DNA of 64,000 nt from an uncultured Actinomycetes bacterium (GCA_963747195.1 CAVVDV010000005.1:262814-326813); one strand, 5' to 3'; positions 1-64,000 are shown, counted from the first letter of the stretch. Numbers and translations: made by a program. Notes: generated by a model from the sequence alone, not told the origin.

Positions 1-882
1 CGGCGGTGGTCGAGCCGGCGTGGGGTCGGTACGTGGCCGGTGTCGTGCGGGCGCTCGCTGACGCCGGACGCGCGCCGGCGGGCATCGACGCCGCCCTGTC
101 GTCGACCGTGCCGGTGGGCTCGGGCATGTCGTCCAGCGCCGCGCTGGAGGTGGCGATCGCGCTCGCACTGGCGGATGCGGCAGGGTTCCGGTGCCCGGCA
201 GCCGTGCTGGCGCGGGCGTGCCAGCACGGCGAGCACCTCGCCACCGGCGTGCCGAGCGGCGTGATGGACCAGCTCGTCGCGCTCCTCGGGCGAGCCGGCC
301 ACGCGTTGCTCATCGACTGCCGGACGCTCGCCGCCGAGCCGATCGCGTTGCCGGACGCGCTCGCGGTGCTCGTGCTGCATTCGGGGCTCCCCCGCACGCT
401 GGCGGGGAGTGCCTACGCAGAACGGCGTGCCGACGGCGAACGCGTCGCCGCCCGGCTCGGCGTGCCCGCGCTTCGGGACGCGTCGCTCGACGCGGTGCGC
501 GACGAGCCGAGGGCCCGCCACGTCGTCACCGAGAACCAGCGCGTCCTCCAGTTCGCCGACGCCTCTGCGCGCCGGAGACACCGCCGCGCTCGGCTCACTG
601 ATGCTCGCCAGCCACGCCAGCCTGCGCGACGACTACGCCGTCTCGACACCCGAGCTCGACCTGGCTGTCGATCTGCTCGTCGAGCACGGCGCGGCCGGCG
701 CCCGGCTGACCGGCGCCGGGTTCGGCGGGTGCGTCGTCGCGCTGGTCCCGCGCGCGCAGGTCCGTGCCGTCGCGAGCAAGACCGTCGCCCGGTACCGGGC
801 CGAGACCGGCCTCGACGCCGACGCCTTCGAGGTGCACGCGGTCGACGGCGCCGGCCGCCTCGACCGCTCCGGTCGGCGCATG
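1..882 (+). CDS. galK: Galactokinase, 5'-truncated by window edge, one internal frame break as assembled
   Basis: The frame of ORF 6..1787 gives the GHMP-kinase signature [15 protein letters not shown] and [15 protein letters not shown]. The expected continuation [32 protein letters not shown]...[14 protein letters not shown] is in the frame of ORF 409..1080, implying an indel near 565-590. The 3' end is approximate (ATGA junction near 880). Confidence 0.8.
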
Positions 883-3374
883 ACGCTGCGGCTGTCGGCG
901 GCGGACCGCCCCCGTCCCGGCCCCGCGCCGGTCGCACCCCACTCGGAGTTCGAACCCGTCGCGGCCGCGCGCCCGCTCCCCGTGGTCGGCGGTCGAGCCG
1001 GGGGACGCAACCGTGGGCAGCGGCCGCATCGAGGTGTCGCAGTCGGGCCGGTGGGAGCGGTGGGCGGACGTCGACGGTGACCCCTCGTTCCCGGAGGCGG
1101 GGGCACGCGCCGCGGCGGGGCCACCCACCGACGTGGCCTGGCGCAAGGTTGTGGTCCCCGAGAACTACGGCTTCGACGAGGAGCTGCTCGCGCCAGTTCG
1201 CGCCGGTCTGGTACCGGCGCACGTTCGCCGACCCCCGGCACGGCGGGCTGCCCGAGTCGCCACCGCGTGTCCGACTCCGCTTCGCCGCCGTCGACTATCT
1301 CGCCGACGTGTGGCTGAACGGCGAGCACCTCGGTCATCACGAGGGCGCGTTCGCGCCGTTCGGGTTCGACGTGACCGACCGGCTGGCGAAGAACAACACC
1401 CTCCTGGTCGCGGTGCAGGATCCGCTCGAGCCGCTGGACCCGTCGGCGCTGTTCTTCGATCACCGCAAGCGCGTCATCAAGGGCACGCTGAAGTACCACG
1501 ACAGCCGGCCCGGTGGCCTGCCGGGCCGCATGGTCGGCCCGCTCGTCGAGGGCGGCGACCCCTGGGTGTGGACGCCCGAGTGGGGTCAGTCGATGACGAC
1601 GGCGGGCATCGTCGGCCCCGTCACGCTCGAGCGCACCGGCGACGCGTCCGCTCGACGCGCTGTTCGTGACGCCGCTCGGCCAACGCACCGTGCAGGTGGC
1701 GGTAGTGGCGACCAACCACACGGGCGACGACGCTCGCAACGCGCGTCGATCTCGAGCTGGCCGGCGAGCGGGCGCAGCTCGACGTGACCCTGCCGCCCGG
1801 GCCGGGACGCATCGACGTGGTCATCGAGCTCGACGGCTCGGACCTCGCGCCGTGGGAGCCGGCGGGCGAAGAATCCGGCGATCCGGCCGTGCACGAGCTC
1901 CGGGCCGCGCTGGCGACGCCGGACGGGCACGCGCTCGATCGCCGCCAGACGCGCTTCGGCCTGCGCACCGCCCGCATCGTGACCGACGACGCCGGGCATG
2001 CTCGACATCTCGAGGTGAACGGCCGGCCGGTGTTCGTGAAGGCCGTGAACTACATCCCGTGGCAACACTTCGCCGAGGTCGGCCGCAGCTTCTACGACCG
2101 CGACATGCGCATGCTGCTCGACGCGCACGGCAACTCGGTCGGCGTGCACGCGCACGTCCAGTCGCCGCACTGCTACGACGCGGCCGACGACGCCGGCGTG
2201 CTCGTGTTCCAGGACTTCGCGTTGCAGTGGTCGTACGACTCGGGCACCGAGACCAACCCGGGGTTCGTCGACACCGCCCGCCGCCAGATCGCGGAGATGG
2301 CGTACCTGCTGCACAACCACCCGAGCGTCGTCTACTACGCGTGCCACAACGAGCCCGCCCGGATGTTCGACCCGCGCCGGGCCGACGACGGGCCCGAGAC
2401 CGACCTGGGCGAGACGCACCTCGACGCCGAGCTCGACGCGACGCTGCGCGCCGTCGACACCGGCCGGCACGTGCACCGGGCGTCGGGCATCGGCGACGAC
2501 GTCCACAACTACGCCGGGATCGCTCACCGGCGGGACCCTCTACCGGGTGCGCGAGCGGCCGGCGTGGTTCGTCTCCGAGTACGGCTTCTGGACGGTCGGG
2601 CCGCAGGCCGACAAGTTCGGCGATCGCGGATGGCCGCCCGATCCGGAGCAGATGCGCGAGTGGGTCAGCCGCCTGTCGTTCATCGGCTCGACGTGCGCGT
2701 TCGCGGGACTGCCGTCACGGTACGGGTCGCGGGACGAGTGGGCCGACGCGACGCAGGCGTACGGCGCGGCCCTGGCGAAGTACCAGACCGAGTGGTTCCG
2801 GGCCCACCGCGGCGATCCGTTCATGGGCTACCGCTGGCACTTCTGGGCCGACTGGTGGGGCTACGCCGGCGGCGGCCTCGTCGACGTCGAGCGCGCCCCG
2901 AAGACGACGTACGAGGCGTTCCGGGACGCGAGCCGACCGCGACTGCTCGTCGGACTGCACGACGCCTCGGTCGTCCCGGCCGGAGCGCACGTCGTGCCCA
3001 TCGTGGCGGTGAACGACCGGCGCAAGGGATGGCGGGGCACGGCCTCGTGGGAAGTGGTCGAGGCGACGTCAGCCGTGTTCGCGCCCGACTTCGACGGGGC
3101 CCGCATCGGCCTCCCCATGCCTCCGGACGCCGACGCTCGCGTCGCCGTGCCGCGATCACGCGGCGCGGTCGTCACTCACGGCGAGCTCGCGTTTGATGCC
3201 GCGCCGACCGCGGCGACACCCGTCGGTGACGTCACGGTCCCGCTCGAAGCGGGACAGGCGCGCACCCTGGTCCTGCGATGGAACGACGTCGAACTCGGCG
3301 ACCAGGAGAACTTCGTGCACTTCCACTGCCCGGCCGACGACGAGGAGCACGGCCCCGGGCTCACGAACGTCTGA
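880..3374 (+). CDS. Glycoside hydrolase family 2 protein (beta-mannosidase/beta-galactosidase-like), at least 3 frame breaks as assembled
   Basis: The gene is split across ORF 1013..1669 ([18 protein letters not shown]), ORF 6..1787 (WYRRTF...[29 protein letters not shown]), ORF 1784..3196 ([18 protein letters not shown]...[10 protein letters not shown]) and ORF 2547..3374 (C-terminal third, stop at 3374). It shows GH2 sugar-binding and TIM-barrel hallmarks, including the NEP acid/base motif. Confidence 0.75.
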
Positions 3375-4092
3375 GCGCCTCGCAGAGCCTCGCGACGGCG
3401 TCCGGCGTCCGGATGCCCCACCAGAAGAGGTCGCGACCGTCGACCAGCCGGACGTCGGCACCGCGGACGATCGTCTCCACCTCGTCGACGTGGCGGTCCT
3501 TGAACGGGTACGGCTCGCCGGGGAGCACCACGAGGTCGGCGCGCCTCGCTGCGATCTCCTCCAGCGTCGTCTCGGGATAGCGCTCGCCGGCGCCGGCGAA
3601 CACGTTCTCGATGCCGAGCAGCTCCAACAGCGACGAGCCGTAGGTGTCCGCGTTGATCGTCATCCACGGCCGGCGCCAGACGAGCACCGCCGCGCGCCGT
3701 GCCACACCCGGTGCCACCGCACGCTGCTCGTCGAGCCACCGTTCCCACTCGTTGGGCGCGAAGGGCGCGGGCGCGTCCACACCGACCGCGTCGCCGAGCG
3801 CCGCGACGGCGGGACCCACGTCGGCCACCGAGCGGGGCGACATCGAGTGCACGCGGAGCCCGGCGTCGACGAGCGCGTCGGCGTCCTCGATCCGGTTCTC
3901 CTCGTCGTTCACGACCACGAGGTCGGGCGAGAGCGCGACGATTGCTTCGATGTCGGGATTCTTCGTCCCGCCGACCGCGGGCAGGTCGGGTTGCTCGCAG
4001 AACCGGGTGCACGCCACCGGATCGACGCCGATGGCGCGCAGCGTCTCGGTTGCGGACGGGACGAGCGAGACGACGCGCAGAGCCGTGGCTAC
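3361..4092 (-). CDS. BtuF/FhuD-type (helical-backbone) metal/cobalamin-binding protein
   Basis: The last 243 codons of ORF 3361..4659 read VVSLVPSATETLRAIG...GGTKNPDIEAIVALSPDLVVVN...DLVVLPGEPYPF. There is no obvious signal peptide. No canonical start codon sits at the expected N-terminus, so the start is approximate. Confidence 0.65.
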   Translation of the reverse strand, partial: VATALRVVSLVPSATETLRAIGVDPVACTRFCEQPDLPAVGGTKNPDIEAIVALSPDLVVVNDEENRIEDADALVDAGLRVHSMSPRSVADVGPAVAALGDAVGVDAPAPFAPNEWERWLDEQRAVAPGVARRAAVLVWRRPWMTINADTYGSSLLELLGIENVFAGAGERYPETTLEEIAARRADLVVLPGEPYPFKDRHVDEVETIVRGADVRLVDGRDLFWWGIRTPDAVARLCEALRRS

Positions 4093-4724
4093 ATCCGCTC
4101 GAGGAGCGCGGCCTTCTTGGTCTCGAACTCCTCGGCGGTGATGTGCCCCTTGTCGCGCAGGGCGGCGAGCTGCTCGATCTGGTCGGGGATGTTGGCGCCG
4201 CCACCGGCGGGCGTCGCCTGCGGAGCCGACCAGCTCGCGGTCTCCTTCGCGTTGATCTCCATCTGGCGGTAGATCTCCTGCTGCACCCCGTCGGGGTGGC
4301 GGACGTCCTCGAAGTGCGACTGGCCTTCGCGGCCCGCCGACTCGATGTCGAGGTCGCCGGCGCCGATCAGCCGCTCGAAGATCCGCTGGTGGAAGTTGAT
4401 GTTGTTGATCCGCTCGAGCGGGATCTCGACGCCGTGCTTCGAGAGCATGCCGGTGCGGAAGATCACGCGGTCGTCGGTCACCACGAAGTGGGTGTACTGC
4501 CACTGGAAGTACTTGGTCGCGAGCCACACCGCCCAGATGATCGCGAGGATCGCCCAGGCCCACCCCGCGACCGTTTTCACGCTGCCCGACAGCGTCAGCA
4601 CGCCGATGAGCGCGAGGAAGAGCGGGATCCCGGTGAGGATGTGCTTCGAGAAGTACCACCAGTGCGGCTGGAGATCGAGCGCGACCGTCTCGCCCTCGTT
4701 GAGGAGGTGCCGCGGGTAGGGCAT
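4089..4724 (-). CDS. Membrane protein with bacterial PH (bPH_2/YdbS-like) domain and C-terminal SHOCT-like tail
   Basis: The gene uses the internal ATG of ORF 4089..4991 (MPYPRHLL...). It has two hydrophobic helices, then HFVVTDDRVIFRTGMLSKHGVEIPLERINNINFHQRIFERLIGAGDLDIES, then QIEQLAALRDKGHITAEEFETKKAALLERM. Confidence 0.7.
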   Translation of the reverse strand: MPYPRHLLNEGETVALDLQPHWWYFSKHILTGIPLFLALIGVLTLSGSVKTVAGWAWAILAIIWAVWLATKYFQWQYTHFVVTDDRVIFRTGMLSKHGVEIPLERINNINFHQRIFERLIGAGDLDIESAGREGQSHFEDVRHPDGVQQEIYRQMEINAKETASWSAPQATPAGGGANIPDQIEQLAALRDKGHITAEEFETKKAALLERM

Positions 4725-4734
4725 CGAGATGATG

Positions 4735-6053
4735 CTACGGCGACGCGACGGGGCCGAGCACACGATCCAGGTACGGGTTCCGGAACCGACCGTCGGGGTC
4801 GAGGCGGGCGCGGACGGCCTGGAAGCGCGCCCACTCGGGATACCTGGGCGCGAGCGTCTCGGCCGTCTGGTAGTGCATCTTCCCCCAGTGGGGTCGACCG
4901 CCGATGTCGTCCATGATCGCCTCGACGCCCCGGAAGTACTGATCGAACGGTGTTCCCGCCGACAGGTGCACCGCGAGGTAGCCGGTCTCACGACCGTTCG
5001 CGGTGCTCAGCGGGATGTCGTCGGCCGCCGCGACTCGCAGCTCGATCGGGAAGTTCACCGCCAAGCCCTCGCGCTCGATGAGATCGCGCACGCGGAGCAG
5101 CGCCTTGCCGAGCTCGGCGCGCGGGATGGCGTACTCCATCTCGACGAACCGCACGAGCCGCCGGCTGCACAGCACCCGGTGGCTCACGTCGACGACCTCG
5201 GTCTTGCCGATCCCGCCGGCGACGAGGTTCATGAGCTTCGGGACCGCATCGGGGCGCCGGCGTCCGACCGCGGCCGCGGCGCCGAACGCGAAGTTGGCGA
5301 GCAGGATGTCGTCGCGCCACGCCTTCCACGACGACTTGGTACGGAGTGGCTCGTCGGTCCGGTTGGCGACCTTGACGGTGGCGACGTCGGTGTGCGGGAA
5401 CCAGTAGCAGTCGATGTGCTCGTTGTGGTCGACGATGTCGTCGAGGTCGTCGATGAGCGAGTCGAGAGGCCGGGGCTTCTCGATCGAGTGCAGACGGAAC
5501 GACGGCTGGCACTGGAGCGTCACCTTCGTCACCACGCCGAGCGCGCCGAGGCCGACGCGTGCGCTCGCGAACACCTCGGGCTCCTCGTCGCGCGAGCAGC
5601 GCAGCACTTCGCCATCGGCCGTGACGAGCTCCAGCGCGGTCACGAACGTGGCCAGGCCGCCGAAGCCGCTTCCCGCCGCCGTGCGTGGCGGTCGCGATCG
5701 CGCCCGAGATCGACTGCCGGTCGATGTCGCCGAGGTTTGCGAGCGCCAGGTCACGCGTCTCCAGCTCGTCGTTGAGCTGCCAGAGCGGGATGCCGCCCTC
5801 GACGGTGACCGTGCCCGCGTCGCGGTCGATCGCGACGACCCGGTTGAGCCCGCCCAGACGCAGCATCCGGCCGTCCGTGCAGGCGATGCCGGTGAACGAG
5901 TGTCCGGCGCCCACGACCTTGACCGTCTGGCCCGCCCGCTTCGCCCGCTGCACCGCCTCGACGACCTCGAGCTCGCTCGTCGGGCGTCTCGACGGCCGCG
6001 GGGCTGCACTGCTGGTTGCGACCCCAGTTGCGCCAGCGGGCCCCGTCGCGCAT
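4735..6053 (-). CDS. FAD-linked sugar-1,4-lactone oxidase/dehydrogenase (L-gulono-/D-arabinono-1,4-lactone oxidase family), 2 frame breaks as assembled
   Basis: The N-terminus WRNWGRNQQCSPAAVETP is in ORF 5751..6053. The FAD domain TVKVVGAGHSFTGIACTDG...GGIPLWQLN is in ORF 4988..5953. The ALO C-terminal domain ...GGRPHWGKMHYQTAETLAPRYPEWARFQAVRARLDPDGRFRNPYLDRVLG is in ORF 4735..6810. Confidence 0.8.
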
Positions 6054-6083
6054 CGGCCGAGAGCCTAGGTGGTCGGCGAAGCC

Positions 6084-6450
6084 CTAGCTCCAGCCCAGCT
6101 CGCGCAGGCGGGCGTCGTCGATGCCGAAGTGGTGCCCGATCTCGTGGACCACGGTGACCCGGATCTGGTGGGCGAGGTGCGCTTCGTCTTGTGACCGCTC
6201 GCACAATGGTCCCCGGAAGATCGTGACGCGGTCCGGCATCACGCCCGCGTAGTTGAGGGGCGAGCGGTTGGTGAGTTGTACGCCCTCGTACAGACCGAGG
6301 AGCGTGCCCCGTCGACCGCCGAGCTGCTCGCGCGTCGGCCAGTCCTCGACGAGGACCACCACGTTGTCCATGTGCGACGGCCAGGTCGGGGGGAATGGAG
6401 TCGAGCGCGTCGGCGACGAGCTCTTCGAAGCGGGCGCGCGACACGTGCAT
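6084..6450 (-). CDS. Zincin-like metallopeptidase family protein, one frame break as assembled
   Basis: ORF 6084..6371 carries HEIGHHFG. The N-terminal MHVSRARFEELVADALDSIPPDLA is in the frame of ORF 4735..6810, starting at 6450. Confidence 0.7.
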
Positions 6451-6481
6451 CAAATGAAAGTTACCGAGGTCGCGAAGTCCC

Positions 6482-6510
6482 TTGACGGCGCGCGGTCGCG
6501 GTCGTATGTT
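6482..6510 (+). promoter_or_regulatory. Sigma-70/SigA-type promoter candidate
   Basis: TTGACG (6482-6487), a 17-nt spacer and TATGTT (6505-6510) form a near-consensus pair inside DNA that is otherwise over 70% GC. Confidence 0.5.
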
Positions 6511-6516
6511 CGCTGG

Positions 6517-6812
6517 CACCGGTGACAAGGGCACGGCACTGGTGATGTCTGCAAGCGCAGCAGCCGGAATACGGGTCCGAGGAGTCGGTCGGCGACCGAA
6601 CGTCGGAGTGATCCGGCGCCGGGGGCCGGGACAGAGTCGATGGGGACGCCCCGCCCGCCGGGGAGCCCCCAAGGCAATCGTCCGAACGGGAGGCCCCGAG
6701 GAGATCGGAGCTGCGACGCAGCGAAGACTACTCGGGGCCTTTCCCATTTCCGCGTGTGCAGCTCGAGGGACGGTCCGCGGTTCCTGTCGTACCCGGTCGG
6801 TATGGTCCACGA
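6517..6812 (+). promoter_or_regulatory. Long structured non-coding leader / candidate cis-regulatory or small RNA upstream of the helicase
   Basis: No frame gives a credible ORF. Several perfect local hairpins are present, including a 9-bp GC stem GGCCCCGAG/CUCGGGGCC (within 6688-6745) followed by UUUCCCAUUUCC. The 5' and 3' ends are complementary. The RNA class is not assigned. Confidence 0.3.
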
Positions 6813-8859
6813 GTGCGCCCTGACCAATTGCTCGAGGACCCGCTGCTCGAGGGCCTCGACGACGCGCAGCGCGAGGCCGTCACCACGCGCGCCGTACCGC
6901 TCGCGATCCTCGCCGGCGCCGGCGCGGGCAAGACGCGCGTCCTCACCCGTCGCATCGCCTGGCAGGCCCGGCACGCGCACATCGACCCGGGGCACACGCT
7001 CGCGGTCACGTTCACGCGCAAGGCCGCCGGCGAGCTCGGCGATCGCCTCACCCGGCTCGGGGTCCGCCGCCAGGTCACCGCGGGCACGTTCCACGCCATC
7101 GCGCTCGCGCAGCTCCGGCGCCGGTGCGAGGACCACGACCGGCCGATGCCGAAGCTGCTCGACCGCAAGGCGCGCCTCCTCGTGCCGATGCTGCCGGGCC
7201 GGGGCCGCGAGCGCGCGCTGCTCGCCGCCGAGGTCGCGTCCGAGATCGAGTGGGCGAAGGCGCGCCTCGTCCGCCCCGACGGCTACCAGGCCGCCGCCGA
7301 GGCGGCGCGGCGGGACCCGCCGCGGCCCCCGGCCGAGATCGCCGTCTTCTTCGAGCGGTACGAACGCGAGCGCCGCCGCCGGGGCCTCGTCGACTTCGAC
7401 GACCTCATCACGTGGTGCGCCGACGTGCTCGAGACCGACGCCGAGTTCCCGGCCGCGCAGCGCTGGCGGTTCCGGCACCTCTTCGTCGACGAGTTCCAGG
7501 ACGCCAACCCCGCCCAGTTCCGCCTCGTCGCGCGCCTGGCTCGGCGACCGCGCCGACCTGTGCGTCGTCGGCGACGGCGACCAGGCGATCTACGGGTTCG
7601 CCGGCGCCGACGCGTCGTATCTCACCTCGTTCGGCGACCACTTCCCCGGCGCGGCCGTCGTGCGGCTCGGCACGAACTACCGCTCGTCGCCGCAGGTCGT
7701 GTCGGCCGCGGCGGCGGTGCTGGACGACGAGCGGTGATCGAGCCGGCGTCCGCAGCTCCCGACCCGAGGGCCCGCTCCCGGTCGTCCGCTCGTACCCGAG
7801 CGACGAGGCCGAAGCCGAGGGCGTCGCGCGGTCGTTGCGCCGCGACCACCCGCCGGGGACGCCGTGGTCGTCGGCGGCGGTGCTGTACCGGACGAACGCG
7901 CAGTCGGCGCTGTTCGAGGAGGCGCTGCGGCGCGAAGGCGTCCCGTTCCGCGTGCGCGGCGGCGGGCGGTTCCTCGACCGACCCGAGGTCCAGGTCGCGC
8001 TCGACGACGCTCCGCGAGCGGACCGGCGAACAGCCCGGCGTCCCGTTCGCCGGGCCACCTCGACGCCCTCACCGAGAGCACCGCCGACGCGTCCGAGGAA
8101 CGCCGCGAGCACGTCGAGGCGATCGGCCGCCTCGGCCGCGAGTACCTCGACGCCGACGGCGGGAACGGGTCACTCGCCGGGTTCCTCGCGTTCCTGCAGA
8201 CCGCGTTGCGGCCGGCGACGACACCGGGGCCTCGAGCGGCGACGCGGTCGAGCTGCTCAGCTTCCACCGGGCCAAGGGCCTCGAGTTCGACACCGTGTTC
8301 GTCACCGGCTTCGAGACGGGGCTCGTGCCGATCTTGCACGCCGAGACGCCGCAGGAGAAGGCCGAGGAGCTGCGTCTCCTGTACGTGGCGTTGTCGCGCG
8401 CCGAGCGCAGCGCTGCACCTGAGCTGGGCCCAGAAGCGCACCGTGGGGATGCGCACCTACCGCCGTACGCCCAGCCCGTGGCTGGCCCCGATCGAGGCGA
8501 CCGTGTCGGCGGCGCGCGCGCCGGAAGGCGGCAACGGGGCGCGCGACGAGCAGGGTCGCGGGCTCGCCGCCGCCCGTGAGCAGGTCGCCGGCGCGCGACG
8601 CCAGTCCGGAGCCACGCGCGACCAGCTCGACGCCGACGGCAACCGAGCTCCTCGGCGCGCTCCTCGAATGGCGTCGCAACCTCGCCGCGCGTCGGGCGTG
8701 CCGGCCTACGTGATCTTCCACGACACGACCCTCGAGGCCGTCGCCCGCGACCGGCCGCGGTCCCGGGGCGACCTGCTGACGATCCCGGGCATCGGGCCGG
8801 TCAAGCTCCAGCGGCACGGCCAGGCCCTGCTCGAGATGGTCGGCCAGCACCCCGGCTGA
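6813..8859 (+). CDS. UvrD/PcrA/Rep-family SF1 DNA helicase with C-terminal HRDC-like domain (UvrD2-like), at least 5 frame breaks as assembled
   Basis: The Walker A region AILAGAGAGKTRVLTRRIA, TFHAIALAQL and FRHLFVDEFQDANPAQFRL are in ORF 6756..8579. LCVVGDGDQAIYGFAGAD...GTNYRSSPQV is in ORF 6640..7737. AVLYRTNAQSALFEEALRREGVPFRVRGG is in ORF 7124..8422. VELLSFHRAKGLEFDTVFVTG...RLLYVALSRAE is also seen. The C-terminal VPAYVIFHDTTLEAVARDRP...IPGIGPVKLQRHGQALLEMV is in ORF 7864..8859. The GTG start at 6813 is in the frame of ORF 6756. Confidence 0.85.
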
Positions 8860-8926
8860 CCCACCGTTGACGGGCCGGGCTCGCTCGGCCACCATGCGGG
8901 CACGGCACCGGCAGCGGAGTGACGCG

Positions 8927-9244
8927 ATGGCGTGGTCGAGCTTCCCGGTCTTCCCCACCGACGACGGCTGGCCGTACCCCGATCTCCCCCGCGGGTTCGA
9001 CGATCCCGCCGCCGACGACGAGGTCGACCTCGACGCGCTCGAGCTGCGGGTCGACCCGCACACGTTCGAGTGCCTGGACCCGACCGAGTACGAGCTCGTG
9101 GCTCGCCGGTTCGGGTTCAACGGCCCCGCCACGTCGATGAAGGACCTCGCCCACGAGCTCGGCTGGTCGCACACCCAGACTCGCGACGTGCTGGGCGGCG
9201 CCATCGACAAGCTCCGCACCCGGCTCACCACCGACACGCTCTGA
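8927..9244 (+). CDS. Small stand-alone sigma-70 region-4-like helix-turn-helix protein
   Basis: The gene uses the internal ATG (MAWSSFPVFP...) of ORF 8867..9244. The C-terminal LDPTEYELVARRFGFNGPATSMKDLAHELGWSHTQTRDVLGGAIDKLRTRL resembles a sigma region 4 HTH. No sigma region 2 is present. Confidence 0.55.
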   Translation: MAWSSFPVFPTDDGWPYPDLPRGFDDPAADDEVDLDALELRVDPHTFECLDPTEYELVARRFGFNGPATSMKDLAHELGWSHTQTRDVLGGAIDKLRTRLTTDTL

Positions 9245-9251
9245 CCCGCGG

Positions 9252-9740
9252 TCAACACTCGCTCCAGAGGCCGCGGCCGGCGCGCTTGGCGTCGAGCTCC
9301 TCGCGCAGCATCGTGCGGGCGTGCGCGTGATTGGGCTCGATGACCAGGAGGCGGGCGTAGCCGCGGCGCAGCAGCTCGTCGTTGAACCGCTCGCCGTCGA
9401 CGACGACGTACGCGAGGCGGCGGCCGTACCGATCGCGTCCCTCGATGTCGTCCTCGAGCTGCACCGACCGTCCCGCCAGGTGCTCCTCGGTGAACGCGGC
9501 GGCCTCGGGCCCGAAGCATTCGACGGGCTTGGTCGGATGATGGGTTTCGGGCGTGTTGATGCCCAGCAGCCGGACCGTGTCGGTGTCGTTGCCGCCGCGG
9601 GCCACGTCGATCGTGTCGCCGTCGACGACGTGGACGACGGTCCATTCGGCGGTCGCGGCGTGGCGTGCCTGTCCGAGCCGCCAGCCCCCGAGCGAGGCGG
9701 CGGCGAGGATCACCACGACCACGACCCGGGAGCGGGTCAT
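9252..9740 (-). CDS. Thermonuclease (staphylococcal nuclease/SNase family), N-terminal signal/anchor
   Basis: ORF 9252..9740 has the N-terminus VVVVVILAAASLGG and the SNase core VVDGDTIDV...VRLLGINTPETHHP...GRDRYGRRLAYV. The gene is intact. Confidence 0.85.
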   Translation of the reverse strand: MTRSRVVVVVILAAASLGGWRLGQARHAATAEWTVVHVVDGDTIDVARGGNDTDTVRLLGINTPETHHPTKPVECFGPEAAAFTEEHLAGRSVQLEDDIEGRDRYGRRLAYVVVDGERFNDELLRRGYARLLVIEPNHAHARTMLREELDAKRAGRGLWSEC

Positions 9741-9779
9741 GCGGCGGATCGTACCGGGCGGGTGTGACGACGTCCCGGG

Positions 9780-10259
9780 TCAGTACTGCGCGAAGTACGG
9801 CTTCTCGGGCTCGCGCTTCTCCAGCAGGATGAACACGAGCCCGTGCGGATCGGCGAACCACGTGGTGCGCAGGCCGACGATCTCGGCGGTCCCGCGAGTG
9901 AGGAAGCGCACCCCCTTGCCTTCGAGCTCGGCGCGCGTCTCGGCGATGTCGTCGCACACGAGCCCGACGTGAGTGAACCCGTGGTCCGTCACCGACGCGT
10001 CCTGCGGCGGGCGGCGGCCGGGCGCACGCGGGTACTCGATGACCTCGAGCACGCGGTCGCCGCCGTCCGGGAACCCGAGGATGGCGGCTTTGACCGCCAC
10101 CGGGCTCGGAACGAGCTCGCCCATGTCGCGCTCGATGGCGTCCCCCTCGACGAGGTAGGGCGGCGAGAGGACGGTGAGGCCGAGCACGGACCGGTACCAC
10201 TCCACGGCCGCCTCGACGTCCGGCACGCACACCGCGGTGTGGGCGATCCCGGTGATCAC
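9780..10259 (-). CDS. VOC (glyoxalase/bleomycin-resistance/dioxygenase) family protein
   Basis: The GTG start at 10259 lies within ORF 9780..10439. The sequence reads ITGIAHTAVCVPDVEAAVEWYRSVLGL...FTHVGLVCDDIAETRAELEGKGVRF. The gene is intact. Confidence 0.8.
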   Translation of the reverse strand: MITGIAHTAVCVPDVEAAVEWYRSVLGLTVLSPPYLVEGDAIERDMGELVPSPVAVKAAILGFPDGGDRVLEVIEYPRAPGRRPPQDASVTDHGFTHVGLVCDDIAETRAELEGKGVRFLTRGTAEIVGLRTTWFADPHGLVFILLEKREPEKPYFAQY

Positions 10260-10315
10260 CCGAGCGACGCTAGGGGATGAGCGATCGCCGGGGAGCCCGC
10301 CGCTAGCTTTCCCCG

Positions 10316-10878
10316 ATGATGGCTCGTCGGGTCCGGCGTCTCGCGGTCGTCGTGCTCGTGCTGCTGGTGGTCGGGGCGATCGCGCTCGTGCTGACGACCC
10401 GCCCGAAGCTCGAGGACCGCGCGAGACGACGTCGACCACGCGTGGACACCGCTGCGGGGGCCGCTGTCAGAGCGGTACGCCAAGCTCGCGGAAGCGAACA
10501 CGCAGCTCGCCGCGGCCGGGGGCGGCGAACGAAACGTCTCCCGGGCTCTCGGGCTCCGGCTGGGGCGTTGGGGCGAGCTGCGGCGTGCCAAGGACGGCGA
10601 TGCCGACGCCGACGCCGAGGCCCAGACCGCCGACCAGCTCGAGGGGCTCGCCGCCCGGCTCCAAGCCGTCGCGTCGAGCTCCGACCGGCTGCGGGGGTCC
10701 GACGCCCTCGACTCAGGCGATCGCCGCCTTCCAGGGCACCGTGCCGCCCCCGCCGGCGGTCACGACGTACAACCGCGCCGTCCGCGACTACGAGGACGAA
10801 CGCAACGGTCTCCTGCGCAGCCCGGTCGCGAGCCTGTTCGGCTACGACTCGCGACCGCAGCTCGTGCTCTCGTCGTAG
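10316..10878 (+). CDS. LemA-like membrane-anchored protein, about 2 frame breaks as assembled
   Basis: The N-terminal TM segment VVVLVLLVVGAIALVL is in ORF 10316..11179. The middle part is in a third frame (DDVDHAWTPLRGPLSERYAKL). The C-terminal TTYNRAVRDYEDERNGLLRSPVASLFGY, in ORF 10174..10878, resembles the LemA C-terminal motif. Confidence 0.45.
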
Positions 10879-10882
10879 CCCT

Positions 10883-13800
10883 TCAGCGCGCGGCGCCGAT
10901 GACGTTCTGGTTGGCCGCGCTCGATCCGGGCGACCTCGCCGACGGGCGCGACACGCCAGAAGCTCGCGCAGCGTCGCGTCCCAGTCGTCGAGCATCGCGG
11001 CCGCACGCGGCGATCCGGTGAGCTCGCGGTGGCGCTCGAGCAGGAACCGCAGCTCGGCGGCCTGCGGGTCGTCGAGCTTCGACGCTTCCACCAGCTGCGG
11101 GTTCAGCCGCGCCGCCAGCAGCCCGTCGGGATCGAACACGAACGCCTGGCCGCCGGTCATGCCGGCGCCGAGGTTGTAGCCGAACGGGCCCGAGGACGAC
11201 GACGGTGCCGCCGGTCATGTACTCGCACGCGTGGTCGCCCGTGCCCTCGACGACCGCGGTCGCGCCGCTGTTGCGCACGCAGAACCGCTCGCCGACCCGG
11301 CCGGCGACGAACAGCTTGCCCGCCGGTCGCGCCGTAGAGGACGGTGTTGCCGGCGAGGACCGGCGTCGCCGGCGTCGCCGTCGGGCGGGCGCACGGTGAC
11401 GCGTCCGCCGCCCATGCCCTTGCCGACGTAGTCGTTGGCCTCGCCGACCAGCTCGAGCGCGACGCCGTCGGCGAGGAACGCGCCGAAGCTCTGCCCGGCC
11501 GAGCCGGTGAACCGCGCCGTCGACCGACCCGGGCGGCAGGCCCTCGCCCCACTCGAGCCCGATCGCACCGCCGAGCGACGCGCCGACGGTGCGGTCGGCG
11601 TTGGTGATCTCGTACTCGAGCTCGACGTCGCCGCCGTCCCAGAGCGCGGCGAACGCGTCGGCGAGCAGCCGCTCGTCGAGTGCCGACCGCGGCCGCTGGA
11701 TCGGCACCGTCGCGACGAAGTGCCGCGGCGCCGTCCGGATCGACGGGCGTCGCGAGCAGCGGTGACAGGTCGAGCGCGTCGGCGCGCGCGTCGCCGGTCG
11801 TCGCGCTGGCGGAGCAGCTCGACGCGCCCGATCGCTTCGTCGAGGCTGCGCACGCCCGAGCGACGCGAGCAGCGCGACGCACCTCCTCGGCGATGAAGAG
11901 CATGTAGGTCGCGACGCCCTCGGGCGTGCCGGCGAACTTGGCCCGCAGGTTCGGCCGCTGGGTCGCGATGCCGGTCGGGCACGTGTCGCGGTGGCAGGCG
12001 CGCACCATGATGCAGCCCTCGGCGAGCATCGCCGCGGTGCCGAACGAGTACTCGTCGGCGCCGAGCAGCGCCGCGATGCACGACGTCGCGTCCGGTCTTG
12101 AACCCGCCGTCGACACGGACCCGCACCCGGTCGCGCAGGCCGTTCTCGACGAGCGCCTGCTGCGTGTCGGCGAGACCGAGCTCCCACGGCATGCCCGGCG
12201 TTCTTGATCGACGACAGCGGCGACGCGCCGGTGCCGCCGTTGTCGCCCGAGATCTGCACGACGTCGGCGAGCGCCTTCACGACGCCGGCCGCGATCGTGC
12301 CGACGCCGTCCTCGGCGACGAGCTTCACCGACACCTCGGCGAGCGGGTTGACCTGCTTGAGGTCGTAGATGAGCTGGGCGAGGTCCTCGATCGAGTAGAT
12401 GTCGTGGTGCGGCGGCGGCGAGATCAGCCCGACGCCGGGCTGGGTGTGGCGCAGCCGCGCGATCTCGCGCGCTCACCTTGTGGCCCGGCAGCTGGCCGCC
12501 CTCGCCGGGCTTCGAGCCCTGGGCGATCTTGATGTTGAGCTCGTCGGCGAAGGCGCAGTACTCGGGGGTCACCCCGAACCGGCCCGACGCGATCTGCTTG
12601 ATCCGCGAGTTGCGGTCGCGCGCGGTCCCGCGGGTGCGGTAGCGGGCCGGGTCCTCGCCGCCCTCGCCGCAGTTGCTCTTGCCGCCGATGCATGTTCATC
12701 GCGATCGCGAGCGTCTCGTGCGCCTCCGCCGACAGCGAGCCGTGGCGACATGGCGCCGGTCGAGAACCGCGCGCGTGATCGCGCTCGACCGGCTCGACCT
12801 CCTCGATCGGGACCGGCTCGCCGCCGGGACGAGCTCGAGCAGGTCGTGCAGCTCGGTCGTCGGGTCGTCGCTCGACGAGCTCGCGGAACGTCTCGTAAGG
12901 TCGGCGCGGCCGCCGTCGATCGCCCGCTGCAGGAGGTGGGCGCGCACGCAGGTCGGTCGGGTCCGGGCGTCGGGCAGCGGCGTCGGCGCTCGCGCGGCCC
13001 TCGAGGAAGATGACCTTGCCCTGGTCCTCGCTCGGCGCCGGCGTCGACGCCGGCGAGCTTGCCCGCTGACTTCGCTCTTCTTCTTGGCGCTTGCGGTCGC
13101 CGTTCTCGTCGTCGCCCTCGGGCGTGAGCCCGAGCGACGTCGTGCAGCGCGTCGACGACCTCGGGGTTGTTCGCCGTGGTACTCGCCGCCGCGCTTGCGG
13201 AAGCGGAAGAAGCCCGGCTCGTCGAGCGACGCCTCGTCGCCCGCGAACGCCGGCTGCGTGGCGTGCGAGGACGTCGGCGCCGAGCGCGTCGAAGCCGACG
13301 CCGCCGACCTCGACGTCGTGCCGCGGAGGCACGCTCGACGACCTCGGGGCCGAGCCCGAGGGCCTCGAAGATCTGGGCGGCCGCGGTAGCCGTCGACGGT
13401 CGAGATGCCCATCTTCGAGAAGATCTTCAGCACGCCGTCCTCGAGCGCGGCCTGGAGCTTGGCCTGCGCCTCGGAGGAGTGGAGCTCGCCGAGCTGGCCG
13501 TCGTCGGCCATCGCTCGCGACCGTCTCGAGCGCGAGGCGCGGGCAGACGGCGTCGGCGCCGTAACCCGAGCAGGCACGGCGACGCCGTGGGTGTCGCGGG
13601 CGTCGCCGCGAGTCGACGACGAGCGACGCGCTGCTGGCGGATGCGCTCGGCGACGAGCCGGTGGTGCACCGCGCCCGGCGCGAGGAGCGACGGGATCGGC
13701 GCGCGGTCGGCGCCGACGTCTGCGGTCGGAGATCACGAGCACGCCCGGCGCCGCCCGCGACGGCCTCGACGGCGGTGTCGGCCAGCGCCTCGGATCGCGG

Positions 13801-15654
13801 GCTCGAGCCCGTCCGGCCCGTCGGCGACCGGGAACGTGGCGCGTCGAGACGGACCGCCGTGAACGGCGGAGCGGTCGGAGTCGAGCAGCGACGTCGACCG
13901 CCTCCGGGTACAGGAAGAAGGTCGGGCAGCTCGAGCAGGCGGGCGGCGCCGGGCTCCTCGGTGAGCAGCGGGCGGCGCGGCCCGAGGCACGTGCGCAGCG
14001 ACATGACCAGCCGCTCGCGGAGGTGGTCGATCGGCGGGTTCGTGACCTGGGCGAAGCGCTGCTTGAGGTAGTTGAACATCGGTCGGGGCCGGGTCGGCGA
14101 CGGCCGCGAACGGCGATGTCGTCGCCCATCGAGAAGGTCGGCTCCTTGGCGTCGGTGGCCATGGGCTTGAGCACCATCGCCACCTCCTCCCTGGTGAGGC
14201 CGAACGCGACCTGCTGCGCGCAGGAGGTCGTCGGGCGCGGGCGGCATCTCGACGGGCCGCACCGATGTCGGCCGGGAGCAGGCCGTCGCGCGCCCATTCG
14301 GCGTACGGCTGCAGCCGCGCCAGCCACGTCTTCACGTCGGTGTCGTCCTGCACGGCGGCCGTGTCGGCGCCGTTGCCGGTGCCGGCGCGGTCGGGGTCGA
14401 CGCAGAGCATCTCGCCGGGACCGAGACGGCCGCGCCGCACCGAGCCGTGACCCGGTGACCGGCACCGCGCCGACCTCCGACGCGCACGACGACGAGGCCG
14501 TCCTCGCACGCCTGCCAGCGCAGCGGACGCAGCCCGTTGCGGTCGAGCGCGGCGCCGACGCGCCGGCCGTCGCGTGAACACGAGACCGGCGGGCCCGTCC
14601 CACGGGTCGGTGAGGCACGCGTGGTAGCGGAAGAAGTCGCGCACCCCGGGCGCGAGGTCGCGCTGGCCCTCCCACGCCTCGGGCACGAGCATCGGCGACG
14701 GCGTGGCGGACGTCGCGACCGCCCCGCACGAGCAGCTCGACGGCGGCGTCGAGCTTGCCGGAGTCGGAGTCGTCGGGGTCGAGCACGGGACGGAACAGCT
14801 CCTCGGGGCCGAGACCCGACGTCTTCGGTGCCGAGGCGGCCGCGGGCGATCATGCGGTGCTCGTTGCCGTCGACGGTGTTGATCTCGCCGTTGTGGCACA
14901 GGTGCCGGAACGGCTGGGCGCGCTCCCACGCCGGGGTCGTGTTCGTCGAGAAGCGGCTGTGGAAGATCGCCGAGCGACGCGCCGAACTCGTCGTCGGCGA
15001 GGTCGGGATAGAAGCGCGGCGAGCCGGTCGCTGAGGACGAGCGCCTTGTACGTCACGGTCGACGAACGAGAAGCTCGCGAAGTAGTGGCGCACGCGCGCC
15101 TCGCGGCATGTGGCCTCCGCCCGCCGGCGGGCGCGATACGCGCGCGCCGTTCGGCGTCGACGTCGTCGACGTCAGCGGGTCGCTGCAGGATCCCGTGCCA
15201 GAGCGACGGCTGGTCGACCGCGCGCCGCCGCGCCGAGGTGCGTCTCGTCGATCGGGGACGTCGACGCCACCCGGCGAGCTCGATCCCCTCGGCGGCACAG
15301 GCGTCGGCCACGGCCGTCTGCGCGACGCTCACGGCGTCGTCGTCGTCGACGTCGAGGAACGCGGACACGACGCCGAGCCGGTCGGCGTCGAGCGTCGCGA
15401 CCGAGCTCTTGCCGCCGACCCGGGCGAAGAAGCGAGCGTGGGATCGGGACGCAGGAGGCCGGCGCCGTCGCCGGAGATGCCGTCGGCGGCGATCGGCCTG
15501 ACGGTGGCGCACGCATGCCAGCCCGGTCAGGGCGAGGTCGACGATCTCGCGGCTCGGCGCCGCCGGAGGCGTGGGCGACGAAGCCGATGCCGCAGGCATC
15601 GAGCTCAGTGCGTTGGCGGGCGTGCTGGCGCGCCGCGCGATCGAAGTCGGCCAA
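10883..15654 (-). CDS. gltB: Glutamate synthase large subunit, more than 10 frame breaks as assembled
   Basis: The N-terminal amidotransferase Cys is seen in [15 protein letters not shown] (ORF 15172..15654, TTG start with GAGGAG upstream). [29 protein letters not shown] is in ORF 14332..15093. [21 protein letters not shown] is in ORF 12424..14262. [17 protein letters not shown] is in ORF 11157..12572. [21 protein letters not shown] is in ORF 10883..12334. The C-terminal ACEYMTGG and [14 protein letters not shown] are in ORF 10303..11160. Confidence 0.9.
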
Positions 15655-15774
15655 CCGAGGGACTCCTCGCTCCCGGGATAGTGCTGTCGTTTCGGGGATC
15701 CAGCAGGAGCGACGACGCTGTCGCGGAAAGGCTCACGATAGCTGACGGACCGTGGGGCACCGCCCGCATTCGGC

Positions 15775-16929
15775 GTGCCAGCATGCAGCGTGCCCGACGC
15801 CCAAGGCGGCCGGCCCGCACCGCTCGTCGCCGTGCTCGGTGGCGGTCAGCTCGGCCGGATGCTCGCGCTGGCCGGGATCCCCCTCGGCGTGGGATTCCGG
15901 TTCCTCGATCCCAGCCCGGACGCCACGGCCGGCGCGCTCGGCCTGCTCGTCGTGGGCGCGCTCGGCGACGAGACCGCGCTCACGCACGTGAGCGAGGGCG
16001 CCGCCGTCGTCACGTACGAATGGGAGGGCGTGCCGGCAGCGGGGGCACGCTTCGTCGCCGCGACCGGCACCGCGGTGCTCCCGCCCCCGGTGGCGCTCGA
16101 CGTGACGCAGGACCGCCTCGCGCGAGAAGGAGTTGTGCCGCCGGCTCGGGATCGGTACCCCCGAGTTCGCGGTGGTCGACGACCGCGCCGATCTCGACCG
16201 CGCCGTGAAGGAGATCGGTCTGCCTGCGGTGCTCAAGACCCGCCGCGGCGGGTACGACGGCAAGGGGCAGGCGGCTCTCGCGCGAACCGCACGACGTCGA
16301 GCCGGCGTGGTCGGAGCTCGGCGGTGTGCCGCTCGTCCTCGAGTCCCTCGTGCCGTTCGATCGGGAGCTGTCGGTGCTCGCCGTCCGCGGGCGCGACGGC
16401 GCGACCGCGTGCTGGCCGCTCGTCGAGAACCACCACGACGGCGGGATCCTCCGGCGCGAGCTACGCCCCTGCGCCCGGCCTGACCGAGCAGCTCCAAGAC
16501 ACGGCCGAGCGCCTCGCCGGGAAGCTCCTCGACGAGCTCGAGTACGTGGGCGTCCTCGCCGTCGAGCTCTTCGACGTGCACGGGGAGCTGCTCGTCAACG
16601 AGCTCGCGCCCCGGGTGCACAACTCCGGTCACTGGACCATCGAGGGCGCGGTCACGAGCCAGTTCGAGAACCACCTGCGGGCGATCCTCGGCTGGCCGCT
16701 CGGCTCGACCGCCGCGATCGGCGCGAACGCCATGGTCAACTGCATCGGCGCCATGCCCGACCCGGCCGCGGTGCTCGCGATCCCGGGCGCGCACCTCCAC
16801 GACTACGCGAAGGCGCCGCGCCCCGGCCGCAAGGTCGGCCACGTCACGGTCACCGCGCCGGACGCCGGCGAGTTGCAGGAGCGCGTCGCCCGGCTGGCGG
16901 GTCTGCCCGGCGTGGACGTCCCCGCGTGA
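15775..16929 (+). CDS. purK: N5-carboxyaminoimidazole ribonucleotide synthase, about 3 frame breaks as assembled
   Basis: [17 protein letters not shown] is in ORF 15775..16929. [17 protein letters not shown] is in ORF 16133..16483. [20 protein letters not shown] is in ORF 16326..17798. [35 protein letters not shown] and KVGHVTV are back in ORF 15775..16929. Confidence 0.85.
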
Positions 16930-17868
16930 CGTCCGAGCCGCTGTCTCCCTACGTCCGGTTCACGCGCGACGAGTGGGCGCGGCTGCGGGCGGCGACGCCG
17001 CTCACGCTCACCGAGGGAGACCTCGAGGACCTGCGCGGCATCAACGAGCGCATCGCGCTCGACGAGGTCGCCGACATCTATCTGGCGCTGTCCGCGACTG
17101 CTGAACCTGTACGTCGCGGCCAGCCAGAACCTGCACCGCGTCAGCGACACGTTCCTCGGCAGCCCGGCGGCGAAGGTCCCCTACGTCATCGCCGTCGCCG
17201 GGAGCGTGGCCGTGGGCAAGAGCACGACGGCGCGCATCCTGCAGGCGTTGCTCGCCCGCTGGCCCGACCACCCGCAGGTCGACCTCGTGACGACCGACGG
17301 CTTCCTCTTCCCGAACCGGGTGCTCGAAGAGCGCGGGCTCATGGAGCGGAAGGGCTTCCCCGAGAGCTACGACCTCCGCCGGCTGGTTCGGTTCCTCGCC
17401 GACGTGAAGTCGGGCCGGCCCGAGGTGAGCGCGCCCGTCTACTCCCATCTGACGTACGACATCGTCCCGGGCGAGGAGCAGGTCGTGCGGCAGCCCGACA
17501 TCGTGATCGTCGAGGGACTGACCGTGCTCCAGACGGGCGACGGCGGCGGCCGGGCGCCGCAGCTGTTCGTCTCGGACTTCTTCGACTTCTCGCTCTACGT
17601 CGACGCCGACGAGTCCGACATCGAGCAGTGGTACCTCGACCGGTTCCTCACACTCCGCCAGACGGCGTTCGCCGACGAGCGGTCGTTCTTCCACCACTTC
17701 GCCTCGCTGTCGGAGGACGAGGCGATCCAGGTCGCCCGCAGCATCTGGCGGTCGATCAACGGCGTGAACCTGCACGAGAACATCCTCCCGACGCGTGAAC
17801 GCGCTCGCCTCATCCTGGAGAAGGCCCCCGACCACTCCGTCCGGGCAGTCCGGCTGCGGAAGCTGTAA
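16926..17868 (+). CDS. coaA: Type I pantothenate kinase, one frame break near 17095 as assembled
   Basis: The GTG at 16926 overlaps the purK stop (GTGA). The N-terminus [15 protein letters not shown] is in ORF 16326..17798. The P-loop [29 protein letters not shown] and the rest are in ORF 17206..17868. Confidence 0.9.
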
Positions 17869-17941
17869 GCAACCGGGCGCAGGGCGGAGAAATCGCGTGC
17901 CCACCCGTAGGAGATCGGCGGCTCGGAGCGATGATGGGGTC

Positions 17942-18496
17942 GTGAGCGAATGGCCGGAAGCGGCCGTGAGTGAGGGGTCCGGGGCCGGCGAGCCCGATCG
18001 CGCCGCGTTCCTCGCCTTCTACCAGGAGGCGGTGCCCGAGGTGTACGGGTACTTCCTCCATCGGTGCGGCGACTCCACCACGGCCGAGGACCTCACCTCG
18101 GAGACCTTCCTCGCCGCCGTGCGCAATCTCGAGGGTGGGCGGCCCGCCCCGCTCGACGTTCCCTGGGTGATCGGCGTCGCCCGCCACAAGCTCGCCGACC
18201 ACTGGCGTCGCCGGGCCCGGGAGGACCGCCTGCGCGACGCACTCGAACAGGATCCCGCGCCCGACGAGGACCCATGGGACGTGCGCCTCGACCAGCTGCG
18301 CGCCAACGAGGTGCTCGCCGCGCTCGGTCCGCACCACCGACTCGCCCTCACGCTTCGGTACGTCGACGGCCTGCCCGTGGCCGAGGTGGCGGAGTTGCTC
18401 GGGCGCACGCCCAACGCCACCGAGGCGCTGCTGGTTCGAGCGCGGACGGCCTACCGCCGCGTCTACCTGGAAGGAGAAGGAGGCGATCATGACTGA
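17942..18496 (+). CDS. ECF-type RNA polymerase sigma-70 family factor
   Basis: The GTG at 17942 lies within ORF 17795..18496. Region 2 reads FLAFYQEAVPEVYGYFLHRCG...AEDLTSETFLAAV. Region 4 reads RLALTLRYVDGLPVAEVAELLGRTPNATEALLVRARTAYRRV. The gene is intact. Confidence 0.85.
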   Translation: MSEWPEAAVSEGSGAGEPDRAAFLAFYQEAVPEVYGYFLHRCGDSTTAEDLTSETFLAAVRNLEGGRPAPLDVPWVIGVARHKLADHWRRRAREDRLRDALEQDPAPDEDPWDVRLDQLRANEVLAALGPHHRLALTLRYVDGLPVAEVAELLGRTPNATEALLVRARTAYRRVYLEGEGGDHD

Positions 18497-19412
18497 TCCC
18501 TTCGACGCCCTGCGACGCACCGGCGACGCGGCGCCGCCCCGACCCGCGTTCGTCGCCGAGCTGGCCGACCGGCTCCGCGTCGAGCTGGGCATCAGAGAAG
18601 GAGACGAGGCCACCGTGACGATGCGAACCGCGATGGGCGACATGCCCGTGCAGGGCGGCGTCCCCAACGCGCTGCTCGACGTCATCGAGGACCAGGGCTA
18701 CGCGGTGCTCGAGAACGCATTGCCGGCGAACGACGTGGGAGCCGTGCGCGACGCGCTGGCGCCGCACCTCGGTGAGGGCCCGTTCGGGCGCAACGACTTC
18801 GAGGGCTTCCGCACCAAGCGCGTCTACAGCCTCCCGGCCAAGTCGCGCGCCTTCGACCGGCTCATCGAGGACGAGCGCGTCCTCGACGTGGCGGGCGGGC
18901 TGCTCGGACCGAACTTCCTGCTCACCGCGGCGCTGGCGATCAACCTCGGCCCGGACGAGACCGCCCAGGACCTGCACTACGACGAGGCGTTCTATTACGG
19001 GCTGCCGCGCCCGCGACGGCCGCTGTCGCTCAGCACGCTGTGGGCGATCGACGACTTCACGGCCGAGAACGGCGGCACGCTCATCGCCCCCGGGAGCACG
19101 CACTGGGGCGACGGCCGGCCCGACCCGTCCGTCGAGCTCGTGCCGCTCGAGATGCCGGCGGGCTCGGTCGCCATCTACCCGGGGACGCTGTGGCACGCGG
19201 GCGGCGCGAACACCACCGGCCGGTTCCGGCTCGGCATCTCGATCCAGTACGTCGTGGCCTGGGCCCGGCAGCAGGAGAGCTACCTGCTCGCCGTCCCGCC
19301 CGAGATGGCGAAGGACCTGTCACCGCGGCTGCGCCAGCTCCTCGGGTACAGCATCCACCCGCCGTTCATGGGCCACGTCGACGGCCGCCACCCGGAGAAG
19401 ATGCTCGGGTAG
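18489..19412 (+). CDS. Phytanoyl-CoA dioxygenase (PhyH) family Fe(II)/2-oxoglutarate oxygenase with about 45-aa N-terminal extension
   Basis: The start of ORF 18489..19412 overlaps the sigma stop by 8 nt (ATGACTGA). The PhyH core includes DLHYDEAF (HxD), ENGGTLIAPGSTHW and GTLWHAGGANTT. The gene is intact. Confidence 0.8.
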   Translation: MTDPFDALRRTGDAAPPRPAFVAELADRLRVELGIREGDEATVTMRTAMGDMPVQGGVPNALLDVIEDQGYAVLENALPANDVGAVRDALAPHLGEGPFGRNDFEGFRTKRVYSLPAKSRAFDRLIEDERVLDVAGGLLGPNFLLTAALAINLGPDETAQDLHYDEAFYYGLPRPRRPLSLSTLWAIDDFTAENGGTLIAPGSTHWGDGRPDPSVELVPLEMPAGSVAIYPGTLWHAGGANTTGRFRLGISIQYVVAWARQQESYLLAVPPEMAKDLSPRLRQLLGYSIHPPFMGHVDGRHPEKMLG

Positions 19413-20498
19413 CTACTCGCGTTCCGGCCACAGCGAGAGGACGTAGCCGACGGCAGGGTCGCTGCGGCCCTCGACGAGCTCCAGGTACGCCGACTGCACC
19501 GCGTCGGGACCGGAGCCGTGGCGGATCTGGATCCAGCCGTCGCTGAACTCGGCGAAGTGCCGCCACGCGTCGGTCGCCCGGTCGTCGAGGCCGGCGCGCC
19601 CCCACTCCTTGGTGCGCTTGCCGATCTGATCCGGCGCGAAGAAGAAGGACGGCGCAGGGCCGGGGAGCTCGGCGGTGGGCGTCCGGGGCAGGTCCCAGTG
19701 GGTGGCGCCGACCAGCATGCTGTGCGCCAGCCGGTCGCCGTAGGCGTGGTGCACGGCTGCACGTACGTCTGCGTTGCCGGCGATGTCGACGAACGCCGCT
19801 CGCTCTTTTCCCAGTTCGTCGATGTCGTCGTACGGGACGACGCGGTCGTACACGCCGAGCCCTTCGACGAAGGCGACATTGCGCGCCGAGGTCAGGCCGA
19901 TGACCTCGATCGCCGGGCGGTGGTGAAGCAGGAAGGCGGTGCCGATCGCGGTCTTGCTCGACGCGCTCGACACGACGACGGCCTCGGCGCCGAAGAAGGC
20001 GTTGTCGTTCAGGAAGTCGTCGATGAGGAACGACGTGAAGAAGAGCGGCCAGAGCACCATTCGGTGGTACTCGTAGGCGGGATCCTCCGACGTGTCGGTG
20101 TCGACCCGGCGGTACCCGTTGTACGCGCCCGGAAGGGACGCGCGGTGCGGCGCGGTGTCGACGAATCCCCGCGGGTCGACCCGACCGGGGGTGACCACGA
20201 GATGCGTCGATGTCGGCAGATAGCCGTAGACGCGCGCGCCGGCGGCGACGTCGTCGTTGGCACTGGCGATGACGTCGGCGAATCCCCATACGGGAATCCG
20301 TCCCCATACGTCCGGGTCCGACGAGGGGAAGAAGTCCCAGTACTTGAGTGCATCGCCCATCACCGCGTAGGTGATGTTGTTCGTCGTGAGCGCGAAACGG
20401 TCGACGCGGAACAGCGCCTGCCCAGGCGCGAGATCCGGCGGGTATTCGTCGACCACCCGGGACTCGTGGATGTCGGCCCGATTGACCTCGAAGTCCAT
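19413..20498 (-). CDS. DUF2855-like (MDR-superfamily-like) protein
   Basis: The gene uses an internal ATG (MDFEVNRADIHESRVV...) of ORF 19413..20984 and runs for 361 codons without a break. The family assignment is from memory of DUF2855 N-termini and length. Confidence 0.65.
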   Translation of the reverse strand: MDFEVNRADIHESRVVDEYPPDLAPGQALFRVDRFALTTNNITYAVMGDALKYWDFFPSSDPDVWGRIPVWGFADVIASANDDVAAGARVYGYLPTSTHLVVTPGRVDPRGFVDTAPHRASLPGAYNGYRRVDTDTSEDPAYEYHRMVLWPLFFTSFLIDDFLNDNAFFGAEAVVVSSASSKTAIGTAFLLHHRPAIEVIGLTSARNVAFVEGLGVYDRVVPYDDIDELGKERAAFVDIAGNADVRAAVHHAYGDRLAHSMLVGATHWDLPRTPTAELPGPAPSFFFAPDQIGKRTKEWGRAGLDDRATDAWRHFAEFSDGWIQIRHGSGPDAVQSAYLELVEGRSDPAVGYVLSLWPERE

Positions 20499-20500
20499 CG

Positions 20501-20968
20501 TCAACCTCGAACGGCGAGGGCGTCGGCGGCGAGCTCCATGTGGCCGAGGTGCTGATACAGCTCCTCGAGGACGTGAAGGACGATCGCGCCGTCCGACTCG
20601 TCGCCACCTTCGAGGAACTGGCGCCCGGTCCGGTCCGCTTGCGTCCTTCCCTCGTCCATCGCGGCGAGATCCTCGCTGACCTGCGCGAGCGTCTCGTCGA
20701 CGAGGGCGCGGAGCTCGGCCACGGTGGCGGTGCTCGAGAACTCCGACTCGCGATCCCGGTCGGTGGGACGGCCGAGGGCGACGTGGCCGATCCAGAACTC
20801 GGTGACGGCGCAGGAGTGGATGACGAGCGCGGCGACCGCGTTCGTCGTCGGCCACCGGTCGAACGGCCGGTCGTTCACCCGTTCGTCGCCGAGGCGATCG
20901 GCGACGTCCAGCATCTGGCCGAACGCGTGGCGCATGTAGAGCTCGGCCGTTCCGCGCTGCAGCTCCAT
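20501..20968 (-). CDS. DinB-family (DinB_2/mycothiol-transferase-like) four-helix protein
   Basis: The gene uses an internal ATG (MELQRGTAELYMRHAFGQMLDVADRL...) of ORF 20501..21310. It ends LHVLEELYQHLGHMELAADAL, as is typical of DinB. The gene is intact. Confidence 0.7.
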   Translation of the reverse strand: MELQRGTAELYMRHAFGQMLDVADRLGDERVNDRPFDRWPTTNAVAALVIHSCAVTEFWIGHVALGRPTDRDRESEFSSTATVAELRALVDETLAQVSEDLAAMDEGRTQADRTGRQFLEGGDESDGAIVLHVLEELYQHLGHMELAADALAVRG

Positions 20969-21016
20969 CTCGGCAGTGTGGCATGGCGCGGATCCGTCCG
21001 AAGTAGCTTCGGAGTC

Positions 21017-22032
21017 ATGACGATCTCGACGCGCACACTCGGCCAAGGTCTCGAGGTCTCCGCCCAGGGTCTCGGGTGCATGGGGATGAGCCAGGTCTAC
21101 GGGCCCGCCGACGAGGCGCGAGTCGCTGGCGACGATCGACCGGGCGCTCGAGCTCGGCGTGACGTTCCTCGACACCGCCGACGTGTACGGGCTGGGGCAC
21201 AACGAGGAGCTCGTCGGCCGGGCGATCGCCGGCCGGCGCGACGGCGTCGTCCTGGCGACGAAGTTCGGCATCGTCCGCCGGGCCGACGACAACAGCTTCC
21301 GCGCCATCAACGGCCGGCCCGACTACGTGCACAGCGCCTGCGACGCGTCGCTGGAGCGGCTCGGCGTCGACCACATCGACCTCTATTACCAGCACCGCGC
21401 CGACCCAAACGTGCCCATCGAAGAGACCGTGGGCGCGATGGCCGATCTGGTCGCGGCGGGCAAGGTGCGCCACCTGGGGCTGTCGGAAGCGGCCGGCGAC
21501 ACGATCCGGCGCGCGCACGCCGTCCACCCGATCAGCGCGCTCCAGAGCGAGTGGTCGCTGTGGAGTCGCGACATCGAGGAGGACGCGCTGCCGGCGGCCC
21601 GCGCAGCTCGGCGTCGGGATCGTGCCGTACAGCCCGCTCGGGCGCGGGATGCTGACGGGCCAGATCCGCAGCGCCGACGACCTGTCGCGCGGCGACTTCC
21701 GCCGCGGCACGCCGCGCTTCGAGGGTGACAACTTCTCCCGCAACCTCGAGGTCGTCGAACGCGTCCGGACGATCGCGACCGAGAAGGGCGTCACACCCGG
21801 TCAGCTCGCGCTGGCGTGGGTGCAGGCGCAAGGCGACGACGTCGTGCCGATCCCGGGCACCAAGCGCCGCACCTACCTGGAGGAGAACGTCGCCGCCCTC
21901 GACGTGCAGCTCAACCCGGACGATCTCGCCGAGCTCGAAGCGGTGGCGTCGACGAGCGCGGTGGCGGGCGAGCGGACCGCCGACATGACGTGGGTCGCGG
22001 GAACGACGCCCGCTCAGACGGCGTCGAACTGA
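21017..22032 (+). CDS. Aldo/keto reductase, 2 frame breaks as assembled
   Basis: [29 protein letters not shown] is in ORF 20540..21655. [21 protein letters not shown]...[10 protein letters not shown]...VRHLGLSEA is in ORF 21159..21728. [12 protein letters not shown]...[17 protein letters not shown] is in ORF 21622..22032. Confidence 0.85.
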
Positions 22033-22707
22033 GCAACGTACGCGAACGGCGAGCCGTAGCGACGCACGAACCGGAAGCCGCGCGACTCGGCGAGTGATCG
22101 CAGCTCGCGCAGCGACGTGTAGTCGGGGTCGAGGAGCACCTCGCCGACGGCGAGCCGCCCGCCGGGCCTCAGGACGCGGCGCAGCTCGCGCAGCGCGACA
22201 TCCGGGTCGGGGATCTCGCCGAACACCGTGACGAGGTAGGCGGCGTCGAAGCGGCCGTCGGGGTACGGCAGTTGGTCGCCGGCCTGGCCCCGCGACGGGA
22301 TGATGTTCGACAGCCCCTGGTCGAATCCCCTGTGCATCACGGCATCGAGCATGTCCTGCTGGATGTCGAAGACGTCGAGCGTTCCCGTCGGCGCGATCCA
22401 CTCGCGCGACCTGCACCGCGTGCCGGCCCGTCCCCGACCCGATCTCGAGCACGTGGTCACCCGGCACCGGCTTGACGCCCCGGCGCAGCAAGCCGGGCGA
22501 GATCGGATGCGGCATCGCCAGGATCCACCGCAGCGAGTACGGGAAGGGGCCTCGCGAGTTGCGGCTCCACCGTCGCGACGCGACGCCCAACCCGACGGCG
22601 CCCAGCCCCAGGGCCGCCCCGACCGTCAGCCGCCTCCGGAACAGCGCGTACGCGGCGGCGACGAGCGCCGCAAGCGCCCCGAACCACGCGCCGTCTTGCT
22701 TCCTCAC
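22014..22707 (-). CDS. Class I SAM-dependent methyltransferase with N-terminal membrane segment, one frame break as assembled
   Basis: The N-terminus [17 protein letters not shown] and the motif I sequence [12 protein letters not shown] are in ORF 21532..22761 (GTG at 22707). The C-terminal part [15 protein letters not shown]...LRPGGRLAV is in ORF 22014..22460. Confidence 0.75.
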
Positions 22708-22714
22708 GGTGCGA

Positions 22715-23858
22715 CTACTTGATGGCGCCCGCGTCGCGCAGCTTGGCCAGCTCGTCGGCACCGAAGCCCCAATCGGCGAGCGCTTCGTCGGTGTGCTGCC
22801 CGGGCTGGGCCGCTCGTCGGGAGATCGCGCCCGGCGTGCGCGAGAACCGCGGTGCGGGAGCGGGCTGCAGCACGCCGTCGTGCTCGACGACCGTGTCGCG
22901 TGCCTTGATGTGCGGGTGTTCCGCCGCCTCGCTCATCGTGAGGACCGGCGCGAAGCACGTGTCGGTGTGCTCGAGGATCGTGGACCACTCGTCGCGCGTC
23001 TTCGTCTTGAACAGGGCCGTGAACTTCTCTCGCAACGCGTCCCACCCGCTGCGGTCCATCTGCGCGGGAAGGTCCGCATCGGACAGCCCGAGCTTGTCGA
23101 TGAGCTCGGCGTAGAACTGCGGCTCGAGCGAGCCCACGGAGATGAACTTGCCGTCGGCCGTCTCGTACGTGTCGTAGAACGGCGCGCCGGTGTCGAGGAC
23201 GTTCCCGCCGAGGTGCTCCTCGTCGAACGCGCCCAGGGCCCGCAGCCCCCATGTCATCGCCATGAGGACGGCGCTGCCGTCGACCATCGCCGCGTCGACC
23301 ACCTGGCCCTCGCCCGACGACCGAGCCTCGAGGAGCGCGCACGCCACACCGAACGCGAGCAACATGCCGCCGCCGCCGAAGTCGCCGACGACGTTCATGC
23401 GGCGGCGTCGGCTTCCCGCCGGCGCGCCCGAAGTGCGCCAGGGCGCCGGCGAGCGAGATGTAGTTGATGTCGTGGCCGGCGGCTTGCGCGTACGGGCCGT
23501 CCTGGCCCCAGCCCGTCATGCGCCCGTACACGAGCTTCGGGTTGCGGGCGCGGCACGCGTCGGGCCCGATCCCGAGCCGCTCCGCCACGCCGGGCCGGAA
23601 GCCCTCGATGAGCGCGTCCGCCTGCTCGACCATGCGCAGCACGGTCTCGACGCCGTCGGCCTGCTTGAGGTCGACGCCGATCGACCGCCGGCCGCGGTTC
23701 AGCACCTCCATCCACCCGGGGTCGAATCCGCGCTCGACCGATTGCGCGCGGTCGACGCGCACCACGTCGGCGCCCATGTCGGAGAGCAGCATCGCCGCGA
23801 ACGGCCCCGGCCCGATGCCCGCGATCTCGATGACCTTCACGTTCGACAGCGGTCCCAT
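22715..23858 (-). CDS. CaiB/BaiF family III CoA-transferase (alpha-methylacyl-CoA racemase-like), one frame break near 23400 as assembled
   Basis: [37 protein letters not shown]...[13 protein letters not shown] is in ORF 22704..24125. [24 protein letters not shown]...APRFSRTPG is in ORF 22715..23398. Confidence 0.85.
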
Positions 23859-23886
23859 GCGGCCGACCCTAGCTACGGTTCTCTGC

Positions 23887-24714
23887 ATGGTCGAAACGAT
23901 CGCGTCGGGGTACGGGCTCGTCGAAGGGCCGACGGTCGACGAGAACGGGAACCTGTACTTCAGCGACGTGCTCGGGGGCGGCGTGTACCGACGTGACCCC
24001 GACGGTGACATCACGACCGTCGTGCCGAAGCGCCGCGGCGTCGGTGGCATCGTGCTCCACGCCGACGGCGGCGTCGTCGTGTCGGGCCGCGACATCGTGC
24101 ACGTGCGCGACGGGGAGAACCGCACGCTCTACTCCATCGACGGCGTGCCGGGGTGGAACGACATCTGCACGGACTCCGCCGGTCGCGTCTATGCCGGGTC
24201 GATCCGCTTCGCGGTGTTCGATCCGGACGCCACGCCGGTGCCCGGCGAGCTGTGGCGCATCGACGCCGAGGGCGACGCCACATGCCTGTACGACAACGTG
24301 CTCCACGCCAACGGCGTCGTGCTGTCGCCCGGCGAGCAGACCATTTACCACTCGGACACTCGCAACAACGTGATCCTCGTGCACACGCTCGCCGACGACG
24401 GCACCGCCGGCGATCGCCGCGCCTTCCACTTCCCTCCCGGCGCGCCCGACGGGATGGCTGTCGACGCGCAAGGGCTCCTCTGGGTCGCATCGGCGCGGGC
24501 CGGGTGCGTCGCCCGCCTGACGCCCGACGGCGAGATCGACCGCGTCCTCGAGGTGCCCGCGCAAACGGTGACGTCGCTGTGCTTCGCCGGCCGCGATCAG
24601 CACGACCTCTACGTCGTGACCGCCGACAACACCGAAGTGCCCGACCGGCGCGGCACGATCTTCCGCGTCACCGCCGGTGTGGGCGGCGCGCCGGTGCACC
24701 CGGCGCGGATCTGA
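23887..24714 (+). CDS. SMP-30/gluconolactonase/LRE family protein
   Basis: The gene uses the ATG at 23887 within ORF 23464..24714. The sequence reads [19 protein letters not shown]...[14 protein letters not shown]...[18 protein letters not shown]...[15 protein letters not shown]. The gene is intact. Confidence 0.8.
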
Positions 24715-24727
24715 CCGCGCGTTCCCG

Positions 24728-25648
24728 CTAGAAGGCGAGCTTCAGGCCCGGTCGCGGCCACGGCGTCGACACGAGCTTGCCGGTGGCCGAGCACGTCACG
24801 TACGCGGTGCGGAGGTCGTCACCGCCGAAGCACACGTTCGTGACCATCGGGTCCGGGAACGGCACGTGCTCGACGCTGCTGCCGTCGGGCGAGATCACCG
24901 TGAGCCCGCCGTTCACCAGCGTGCCCACCACGACGTTCCCGTCGCCGTCGACGGCGAGCGAGTCGAACAGCTGCATCCCCGGGAGCCCGCACACGAGCTC
25001 GCCGCCGTTGCCGACCGGCGGGGGCGGAGCCGCGAGCTCACCGGGCCCGGCGAGGTCCCACGCGAACACCCTTCCGGTGTACGTCTCCGCCGCGTAGACA
25101 CGCCGGCCGTCGGGTGACAGGCCGACGCCGTTGGGACCGTCGAGCGGGTACACGACCTCGCGGATCTCCGAGCCGTCGGGTCGCGCGTAGTAGAGGCCGC
25201 CGTGCGTCTTGTCGCGCTCGCGCCAGCGGCCGTGGTCGGTGAACCAGAAGCCGCCGGTGTCGTCGAAGACCAGATCGTTCGGGCCGATGAGGTCATGGCC
25301 GTCGCACTCGCGGTACAGCACGGTCACCTCGCCGCTCGCGAGGTCGACGCGCTCGATGCGGCCGCCGGTGTGGTCCTGCGGCAGGTAGCTGTCCGGGATG
25401 GTGAGTCCCCCGAGGTCGTGCGAGCCGTACCCGCCGCTGTTGCACACGTACACGGCGCCGTCGGGACCGATCGCGAGCCCGTTCGGGCTGCCGCCGTTCT
25501 CCGACACGACCGCCTTCTTGCCGTCGGATTGCACGCGCACGACGGTGCCGCCCAGGAGCTCGACGCACAGCACGCTGCCGTCAGGCATCCACACCGGCCC
25601 CTCGGGAAAGCGCAACCCGCTCGTGATCTCGGTGATCTCGACATCCAT
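24728..25648 (-). CDS. SMP-30/gluconolactonase/LRE family protein (second paralogue, convergent)
   Basis: The gene uses the ATG at 25648 within ORF 24728..25867, with GGAGGG 6 nt upstream. The sequence reads LRFPEGPVWMPDGSVLCVE...PNDLVFDDTGGFWFTD...PNGVGLSPDGRRVYAAET. The gene is intact. Confidence 0.8.
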   Translation of the reverse strand: MDVEITEITSGLRFPEGPVWMPDGSVLCVELLGGTVVRVQSDGKKAVVSENGGSPNGLAIGPDGAVYVCNSGGYGSHDLGGLTIPDSYLPQDHTGGRIERVDLASGEVTVLYRECDGHDLIGPNDLVFDDTGGFWFTDHGRWRERDKTHGGLYYARPDGSEIREVVYPLDGPNGVGLSPDGRRVYAAETYTGRVFAWDLAGPGELAAPPPPVGNGGELVCGLPGMQLFDSLAVDGDGNVVVGTLVNGGLTVISPDGSSVEHVPFPDPMVTNVCFGGDDLRTAYVTCSATGKLVSTPWPRPGLKLAF

Positions 25649-25691
25649 GGCTGTCCCTCCGGTCGCCGTCGCCGCGGAGCGAAGCACTTGC

Positions 25692-25707
25692 TTGACCGGT
25701 CGGTCAA
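25692..25707. promoter_or_regulatory. Perfect inverted repeat TTGACCG-GT-CGGTCAA, candidate operator
   Basis: The repeat lies in the 70-bp divergent spacer between the starts at 25648 (-) and 25719 (+). Its arms are 7 bp and perfectly complementary. Confidence 0.4.
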
Positions 25708-25718
25708 GGCCGACTTGC

Positions 25719-26741
25719 ATGGCGCGCATGAAGCTGCGCCTGGAGCCGTCCGACGAGCACATGCACCCGCTGGAGTCGGCCAAGAACTTCAACGAGTCGA
25801 TGTACTTCAACTTCTTCGACCCGGCCGACCGCGTCGGCGGGTGGTTCCGCCTCGGCAACCGGGCCAACGAGGGCTACGCCGAGATGACGACGTGCGTCTA
25901 CCTCCCCGACGGGCGGGTCGGCTTCATGTTCAGCCGGCCCGAGATCGCCGACAACGACGCGTTCGACGCCGGTGGGATGCGATTCGAGATGATCGAGCCG
26001 TTCGAAGCGCAGCGCGTCTCGTACACGGGCAAGGTCGCGCTGCTCGAGCGTCCACTCGAGATGGTGAACCCGCGCCAGGCGTTCACCGAGAACCCGTGGG
26101 TCGACGCCGCCGTCGAGCTCGACTACCGCGGCGTCTCGCCGATGTGGGGCGGCGAGCCCGTGAACGACGACGGCTCGCCGATCACCGAGAACACCGAGCA
26201 GGGCTTCGCCCGGGGCCACTACGAGCAGCACGTCGGCGCCCGCGGCGTCGTGCGCGTCGCCGACCAGGAGTGGGAGATCGACGGCTTCGGGCTCCGCGAC
26301 CACTCGTGGGGGCCGCGCTACTGGCAGTCGCCATGGTGGTACCGGTGGCTCACCGCCAACTTCGGCGAGGACTTCGGGTTCGTCATCTCGATCGTCACCT
26401 CGCGCGACGGCGGCCAGCGCGTCGGCGGCGTCGTGCTCGAGGACGGCGAGTACCGCACGATCGACGAGGTCAAGCTCGAGACCGAGTGGCGCGGCGCCGA
26501 CTCGTACCACCAGGACGTGCGTGCCGTCGCGCACACCGCCGACCGCGACTACGAGATCGAAGGCAGCGTCCTGTCGCTCATCCCGCTGCGGAACCGTCGT
26601 CAGACGCCCGACGGCGACATGCTCGTGACGCGCATCTCGGAGGGCATGACCGAGTGGCGCTGCGACGGCAAGGTCGGCTTCGGGCTGTCGGAGTACCTCG
26701 ACCAGATGGTCGACGGACAGCCGGTCGGCGTCACAGCCTGA
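25719..26741 (+). CDS. Conserved hypothetical protein (possibly lipocalin-like/CrtC-AttH-like hydratase fold)
   Basis: The gene uses the ATG at 25719 within ORF 25398..26741. Motifs include NESMYFNFFDP, GLRDHSWGPRYWQSPWWYRW and MTEWRCDGKVGFGLSEYL. It is intact. The fold guess is from memory only. Confidence 0.55.
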   Translation: MARMKLRLEPSDEHMHPLESAKNFNESMYFNFFDPADRVGGWFRLGNRANEGYAEMTTCVYLPDGRVGFMFSRPEIADNDAFDAGGMRFEMIEPFEAQRVSYTGKVALLERPLEMVNPRQAFTENPWVDAAVELDYRGVSPMWGGEPVNDDGSPITENTEQGFARGHYEQHVGARGVVRVADQEWEIDGFGLRDHSWGPRYWQSPWWYRWLTANFGEDFGFVISIVTSRDGGQRVGGVVLEDGEYRTIDEVKLETEWRGADSYHQDVRAVAHTADRDYEIEGSVLSLIPLRNRRQTPDGDMLVTRISEGMTEWRCDGKVGFGLSEYLDQMVDGQPVGVTA

Positions 26742-26744
26742 CCC

Positions 26745-28512
26745 TCACGCGGTCGTGCGGTCTCCGTTTCTCTGCGCTCGACGGAACTGGGGCCGCCACC
26801 CCTCCTGACGCCGCTCGTGCTCGAGGTACCGGCTCCGCGCGCGCAACAGGTCGGTGCGCGTACAGATCCCGACGAGCCGATCGTCCTCGACGACGGGAAC
26901 GTGGTCGACGCCCTCCTCGGTGATCGCGTTCGAGCACGGTCAGCAAGGCTGTCGTCCGGTCGAACCGTCACGACATCTGCGGTCGCGATCTCCTTCACGG
27001 GCGTGCCGTCCGGGAGGTCCCGGACCAGGAGGTCGCCGCGGCTCACGATCCCCGCGAGCGCGAGGTCGTCGTCCACCAACGGGTATGCGCCGTGGCCGCC
27101 GTTCTCGAGCACGCGGCGCGGGCATCGGCAATGGCCGCGTCCTCCGGGAGTGTCTCGACACCCGTGGTCATCGCCTCGCGGACGGAGTGCACCTGAAGCA
27201 CGTCCGGCGCGTATCGCCGCGGGACGACCACTCCGCGGCGGGCGAGCTTCTCGGTCATCAGGCTGTGCTGCGACAGCGAGTTGAACACGATGTCCGCGAG
27301 CACGGCGGCGAGCATCAACGGCAGCACCGCCTGCGTAGTCACGCGTGAGCTCGAACGCGAAGACGATCGCCGTGAACGTGGCTCCGGTCGCGGCGCCGAA
27401 GGTCGCCGCCATCGCGACCAGGGCGACCGCGCCCGGTGACAAGCCCGAGGCTCGGGAACGCGGCGTCGAGGCCGGCGCCGACGAGGCCGCCGAACGCGCC
27501 GCCGATGAGCAGGAGTGGCGCGAGCGTGCCGCCCGACGTGCCGGAGCCGAGCGCGATCCACCACATGACGAGCTTGGCCAGCAGGAGCAGCAGCGCAGGC
27601 GCACCGACCGCGAATTCGGCTCGCGAGCACGTCGTCGATCGCGTCGTACCCGACGCCCAGCGCGCGCGGGTACGGCCAGCCCGATCAGCGCGAACCCGAG
27701 CGCGCCGATGACCGGATGCCAGAACTCCGAGATCGGCAGGCGCCGGTACCCCGCCTCCACGGCGAAGAGGCCCTTCGCGACGACGACGGCGAGGAGCCCG
27801 CATGCGAGCCCGAGGAGCGCGAACACGCCCAGCGTGCTGAGCCCGGCGAAGTCGTGGTGCGGCACCGTGAAGAGCGGCCCGCTCCCGAACAGTGCGGCAT
27901 GCACGCCCGCCGCGATGCTCGCGGACACGACGAGCGGCACGAGCGCCCGGGCCGAGAACTCGAACAGCAGGAGCTCGACCGCGAGCACCACCGAGGCGAG
28001 CGGGGCGCCGAAGACGCGCCGCCATCCCGGCCGCCGCGCCGCACGCGAGCAGGATCTTGCGCTCGGACGGCGACACCCTGATGACCTGTCCCACGAGGGA
28101 TCCCAGCGCGCCACCGGTCACGATGATCGGCCCCTCGGCGCCGAACGGGCCGCCGGTGCCGATGGCCACCGCTGCCGACGTCGGCTTCGCGACCGCGGCC
28201 GCGCGGCGAGATTCGGCTGTGGCGCGTGAGGATGGCTTCCATCGCCTCCGGGATGCCGTGGCCTCGGATGACCGGCGACCAGCGCGCGATCAGCGCCACG
28301 ACGAGCCCCCCTGCCATGGCGACGAGGATCAGCTCGGGCCCGGGGTGGAAGTTCCGGAACGACGGGAGCTCCCAGCCGTACTGATGGAGCAGCGCCGCGT
28401 TCGTGAGCAGCGCGATGAGCCGGACGAGCAGCCACGCCGCCGCCCCGCCGGCGAGGCCGAGCGCGGCGGCGAGCAGCGACATGAAGACGAGCCGACCGGG
28501 AGAAGACCGCAT
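26745..28512 (-). CDS. Voltage-gated ClC-type chloride channel with C-terminal CBS pair (ClC-1), at least 6 frame breaks as assembled
   Basis: The ATG is at 28512 (MRSSPGRLVFMSLLAAALGLAGG, ORF 27685..28578). GTGGPFGAEGPIIVTGGALGSLVGQ and GSGTSGGTLAPLLLIGGAFGG are in ORF 27339..28169. GAPLASVVLAVELLLFEF is in ORF 26600..28114. The CBS parts are VHSVREAMTTGVETLPED (ORF 27043..27630) and GAYPLVDDDLALAGIVSRGDLL (ORF 26600..28114). The stop was placed by hand near 26745. Confidence 0.8.
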
Positions 28513-28543
28513 GCTCAAAATAGTATCGTGATACGATACTTCT
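28513..28543. promoter_or_regulatory. 31-bp AT-rich divergent control region with palindrome AGTATCG-N5-CGATACT
   Basis: The palindrome spans 28522-28540. On the - strand, TACTAT is followed by 7 nt and then the ClC-1 ATG. On the + strand, TACGAT is followed by 6 nt and then the MarR GTG. This suggests two leaderless transcripts with -10 boxes inside the palindrome arms. Confidence 0.4.
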
Positions 28544-28975
28544 GTGCCGGTCGAGACCGCGCGCTCACGCCGGATCACGGATGCCGACTACCGGCGGCTG
28601 CTCGAGTTCCGCACCGGGCTCCGGCGCTTCCTGCGCTGGAGCGAGGAGCAGGCCCAAGCGGCCGGCGTCTCGCCGGCCCAGCACCAGCTGCTGCTCGCCA
28701 TTCGGGGTCATCCCGACGGGCGCGGGCCGACGATCGGCGACGTGGCCGAGTACCTGCTCCTGCGCCACCACAGCGCAGTCGGCTTGGTCGACCGGGCGGA
28801 GACCGCCGGGCTCGTCCGCCGGCGTCAGGACCGCGACGACCACCGGATCGTCCGGTTGCACCTCACTGCCCGCGGCGCCGAGACGCTGCACCAGCTCACG
28901 GCGGTCACGCTCGAAGAGCTCGCCCGCTTGTCACCTCGCCTGCGCCCGGTCTGGGCCGGGCTCGACGCCCGCTGA
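28544..28975 (+). CDS. MarR family transcriptional regulator (MarR-1)
   Basis: ORF 28544..28975 has the winged-HTH core SPAQHQLLLAIRGHPDGRGPTIGDVAEYLLLRHHSAVGLVDRAETAGLVRRRQDRDDHRIVRLHLT. The gene is intact. Confidence 0.85.
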   Translation: MPVETARSRRITDADYRRLLEFRTGLRRFLRWSEEQAQAAGVSPAQHQLLLAIRGHPDGRGPTIGDVAEYLLLRHHSAVGLVDRAETAGLVRRRQDRDDHRIVRLHLTARGAETLHQLTAVTLEELARLSPRLRPVWAGLDAR

Positions 28976-29014
28976 CCCGTCCGGAGACGCGGTCGTCCCT
29001 GTCGGTCGCCGCTG

Positions 29015-30799
29015 CTAATCGCTGTCCTCGATCTGGTCGAGGATCTCGTCGAGGCGGATGATCTGTTGCCTGGTGACGACACCGATGAATTTCCCTCGTT
29101 CGGCGACGGGCAGAAGGCCGGAGCCAGTGGCTTCCATCGCGGTGAGTGCCGTGCGGAGTGTCCACTCGGGATCGGCCACCGGAACATCGGTATGCATGAC
29201 ATCACCCGCGGTCATTCGAGATGCGCTTGCCGTCGACGCTGCTCGAGCTTCGTCGAGTCCGAGCAATCCGACGACCTCGCCACCCTCGACCACGGGTATT
29301 GACGGCGCGTTTCTGAGCTGAGACTGGCTATCGAGCAACGTCTTCAATGGTGTCGTGGCCGAGCAGGTCTGCACGTCCGTCGTGAGGGCAGCTCGGACCG
29401 GCAGGCGAAGTCGACGCTCGAGGTGACCGACGCGTGTGGGCTGCTGGTAGGCGGTCACGGACTCCTGGCCCATGACGAGCTGGGCGAGCACCGTCGCGAG
29501 GAGCGCGGGAACGACGAAGCCGGGCCGCCCGGTGGATTCAGCGACGAACATCACCGCAGCGATCGGAGTTCGGTAGCCGGCGCCCAGGAACGCGGCCGCT
29601 CCCACCAAGGGGAACAGGCTCGCGGTATGGACGCCAGCCACGTCACCCACGATTCGGCCGAGCAGCGCTCCCTGGACAACGAGGGGAATGAAGAGCCCGC
29701 CGGCTCCCCCGCCGGCAACTGTGAGCGACGTCGCGATCGCTCGAAGGGCGAACAGCGCCGCCACCAGGGCCAGCCCGTGTCTCGTGTCGGCAGCCCAGTC
29801 GATGGCCCGATACCCCGGCCCGAGCAAGAGCGTGTCCGAGAAGAGCACGCTGCCCAGTCCCACGAGCACAGCCAGCCCGCCACCGCCCAACAACAGGCGT
29901 TGCCACGACTGGAGCCGTGGCTGCACGTGCTTGGCCTGACGGATGAGGAATGAGAACCCTCGAGCACCGAAACCTGCGAAGACGCCGACAGCCAGGGCCC
30001 CGAGCACGTCCGGCAGGTCGAAACCCGGCGATCCGTGGCCGGCGAGGATCGGCGTGGTGCCCCACACCGCGACGAACGTGAGATACGACACCGCCGATGC
30101 CACCAACGCCGGGAGGAGACTCCGCGCCGCGACGTCGCGTTGGTACGGGACCTCCAGCGCGAAGATCGCGCCCGTCGCCGGCGCCTTGAAGATCGCCGAC
30201 ACGCCCGCGGCCGCGCCCGCGACCATGAGCAGCTTGGCGTCCTCCCGCGCGAAGAAGCGCCGAAAACGCTGCTCGAAGAACGAACCGATGACGCTGCCCA
30301 TGTAGATCGACGGGCCCTCGAATCCCATGGCGCCGCCGCCGCCCAGCGTCGCCACCGACGCCAGCACCTTCGCCGGCGCTGGGCGCTCGGGAAGGGGCCG
30401 CCGGCGATCGTGGAAGTTGGCGATGTACTCGTCTGCGGTCGCCGGTGTCGCCCCACGACCGAGTACCCGGAGCGCGAACCAGGCAAGACACAGGCCTGTG
30501 GCCGGGATCACGGCTTGCGCTGCCAGCGGAGCTCGAAAGAGCCACTCCAACAGCAGACGCGCTGTGAGCCCCTCAAATCCCACGACCGCCAAACCGGTCA
30601 CGGCACCGGTCAACGCCGTGAGTAGAAGGATCCGCTGCCATTCGTGGCGGAGTGCCCGCAGTCGGTCGCGGTCGGGAAGCGTTGCGAAGCCCGACCACGG
30701 TCGAATGCCGAAACGTCTTCGCGGTCGGTGCGACCCGGCTGTCGGTTCGCGATCTTCTGGGTCATGAGAACTGGACGCGCCTATGAGGCGACCTCCCAT
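29015..30799 (-). CDS. Voltage-gated ClC-type chloride channel with C-terminal CBS pair (ClC-2), intact
   Basis: The gene uses the ATG at 30799 within ORF 29015..31045. Motifs include GGGGAMGFEGPSIYMGSVIG, GVSAIFKAPATGAIFALEVPY and GGGAGGLFIPLVVQGALLG. The CBS region reads TAGDVMHTDVPVADPEW...LLPVAERGKFIGVVTRQQII. Confidence 0.85.
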   Translation of the reverse strand: MGGRLIGASSSHDPEDREPTAGSHRPRRRFGIRPWSGFATLPDRDRLRALRHEWQRILLLTALTGAVTGLAVVGFEGLTARLLLEWLFRAPLAAQAVIPATGLCLAWFALRVLGRGATPATADEYIANFHDRRRPLPERPAPAKVLASVATLGGGGAMGFEGPSIYMGSVIGSFFEQRFRRFFAREDAKLLMVAGAAAGVSAIFKAPATGAIFALEVPYQRDVAARSLLPALVASAVSYLTFVAVWGTTPILAGHGSPGFDLPDVLGALAVGVFAGFGARGFSFLIRQAKHVQPRLQSWQRLLLGGGGLAVLVGLGSVLFSDTLLLGPGYRAIDWAADTRHGLALVAALFALRAIATSLTVAGGGAGGLFIPLVVQGALLGRIVGDVAGVHTASLFPLVGAAAFLGAGYRTPIAAVMFVAESTGRPGFVVPALLATVLAQLVMGQESVTAYQQPTRVGHLERRLRLPVRAALTTDVQTCSATTPLKTLLDSQSQLRNAPSIPVVEGGEVVGLLGLDEARAASTASASRMTAGDVMHTDVPVADPEWTLRTALTAMEATGSGLLPVAERGKFIGVVTRQQIIRLDEILDQIEDSD

Positions 30800-31242
30800 C
30801 CCAGGGACCAGGACTGCTCGGGAACTTCGCCGGCAGCCCGACCGAATGCTGTGAGCGCGCTCACGAGCGCGTGACGCTGATCGCGCGGCACCCGAGCGAC
30901 GATGCGCGCAATCTCGGAACGACGGCGACCGGTGACCTCGACCACCAGGTCCCGGCCCGGTGGGGTCAAGTCCAAGACCACTTCGCGACGGTCTTGGCGG
31001 CTCTGTCGCCGACGGACGAGCCGCTTCCGCACCAGCCGGTCGCACATGCGCGTTGCCGTCGAGGTGTGCACGTCAAGCACCTCAGCCAGCTCCCGGAGGG
31101 ACTGCGGACCCTTGGCCGCCAGCACGACGAGCGCGCGGTACTGCGGGAGCGTCACCTGGTCCGCCACCCCTGCGAGCGAACGAGCCGCCACGGCGACCAA
31201 GACCCGCGACGCGTACAGCACCGCGTCGGTGATCTCGTTCAC
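30781..31242 (-). CDS. MarR family transcriptional regulator (MarR-2), overlaps the ClC-2 start by 19 nt
   Basis: ORF 30781..31242 has a GTG start. The sequence reads LPQYRALVVLAAKGPQSLRELAEVLDVHTSTATRMCDRLVRKRLVRRRQSRQDRREVVLDLT. The gene is intact. Confidence 0.85.
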   Translation of the reverse strand: MNEITDAVLYASRVLVAVAARSLAGVADQVTLPQYRALVVLAAKGPQSLRELAEVLDVHTSTATRMCDRLVRKRLVRRRQSRQDRREVVLDLTPPGRDLVVEVTGRRRSEIARIVARVPRDQRHALVSALTAFGRAAGEVPEQSWSLGWEVAS

Positions 31243-31455
31243 CCCCGTGGCCGTCGACGGGAAGGCACCTTCGAGAGGCAGACCACACCATACACAATTT
31301 GCATATGGCAGCTATGCGTCGGATGCGAGCTACGAGAGGCAGTGTGTAGTGCAGAAGCTACGAGGGCAGCCGAATGTGCGCTCGGCGAGATTGATTGCTG
31401 TATGCAACTACGTGTAACGTGCAGGAAGAGCACGGGTTCATCGAGAGGAGCGCCG
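31243..31455. promoter_or_regulatory. AT-richer divergent control region with repeated CGAG(A)GGCAG motif
   Basis: CGAGAGGCAG occurs at about 31272-31281 and 31333-31342, and CGAGGGCAG at about 31361-31369. The last two copies are both preceded by GCTA. The inverted repeat GCATA-N7-TATGC lies at about 31301-31317. A promoter-like pair TTGATT-18-TAACGT lies upstream of the USP gene. Confidence 0.35.
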
Positions 31456-31869
31456 ATGAAGACGATCATCGTCGGTGTGAACGGATCCGAGGAAGGTGCT
31501 CGGGCCCTGCGATGGAGTGCGTACCTCGCGGAACGTGATCGGGGTCGCGTGGTCGCCGTACGGGCGGTATCGCGTATCGGAATCTGGGAACTGGCGGCCC
31601 TGCAGGTCAACCCCGATCCAGTCGTTCGAGGGTACGAGGAACAGCTGCAGGGGTCGTGGACAGCGCCATTGCGCACGCTCGGCGTCGACTACACCACCCG
31701 GCTCGAACGCGGAGAGCCAGCAGATGCGCTGCTGCGGGTCGCCAGCGCCGAAAACGCTGACCTCATCGTGATCGGAGCTCGCCACCGCGACCCTGCACAC
31801 GGCAGTACCACACACCGTCTGCTCAAGCACACCACACGGCCCCTCGTCGTCATACCGAATCGGGAATGA
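31456..31869 (+). CDS. Universal stress protein (UspA family)
   Basis: The gene uses the ATG at 31456 within ORF 30871..31869, with GAGAGGAG upstream. The sequence reads MKTIIVGVNGSEEGARALRWSAYLA...ADLIVIGARHRDPAHGSTTHRLLKHTTRPLVVIP. The gene is intact. Confidence 0.85.
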   Translation: MKTIIVGVNGSEEGARALRWSAYLAERDRGRVVAVRAVSRIGIWELAALQVNPDPVVRGYEEQLQGSWTAPLRTLGVDYTTRLERGEPADALLRVASAENADLIVIGARHRDPAHGSTTHRLLKHTTRPLVVIPNRE

Positions 31870-32143
31870 CGATCGAGTCTGACCACCGCCTCGAGGATCT
31901 GATCTCGATGGCTACTCGACGATCACCGCGGCCGTCACAGCCATCGAACACGCGAACCGCGAGCTCGTGAAGCTTCTCGAGATCCGTTCAACGCGCCCGT
32001 GGAATGCCGACGAGTTCGCGCGATACCTGGACCTCTCGCAGCGCGAGCACGCCGCACACCGCCAATACCTGGCCGGCCGCCGCTGGTTCGACAATGCTCG
32101 ATGGCAGCGATCCGACCGGAACCCGCAGCCCGACCACCGGTGA
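31866..32143 (+). CDS. Small hypothetical protein, start uncertain (ATGA-coupled to USP only if one frame change is allowed)
   Basis: The hand translation of the frame ending at TGA 32141-32143 gives ...DGYSTITAAVTAIEHANRELVKLLEIRSTRPWNADEFARYLDLSQREHAAHRQYLAGRRWFDNARWQRSDRNPQPDHR. The only in-frame start is a GTG at 31967 (58 codons). The ATG at 31866 is in another frame. Confidence 0.25.
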
Positions 32144-32161
32144 TCGAATCTTGGGCCGGAG

Positions 32162-34010
32162 CTACCAGCTGCCGCCGCCCCCGCCGCCCGCGCCACCGCC
32201 CGAGAACCCACCGCCGGAGAAGCCGCTCGAGCCCGACGTCGACGGGGGCGTCGAGGTGAGCGTCCCCGACGTCGACACGGTGAAGCCGTCGATCGCGCTC
32301 GAGAACGCGAGGAACGTGAACGGCGTCGACGCGATGTACCACGACGAGGTGTCGGGCGGCTGGTCGTCGAGACCGGCGAACGCCGCCGCCCACTTCCCCG
32401 TCGCGCCGAAGACGATCGCGTAGGGCAGGTACTCGGAGAACAGGTTCTTCCGCTCGGCGAACCGGGCGCGCTCCTTCTCCGACTCGTTGATGAATCGCCG
32501 GAATCCCTCGGTGTGCCGGAGGACGGCGGTGCCCTTGGCCGTGCGCTGGGGGCTCCAGTACGCCCCGAAGGTGAACAGGATGCCGGCCACGAGCAGCGGG
32601 ATGCCGAGCAGAGCCGCGTGCGTGAACAGGATCAGCAAGGTCAGCAGCCCTGCGCCCGCCAGCAGCACGAGAACGCCGAGGCACCCCCACTGTGCCCGAG
32701 AGCGCGACGGCGGTTGGACGAACCATCCGTGGTCGATCGCGTCCTGGAGGAGCGCGCCTTGCACCTCTTGCATCTTCGTGTGGAACGTGTAGCGGAGGTC
32801 GGAGAGCTGCACCTCGTTCCCGTCCTCGAACAACCCGTTGAGGAGCTTCTGCTCGTAGTCCTTGAGCTCGGCGTCGGGCTCCTTCTTCTTGGTCAGCTTC
32901 CAGTCCGGCTTGTGCAGGAAGCCTCCCTCGCCCGGGATCTCCTCGATCACGAGGTAGCCGCGCACGGCGAGGTCGACGATGGTCGCGGTCACGTCGAGCG
33001 GGTTGGCCGTGAAGTCGACGAGCGTGCCGAGCTGCCCGGGCCGCAGCTTGTCCGGCGGGACGAACTCGACCGGCGTCTCCTCGTGGTGCAGCAACGGGAA
33101 CGAGCTCGTCGGCGCCGCCGTCGGTGCCGTAGGCCTGGTCCACCGCAGAGCCGCGGTAGCGCCGGTCCCGCCCGAACCGGTAGATCAGGAACGCGAACAC
33201 GAGGATCACCACGAGCAGGAGCGCGCCGCTGACCCCGGCGGTAACGGGAGTGATCGAGAAGGCCGTCCCGAGATTGAATCGCTCCTCGAGGATCGGCTTC
33301 GGCGGCGGCACAACGCCCTTCGGGATACCGACGACGACGGTCAAGGCGCCGTTGGGCGGGATGTCGCTCTGGGTGAACGTCGCCGTCGCGCCGCTGCTGG
33401 TCGCGCTCGCGCACGGGAGCGTCGACTCGGAGCGGGACCGCTGAAGCAGGCGACCTGCGTGATGTCGGCCGGCGCGTCGACGGTGGCCGTCGCCCGCTGG
33501 ATCGGAACCGTCCAGCCCGGCCCGATCGCGTTGAGATTCAGCTCGTCGTGGTCCTCGAACCCGTTCAGCACGCCGCGCAGCGTGTAGGTGATGTCGTAGG
33601 TGTGCTGGCCGCTGATCGTGCGGTCGGGATCGCCGATCTTGATCCGCTTCAGCCCGACGCCGTCGGAGTCGCCGCTCTCGATCGTGTACTGCGCCGGCGT
33701 CCCTTCCGACGCCTTCACGGACTCGACGTTCAGCGGGTACACGCGGTCGTGATTGGACTTGGGCGGGTAGTCGAACCGGACCGGGATGTCCCGAAAGATC
33801 CCGTGCTTCGGGATGACGCCGAAGTCGTAGTCGATCACCTCGTGGACCCGGACCAGCCCCGTCGACTCGACGTGCACGTCGACGGCGTAGTTCCGGATCT
33901 GCTCCGGCCCGAATTGCGCCCGGCTCTCGGACGCCGCCGGGGTGGAGAGCGCAGAGGACGCCGAGGACCGAAACCAGTCCCCCGAGAAGAGCAACCCGCC
34001 CGACGCGCAC
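32162..34010 (-). CDS. DUF2207 domain-containing membrane protein, about 3 frame breaks as assembled
   Basis: The signal-like N-terminus VALLGGLVSVLGVLCAL is in ORF 31935..34010 (GTG at 34010). IRNYAVDVHVESTGLVRVHEVIDYDFG...HGIFRDIP is in ORF 33341..33994. The TM-rich C-terminal half and the Gly-rich tail GFSGGGFSGGGAGGGGGGSW are in ORF 32162..33094. Confidence 0.8.
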
Positions 34011-34063
34011 GGCGGGAATCTAACCGCAGGCCGGCGCTGTGTGTCGGGCTACCGTTCCGCGCC

Positions 34064-35078
34064 GTGCCCTCCCACGTCGACGAGCAGACGCTCGCGGCCG
34101 CGGTCGGTCAGCCATCTCGGGCAGCCGGTGACGATCGAGGGGCTGCGCCGGCTGTCGGGCGGCGCGTCGCGCGAGACGTGGTCGTTCGACGCCGTCACCG
34201 CCGGCGCCGACCGTCACGCCCTGGTGCTCCGCCGCGATCCCGGGCCCTCGATCGGGCGGTCGGAACGCTCGGTCGAGTTCGCGCTCCTGGACGCCGCGCA
34301 CGAAGGCGGCGTCGCCACGCCGCGGGTCTGGTTCCTGCTCGAGGCGGACGACGGGTTGGGTTCGGGGTTCGTGATGGAGCGGATCGAGGGCGAGACGATC
34401 CCCCGCCGCATCTTGCGGGACGACGCGTACGCGTCCGCCCGCCCGATGCTCGCCCGTCAGTGCGGCGAGCAAGCGGCGCGCATCCACGCCCTCGACCCGG
34501 CGCGCCTGCCGGCGCTCCCGGTGCAGGGCGCACGCGACCAGATCGCCCTGTACCGCGGGTACCTCGACGGCTTCGGCGAGCCGCACCCCGCGTTCGAGCT
34601 CGGTCTGCGCTGGCTCGCCGAGCACGCGCCGCCCGACCCGCCGCAGCCGGCGCTCGTTCACGGCGACTTCCGCAACGGCAACTTCGTCGTCGGTCCGGAT
34701 GGCATCCGAGCCGTGCTCGACTGGGAGCTCGCGCACCTCGGCGACCCGGTCGAGGACCTCGGCTGGCTGTGCGTGAAGTCGTGGCGCTTCGGCGTGACCG
34801 ACCAGCGCGTCGGTGGGTTCGGAACCGTGGACGACCTGCTGGCGGCGTACCGGGCCGCCGGCGGTCGGCGACGTCGACCCGACCGAGCTCCGCTACTGGG
34901 AGGCGATGGGCACGCTGAAGTGGGGGGTGATCTGCGAGATCCAGGCGTTCACCCACCTCCAGGGCACGGTCCGCTCGGTGGAGCTGGCGACGCTCGGCCG
35001 GCGGGTCGCCGAGATGGAGTGGGATCTCCTCGAGCTCATCGACCGCTCCGGCGCGCGACGTGGGACAAGGAGGACGTC
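34064..35078 (+). CDS. Phosphotransferase (APH/choline-kinase-like) family protein, 2 or more frame breaks; 3' end unresolved
   Basis: LSGGASRETWSFD, FVMERIEGETIPRRIL, LVHGDFRNGNFVVGPDG and VLDWELAHLGDPVEDLGW are in ORF 33942..35774. The C-terminal part ELRYWEAMGTLKWGVICEIQ is in ORF 34813..35490. No stop is visible in either frame before the next gene. Confidence 0.7.
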
Positions 35079-35490
35079 ATGCAGGATCGACCGACGGCCG
35101 TCGAGCTCCTCGAGGCGGTCCGCGAGTTCCTCGGAGCAGGACGTGATGCCCGCGGTCGAGGGCCGGGTGCGGTTCCACACCCGCGTCGCGGTCAACGCGC
35201 TCGGGATGCTCGAGCGAGAGCTGCGCCTCGGCCCCGAGCTCGACGCCGCCGAGCGCGCCCGGCTCGGCGCCCTCCTCGGCCACGACGCCGACCTCGCCAC
35301 GCTGACGGCGGAGCTGGCCGGCCGCATCCGGGACGGGTCGCTCGACGACCGGCGCGACGACGTGGTCGCCGCCGTCCGGGACTCCGTGCGGGCGAAGCTC
35401 CTGGTCTCGAACCCGGACTACATCGGCGGACCACGTCGGGTAGGTTCCAAAACGCTGTGCGCTTCGCCACCTGGAACGTCAACTCGCTGA
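35079..35490 (+). CDS. DUF6285-like protein (usual partner of the phosphotransferase), one frame break as assembled
   Basis: The ATG at 35079 is preceded by AAGGAGGA. MQDRPTAVELLEAVREFL is in frame 0. The continuation EQDVMPAVEGRVRFHTRVAVNALGMLERELRLG is in ORF 34813..35490. Confidence 0.55.
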
Positions 35491-36253
35491 AAGCCCGTCT
35501 CCCCCGCGTCGAGGAGTGGCTCCAGTACGCGCGAACCCGACGTGCTGTGCCTGCAGGAGACCAAGCTCGCCGACGACTCGTTCCCGCAGCTGACCTTCCA
35601 GTCGCTCGGGTACGACTCCGTGCACCACGGGCCCGGGCAATGGAACGGTGTCGCGATCCTGTCGCGCGCCGGCGTCGAGGACGTCACCTCCGGGTTCGAC
35701 GGCACCGAGCTCGTCGATCCGTACGAGGGGGACGCCCGGCTCCTCTCCGCCGATGTGCGGCGGCGTGCGCGTGATCTGCGTGTACGTGCCCAACGGCCGC
35801 CAGGTCGGCACCGAGTTCTACGAGCGCAAGCTGGCGTGGCTCGAGAGCCTCCACGACTGGATCGCCGCCACGTACAAGCCGAGCGATCCGATCGTGATGA
35901 TGGGGGACTTCAACGTCGCGCCCGAGGACCGCGACCTGTGGTCGCCGAAGGCGTTCGTCGGCGACACGCACGTCACCGAGCCCGAACGCGCCGCGGTCGC
36001 GCAAGCTGCGTGACTGGGGGTTCGTCGACGCGTTCCGAGCTCTGTACCCGCAGGACAAGCTGTTCACGCTACTGGGACTACCGCCGGGGCGACTTCCACG
36101 AGCACCGCGGCATGCGCATCGACCTCGCGCTACGTCACCGAGCCTCTGGTCGATCGCATCCGGTGGGCACTCGTCGACCGCTTCGCCCGCAAGGGCAAGC
36201 TGCCGTCCGACCACGCCCCGCTGCTCGTCGACATCGACGTCGACGCCGCGTGA
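35457..36253 (+). CDS. xthA: Exodeoxyribonuclease III, at least 3 frame breaks as assembled
   Basis: VRFATWNVNSLKARLPRVEEWL is in the frame of ORF 33942..35774. LCLQETKLADDSFP...GQWNGVAILSR is in ORF 35542..36588. ICVYVPNGRQVG...VMMGDFNVAPEDRD is in ORF 35648..36013. The C-terminal YWDYRRGDFHEHRGMRIDL and KLPSDHAPLLVDI were translated by hand. Confidence 0.85.
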
Positions 36254-36294
36254 GCCCGTCGCCACTCGGGGCGTCGCGGGCGTACCGTGGCCGC

Positions 36295-36872
36295 ATGGCC
36301 ATGTACAACGACGGGTCACGTGAGCTCCAGGACCGCTTCGACAGCCGGCGGATCGCCGACCGCCTCGAGCAGATCACGGTCCACGACACGATTCAGCGAC
36401 GACGACCGCGCGTTCATCGAACGCGTGCCCGATGTTCTTCCTCGCCACCGCCGACGCCGACGGCTGGCCGGACTGCTCGTACAAGGGCGGACAGCCCGGA
36501 TTCGTCCGAGTGGTCGACGAGAACACGCTTGCGTTCCCGAGCTACGACGGCAACGGAATGTTCCGCAGTCTCGGGAACGTGCTCATGAACCCGAAGGTCG
36601 GGATGCTGTTCGTCGACTTCGAGCGCCCGAATCGCATGCGCATCAACGGCGTTGCGTCGCTGCACGATGACGACGAGCTCCTGAGCTCGTTCGAGGGCGC
36701 GCAACTGATCGTGCGCGTGCATGCCGAGCGGATCTTCCCGAACTGCCCCCGCTACATCCACAAGATGCAGGTGGTCGAGCACTCCGTGTACTCCCCTCGC
36801 CCCGGTCACGTGCCACCAGTCCCGGAGTGGAAGCAGATGGACGTCTTCCGGGACTACCTCCCTGAGGAGTAG
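36295..36872 (+). CDS. Pyridoxamine 5'-phosphate oxidase family protein, 2 frame breaks as assembled
   Basis: MAMYNDGSRELQDRFDSRRIADRLEQ is in ORF 35542..36588. FSDDDRAFIERVP is in ORF 36287..36670. MFFLATADADGWPDCSYKGGQPGFVRV...PNCPRYIHKM is in ORF 36432..36872. Confidence 0.75.
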
Positions 36873-36891
36873 CCGCGACGCGGCGAGTCGC

Positions 36892-37981
36892 CTATCCGGC
36901 GACGGGCGTGCCGTCGGCGAAGGTCAGTCTCACGACGAAGAGATTGCGCCGCGCCCTGGGGGTAACCGACCTTGCCGCGTACCCAGGCGTGCAGCGCCAT
37001 CCAGAGCTGGCCGTGCTCGTCCACGAACACGTCCTCGCCACCGGGCCCCTCCGCCGTGGCGGTCGACGCGAGCCAGGGCCCGTCTACCGGCTTCGTACAC
37101 GGCCCGGTCGGCGAGTCGCACACCGCGTACCCGATGGCGTAATCGGCCGTCGACCAGTTGTTCCCCGAATAGAAGAGGTAGTAGCGGCCGTCGTAGCCGA
37201 CCATGCTCGGCGCCTCGACGACGCCGGCCTCCCAGGCTTGGTCGGCTTGCAGAATCGGCTGCTGGTCGCCGACGAGAGAGAGGCCGTCCGGTGCGAGCTC
37301 CTGGGCGACGATGCCCGCGGTGGTATCGCTCTTCCACAGCAGGTACGCGCGGCCGTCGGCGGTGACAAGCGGGCTCGGATCGATCGCTCCCCCGTCGGGC
37401 GGACAGACGAGCGGACCGCTCGAGTCGTCGACGAACGGGCCCGCGGGCTCCTTCGAGACGGCCCGTGACAGGCACTCGCGGTCCGGGTGGTGCGCGCGCG
37501 CGTCGTGTAGTAGAGGACGAACCCGCCCGGTCGCGGGAGCACGGCCGGCGCCCAGGCGCCGCCGGGAGACGACCATGCCGGAAGCTTCGGCAGCGCGTCA
37601 GTCACGTGCGCGGTGCCGAACAGCCCGCTCGAGGTGAGGACCGGGATGTGATCGTCCTGGTTGTTGGTCGCGTACACGTAGTACGTGCTCCCCACACGCA
37701 AGACGAACGGATCGGCGAAGTCGCGGCAGTAGACGGCCGCGCCGGGGCCTCGGAGGGCCGCTTGCACCTTCCCCGCGAGACCACCCGTGCCTCCGATCGC
37801 AGGTGGGTTGGCAGGTTGGCTCGGCGGGCTGGACGGCGCCGGCCCGGAACACGATGCCGGAGCACGGGGCCTCCTCGAACAGCGGCACGACGACGGCGAG
37901 GGTGAGCCACACCAGGAGCCAGAGCGCGGCCACCAGCGCGAGGGCGATCCCGACGGTCGTGCGCGACCTCCGCTCCATCAC
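36892..37981 (-). CDS. Glycoside hydrolase family 43 protein with N-terminal membrane anchor, at least 3 frame breaks as assembled
   Basis: The anchor TTVGIALALVAALWLLVWLTLAVVV is in ORF 37598..37981. FADPFVLRVGSTYYVYATNN and WAPAV are in ORF 37084..37767. GVVEAPSMVGYDGRYYLFYSGNNWSTADYAIGYA is in ORF 36854..37576. The stop was placed by hand at about 36892. Confidence 0.7.
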
Positions 37982-38089
37982 CTTGTTCGACCCGCTCGGA
38001 GGATCAGAGGTCGCGTGTCCCGCCCCGGCCTGTGACCGACGTCATCTGGCCGGGTCGGAGGGCGCAAGCGCATGATGAACCGGCTTAAC

Positions 38090-38102
38090 TTATCAGCGAT
38101 AA
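38090..38102. promoter_or_regulatory. Short palindrome TTATC-AGC-GATAA in AT-rich patch upstream of the MMPL gene, candidate TetR operator
   Basis: The palindrome lies about 25 nt upstream of the GTG at 38125, inside the only AT-rich stretch (cttaacttatcagcgataactca) of the 143-bp divergent spacer. Confidence 0.3.
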
Positions 38103-38124
38103 CTCACTCGTTCGGGGACCGCTC

Positions 38125-40386
<2,262 letters not shown>

Positions 40387-40390
<4 letters not shown>

Positions 40391-41057
40391 CGGCCGCGCG
40401 CCCGGCCACGGCGCCGCCGGCCCCGCGCCCGGCGCGGCGAGGGCGAGCGGCTGCGCGAGGAGATCCTCGACGGCGACGGAGCAGCCTGCTGATCGAGACG
40501 GGCGACGAGGACGCGGTGTCGATCCGGGCGATCGCCGACGCCGTCGGCGTCACGCCGCCGTCGATCTACCTGCACTTCGCCGACAAGGACGCGCTGCATC
40601 TGTCGCGGTGTGCGAGCGCGCACTTCGAGGTCTTCGACGCCGTGATCGAGGCAGGCCGGCGCCAGCGATCGACGACCCGGTCGAGGCGCTCCGGCGCCGC
40701 GGGCAGGCGTACGTGCGCTTCGGTCTCGAGCAACCCGGAGCCGTACCGCATCCTGTTCATGGCCCGGATCGGCGGCGACCGCCGGCATCGACGTCATCGA
40801 CCGGCGCCGGGCGGCGCCGCGTTCCACGCACCTCGTCGACGCCGTGCAGCGCGCCATCGACGCCGGTGACTTCCGGCCCGTCGACCCCATGTGTCGCGGC
40901 GACCGCCCTGTGGACCGGCGGTGCACGGCATCACGTCGCTGCTGATCTCGCTGCCCGACTTCCCGTGGCCCGACGTCGATGCGCTCGTCGACCACGTCTG
41001 CGACATCCAGATCCGCGGCTGCGCGAACCCGTTCCTCAACCCAAGGAGTCGCCATGA
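40387..41057 (+). CDS. TetR/AcrR family transcriptional regulator, about 3 frame breaks as assembled
   Basis: The HTH VSIRAIADAVGVTPPSIYLHFADKDAL is in ORF 40387..40869. AYVRFGLEQP is in ORF 40116..41057. VHGITSLLISLPDFPWPDVDALVDHVCDI is in ORF 40891..41523. The stop at 41055-41057 overlaps the next ATG. Confidence 0.75.
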
Positions 41058-42414
41058 CCACCGATCGAGAACCAGTACCTGGTCGGCAACTTCGCGCCCG
41101 TCAGCGACGAGCTCGACCGTCACCGACCTCGCCGTCGACGGCGCGATCCCGCCCGAGATGCGACGGCCGCTACCTGCGCAACGGCCCCAACCCGATCGCG
41201 CCCGACCCGGCGGCCTACCACTGGTTCATCGGGCGACGGCATGCTCCACGCCATCGAGCTGCGCGACGGCGAGGCCGTCTCGTACCGGAACCGCTGGGTG
41301 CGGACCGACCAGGCGCGTCGATCTGCTCGGCGAGGACGCCGATCCCCGGCCAGCCCGACGACGTGTTCCCCGTGCGGCTCGAGCGTCGGCGAACACCCAC
41401 GTCGTCGCGCACGCGGGCAAGATCTTCGCCCTCGTCGAGGTGTGCCTCCCGACCGCAGGTGCGACCCGACCTGTCGACCGTCGGGCCGCTACGACTTCGG
41501 CGGCAAGCTGCGGTCGCCGATGACCGCGCATCCGAAGATCGACCCCGTCACCGGCGAGATGCTCTTCTTCGGCTACGACCCGTTCGGTCCGCCGTGGCTG
41601 CGCTACCACGTCGTCGACGCGGCGGCGAGCTCGTCCGCAGCGAGGACATCGACATCCGGGGTCCCTCGATGGTGCACGACTTCGCGATCACCGAGCGCAA
41701 CGTCGTCTTCCTCGACCTTCCCGTGGTGTTCGACTTCGACCTCGTCGGCAAGCGGCCGTTCCCGGCCGCGTGGAAGCCCGACTACGGCGCCCGGGTCGGC
41801 GTGATGCCGCGCGACGGCGGCGAACGCCGACGTGCGCTGGTTCGACGTCGAGCTCTGCTACGTCTTCCACCCGCTCAACGCCTACGACGAGGACGGCAGC
41901 GTGGTCTCGACGTCGCCCGGCATCCGAAGATGTTCGCCACGGACATCTACGGACCGGCCGAGCTGCCGCCGACCCTCGACCGCTGGACCATCGACCTCGA
42001 CGGCGGGCAAGGTCATCGAGGAACGCCTCGACGACCGGCCCCAGGAGTTCCCACGGGTCGACGAGCGCGTCGTCGGCCGGCGGCACCGTTACGGGTACGC
42101 CGCGCACTTCGGCATCGACGACGAGGGCATCCACTTCGGCGGCTTGCTCAAGCACGACCTGCGGACCGGCGCCGTGGACGCCACGACCTTCGGGCCCGGC
42201 ACGCACGCCGGCGAGGGCGTGTTCGTGCCCGCAGTCGCCGAGCGCCGGCGAGGACGAGGGTTGGGTGCTCTCGGTCGTCTACGACGACGGCCGCGACGCG
42301 AGCGATCTCGTGATCCTCGACGCCACCGACTTCGGACGAGGTCGCACGGTGCACCTACCCCAACGCGTCCCCTTCGGCTTCCACGGCTCGTGGGTCCCGG
42401 ACGGCGCCGCCTAG
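41054..42414 (+). CDS. Carotenoid cleavage oxygenase (CCD/RPE65 family), at least 5 frame breaks as assembled
   Basis: The ATG at 41054 has AAGGAG upstream. GRYLRNGPNPIAPDPAAYHWF is in ORF 40979..42313. MLHAIELRDGEAVSYRNRWVRT is in ORF 41241..41804. NTHVVAHAGKIFALVE is in ORF 40891..41523. MVHDFAITERNVVFLDLPVVFD is in ORF 40979..42313. CYVFHPLNAYDEDG is in ORF 41832..42599. The C-terminal VPFGFHGSWVP is in ORF 41770..42414. Confidence 0.85.
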
Positions 42415-42895
42415 GCGATCACGTCCCCGACGCGCTTCTCGTAGCGGCTCTGGACGTACTCGTCGACGGTCACGTCGCCGACGTACTCGTACGCGGCGCG
42501 TTCGTAGTAGGCGCGCAGCGTCTCGTTCGACGCGACGCAGTCGAGGCGCAAATACGACTTGCCCGCGGCGGACGCGTGGCGTTCCGCCCACCGCAGTAAC
42601 CGACCTCCGAGACCGGCGCCGTGCCGGCGCACGGCGAGCCGGTGCAGATATCCGGCGTCACTCTGGTACCCGGCCCAGAAGAGCGGATCATCCCATTGCA
42701 CGACGAGAGTGCCGACGATCTGGCCGTCGAGCTCGGCGAGCCAGGTCTCGCCGGCTTCGATCGCCGGCAGCACCCACTCGGTCGGGAACCGGTCGGGCCA
42801 CTGCTCGACGCCCGCGCCCGCAGCCACGCCGCCGCGTCCGCAAGGACGGCGACGACGACCTCGATCTCGTCGGGCCGTGCTCGCCGAACCTGCAC
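42411..42895 (-). CDS. GNAT family N-acetyltransferase, one frame break as assembled
   Basis: ORF 42411..42827 reads GYLHRLAVRRHGAGLGGRLLRWAERHASAAGKSYLRLDCVASNETLRAYYERAAYEYVG. The N-terminal VRRARPDEIEVVVAVLADAAAWL is in ORF 42470..43258 (GTG at 42895). Confidence 0.75.
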
Positions 42896-42960
42896 TCGTC
42901 GATTCTGGCTCGGTCCGCCCCGACCTCCTGCGACGAAAGGAAACGGTCTGACCGAGCCTC

Positions 42961-43258
42961 TTAGAGCTTCGACTTGGCGATGCAGATCGCCAGATGAGCT
43001 TCCAGCACGGCGTGCGCGCGTGGCGTTCGACAGGCCGGTGTCGGCTTCTGCAGCCACCTTGGCGCTGTCGCCGGCTTGCTCGAGCTCGATGACGGCGGCC
43101 CGCTCGTCCTCGGTCCCTGCGGCCTTGTCCGCCTTCTTGGCGAACTCGCTCACCACCGCGGTCAGTACCGGGGACGCGCCCTGGTCCTGACGAACGGCGC
43201 CGACGGCGTCGTCGATCTTCGTTCGGACCTCGCGGAGTCGTTCCGCCGTGCTCGTCAC
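42961..43258 (-). CDS. Small helical hypothetical protein downstream of etfA, one frame break as assembled
   Basis: The N-terminus of ORF 42470..43258 reads MTSTAERLREVRTKIDDAVGAVRQDQGASPVLTAVVSEFAKKADKAAGTEDERAAVIELEQAGDSAKVAAEADTGLSNAT. The hand-translated end HAVLEAHLAICIAKSKL-stop lies in another frame. The gene starts 4 nt after the etfA stop. Confidence 0.4.
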
Positions 43259-43261
43259 GGG

Positions 43262-44230
43262 CTAGGTCTTCGCTTTCAGCGCCTCGAGGAGCTTCGGCAC
43301 CACCTTCGAGGCATCGCCGACGACGCCGAGGTCCGACACGCTGAAGATCGGCGCCTCCGGGTCCTTGTTGATGGCGATGATGTTGTCCGAGCCCTTCATG
43401 CCGACCATGTGCTGCGTCGCGCCCGAGATGCCGATCGCGATGTACACCTTCGGCTTCACGGTCTTCCCGGTCTGACCGACCTGCTTCGAGTACGGCACCC
43501 AGCCGGCGTCGACGATCGCGCGTGACGCGCCCGACGCGCCCTTGAGCATCTTCGCCAGCTCCTCGACCAGCGGCTCGTACGCCTCGGCGCTCCCGAGCCC
43601 GCGGCCACCGGAGACGACGACGTCGGCGTCCTCGAGCTTCGGGCCTTCCTGCTCCTCGACGTGGTGGTCGAGGACCTGCGCTTCGGCGGCGCGCCCGGCG
43701 TCGACACTGTCGACCTTCACGACCTCGGCCGCGCCCCCGCCGCTCGGCTCGGGTGCGAACGACTTCGGCCGGATGCCGGCGAGGTACGGCTTCTCACCCG
43801 CGAAGGCCGTGGTCACGATCGTGTTGCCACCGAACACCGCGGTGCTCACCGCGACGGTGTCGCCGTCGACCTCCACGCCGTTGCCGTTGGTCAGCACCGG
43901 CCGGTCGAGCTTCACCGAGAGCCGGCCCATCGCGTCGCGCCCGTCGTAGCTCTGCGCGAAGAGAATCAGGTCCGGCTGCTCGTCGGCGACGAGCTTGGCG
44001 AGCAGCGCACCTCCGACCACGCCGCTCAACGACGAGCCGTGGTCGACCGAGTGCACCTTCGTCGCGCCGTACTCGCCGAGCTGCGGGGCGATCGTGTCGG
44101 CGTCGGCGCCCGAGTACACGGCCTCGACCGTGTCGCCGATCTCACGCGCCTTGGTGAGCAGCTCGAGCGTCGCCGAGGTCGCCTTGCCGTCCTCACCCTC
44201 GGCGTAGACCCATACCTTCGGAAGGGGCAT
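43262..44230 (-). CDS. etfA: Electron transfer flavoprotein subunit alpha
   Basis: ORF 43262..44230 is intact. The FAD-binding C-terminal region reads [10 protein letters not shown]...[44 protein letters not shown]. Confidence 0.9.
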
Positions 44231-44243
44231 GTGCAGTGGCCTC

Positions 44244-45026
44244 CTAGATGACCTTGAGCTGCTCGAGGAACGCGACGATCCGCTCGTGCGCGTCGCCTTC
44301 GTCCTCGATCTTCTCGCCCGCCTGGCGTTCGGGCGCGGCCTCGATCGACGTGATCTGCTGGCGGGCGCCCTTCCAGCCGACCTCGTCCTCGGACAAGCCG
44401 AGGTCGGCGGCCTTGGCGTTGTCGACGGGCTTGTTCTTGGCCGCCATGATCCCCTTGAAGGACGGGTACCGCGGCTCGACGACGCCGGCGGTGACGCTGA
44501 CGACGGCGGGGAGCGACGCCTCGACGATGTCGTAACCCGCCTCGGTCTGCCGCTGGATCTTGACCTTGCCGTCGGCGGTCTCGATCTGCTTGGCGAACGT
44601 GAGCGAGGGCCAGCCGAGAAGCTCGGCGACCTGCTGCGGGACGGTGCCGGTGTAGCCGTCGGTCGACTCGGTGGCCGTGAGCACGAGGTCCATCTCGCCG
44701 GCGCGCTCGACCGATTTGGCGATCACCTTGGCCGTCGACAGCGCGTCGGAGCCCTGGAGGATCGGGTCGGACACGAGGACGGCCTTGGCGGCGCCCATGG
44801 CGAGGGCGGTGCGCAGCCCCGACACCTCGTCGTTGGGGGCCATCGAGATCAGCGTGACCTCGCCGCCCCCGGCGGCGTCGACGAGCTGGAGGGCCATCTC
44901 GACGCCGTAGGCGTCGGAGTCGTCGAGGATCAGCTTGCCCTCGCGCTTGAGCGTCTTCGTCTCGGGATCCAGCTCACCCGGCGTGGCCGGGTCGGGGATC
45001 TGCTTCACGCAGACAGCGATGTTCAT
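44244..45026 (-). CDS. etfB: Electron transfer flavoprotein subunit beta
   Basis: The gene uses an internal ATG (MNIAVCVKQIPDPATPGELD...) of ORF 44244..45326 and runs for 260 codons. It is intact. Confidence 0.9.
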   Translation of the reverse strand: MNIAVCVKQIPDPATPGELDPETKTLKREGKLILDDSDAYGVEMALQLVDAAGGGEVTLISMAPNDEVSGLRTALAMGAAKAVLVSDPILQGSDALSTAKVIAKSVERAGEMDLVLTATESTDGYTGTVPQQVAELLGWPSLTFAKQIETADGKVKIQRQTEAGYDIVEASLPAVVSVTAGVVEPRYPSFKGIMAAKNKPVDNAKAADLGLSEDEVGWKGARQQITSIEAAPERQAGEKIEDEGDAHERIVAFLEQLKVI

Positions 45027-45132
45027 ACCACTCCTGTTTGCCCAGAAAGGCCGTCGGTGATTCTGGCCCGCCGGGGCCGCCCACGTCGAAGCGATCGGAT
45101 CGGCCGCCGAGGTGGGCGGTACCGTCGGCGCA

Positions 45133-46351
45133 ATGCCGACGGCGGTCGATGTCCTCGTGGTGGGTGCCGGGCCTGCCGGTGCAGCCGCCGGCCTGGCTGC
45201 CCGGCGACGGGGCCTCGACGTCCTGGTCGTCGACAAGGCCTCGTTCCCACGCGACAAGACCTGCGGCGACGGGCTCACGACCGCGGCCCTGCGCCTCATC
45301 GAGCAGCTCGGCGTCGACCTGCGCACCCTGCCCGGCTACATGGCCGTCCGCGAGACCGTGCTCGTCGGGCCCGACGGCAGGCGCGTCTCCCTCCCGCTGA
45401 CGGACGACGGCGATCACGCCGCGGTCGTGCCGCGCGTCGAGCTCGACGCCGCCATCGTCGACTCCGCCCGGCGCGCAGGCGTCGAGGTGCGCGACGGCGT
45501 CGCCGTCAGCGGGCATCGAGACGAACGGCGACGGCGAGGTCGTCACCGCCACGACGGCCGAGGACGGACTCGGTCCGGGCCCGCTTCGTGATCGCGGCGG
45601 ACGGCCACTACTCGTTCGTGCGGCGCTGCCTGCGCGAGGCGGCGCCGCCCGAGCTCGGCACGTGGCACGCCTTCCGCCAGTACTTCCGCGGCGTCGACGA
45701 CCCCCGGCTCTACGTGCTCTTCGAGGCCGACCTGCTCCCCGGCTACGCCTGGGTGTTCCCGCTTCCCGAAGGGCGCGGCGAACGTCGGGTTCGGCGTGCT
45801 GCGCCGTCCGGGCATGTCCGGCAAGGAGCTCAACGCGCGTTGGCGGGAGCTGCTCGAGCGTCCGAGCGTGCGGACGGTGCTCGGGCCGGCCGCCGAGCCC
45901 GAGGCGACGCACCGCGCCTGGCCGATCCCCGCCTCGTTCGAGTACGACGCGCTCGACCGACGGGCGCGTGCTGTACATCGGGGACGCCGCCAACGTGGTC
46001 GACCCGCTGACCGGCGAAGGGATCGCGCAGGCGATCGAGACGGCGCTGGTCGCCGTCGACGCGATCGCGACAGGTGACCCCGCCGGTGCCGGGCGTCGAT
46101 ACACGGAAGGCGTTCGCCGCGCGCTCGGGCGCGACCTGCACTTCGCCGCCGCGCTCCAGCGGGTGCTCCGCTCGCGCCGCGGCGCCGCGTTGGCGGTGCG
46201 CACCGCCGGGCTGACGCCGTGGACGCGACGTCACTTTGCCCGCTGGATGTTCGAGATGTACCCGCGCGCGTTGCTGCTGACGCCCGACCGGTGGCGTCGC
46301 GGCATGTTCTCCGGCGGAGGCGCGTACTCGGGCGCGGTCGAACCCGTCTGA
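45133..46351 (+). CDS. Geranylgeranyl-reductase-family FAD-dependent oxidoreductase, about 3 frame breaks as assembled
   Basis: VDVLVVGAGPAGAAAGLAARRRGLDVLVVDKASFPRDKTCGDGLT is in ORF 45112..45591. FVIAADGHYSFVRR and PGYAWVFPLPEG are in ORF 44229..46010. VLYIGDAANVVDPLTGEGIAQAIETA is in ORF 45662..46351. Confidence 0.8.
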
Positions 46352-46382
46352 TCGCCGGCGGCCGCCGGTACGGTGGACGCCG

Positions 46383-47162
46383 ATGACGCGTCTGGGGACC
46401 GAGACGGTCCGCCTCATCGACGAGCTCACCGCCAACGCGACCGCGGCCACCACCGTGCAGCTCGTCGACGGGTGGCTGCTCCGCGCCGCGCCCGAGCACC
46501 CGTTCCGGCGTTGCAACTCGGCGCTCCCCTACGGCGGCGACCGCGCCGGCCTCGAGGCGCGCATCGACATGGTCGAGGACTTCTATCGCGAGCGCGATCT
46601 CCCGGCACGCTTCCAGATGAGCCCGGCGGTGCTCCCCGTCGGGCTCGACGACACGCTCGAGACCCGCGGCTACGAGATCGAGGAGCCGACGCTCGTGCTG
46701 GTGGCCGACACGCCGCACGTCATCGCGCAGACCATGCGAGCCGAAGCGCGAGAGATCACGTTCGGCGAGGGGATCGACGAGTTCTGGGTGGCCGAGTACG
46801 CGTCGGCGTTCGGAGACGACGACGCCGGGCGCGAGCGGCTCCGCGCGTATGCCCACCTCCTCCGCCGCCTCGGCCCCGCCGTCGGCACGGCGGTCCTTCC
46901 GGTCGACGAGATGCCCGCTGCAGTCGGCCTGGGCGTGCTCGAGCGCGGCTGGACGGGCGTGTTCGCGATGGGGACGCGAAGGGAAGCTCGGCGGCGCGGC
47001 GCCGCCACATCCGTCCTGCATGCGCTGGCGCGCTGGGGACACAGCCGAGACGCCGCTCACATGTACCTCCAAGTCGAGGCCACGAACGACGGGGCCCGCC
47101 AGCTGTACACGCGTGCCGGCTTCGAGACCGCGTACCGGTACCACTACCGCACGTCCGCTTGA
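46383..47162 (+). CDS. GNAT family acetyltransferase (two-domain type)
   Basis: ORF 46383..47162 is intact. The C-terminal acetyl-CoA motif reads VFAMGTRREARRRGAATSVLHALARWGHSRDAAHMYLQVEATNDGARQLYTRAGF. Confidence 0.75.
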   Translation: MTRLGTETVRLIDELTANATAATTVQLVDGWLLRAAPEHPFRRCNSALPYGGDRAGLEARIDMVEDFYRERDLPARFQMSPAVLPVGLDDTLETRGYEIEEPTLVLVADTPHVIAQTMRAEAREITFGEGIDEFWVAEYASAFGDDDAGRERLRAYAHLLRRLGPAVGTAVLPVDEMPAAVGLGVLERGWTGVFAMGTRREARRRGAATSVLHALARWGHSRDAAHMYLQVEATNDGARQLYTRAGFETAYRYHYRTSA

Positions 47163-47195
47163 CCGTCTCGGTCAAGCGACGGGAACACTGCTCGC

Positions 47196-48435
47196 ATGAG
47201 CATCGATTTCACCCTGCCGCCCGACGTCGAGGAGACGCGTCGCGCGCGTCCGCGAGTTCATGAACGAGGTGGTGCGCCCGGCGGAGGAGAAGGTCTACGC
47301 CAACGCGCCGAACGGCGAGCCCGACCGCTCCGACATCGTGCGCATGATCATCGAGCTCCGCCAGAAGGCGCACGAGTGGAACGTCTGGCTCCCCCACATG
47401 CCGAAGGAGTGGGGCGGCCTCGGGCTCGGCATCACGGCCATGGCATTCGTGTCGGCGGAGGCGGCCCGTACCAACTTCGGGCCGTTCATCCTCAACGCCC
47501 AGGCGCCCGACGAGGGCAACCAGCACACGCTGCTGCACCACGCCAACGACGAGCAGAAGGAGAGGTACCTCCGGCCGCTGCTCGAGGGCCGGGTGCGGTC
47601 GTGCTTCGCGATGACCGAGCCCGAGGTCGCCGGCTCCGACCCGACCGGCATCCGCACGATGGCCGTCCAGGACGGCGACGAGTGGGTGATCAACGGCCAC
47701 AAGTGGTTCATCAGCGGCGCCAAGGGCGCGACGTTCGCCATCCTGATCGCGAAGACCGATCCCGACGCCGACCCGCCGCAGGCGTCGAACACCGCGTTCC
47801 TCGTCGACCTCCCGGCGGACGGCTGGGAGATCGTCCGCGACATCGACACGATGGCCGGCCACGGCAACCACTGCGAGATCCGCATCACCGACCTGCGCCT
47901 GCCGGATTCAGCCATCCTCGGAGGTCGGGGCAACGGTCACCTGCTCGGCCAGGCGCGCCTCGGCCCGGCCCGTCTCGCGCACTGCATGCGCTGGATCGGC
48001 CAGACCGAGACGGCCCTCGAGATGCTCGTGAAGCGGGCGGAGGAGCGTCAGCTGCACGGCGCGCCGCTCGCCGAGAAGCAGGCGATCCAGTGGATGATGG
48101 CCGACTCGGCGATGGAGCTGTACTCCGCCAAGCTGATGGTGCTGCACGCGGCGTACAAGATCGAGAACGAGCAGCCGTTCCGCCAGGAGGTGAGCTTCGC
48201 CAAGCATCACGTGGCGAACATGCTCTGGAAGGTCGTCGACCGCGCGATCCAGGTGCACGGCGCGCTCGGCTACTCCACCGACACGCCGCTCGAGCGGATG
48301 ATGAAGCACGCCCGCTCCGCCCGACTGGTCGACGGCGCCGACGAGGTGCACCAGGCGCTCATCGCCCGCAACGTGCGCGCCGCCATCCGGGACACCGGCG
48401 ACACCCGCGTCGCCACCGGCGACTTCGACTTCTAG
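47196..48435 (+). CDS. Acyl-CoA dehydrogenase, one frame break near 47243 as assembled
   Basis: MSIDFTLPPDVEETRR is in ORF 47196..48503. The rest is in ORF 47260..48435: FAMTEPEVAGSDPTGIRT...DGDEWVINGHKWFISGA...VDRAIQVHGALGYSTDTPLERMMKHARSARLVDGADEVH. Confidence 0.85.
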
Positions 48436-48439
48436 CCCT

Positions 48440-48492
48440 CCGTTCTCGGCAGGGAAAGGTCCGTTTGGCGAACGTTTCGCTGCCGAGAACGG
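48440..48492. terminator. Bidirectional hairpin between convergent genes (13-bp perfect stem)
   Basis: CCGTTCTCGGCAG (48440-48452) and CTGCCGAGAACGG (48480-48492) are exact reverse complements. A 27-nt loop between them contains a smaller CGTT/AACG stem. There is no clear U-tract. Confidence 0.5.
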
Positions 48493-48499
48493 GAGAAGA

Positions 48500-49216
48500 T
48501 TAGATCGGCGGCGGCGCCGCGACCGAGAAGTGCGGGTCGAGGTGGGTCGTGTCGTTGAAGCGGCGGACGGTGATCCGGTCCTCTTCGACGACGATGTGAC
48601 TGATCGACGCGTTGTCTGCCCCGATGAACGCGAAGCCCCGAGCGCCGGTCGCGTTGGCCAGGACCTCACCGATCACACCGCCATGGGTGACGACCACGAC
48701 GAGCTGGTCGGGATGTGCGACGGCAACACGCGAGATCCCGAGGCTGACGCGGTCGCGGAACGCGTCGGCGGGCTCACCGCCGGGAATCAGATCCCAGCGC
48801 TGCTCCTCGACGGCGCGCACGAACGCGGGATCGTGTTCTGCTGCCTTCACTCGCAGCAGCCCGCCTTCCCATTCCCCCAGGTACACCTCGCGCAGCTCCG
48901 GTTCGACGCTCGGAACGATGCCGAGACGCTTCGCCAACGGGGCCGCCGTCTCCACCGTGCGTCGCAGGGTCGTCACGTAGATCGCGGCGATGTCCTCGCC
49001 GGCGAGCCGCTCCGCAAGTCGTTCGGCCTGGTCCACGCCCACGGGGTCGAGCGGCGGGTCGCCGTGCCCGTCGACCAGATCGAACGGCCGCTCGGGATCG
49101 ACAGGCTGGGACTCGCCGTGGCGCACGAGCAGGATCTCGGTCGCGCCCGGCGGCGGCATGTACCGATGCTGGCGGTAGGTGTTGGGCTCGCTCTGCGGCT
49201 GGCTCACGGATCGCAA
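48500..49216 (-). CDS. Histidine phosphatase (phosphoglycerate mutase-like) family protein
   Basis: ORF 48500..49216 is intact and contains ILLVRHGES and VVVVTHGGVI. The true start may be the internal Met at codon 20. Confidence 0.8.
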   Translation of the reverse strand: MRSVSQPQSEPNTYRQHRYMPPPGATEILLVRHGESQPVDPERPFDLVDGHGDPPLDPVGVDQAERLAERLAGEDIAAIYVTTLRRTVETAAPLAKRLGIVPSVEPELREVYLGEWEGGLLRVKAAEHDPAFVRAVEEQRWDLIPGGEPADAFRDRVSLGISRVAVAHPDQLVVVVTHGGVIGEVLANATGARGFAFIGADNASISHIVVEEDRITVRRFNDTTHLDPHFSVAAPPPI

Positions 49217-49305
49217 GAGTACGGTGCGGCCGCAGCGGCGGCGGCTTCGCCGACCGTCGCTGCAAAGCCGGAGCTTGCGACGGCGACAGAGAGACAGATG
49301 GCCAA

Positions 49306-50853
49306 GTGACCTGGGATCCCGAGCTCGACGAGCTGCGGCGGCGCACCGAGCTGGCCGCCGCGATGGGCGGCGAGGAGAAGGTCGCCCGTCAGCACGACGC
49401 CGGCAAGCTCACCGTGCGGGAGCGCATCGACGCGCTCGTCGACCCCGGCACCTTCCACGAGGTCGGCGCCCTCACGGGAAGAGCCGAGTACGACGAGGGG
49501 CAGCTGGCCGGCTTCACGCCCGCGAACTTCGTGATGGGCCGGGCCCGCATCGAGGGCCGGCCCGTCGTCGTCGGCGGTGACGACTTCACCGTTCGCGGCG
49601 GCGCGGCGGACGCGTCGATCTTCCAGAAGCAGGTGCACGCCGAGCAGATGGCGAACGAGCTGCGGCTGCCGATCGTCCGGCTCGTCGACGGCTCCGGCGG
49701 TGGCGGCTCGGTGAAGTCGCTCGAGACGATGGCGCGCAGCTTCGTGCCGTTCAATCCCGGGTTGGGAGTGGGTGGTCGAGAACCTCGCCACCGTGCCCGT
49801 CGTCGCGCCTCTGCCTCGGATCCGTCGCCGGGCTGGGCGCCGCGCGCGTCGTCACGAGCCACTACTCGGTCATGGTGCGAGGCACGTCGCAGCTGTTCGT
49901 GGCGGGACCGCCGGTGGTCGCCCGCCTCGGCGAGCACGTCGACAAGGAGGAGCTCGGCGGCAGCGAGATCCACGGCCGCAACGGCGCCGTCGACGACGTC
50001 GTCGACACCGAGCACGACGCGTTCGCCCGGGCGCGGCCGTTCCTCTCCTATCTCCCCCGGTCGGTCGACGACGCGCCGCCCCGACGTCGACCCGACCGAC
50101 GACCCCGAGCGCCGCGAGGACTGGCTCATCGATGCGATCCCGCGCGACGCCCGGCAGGTCTACAAGGTCCGGGACATCATCGACGCGGTCGTCGACCGGG
50201 ACTCGTTCCTCGAGATCGGCCGCGGGTACGGCCGGTCGGCGGTGACCGGGCTCGCCCGCCTCGACGGCTGGCCGGTGGCGGTGCTGGCCGGCGACCCGTA
50301 CTTCTACGGCGCCGGGTGGACCGCCGACGCGTCGCAGAAGGTGACGCGCTTCGTCGACCTCGCCGACACGTTCCACCTCCCCGTCGTGCATCTCGTCGAC
50401 AATCCCGGGTTCGTCATCGGCGTCGATGCCGAGCGAGCGGCGACCATCCGTCACGGCGCCCGGGCCCTCGCCGCCATCTACCAGGCGCAGGTGCCGTGGT
50501 GCTCGGTGATCCTGCGCAAGGTGTACGGAGTCGCCGGCGCCGCGCACCAGAACGCGGCGCGGCTCAAGTACCGGTTCGCGTGGCCGTCGGGCGACTGGGG
50601 CAGCCTCCCGCTCGCCGGCGGGATCGAGGCCGCGTACAAGGCCCAACTCGAAGCGGCCGACGATCCCGAGGCCGCTCGAGCCGAGATCGAACAAAGACTC
50701 GACGCGGCGCGCTCACCGTTCCGCACCGCGGAAGTGTTCATGATCGAGGAGATCGTCGACCCGCGTGACACGCGGCCGTTGCTCTGCGAGTTCGCCAACC
50801 TCGCCGCGCCCGTACGCGGCGCCGGTCCGACGGCGCGTGGCACCCGGCCGTGA
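49306..50853 (+). CDS. Acyl-CoA carboxylase beta subunit / carboxyltransferase, middle part out of frame as assembled
   Basis: The ends of ORF 49306..50853 are good (LTVRERIDALVDPGTFHEVG...; ...GWTADASQKVTRFVDLADTFHLPVVHLVDNPGF...VILRKVYGVAGAA). The segment between about 49760 and 50085 makes sense only in other frames: VENLATVPVVA in ORF 49772..50245, and MVRGTSQLFVAGPPVV...ELGGSEIHGRNGAVDDVV in ORF 49872..50768. Confidence 0.8.
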   Translation: MTWDPELDELRRRTELAAAMGGEEKVARQHDAGKLTVRERIDALVDPGTFHEVGALTGRAEYDEGQLAGFTPANFVMGRARIEGRPVVVGGDDFTVRGGAADASIFQKQVHAEQMANELRLPIVRLVDGSGGGGSVKSLETMARSFVPFNPGLGVGGREPRHRARRRASASDPSPGWAPRASSRATTRSWCEARRSCSWRDRRWSPASASTSTRRSSAAARSTAATAPSTTSSTPSTTRSPGRGRSSPISPGRSTTRRPDVDPTDDPERREDWLIDAIPRDARQVYKVRDIIDAVVDRDSFLEIGRGYGRSAVTGLARLDGWPVAVLAGDPYFYGAGWTADASQKVTRFVDLADTFHLPVVHLVDNPGFVIGVDAERAATIRHGARALAAIYQAQVPWCSVILRKVYGVAGAAHQNAARLKYRFAWPSGDWGSLPLAGGIEAAYKAQLEAADDPEAARAEIEQRLDAARSPFRTAEVFMIEEIVDPRDTRPLLCEFANLAAPVRGAGPTARGTRP

Positions 50854-50941
50854 GTACCAACCCTGTGCCGCAGGTCACGTAGACCCTCCGCGAACCCGGG
50901 CATACCGTGACGCAAACGGCACCGGCCCATGGGGGGCTTCG

Positions 50942-52187
50942 ATGGCACAGCCGGCCGAGCAGACACTCGACTTCCTGAGCGTCGCGCTCACACCCGAGTT
51001 TCGCGACGACCCGTACCAGTTCTTCCGATTGCTGCGCGAGCACGAGCCCGTCCACCACACGCCGTTCGGCGTCTACCTCGTGAGCCGTCACGCCGACGCC
51101 GCTGCGATCGTGCGCGATCCGCACTTGAGCACCAATCAACAGAACTCGGAGCTCTTCCAGGCATTCGCGGAAGCCAATCCGCGCATCTGAGGAAAACATT
51201 GACCAGATGAACGACGTGGTCATGTTGTTCAAGGACCCGCCGGATCACACGCGCTTGCGTGGCCTCGTGAGCAAGGCGTTCACGCCGAAGATGGTCGAGC
51301 GGCTCCGGGTCCGCGTCCAGGAGATCGTCGACGAGCGGCTCGACGAGGTCGAAGCCCGCGGCGACGGGCGGATGGATGTCGTGACCGACCTCGCGTACCC
51401 GCTCCCGGTCGTGATCATCTGCGAGCTCCTCGGTGTGCCACCGGAGGACCACGCGACGTTCTCGACCTGGTCGTCCGAGCTCGCGGCGAGCATCGACCCC
51501 GACCCGCTCCTCTCGCCCGACCAGCAGGTCCGCATCGAGGCGGCCGGCAACGCCTTCCTCGAGTACTTCAGCGACCTCATCGAGCGGCGGCGCCGGTCGT
51601 TGCGCGACGACCTCCTGTCGGCACTCATCGAGGCCGAGGAGGGCGGCGACCGACTGACTGAGGAGGAGCTGCTGGGCACGGCGCTCTTCCTGCTCATCGC
51701 CGGGCACGAGACGACGGTGAACCTGATCGGGAACGGGACGCTTGCCTTGCTGCAGCATCGCGACCAGCTCGAGCGCCTGCGCGACGACCCGTCCCTGGAC
51801 CGGCACGCCGTCGAGGAGCTGCTGCGCTTCGACAGCCCGGTGCAGCTCACGCAGCGCATCACCCTCGACGAGTACCAATTGGGCGACGTCACGATCCCGA
51901 AGGGTCAGAACCTCGTCCCGTTGCTCGGCGCGGCGAACCGCGACCCGGCCGAGTTCGACGACCCCGACCGGCTCGATCTCGGCCGCGAGAACGCCAACCG
52001 CCACGTCGCCTTCGGCGGAGGCCACCACTTCTGCCTGGGCGCGGCGCTCGCGCGCCTCGAGGGTGCGGCGGCCATCGGGACGCTCGTGCGCCGGTTCCCC
52101 GACATCGAGCTCGCAGGAGAGCCGGTGCGGAGGACCACGTTCACGCTCCGCGGCCTCGAGCACCTGCCGGTGTCGATCGAGACGTGA
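50942..52187 (+). CDS. Cytochrome P450, one frame break near 51180 as assembled
   Basis: The N-terminal part DPYQFFRLLREHEPVHHTPFGVYLVSRH is in ORF 50765..51190. The rest is in ORF 51207..52187, with the I-helix LLIAGHETT, ExxR in EELLRFDSP, and the heme loop FGGGHHFCLGAALAR. Confidence 0.85.
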
Positions 52188-52339
52188 CGACCGGTCGGCA
52201 CCAAGACTTCCGTGAGACTCCGGTAGCCGAGCGCTCAACTGGTGTTCGCGTCGCGCACGCCTGCGCGTGACCGGATCGACACGTGCCCTCGTTACCGTGC
52301 ATTCGAGTCGCACATCCGCTCGAGCACCAGGAGGCACGC

Positions 52340-52729
52340 ATGGACGCACTCAACGCCTGCGGATACCTGTCGCGCGTCGTCGCGTTGCCCGTGGCCGTCG
52401 CCGAAGCGGTGTTCGACGACGTCACGCGTTCGCTCGGCGCCTCCGCACACGCGGACCCGACGGCGCTCGGCACCGCCCTCCTGCCTGCGCGCCGGATCCG
52501 CACGCGCCTCGGGTCCCAGATCCCCTGGGCCGGGGTCGCAGTCGAGGTGGAGCTCGCGCCGTGGTCGAGAAGCCGGTCCGAGGTCGGCGTGCGCTACGGC
52601 GGAAACCGCCAGCCACGGGCCCTCGCCCGCCATGTGTACGAGAAGCGGGCGCCGGCTCTCCTCGACGAGATCACCGACGCGATCAACGCGCGGCTGCCGG
52701 GATCGCAGGCGGATCGACGCGCGGCGTAA
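52340..52729 (+). CDS. Hypothetical protein
   Basis: The gene uses an internal ATG (MDALNACGYL...) of ORF 52283..52729, preceded by AGGAGG. I recognise no family. Confidence 0.4.
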   Translation: MDALNACGYLSRVVALPVAVAEAVFDDVTRSLGASAHADPTALGTALLPARRIRTRLGSQIPWAGVAVEVELAPWSRSRSEVGVRYGGNRQPRALARHVYEKRAPALLDEITDAINARLPGSQADRRAA

Positions 52730-52738
52730 GCCCGCCGT

Positions 52739-53107
52739 CTACGTCGCCGGCAGCGCGACGAGACAGAACTCGGTGCCTTCCGGATCGGTCATCACCACAT
52801 CGACCCCTTCCGGCCCGGTGTGGACCTCGCCGGTGTGTGCGCCCCCGAGTCCCTCGACGAGGGCGATCGCAGCATCGAGATCGTCGACCCAGATGTCGAG
52901 GTGAACTCGGGCTTTCCCGACCTTCGGCTCCGGGACGGGCTGGATGTTGATCCTGGGTCCGCCTCGTACCGTCGGTCCGAGGTGGAACCATCCCTCCGAT
53001 CCCGATTCCGCGGTGACTCCGAGCACGGCACTCCAGAACGTGGCGAGGCGCTCCGCGTCGCGGCAGTCGATCGTCACCTCGGCCCAAGTGAGCGTGGGTC
53101 GGTCCAT
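52739..53107 (-). CDS. VOC (glyoxalase-like) family protein
   Basis: ORF 52739..53107 is intact. The sequence reads LTWAEVTIDCRDAERLATFWSAVLG...RVHLDIWVDDLDAAIALVEGLGG...VMTDPEGTEFCL. Confidence 0.75.
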   Translation of the reverse strand: MDRPTLTWAEVTIDCRDAERLATFWSAVLGVTAESGSEGWFHLGPTVRGGPRINIQPVPEPKVGKARVHLDIWVDDLDAAIALVEGLGGAHTGEVHTGPEGVDVVMTDPEGTEFCLVALPAT

Positions 53108-53111
53108 TCGC

Positions 53112-53966
53112 CTATTCGGGTCTCGGCGGCGGGTAGGCCGTTCGCACGACGCGGTCCCAGCCCCGGTCGGTCGTCATCGCGCGGGTGACGAGGATGACGC
53201 GGGCGCCGGCCGTGACCCGGTACCGAGGGCGCGGGGACCGGCGCCGCAGCGCGCGCTCGATCACCTTCGCCACACGCTCGGGCGACGCCGCCATCATCGC
53301 CATCGGACCCTCGTACGCGCCGGCGGTCCGCGTTGCGACGCCGGCCATGAACTCTGCGTACGGCCCGCCGCCGCCCCTGTCGGCGGCGGTCGAAACCGCG
53401 GTGTCCCCGAACTTCGTCTTGATGAGCCCGGGCTCGATCACCGACACGCGCACGCCGAACGGCTTGACCTCGTAGCGGAGGGCGTCGCTCATCGCCTCCA
53501 CCGCGTGTTTGCTGGCGTGGTACGCGCCGGCGCCCGGGAACGTGAGCCGGCCGCCGATGGAGCTGACGTTGGCGATACGACCCCACCGTTGGCGCCGCAT
53601 CCCCGGGAGCGCGAGCTGGGTCAGGTGGATCATGCCGAACAGGTTGGTCTCGAACTGGCGGCGCCATTCGTCGAGCGGGACCTCCTCGACCGGACCACCC
53701 AGGCTGAAGCCGGCGTTGTTGACGAGCGCGCCGACGGCGCCCTCCGCGCTCTCGACCTCCGCGATCGCAGCCCGGCGTGACTCTTCGTCGGCCACGTCGA
53801 GCGCCAGCAGCTTGCAGCCGGTGTCGGCGAGGTCCTTGATCGACTCCGGCCGGCGAGCGGACGCGTACACCGTCCACCCTCGTCCGGCGAGACGCTCGGC
53901 GGTTGCGCGCCCGATCCCGCTCGAGCAGCCGGTCACGAGCACGGCCTTCGAGACGGCGCCGGACAC
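53112..53966 (-). CDS. SDR family oxidoreductase
   Basis: ORF 53112..53966 is intact. It contains VLVTGCSSGIGRATAERL, NNAG and YHASKHAVEA (YxxxK). Confidence 0.85.
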   Translation of the reverse strand: MSGAVSKAVLVTGCSSGIGRATAERLAGRGWTVYASARRPESIKDLADTGCKLLALDVADEESRRAAIAEVESAEGAVGALVNNAGFSLGGPVEEVPLDEWRRQFETNLFGMIHLTQLALPGMRRQRWGRIANVSSIGGRLTFPGAGAYHASKHAVEAMSDALRYEVKPFGVRVSVIEPGLIKTKFGDTAVSTAADRGGGGPYAEFMAGVATRTAGAYEGPMAMMAASPERVAKVIERALRRRSPRPRYRVTAGARVILVTRAMTTDRGWDRVVRTAYPPPRPE

Positions 53967-54002
53967 GTCCGCACGGTAGCCGAGCTTCTAGAATCGGACA
54001 TC

Positions 54003-54699
54003 GTGTCGCATTGGCTGAAGACCCCGCACTGGTCGTCCGACATCCCGCTCGACACCCCGCATCCGCGGCTCGACGCGCTCGACGAACGCGGCTTCGTCCA
54101 CCTCCGGGATCTCGACGGAGCCGATCCCCGAGTCCGAGTACCTGGCGCTCGAGTACATGGACTGGAAGAGCGGCGGCGACACGAACTTCGCGCCGATCGC
54201 CACCGCCGACGGCGAGCTCGACTGCCGCGGCTTCTGGAAGCCGGGCGACGAGCGCCCCGACAAGGACGGCAAGTTCACGATCAACGCCGAGCGTTGCCCC
54301 GAGATCAAGCGCTACGTCGAGGCGGTGGGCGCCAACTTCGGACGCGTGCGGGTGATCAAGCTCGAGCCGCAGGACTACGACACGGCCCGGCGCCAGATGC
54401 ACCGCGACGACAACAACCGGTTCAACCCGCCGGACCAGGGTTGGGTCGTGCGGTCGTGGCTGGAGCTGACCGACTATCCCGACAGCTTCATGATCCTGAT
54501 GGAGCAGAACGAGGACGGCCTCCCCGACCCCGACACCGAGGCCCACATCCCGCTCCACCGCGGCTCCCAGTTCCTGCTCGACACCCAGCGCCTCTGGCAC
54601 GTCGTGTGCCACACCGGCGACGCCCCCCGCTACGCCCTGATCTCGAGCTTCGAGAGCGGTCCCGCCCTCGAACGCTGGGTCGACCGCGAGCTGCCGTAG
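54003..54699 (+). CDS. Aspartyl/asparaginyl beta-hydroxylase-like cupin protein, one frame break near 54140 as assembled
   Basis: The N-terminus is in ORF 54003..54716 and the body in ORF 54157..54699. The body reads ERCPEIKRYVEAVGANFGRVRVIKLEPQ...MHRDDNN...VRSWLEL...GSQFLLDTQRLWHVVCH. The spacing is reminiscent of the AspH-family HxD...H pattern. The family call is from memory. Confidence 0.5.
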
Positions 54700-54805
54700 A
54701 CCGGAGATCTGAGTAGCGGGTACTCAGGCCAGGGCCGGGCGGTCCGTGGTTTCCTGTCCGCGACGGAAGAGCAGGGTGGACTGATCGCGGGGCAAGGAGC
54801 GAGTC

Positions 54806-55447
54806 ATGGGCATGTTCAAGAAGTTCAAGTCAATGACCGGTTCGGTGGACAAGGATCTGCTCAAGAACGGGCTGCTCGGACGGGGCACGCTCATGGAGGT
54901 CCAGCAGACCAGGGTGAGCACCGGCGGCGATGACGCGTTCTCCCGGCCGGTGTGCGTGTTCACGGTCGAGGTCGCGCTCGACAACGTGCCCGTGTACACG
55001 GCCTCCTGCCGGCAGTCGGTCCCGATCACGGTCCTGCCGCGGTTGGTGCCCGGCCAGACCGTGACCGCGGTGCGGGTGAACCCCGACAACCACGACGAGA
55101 TCGCGCTCGACCTCGCCACCGAGCCGCCCGAGGTCATGATGGCCCAGGGCTCGGGGCAGGCGACGGCGGCTGACGTCCTCGCGAGAGGCAACCCGGTGCG
55201 CGCGGTGATCGTGCAGACGCAGCCCCTGGGCATGAAGAACCCGCAGGGCGTCGACATGCACGCCTTCATCCTGACGGTCATGTCCGACGGCCAGAAGCCG
55301 TACCAGGCCAAGGTGGGCAACCCCGTCCCCGAGGACGCCGTGCCGCTCCTCTTCCCCGGGTCGAACCTGCCGGCGAAGGTCCTGCCCGAGGAGGCTCAGG
55401 GCGTCTGCATCGACTGGACCGCCGCGCTCGCAGAGTTCACGAAGTAG
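54806..55447 (+). CDS. Hypothetical protein built from two homologous about 85-aa domains
   Basis: ORF 54806..55447 is intact, with AAGGAG upstream. The first half reads GRGTLMEVQQTRV...VCVFTVEVALDNVPVYTASCRQSVP...LVPGQTVTAVRVNPDNHDEIALD. It parallels the second half, GNPVRAVIVQTQPLG...MHAFILTVMSDGQKPYQAKVGNPVP...LFPGSNLPAKVLPEEAQGVCID. Confidence 0.5.
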   Translation: MGMFKKFKSMTGSVDKDLLKNGLLGRGTLMEVQQTRVSTGGDDAFSRPVCVFTVEVALDNVPVYTASCRQSVPITVLPRLVPGQTVTAVRVNPDNHDEIALDLATEPPEVMMAQGSGQATAADVLARGNPVRAVIVQTQPLGMKNPQGVDMHAFILTVMSDGQKPYQAKVGNPVPEDAVPLLFPGSNLPAKVLPEEAQGVCIDWTAALAEFTK

Positions 55448-56309
55448 CCGCCAGCGCGTGGTCGAGCGCGGCGGCGAGCTGGTCGGGGGATTCGAGCATC
55501 GGGTAGTGGCCGATGCCGCGCAGCCGCACGAGCGTCGCGTCCGGTCGCGTCTCGTGAACCCGTTCGGCCATCAGCCAGACGGCGATCGGGTCGAGGTCGC
55601 CCCACACGATCGTCAACGGTGACGGGTGGCGCTCGATCGCGCCGGTCCAACGGCGTTCGTGCTCGCGGCGCTCCTCGACGTAGCGGATCGTGCGCGGCAG
55701 CAGGCGGTCGCCGCCGTCCCGGAGGATGAGCTCGGCGCCCACCTGCACGTCTTCGTCGGGCACCAGCGCGTCGGGCGCGAACGTGCCTCGGAGCGCATCG
55801 ACGAGCGCGTCGCGCCCGAGCCCGTCGGCCAGCCGTTCGTCCGGCAAGGCGAGCAGGAGCTGCTGCCCGTCGGTCAGGTGCGCCATGTCGATGTACACCG
55901 AGCCGTTCGTGAGGACGCGGCGCGTCACGTCGAACGACAGCGTGCCGTCAATGCTCCGGGCGAGCAGCTCGCCGCCGACCGAGTCGCCCATGTCGTGGGT
56001 GACCAGCGCGACCTCGTCGAGCCCGAGGTCGCCGGCGACCGCCTCGACCAGGTCCGCCTGCTCGAACAGCGAGTAGCGCTGGTCGGGCTTGTCCGAGAGG
56101 CCGAAGCCGAGGAGATCGGGCACGACGACCCGGTGGCGGCGCGCGAACCGGTCGAGGACGCGATGCCAGTCATGCGACGACGTCGGGAAGCCGTGGAGCA
56201 CGAGGACGGGAGGCCGCGCGCCCCCGTCCGCATCCGTCGGTGACCGGTCCACGACGAAGACCCGATGGCCCGATACGTCGTGGTACTCACCGCGCTCGTT
56301 CCCACGCAT
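55437..56309 (-). CDS. Alpha/beta hydrolase
   Basis: The gene uses an internal ATG (MRGNERGEYHDVSGHRVF...) of ORF 55437..56372. It contains VLVLHGFPTSSHDW and the nucleophile-elbow-like VTHDMGDSVG. It is intact. Confidence 0.8.
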   Translation of the reverse strand: MRGNERGEYHDVSGHRVFVVDRSPTDADGGARPPVLVLHGFPTSSHDWHRVLDRFARRHRVVVPDLLGFGLSDKPDQRYSLFEQADLVEAVAGDLGLDEVALVTHDMGDSVGGELLARSIDGTLSFDVTRRVLTNGSVYIDMAHLTDGQQLLLALPDERLADGLGRDALVDALRGTFAPDALVPDEDVQVGAELILRDGGDRLLPRTIRYVEERREHERRWTGAIERHPSPLTIVWGDLDPIAVWLMAERVHETRPDATLVRLRGIGHYPMLESPDQLAAALDHALAATS

Positions 56310-56396
56310 CGACTCCAACGTCACCCGACACCACCGCGGCATCGTAAGCTCCGCCGCCGTGCCGGTGATCACCGCACATCCAGTCTGGGCCTCGTT

Positions 56397-57263
56397 GTGG
56401 CGACGTCACCAACGCCGCGTTCCCGCCGGTTCGACGCCGGGGGCGTGAACCTCGCCGTGCACGAATGGGGTGGCGACGGCCACCCCGTCCTGCTCGCGCA
56501 CCCGACCGGCTTCCACGGCCTCACGTGGGCGCCGGTGGCGGCGCGGCTCGTCGACGCCGGGCGGCGGGTGTGGTCGTTCGACTACCGCGGGCACGGCGAC
56601 AGCGACAAGTCACCCGACGGCTATCGGTGGTCGGAGTTCGCCGACGACGTCATGGCCGTCGTGCACGAGCTCGGCCTCGCCGGTGAGGCGACGTTGCTCG
56701 CGTGCGGTCACTCGAAGGGCGCCGCGTCACTCCTGCTCGGCGAGGCGCGTGAGCCGGGCACCTTCGCCCGCCTGTGGTGCTACGAGCCGATCGTGTTCCC
56801 GAGCGACGAGCCGCTGGAGCCCCGGCACGACTTCCCGCTCTCGGAGGGCGCTCGCCGCCGCCGCGCCGTGTGGCCGTCACGTGACGAGGCGTTCGCGTCG
56901 TACGGGTCGAAGCCTCCGCTCGACGTGCTCGACGCCGCCGCGCTCCGCGCCTACGTGGAGTACGGGCTGGGCGATCGGCCCGACGGTCAGGTCGAGCTGA
57001 AATGCCGGCCGGAGGACGAGGCCACCATCTATGCGATGGGCGTCGCCAACGGCGTGTACCCGCGGCTTCGCGACGTGCGCTGCCCGACGCTCGTCGTGTG
57101 CGGCGAGCACACGGACGCGATCCCGCCCACGCTCGGCGAGATGATCGTCGAGCGGCTTCCAGCCGGCCGGCTCGAGGTCATGCCCGGCGTCGGCCACTTC
57201 GGGCCGATGCAGGACCCCGACGCGACCGTCGAGTCCATGCTCCGATTCGCGGCTGCGACCTGA
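56397..57263 (+). CDS. Alpha/beta hydrolase
   Basis: The GTG at 56397 lies within ORF 56265..57263. It contains VLLAHPTGFHG, FDYRGHGDSD, ACGHSKGAAS and GVGHFGPMQDPD. It is intact. Confidence 0.8.
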   Translation: MATSPTPRSRRFDAGGVNLAVHEWGGDGHPVLLAHPTGFHGLTWAPVAARLVDAGRRVWSFDYRGHGDSDKSPDGYRWSEFADDVMAVVHELGLAGEATLLACGHSKGAASLLLGEAREPGTFARLWCYEPIVFPSDEPLEPRHDFPLSEGARRRRAVWPSRDEAFASYGSKPPLDVLDAAALRAYVEYGLGDRPDGQVELKCRPEDEATIYAMGVANGVYPRLRDVRCPTLVVCGEHTDAIPPTLGEMIVERLPAGRLEVMPGVGHFGPMQDPDATVESMLRFAAAT

Positions 57264-57285
57264 GAGCCCGCCACTAGCGTCACCG

Positions 57286-57780
57286 GTGATGCTCCACGAA
57301 CGGAACGCAGCCCGCGTGGTGCTGGTCGCCGACGGGCGGGTACTGCTCCAGCAGGGCTTCGATCCCGGGAGGCCCGAGGCCGGTACGTGGTGGATCACGC
57401 CCGGCGGCGGCGTGAACGACGGGGAATCCGTCGAGGATGCGGCGGTGCGGGAGGTCCTCGAGGAGACAGGGCTCCACCTCTCGCCGGCGCAGCTCGGACC
57501 GGTGATCGCGACACGCGTCGCCTACTTCGAGTTCGACGGTCGCCAGTTCCGCCAGAGCGAGTCGTTCTTCGCCGTGCACGTCGAGACGTTCACGCCCCAG
57601 CATCACGGGTGGGACGAGGTCGAGCAGCGAGCGCTGCTGGATCACCGGTGGTGGAGCGTCGCCGAGCTGCGGGCGACCGACCAGGCGGTGTACCCGAGAG
57701 AGCTGGCTGACGTGGTCCAGGCCGTCATCGACGGCACGCTCAGCGGGCCGATCCGGCTCGACACGGCCCGGCAAACCTGA
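57286..57780 (+). CDS. NUDIX hydrolase
   Basis: ORF 57286..57780 carries the Nudix box GGGVNDGESVEDAAVREVLEETG. It is intact. Confidence 0.85.
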   Translation: MMLHERNAARVVLVADGRVLLQQGFDPGRPEAGTWWITPGGGVNDGESVEDAAVREVLEETGLHLSPAQLGPVIATRVAYFEFDGRQFRQSESFFAVHVETFTPQHHGWDEVEQRALLDHRWWSVAELRATDQAVYPRELADVVQAVIDGTLSGPIRLDTARQT

Positions 57781-57827
57781 GCGCCGCGCCCCGTGCGCGC
57801 AACTGCACGCGGCGAAGGTGCAGTCAG

Positions 57828-58763
57828 ATGATCGAGGTCCGAGGTCTGACGAAGCACTACGGGACGACGGTCGCCGTCGACGGTCTGTCGTTCCAGGTGC
57901 CGGCGGGCCGGGTCACCGGGTTCCTGGGGCCGAACGGGGCGGGCAAGACGACGACCATGCGCCTCATCCTCGGGCTCGACGCGCCGACGAGCGGCAGCGT
58001 GACCGTCAACGGCGAGCCCTACCGCCGGCGGCGCTTCCCGATCCACGACGTCGGGGCACTGCTGGACGCGCAGGCGCTGCACCCCGGCCGCAGCGCGGCG
58101 AGCCACTTGTGGTCGTTGGCGCAGAGCAACCGCATCGGGCGGCACCGCGTCGACGAGGTCCTCGGCATGGTCGGCCTGTCCGACGTCGCGGCGCGCCGGG
58201 CCGGGCCGTTCTCGCTCGGGATGAAGCAACGCCTCGGCATCGCCGGCGCGCTGCTGGGTGATCCCCAGATCCTGTTGTTCGACGAGCCCGTGAGCGGCCT
58301 CGACCCCGAGGGCATCGTCTGGATCCGCGACCTCTTTCACCGGCTTGCAAGAGAGGGACGCACCGTCTTCGTGTCGAGCCACGTCATGAGCGAGATGGCG
58401 CTCACCGCGCAGCACCTCATCGTCATCGGACGCGGCAAGCTCATCGCCGACGACAGCATCGAGCACATCACCGCCGGCGCGGGATCTTCGGTGCTCGTGC
58501 GATCGCCCCGACACGACGAGCTCATGGCCTTGCTCACGAGCGACGGGGCGACGGTTCGCAGCGAGGGAGGCGCGTTGACGGTGATCGGCGTCGACGCCGC
58601 CCACATCGGCGACCTCGCCGCCCGTCACGGCATCGCGCTGCACGAGCTCAGTCCGCAGCGGGCATCCCTCGAAGAAGCGTTCTTCGAGCTCACCGACGAG
58701 AGCGTCGAGTACCACGGCGCCGACCTCACGAAGAGCGGCGCGACCACGGAGAACCGCCGATGA
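57828..58763 (+). CDS. ABC transporter ATP-binding protein (ABC-2 exporter type)
   Basis: ORF 57828..58763 has Walker A GPNGAGKTT, the signature FSLGMKQR and Walker B ILLFDEP. It is intact. Confidence 0.9.
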   Translation: MIEVRGLTKHYGTTVAVDGLSFQVPAGRVTGFLGPNGAGKTTTMRLILGLDAPTSGSVTVNGEPYRRRRFPIHDVGALLDAQALHPGRSAASHLWSLAQSNRIGRHRVDEVLGMVGLSDVAARRAGPFSLGMKQRLGIAGALLGDPQILLFDEPVSGLDPEGIVWIRDLFHRLAREGRTVFVSSHVMSEMALTAQHLIVIGRGKLIADDSIEHITAGAGSSVLVRSPRHDELMALLTSDGATVRSEGGALTVIGVDAAHIGDLAARHGIALHELSPQRASLEEAFFELTDESVEYHGADLTKSGATTENRR

Positions 58764-58817
58764 CCACAGCTGCTCCCACCACGGCCGAGACGACCCCGCC
58801 CGACGACGCGGTCACCC

Positions 58818-59612
58818 GTGATTCCCGGACCCCGCGGCCGGATCCTCCCGGCCGTCGTCCGCTCCGAGTGGACCAAGATCCGCTCCGTTCGCTCGACGGT
58901 CTGGTCGCTGTTCGCCACCTTCGGCATCACCGTCGGGCTCGGCGCGCTGTTCTGTTTCGCCTATGTCCGGCGGTACGACCACCTCAACATCCGGCAACGC
59001 CTGACGTTCGACCCCACGGTGCAGAGCCTGCGCGGCCTGTTCCTCGCGCAGATCGCGATCGGGGTCCTCGGCGTGCTGGTCATCAGCTCCGAGTACGCCA
59101 CCGGCCTCATCCGAACCACGCTGACCGCGGTTCCGCAACGCCGAACCCTGCTCGCGGCCAAGGCCATCGTGTTCGGCGCGGTCGCGCTCGTCGTCAGCAT
59201 GATCTCCGTGTTCGTGGCGTTCTTCGTCGGCCAAGCCGTGCTCCACGGCAAGCACCTCGGCGTCGCGCTCGGGGATCCGCACGTGCTGCGAGCCGTCCTC
59301 GGCGCCGGCGTCTACCTCACCATCGTCGGGCTGCTCGGCCTCGCGCTCGGCGCCATCGTGCGCCGCACCGCGGGTGCCATCGCCACGCTCTTCGCCGTCG
59401 TGCTGGTGCTCCCACTCCTGACTCGGGCGCTGCCCAGCCCCTGGGACACAGACATCGGCAAGTTCCTCCCCGCCGAGCTCGGCGCCGCGATGTTCAACGT
59501 GCGACCCGATTCCAGCCTGCTCTCGCCCGGCACCGCGCTCGTCGTCGCGCTCGTGTGGCTCGTGGTCGCGTTCACCCTCGCGGCCGTCCTGATCACCCGA
59601 CGCGACGCGTAA
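58818..59612 (+). CDS. ABC-2 family transporter permease
   Basis: ORF 58818..59612 has six hydrophobic segments and the N-terminus VVRSEWTKIRS. An alternative start is the ATG at 58760, which overlaps the ATPase stop, but it needs one frame change near 58815. Confidence 0.8.
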   Translation: MIPGPRGRILPAVVRSEWTKIRSVRSTVWSLFATFGITVGLGALFCFAYVRRYDHLNIRQRLTFDPTVQSLRGLFLAQIAIGVLGVLVISSEYATGLIRTTLTAVPQRRTLLAAKAIVFGAVALVVSMISVFVAFFVGQAVLHGKHLGVALGDPHVLRAVLGAGVYLTIVGLLGLALGAIVRRTAGAIATLFAVVLVLPLLTRALPSPWDTDIGKFLPAELGAAMFNVRPDSSLLSPGTALVVALVWLVVAFTLAAVLITRRDA

Positions 59613-59639
59613 CCGTCGGCTGCCGGTCAAGATGGGCCG

Positions 59640-60466
59640 GTGCCGTACGACCCGACGATCTACCGAGGGAGCGCCCGCTACTACGCGCCCGGTCGTCCGC
59701 CGTACTCGCGGGAGCTCGTCTCGACGCTCACCGACGAGGTCGGCCTCGACGGATCCGGTCGGCTGCTCGACGTCGGATGCGGTCCGGGAATCCTGACCGT
59801 CGAGCTCGCGCCTTCGTTCGACGAGGCGATCGGCCTCGACCCGGATGCGGACATGCTCCGCGAAGGCGCGCGTCGCGCGGACGAAGCCGGCGTCGACAAC
59901 ATCGATTGGGTCGAGGCGCTCGCGGAAGACATCCCCGAACTCGATCTCGGGACGTTCCGGCTCGTGACGTTCGGCCAGTCGTTCCAGTGGACCGATCAGG
60001 TCCGCGGTCGCGGAAGCCATCTACGACCTGCTCCAGCCTGGCGGCGCGTTGGCGCTCGTCGTGAACACCGTCGAAGGTCGGCCCGAGCCCGAGGGACCCG
60101 GCTTACCCGCCGATCCCGCACGACGAGATCCGCGAGATCATCCGCCGCTACCTGGGATCCCGCCGGCGTGCCGGGCAGGGGTACCGCCTCGACACGTTCG
60201 AACGGTACGAGGACGCACTGGCCCGGACTCGGTTCGGGAAACCGCGCGTCGTTTGGGCGCCGGGCCGCCCCGACGTCGTCCGCGACGTCGACGGCGTGCT
60301 CGCCGGCTACCTCTCGATGTCCTACGCGGCGCCGCACCTCTTCGGCGACCGGCTCGATGCGTTCACGGCCGACGTGCGCGCGCTGCTGACCGAGCGCTCA
60401 CCCAGCGGCCTGTTCTGGGACTGGCCGGGCGACACCGAGATCCTCCTCGCTCCCAAGCTGGGTTAG
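59640..60466 (+). CDS. Class I SAM-dependent methyltransferase, 2-3 frame breaks as assembled
   Basis: ORF 59640..60389 has motif I RLLDVGCGPGILT. PGGALALVVNT is in ORF 60049..60708. The C-terminal part IREIIRRYLGSRRRAGQGYR...LFWDWPGDTEILLAPKLG was translated by hand, with its stop at about 60464-60466. Confidence 0.7.
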
Positions 60467-61587
60467 GGCGGGACGAGGTCCCAGTTGCCGGGCTCGCCGA
60501 CGACCCGCCAGTCTCCATAGGTCTTGAGATCGTGGTGATGCGAGCAGATGCGCCAGGTGTTGAGGATGTTGGTCTCGCCGTGTTCCTCGATCGGGACCAC
60601 GTGGTCGACCTCGAGGAACTGGTCGTTGGCGCACGACTTGACCCCGCAGCTCGGGTAGCGGGCCTCGAGCGCCCGGCGCAGCTTCGCCGGGATCGTGCGC
60701 TTGGGTGACGAGACGGCCGTGATGTCGTCGCCGTCGCGCACCATCACCGCGACCGACGCGTCGTCGAGCAGCGCTCGGGCCGTCGTGACCGGCACCGGCC
60801 CGACCCGGTCGATCTCGCAGCGCTCCCCGTTCTCGGTGTGGCCGCGGGCCAGCGCCGCGCTGTCGACCGTGACACGTACCTCCACCGGCTTGCACGGGCC
60901 TTCACTCGCCAGCGCCACGAGCGCGTCGGCGGCGTAGGCGGCGCGCGGCTCGCGTCGCCCCGCTCGACGGGCATCGCAGAAGATGCGGTCGACGTGTGCC
61001 TTCCACGCCGAGCTGAACCGCGCCCCGGCGTCGGGTGCCATGCGAGCGCTGAGGCAGTACGCGCCATCGGGATCGGTCCACTCATGCGCCTTGCGCTCGA
61101 CGTGCAGCCGCCGCGCCCAGGCTCGGTCGTCGGCCTCGGCTCCGGCGCGCACCTGCCGGCACCGATCGCGCAGTCCCTTCACGCTCGTCTCGGCCGCCGT
61201 CTCCAACAGCTCCCGCTCGGCGCCCGGATCTGCGCCTGCCGCGCCGCGATCTCCGCCGCCTGCGTTCCGGACAGCTCGCCGGCGCGGAACGCGGCGTCGG
61301 TCTCGGGCAACTGCTCGAGCGCCCGCGCCGTCTCCAACGTCCGGGCCGCGGCACCAACCGTCTCGCCGGTCGCCTCGGCCACCCAGTGCGCCGCGCTGCG
61401 ATGCCCGCTGTCGCGCCAGACCTTCGTCTCCTCGACCCGGCGCGCCAGCGCGAGCCTTGATCGCCGTGCACAGCCGCTCGGCACGGGCGGCGTCGTTGAA
61501 GAGCTCCACGGCACGCGGCGCATCGAACGTGCGTGGGATCAACTCTCGAGAGATCTGCTCGAGCTCGCCGAGCACCTGCGCGAACAC
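60463..61587 (-). CDS. DUF222-type HNH endonuclease (mycobacterial REP13E12-like family), 2 frame breaks as assembled
   Basis: The GTG at 61587 is in frame with ORF 60463..62676 and has GGGGGAGG upstream. The N-terminus reads FAQVLGELEQISRELIP. The middle part WRDSGHRSAAHWVAEATGETVGAAARTLETARALEQLPETDAAFRAGELS is in ORF 61179..61523. The C-terminal HNH region reads RYPSCGVKSCANDQFLEVDHVVPIEEHGETNILNTWRICSHHHDLKT. Confidence 0.8.
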   Translation of the reverse strand: MFAQVLGELEQISRELIPRTFDAPRAVELFNDAARAERLCTAIKARAGAPGRGDEGLARQRASQRGALGGRGDRRDGWCRGPDVGDGAGARAVARDRRRVPRRRAVRNAGGGDRGAAGADPGAERELLETAAETSVKGLRDRCRQVRAGAEADDRAWARRLHVERKAHEWTDPDGAYCLSARMAPDAGARFSSAWKAHVDRIFCDARRAGRREPRAAYAADALVALASEGPCKPVEVRVTVDSAALARGHTENGERCEIDRVGPVPVTTARALLDDASVAVMVRDGDDITAVSSPKRTIPAKLRRALEARYPSCGVKSCANDQFLEVDHVVPIEEHGETNILNTWRICSHHHDLKTYGDWRVVGEPGNWDLVPP

Positions 61588-61630
61588 GCCTCCCCCTCGG
61601 GAACCGGACACCGACCGGGGAAGCAGGAAC

Positions 61631-61659
61631 ATCATACGAACATATGTTCGCCTTGTCAA
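61631..61659 (-). promoter_or_regulatory. Consensus promoter TTGACA-17-TATGAT with embedded LexA-type SOS (Cheo) box CGAACATATGTTCG
   Basis: The minus strand reads cTTGACAaggCGAACATATGTTCGTATGATg. The 14-bp perfect palindrome (61637-61650) fills the spacer. The -35 hexamer overlaps the stop codon (61656-61658) of the upstream LLM gene. Confidence 0.65.
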
Positions 61660-62676
61660 GCCCCGCTCTTGAACCCCTCGACGACGCGTGCCCAGCGCTC
61701 GGGGTCGCTCTTGTACGGCGCGTAGAAGCTGAGGCGGTCGACGACGTCGCCGTAGCGGTCGAGCAGCTTCGCCGGGATCTCCTCGGGCTCGCCGGTGACG
61801 GCGAACGTGCCGAGGATCTCGTCGTCGACGAGCTCGCCCATCTGCTCCCACTCGCCCTGCTTCGAGAGGCGGTTGAGGTCGCCCTGGAGGTCGCCCCAGC
61901 CGTGCAGCTCGAGGACGCCCCGGTACGCGGGCGTCGAGCCGTAGAACGCGATCTGCTGCTTCGTGCCGCGCCGCGCCGCCTCGTACTCCTCCTCGTTGGT
62001 GCCGGTGACCACGAACATCGGTCCCGACAGCTCGAAGTCGCCCCGCTGCTTGCCGGCCCGCGCCCAGCCCCGCTCGAGCGCGGGCATGGTGACCTCGCGC
62101 ACGTAGCGCTCGGTCGTGAAGCCGTGCAGCAGGATCCCGTCGGCGACCTCGCCCGCGACCTCGGTCATGCGCTCGCCCACGGCGGCGAGGAACACCTTCG
62201 GGACGCCGTACGGGTTGGGGCCGGGGTTGAAGAACGGCGTCATGAGCGTGTGGCGGTAGAACTCGCCCCGGAAGTCGAGCTTGTCGCCCGTCGTTCCAGC
62301 ACGCCCAGATGGCGCGCATCGCGAGGATGAACTCGCGCATCCGCTTCGCCGGCTCCGACCACGGCATCGAGAACCGCTTCTCGATGTGCGGCTTGATCTG
62401 GCTGCCGAGGCCGAGGATGAAGCGACCCTTCGTGTACAGCTGGAGGTCGTTGCCGATCACGGCCGTCGACATCGGGTTGCGGGCGAACGCCACCGCGATG
62501 CCGGTGGCGAGCTCGATGCGCTCGGTCTCCAGCGCGGCCAGCGTGATCGGGAGGAACGGGTCGTGGCTCGTCTCGGCGGTGAACACGCCGTCGTATCCCA
62601 GCTCCTCGAGCTCCCGCGCCGCCGCCGGCATCTCCTCCGGCCGGGCCGTCATCACCGTTCCGTCGACTCGCATCAT
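61656..62676 (-). CDS. LLM-class (luciferase-like) F420-dependent oxidoreductase, one frame break near 62280 as assembled
   Basis: The N-terminal part ELEELGYDGVFTAETSHDPFLPITLAA...GRFILGLGSQIKPHIEKRFSMPW is in ORF 60463..62676. The C-terminal part FFNPGPNPYGVPKVFLAAVGERMTEVAGEVADGILLHGF...AFYGSTPAYRGVLELHGW is in ORF 61656..62243. Confidence 0.8.
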
Positions 62677-62750
62677 TCCCCCTGGTCAGCGACCCGCGGA
62701 GGCTACGGGAGATCCGCGTAACCGTCATACCCCGGCGTTACTCTCCGGAT

Positions 62751-63598
62751 ATGGGTCTGGCATTCCCTCCGTCGTTGTCACCGAGCTCCGTTTCGGCGTT
62801 CAAGTCGTGCCCGCTCGCGTTCAAGTTCTCGTACATCGACCGACTCCCCGAGCCGCCCAGCCCGGCGGCCACCAAGGGCACGCTCGTCCACCGCGCCCTC
62901 GAGCTGCTGATGTGCCGCCCCGAGGCCGACCGCACGATCGACGCCGCACTGGTCGACCTCGAGACCGCCCGGGTCGAGATGGCGGACGACCCGGATCTCG
63001 CCGGCCTCGAGCTGACCGACGAGCAGCGGGCGCAGTTCGACGCCGATTCCGAGGAATTGGTGCGCCGGTACTTCCAGCTCGAGGACCCGCGCACCGTGCG
63101 CCCCAACGGCCTCGAGCTCAAGCTCACGGCCCAGTTCGGCCGGGTCAAGCTGCGCGGGATCATCGACCGCCTCGAGATCGACGACGACGGCGAGTTCGTC
63201 GTCACCGACTACAAGACCGGCTCGGTGCCGAGCGAGTACGCCGAGAACCAGCGGCTCTCGGGCGTCCACATCTACGCGGCACTCTGTGAGCAGATGCTCG
63301 GCAAGAGGCCCGCCCGCGTGCAGCTGTACTACCTGTCGAAGCCCGAGGCCATCATCGCCACGCCCACCGAGCAGTCCGTCGCCGGCGTCGGACGGCGCGC
63401 CGACGCCCTGTGGGCGGCCATCCTGCGGGCCTGCGAGCGCGACGACTTCCGACCCCATACCGGTCCGCTCTGCGACTACTGCACCTTCAAGCCGTACTGC
63501 CCCGCTTTCGGCGGCGATCCCGTGCAAGCGGCCGAGCTGCGCGGCCCGGGCACGATGATCGAGCCGAGCCTCCCGCTCGGTCGTCGGCTAGCTCCTGA
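62751..63598 (+). CDS. PD-(D/E)XK (RecB/Cas4-like) nuclease family protein with C-terminal Cys cluster; 3' end unresolved
   Basis: ORF 62751..63827 reads SPSSVSAFKSCPLAFKFSYIDRL...GTLVHRALE...LRGIIDRLEIDDDGEFVVTDYKTG...VQLYYL...GPLCDYCTFKPYCPAF. The in-frame ORF overruns into the convergent gene. Stops in the other two frames at about 63589-63598 fit the expected length. Confidence 0.7.
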
Positions 63599-63609
63599 CC
63601 GGCGGCGCT

Positions 63610-64000
63610 TCAGGCGGCCGCGCTCGCCGTGGCCAGCAGCCGGCGTGCCTCGCGTGGGTGCCGCAGGCGCAGCACCTCGAGATGCGCGTACTCCGGGCGC
63701 CGCAGCAGATCGGGGTACTTGCGACGCCGCTCGCCGTGCTTCACCCACGCCCAGCGGATCGGGTGCTCGGGATCAGCCCAGGTCCGCCAGTCCTCGCGGT
63801 TCTCGTTCCACATCGGCTTGCGCGTGATGGCGCGCCACACCGAGCGGCGGATCACGCGCACCATGATCAACGGACGCTCGTAGTCGAGCCACACCAGCTG
63901 GTCGGCGCGGCCCCAGACCAGGTCGCGCACCGCCTCGTAGTTGCCGTCGCAGACCCAACGGTCGCCGGCGGTCGCCGGCGTCGGTGCGCTCGCGCAACTC
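63610..64000 (-). CDS. P-loop NTPase / adenylate-kinase-like (topology-modulation-like) protein, 5' part beyond window
   Basis: ORF 63610..63930 (VWGRADQLVWLDYERPLIMVRVIRRSVWRAITRKPMWNENREDW...HPIRWAWVKHGERRRKY) continues upstream in the same frame (WVCDGNYEAV...) to the window edge. Confidence 0.55.
   Translation of the reverse strand, partial: SCASAPTPATAGDRWVCDGNYEAVRDLVWGRADQLVWLDYERPLIMVRVIRRSVWRAITRKPMWNENREDWRTWADPEHPIRWAWVKHGERRRKYPDLLRRPEYAHLEVLRLRHPREARRLLATASAAA

Follow-up and report, generated by a model that had tools for sequence, protein, structure and literature searches.

Indel-driven gene fragmentation is a known and discussed problem of Nanopore-only assemblies and metagenome-assembled genomes (MAGs), in which the typical error is a homopolymer indel (PMC9262707, PMC12313526). 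The Microflora Danica MAGs were built in this way, from Nanopore reads with metaFlye and one round of Medaka and without any short-read polishing, and their authors report high microdiversity in soils (PMC12313526). In long-read metagenome assembly Flye also collapses close strains, so that a contig may hold several co-occurring haplotypes and consensus quality is tied to polymorphism within the population (Strainberry; PMC8302730). The DNA analysed here, a stretch of 64,000 nucleotides (the window), resembles Nanopore-only (metaFlye plus Medaka) sequence, as seen in IDEEL-type tests, in that conserved and essential genes are split into several ORFs and in that related long-read MAG loci carry a much heavier load than short-read loci do. 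It differs in the type of lesion: the classic error is a homopolymer deletion or insertion, but what the window mostly carries is a single additional C or G outside homopolymers, and these lesions gather in blocks and recur in part from one assembly to another. With strain-collapsed contigs it may share a dependence on polymorphism, its inserted bases often matching the alleles of relatives at adjacent sites, although the published accounts speak of SNP mosaics in the consensus and of strains no longer resolved (PMC8302730), and the step from SNP to insertion is one that we infer here. Finally, the window recalls reductive genomes of the Mycobacterium leprae type in that many genes, housekeeping genes included, look interrupted. 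True decay of that type leaves deletions of widely varying size alongside nonsense mutations and relaxes the codon-position constraint, whereas the window shows almost only +1 lesions, no stops, a third-position bias and genes that are intact in a relative at 93-95% identity.

The broken frames are genuinely present in the deposited sequence, and they are very probably single surplus bases from consensus building rather than gene decay. Over the whole window, a codon-usage HMM run on all six frames called 136 same-strand frame switches, of which 106 (about 80%) were +1, and 110 remained after 26 candidate gene junctions were dropped (17 per 10 kb). The same HMM gave 0.46 per 10 kb on 824 kb of short-read relatives, placing the window at ~37 times that rate. 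Nucleotide alignment to L003 (a short-read MEGAHIT MAG, 93-95% nucleotide identity to the window) and to L083 (an independent ENA long-read contig, 88-91% identity) independently placed indels within ~10 nt of the switch points, while in dense stretches the HMM undercounts, calling ~30 of ~60 real switches in gltB. The blocks and lesions are collected in Table 1.

Table 1. Broken and clean blocks of the window, with the frame breaks found in each and the domains recovered
Feature	Coordinates	Strand	Frame breaks (basis)	Domain evidence (Pfam)
Broken: galK (GHMP kinase), GH2 glycosidase	500..2600	+	six +1 switches, ~562, 988, 1191, 1645, 1730, 2520 (HMM)	corrected: GHMP_kinases_N/C, Glyco_hydro_2_N
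Broken: UvrD-like helicase (gene ~6820-8860)	7500..8700	+	at least 6 switches: 7536, 8007, 8052, 8205, 8407, 8641 (HMM); bases extra vs L083 at 7529, 8005, 8052, 8410, 8635, matching HMM breaks	corrected: UvrD-helicase 1-271/271, UvrD_C, HRDC
Densest block: gltB, purK, start of coaA-like PRK gene	10400..17100		frameshift-aware/nucleotide alignment	Pfam
gltB	10886-15672	-	~60 frameshifts (frameshift-aware alignment)
purK	15788-16924	+	3 shifts	corrected translation
coaA-like PRK gene, start			1 shift, at 17094	corrected translation
Clean: PRK/coaA body, ECF sigma factor, PhyH dioxygenase, DUF2855, DinB-like	17096..21116		none (HMM)	full-length domains in single ORFs; PhyH protein 307 aa, length as in relatives
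Sparsely broken: aldo/keto reductase; CoA-transferase III and methyltransferase	21100..23410		21117, 21597; 22402, 23403 (HMM)	corrected: Aldo_ket_red 3-289/291; CoA_transf_3 1-366/366
Clean: two SMP-30/gluconolactonase-like genes, DUF7064/7065 gene	23404..27109		none (HMM)	single-ORF domains
Broken: first ClC chloride channel (26979-28489)	27100..28200	-	seven switches (HMM)	raw ORFs: Voltage_CLC 50-101 and 102-220 only; corrected: 2-344/346 and CBS domain
Clean: MarR regulator, second ClC channel (29015-31045, intact), universal stress protein	28172..32090		none (HMM)	Pfam
Broken: APH-type kinase, DUF6285, xthA (Exo_endo_phos), PNPOx-like (+); GH43 (-)	34860..37800	+ and -	10 switches (+), 2-3 switches (-) (HMM)	corrected: full-length APH, DUF6285 1-91/91, Exo_endo_phos 1-225/225, PNPOx_N, Glyco_hydro_43
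Dense: MMPL transporter, TetR regulator, carotenoid oxygenase (RPE65 family, 41054-42411)	38055..42350	+	five-way alignment
Clean: ETF beta and alpha subunits and neighbors	42350..45500	-	none (HMM); no coding indel vs L003	Pfam
Small cluster: FAD_binding_3 oxidoreductase	45511..45955	+	four breaks; indels vs L003 at 45511, 45564/45567, 45777, 45955 equal HMM switches	Pfam
Small cluster: carboxyl-transferase gene	49755..50085	+	three insertions vs L003, 49755, 49808, 50085; HMM switches 49760, 49806, 50079	corrected: Carboxyl_trans 1-477/493
Lone one-base insertion: P450 gene	51184	+	vs L003; HMM switch 51186	p450
Lone one-base insertion: gene of unknown family (53986-54691)	54113	+	vs L003; HMM switch 54115
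Clean: hydrolases, NUDIX, ABC-2 ATPase and permease	54114..59636		sole HMM flags are short segments (30, 46 nt) beside gene starts, 56427 and 57822, read as gene-junction noise	single-frame domains
Sparsely broken: methyltransferase (+); DUF222/HNH gene, luciferase-like monooxygenase (-)	59637..62290	+ then -	59637, 60001, 60101, 61224, 61453, 62286 (HMM)	corrected: Bac_luciferase 20-311/314; DUF222 8-305/306

The breaks are clustered: their index of dispersion, counted per kb, is 2.48 (p = 6.5e-10), and their lag-1 autocorrelation is 0.40. Of the 1-kb bins, 22 are empty where 11.5 would be expected, and gaps of at least 2.5 kb without a break number seven where 1.4 would be expected (P < 0.0002). 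The longest break-free stretches are 17096-21116, 23404-27109, 28172-32090, 42350-45500 and 45956-49754, while 50086-54112 contains one break, at 51184. The earlier note had described, from the sequence alone, abundant breaks confined to blocks of genes, and both this description and, in essence, its list of clean blocks agree with the HMM. All the genes it had named as broken were recovered by Pfam on frame-corrected translations (galK, GH2, UvrD, purK, the coaA-like PRK gene, ClC and xthA, and likewise GH43, MMPL, the carotenoid oxygenase, P450, LLM and ACAD), and the two long ORFs it had called artefacts each cross several genes in mixed frames, 33942-35774 joining neighboring genes at the 34860..37800 block and 60463-62676 joining the DUF222/HNH and luciferase-like monooxygenase genes. 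The ETF-alpha sequence is present in public databases.

Measured against short-read relatives (85% and 93-95% identity), almost all lesions are a single extra C or G. Only 12/55, 10/33, 8/29 and 4/24 insertions in four sets adjoin an identical base, so that most are not in homopolymers. In classic Nanopore homopolymer error deletions are at least as frequent as insertions, and this error class was considered and rejected for the window, where few insertions touch an identical base and insertions exceed deletions ~5-10 to 1. The base preceding the insertion occupies codon position 3, 2 or 1 in 25, 14 and 13 cases, a weak third-position bias. Taken across the window, the deposited sequence carries ~180-200 spurious single bases, mostly extra C or G outside homopolymers and with insertions to deletions at ~5-10:1, at a density of up to ~1.3% of positions within kilobase-scale blocks and none between them.

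Damage is heaviest in gltB, where frameshift-aware alignment to each of several overlapping partial homologues (75-87% identity) requires 41-47 shifts, almost all +1, and together these alignments imply ~60 over the whole gene; no in-frame stops were found in gltB by this alignment, and the corrected protein aligns end to end with P0012 at 87% identity. The carotenoid oxygenase requires 17 shifts, again almost all +1 and with no in-frame stops in the frameshift-aware alignment, and once corrected matches P0030 at 91.8% identity across residues 1-449. These alignments, which the earlier note had proposed as a check on its frame tracing, show that the genes are not continuous in the deposited sequence. 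Another check it had proposed, comparison with sister genomes, gave intact genes in short-read relatives and similar damage in the long-read contig L083. RPE65, TetR and gltB are intact in both L003 and L002 (a short-read JGI contig, 85% nucleotide identity to the window); in L003 a single unbroken ORF of 497 aa encodes RPE65 (profile 1-469), against at least four ORFs for the gene in the window, and more than 100 orthologues of this gene are intact. In nucleotide alignment the window has 51 one-base insertions over 3.4 kb relative to L002 in the gltB region and 35 over 2.5 kb relative to L003, and a five-way alignment of 38055..42350 with four short-read relatives has 9 deletion columns and 55 one-base insertions confined to the window.

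Substitutions behave differently from insertions. Window-specific substitutions in gltB fall at codon positions 1, 2 and 3 in counts of 3:10:24, with no enrichment at positions 1 and 2 and a share at these positions resembling that of the short-read L002 lineage, indicating that the errors are almost purely insertions. Between the window and L083 the counts are 43:35:130, and this third-position bias shows that gltB has been under purifying selection throughout their divergence, the genes being kept intact by selection. Yet in a four-way alignment L083 gltB has 29 insertions of its own and 24 in common with the window, out of the window's 57. Insertions common to two genomes whose substitutions lie mainly at third positions point to systematic errors and not to ancestral frameshifts. 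Genuine pseudogenisation or reductive decay of gene blocks in the lineage, for which one could cite the presence of the breaks in the deposited record and the superficially inherited look of the 24 common insertions, is therefore extremely unlikely, and was rejected: gltB and RPE65 lack stops, larger deletions are missing, ~80% of switches are +1 and the third-position bias is strong. Bacterial mutation has a deletional bias, to which lesions dominated by +1 run counter. Moreover, corrected proteins and intact orthologues agree at 87-92% identity from end to end, the genes are intact in the short-read MAG at 93-95% identity, essential genes are affected (gltB, purK, coaA), and the excess of breaks goes with long-read assemblies.

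This last association is seen across 69 related loci, where the median is 2.15 breaks per 10 kb in long-read loci (n = 22; maximum 29; 76% +1) and 0.48 in short-read loci (n = 47; Mann-Whitney p = 7e-7), with breaks clustered in the long-read relatives' loci too. The relatives with similar damage belong to the Microflora Danica long-read MAGs or to ENA assemblies whose names follow the same pattern, and the contig of the window itself was probably also assembled from long reads. We consider it very probable that consensus errors, made in assembling a contig of an uncultured soil Acidimicrobiia bacterium from long metagenomic reads, account for the frame breaks, and that the underlying genes are intact and functional.

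The favored reading of the earlier note, long-read indels left in extreme-GC segments that short-read polishing did not reach, stands in its first part, the lesions being technical and not pseudogenes, and is not supported in its second. Break density does track GC per kb (Spearman rho 0.47, p = 7e-5), and mean GC is 72.6% in bins holding 3 breaks or more and 69.9% in clean bins. However, GC ranges of 1-kb bins overlap widely (dense 66.8-75.3%, clean 64.3-74.1%), and the dense stretch at 40-42.4 kb lies at ~70-72.5%, near the window average, so that across 1-kb bins errors are correlated with GC, as a moderate correlate, but not confined to extreme-GC segments. Since the traceable damaged relatives were assembled from Nanopore reads alone, with no polishing by short reads, and since the indels are not of homopolymer type, the idea of a hybrid assembly incompletely polished lacks support and is improbable.

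A second technical reading, in which blocks of a few kb had too few reads and retained near-raw long-read sequence, is possible though doubtful. Blocks of 0.4-7 kb are about as long as reads, the load among related long-read MAG loci spans 0.5-29 breaks per 10 kb as dependence on depth predicts, and R10.4 assemblies require ~40x depth to be near-finished (PMC9262707). Raw error, however, would bring mismatches and deletions, whereas the window-specific substitutions look evolutionary and insertions predominate as above; nor would random errors recur at 24 of 57 gltB insertion sites in an independent assembly, match the alleles of relatives at adjacent sites or place blocks alike in two assemblies. 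Over 18 kb of synteny, error density in the window rises and falls with that in L083 (rho 0.57, p = 2.5e-4), indicating that block position is set by the locus and not by random dips in coverage.

Errors at identical positions in two independent assemblies might also suggest systematic basecalling error from DNA modification or a specific sequence motif. We regard this as very unlikely, as no shared motif was visible by inspection around 92 mapped insertion sites, and a genome-wide modification would not spare blocks of 3-4 kb entirely. Modification-driven Nanopore errors are, in addition, mostly substitutions.

The source of the extra bases is most likely a polishing or consensus step acting on reads from a microdiverse population or on cross-recruited close relatives. 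At 60 of 141 insertions (~43%) the extra base is the allele of some relative at the directly adjacent column, against ~26/141 (~19%) in controls at offsets 2-6, and the excess over random controls has P < 0.0005, < 0.0005, 0.011 and 0.03 in the four sets; the signature covers only this ~43%, with alleles taken from relatives. A mixed-population consensus, which the earlier note had kept as a fallback, appears to fit best because the inserted base is often the alternative allele of the neighboring site in relatives. Where reads disagree, as with C versus G at the third position of a codon, both alleles would be retained side by side in the consensus, turning a SNP into a one-base insertion; loci at which recruited reads are polymorphic would become broken blocks, and loci at which they are concordant would stay clean. 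Against this reading, the correlation of breaks with divergence is opposite in sign for two relatives (rho = -0.40 against L083, +0.43 against L003), and we found no published description of SNPs becoming one-base insertions.

It is barely conceivable that the extra bases are real in the DNA of this Acidimicrobiia lineage, as the 24 gltB insertions common to the independently assembled relative might suggest, and are bypassed by massive +1 recoding or transcript editing; if this were true, purifying selection would persist in genes despite dozens of frameshifts. In a milder form, basecalling might be thrown off block by block where a DNA modification is locally clustered. As the breaks are very probably bases added at the consensus step and not decay, the finding bears on the quality of databases rather than on the biology of the organism.

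Because long ORFs occur in all frames of high-GC DNA (the window, with a GC content of 71% over 64 kb, has 300 that reach 100 aa), the coding frame was tracked with a codon-usage HMM, which also replaced a GC3 frame plot that proved too noisy for strand calling. The HMM identified 136 same-strand switches of frame, of which 106 are +1 (one extra base), and removal of 26 candidate gene junctions left 110 breaks. The switches agree to within ~10 nt with the indels found by nucleotide alignment to two relatives, and those lacking a matching indel in this comparison are ordinary gene junctions only. With the identical HMM, the window shows 17 breaks per 10 kb versus 0.46 per 10 kb in short-read relatives (824 kb). 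The breaks are strongly clustered, with a per-kb dispersion index of 2.48 (p = 6.5e-10), a lag-1 autocorrelation of 0.40, break-free kilobase bins numbering 22 (11.5 expected) and seven gaps of 2.5 kb or more that contain no break (1.4 expected, P < 0.0002); since the HMM counts too few switches in dense stretches, the true contrast is sharper than measured. An earlier note had described abundant breaks confined to blocks of genes, and both this description and its list of clean blocks hold, as do the two ORFs it considered artefactual fusions, one of which (60463-62676) joins a DUF222/HNH gene to a luciferase-like monooxygenase. The DUF222/HNH-endonuclease gene itself (13E12-repeat type, 60464-61600), which adjoins the monooxygenase, may be a mobile-element remnant.

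The lesions in two genes were followed with a purpose-written protein-to-DNA dynamic-programming aligner that allows frameshifts, while tblastn without composition correction was dropped after it produced floods of spurious high-GC matches and alignments running through out-of-frame stretches. Alignment of gltB to several partial homologues requires 41-47 shifts for each and ~60 over its whole length, nearly all +1 and with no in-frame stops, and the gene is 75-87% identical to these homologues once the frames are corrected. The carotenoid oxygenase (RPE65 family) requires 17 shifts (14 +1 and 3 -1), also with no in-frame stops, and is 91.8% identical to an orthologue, P0030, over residues 1-449. 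The earlier note's list of broken genes is supported by Pfam, which finds complete domains spanning the switches in frame-corrected translations (UvrD-helicase 1-271/271, Voltage_CLC 2-344/346, CoA_transf_3 1-366/366, Exo_endo_phos 1-225/225 and RPE65 1-469/469) and mere pieces of them in the uncorrected ORFs. Two ClC chloride-channel paralogues with CBS domains form a tandem pair on the minus strand (26979-31045) with a MarR gene between them; 7 frame switches break the first, and the second is intact. At window 12950-13120 gltB carries ~26-28 extra codons in frame relative to more distant Acidimicrobiia homologues, encoding a charged, Lys/Glu/Asp-rich segment; this insertion is common to two relatives (L083, a long-read ENA contig, and L002, a JGI short-read contig) and is therefore genuine lineage-specific variation, not error.

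Window coordinates of the two genes followed by alignment
Gene	Position	Strand	Method
gltB	10886-15672	minus	frameshift-aware alignment
carotenoid oxygenase	41054-42411		frameshift-aware alignment

At the nucleotide level, 51 one-base insertions are present in 3.4 kb of the window compared with L002 (85% identity). Against L003, a MEGAHIT MAG contig that is 93-95% identical to and collinear with window 39919-54590, the segment 39919-42448 shows 35 one-base insertions and 8 deletions, and the rest of the collinear range isolated indel events only; four short-read relatives together give 55 insertions and 9 deletion columns for window 38.0-42.4 kb. Window-specific gltB substitutions are distributed 3:10:24 over codon positions 1:2:3, with a share at positions 1+2 that resembles that of a short-read lineage (L002), indicating that the damage is almost purely insertional. 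The inserted bases are C or G in most cases, and so few insertions touch an identical base (about a fifth to a third) that homopolymer error is ruled out. Around 92 insertion sites inspected by eye, no convincing shared motif was seen (TCGA, CpG and alternating CG were considered), and the third-position bias of the insertions in a codon-slot test was weak and not significant.

The frame breaks in the window are a technical artefact and not a biological feature. The earlier note had favoured technical indels that make the coordinates and products of the affected blocks approximate, and this reading is sustained by intact relatives, the +1 spectrum and an association with long-read assembly. 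In L003 the oxygenase is a single intact ORF of 497 aa and TetR is also intact, and among the matches listed more than 100 oxygenase orthologues from other metagenomes are intact; the best 120 protein matches, all intact short-read orthologues, did not include the L083 copy. Across 69 related loci, the median number of breaks per 10 kb was 2.15 for long-read loci (from Microflora Danica MAGs or on ENA contigs with "contig_N" names) versus 0.48 for short-read loci (p = 7e-7), and in the long-read loci 76% of breaks were +1 and clustering was present too. The Microflora Danica MAGs are Nanopore-only metaFlye assemblies that received one round of Medaka 1.8.0 and no short-read polishing (PMC12313526). 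The closest case is L083 (contig_40893 of another ENA assembly), which is collinear with window 2694-20984 at 88-91% identity and similarly riddled with breaks. One-base insertions in gltB comprise 33 found only in the window, 29 only in L083 and 24 shared (window 10886-15672, L083 7500-13100), where ~1 shared site is expected by chance. Taken alone, the shared insertions could be compatible with inheritance. However, substitutions between the two gltB copies fall 43:35:130 on codon positions 1:2:3, and this third-position excess places the gene under purifying selection throughout their divergence. A gene with 24 ancestral frameshifts could not have been so constrained. The shared insertions thus indicate that consensus errors are partly reproducible in such assemblies, and the same frameshift in two such long-read MAGs does not validate it. 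Biological pseudogenisation is rejected by the lack of stops and the one-sided +1 spectrum, and further by the intact orthologues, the purifying selection and the tie between break excess and long-read assemblies.

Block positions are shared only in part between the window and L083. The gltB-purK region is dense in both and PhyH and the sigma factor are clean in both, whereas DUF2855 is clean in the window and fragmented in L083 (4000-7000, syntenic with window about 17000-20300), as shown by gene calls and codon-HMM breaks on L083 itself. Window 4000-7000 has 11 extra bases versus 45 in its syntenic counterpart, L083 about 17100-20200. In L001 (ERZ25039597 contig_3151), a more distant long-read relative, gltB falls into parts of 880 and 514 aa and a Peripla_BP_6 gene into three, the affected stretches being 10001-14620 and 17330-19959; its break density is much lower (3 per 10 kb).

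To explain the blocks, the earlier note had proposed that short-read polishing failed in extreme-GC DNA. Break density does correlate with GC (rho 0.47, p = 7e-5), but the ranges of dense bins (mean 72.6%) and clean bins (mean 69.9%) overlap widely, making GC a correlate and not a determinant, and the traceable long-read relatives had no short-read polishing that could have failed (PMC12313526); this part of the proposal is not supported. An adjacent-allele test was applied to 141 insertions in four sets (window gltB, L083 gltB, shared sites and window 38.0-42.4 kb). At 60 of them the focal genome differs from some relative in the column right next to the insertion and the extra base is that relative's allele, compared with about 26/141 at offsets 2-6, and random-placement controls for the four sets gave P < 0.0005, < 0.0005, 0.011 and 0.03. 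At a typical site the window reads "C[G]" while in relatives a single third-codon position is occupied by either C or G. Error densities in the window and L083 also correlate across the 18 kb in which the two are syntenic (rho 0.57, p = 2.5e-4), which argues against purely random depth dips, although simple low depth is still a live contributor to the broken blocks. On these sequence comparisons, the mechanism that appears to fit best is a mixed-population consensus, the fallback of the earlier note, with its adjacent-allele signature at under half of the sites. Read disagreements, arising from SNPs in a microdiverse population or from reads cross-recruited from close relatives, would be turned into two adjacent bases by the consensus step. 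Such a step would explain why the spectrum is purely insertional, why C and G predominate in a genome rich in GC3 and why homopolymer context is lacking, while shared polymorphic sites would produce partial recurrence across assemblies and the distribution of polymorphic and monomorphic stretches would produce broken and clean blocks. Correlations of error density with divergence are opposite in sign for L083 and L003 and do not decide on the mechanism, and our literature search found no published description of a SNP-to-insertion consensus artefact.

The closest matches of the window genes are uncultured Acidimicrobiia MAGs. The 90%-identity clusters of clean proteins (43262-44230, 18489-19412, 57828-58763) range in size from 18 to nearly 300 proteins, the majority from JGI metagenomes, suggesting a widespread lineage with many close variants; these sizes fit the microdiversity invoked for the artefact. 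NCBI and ENA hold several clean window proteins together with an out-of-frame gltB fragment, P0001, from the one contig, so that the breaks belong to the public record and not to this extraction. P0001 (window 12699-14177), P0019 and P0023 are database entries called from broken gltB genes and partly out of frame; the latter two, fragments of different assemblies, align from one window coordinate, 14177. Entries of this kind contaminate homology searches, gltB matches appearing only 35% identical before frame correction.

Finally, these results are no biological discovery, and their value is practical, as a warning on database quality. In kilobase blocks of a public MAG record, about 1.3% of positions are spurious insertions, which split essential genes, join neighbours and feed partly out-of-frame "proteins" such as P0001 to databases. 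Recurrent non-homopolymer C/G insertions that mirror neighbouring alleles would escape homopolymer-centred quality checks, and the pattern suggests that consensus tools fail, in a way that could be fixed, when the population is microdiverse. In this genome and in related long-read ones, the broken blocks will yield wrong gene calls and pseudogene counts, as well as wrong completeness estimates and metabolic reconstructions.
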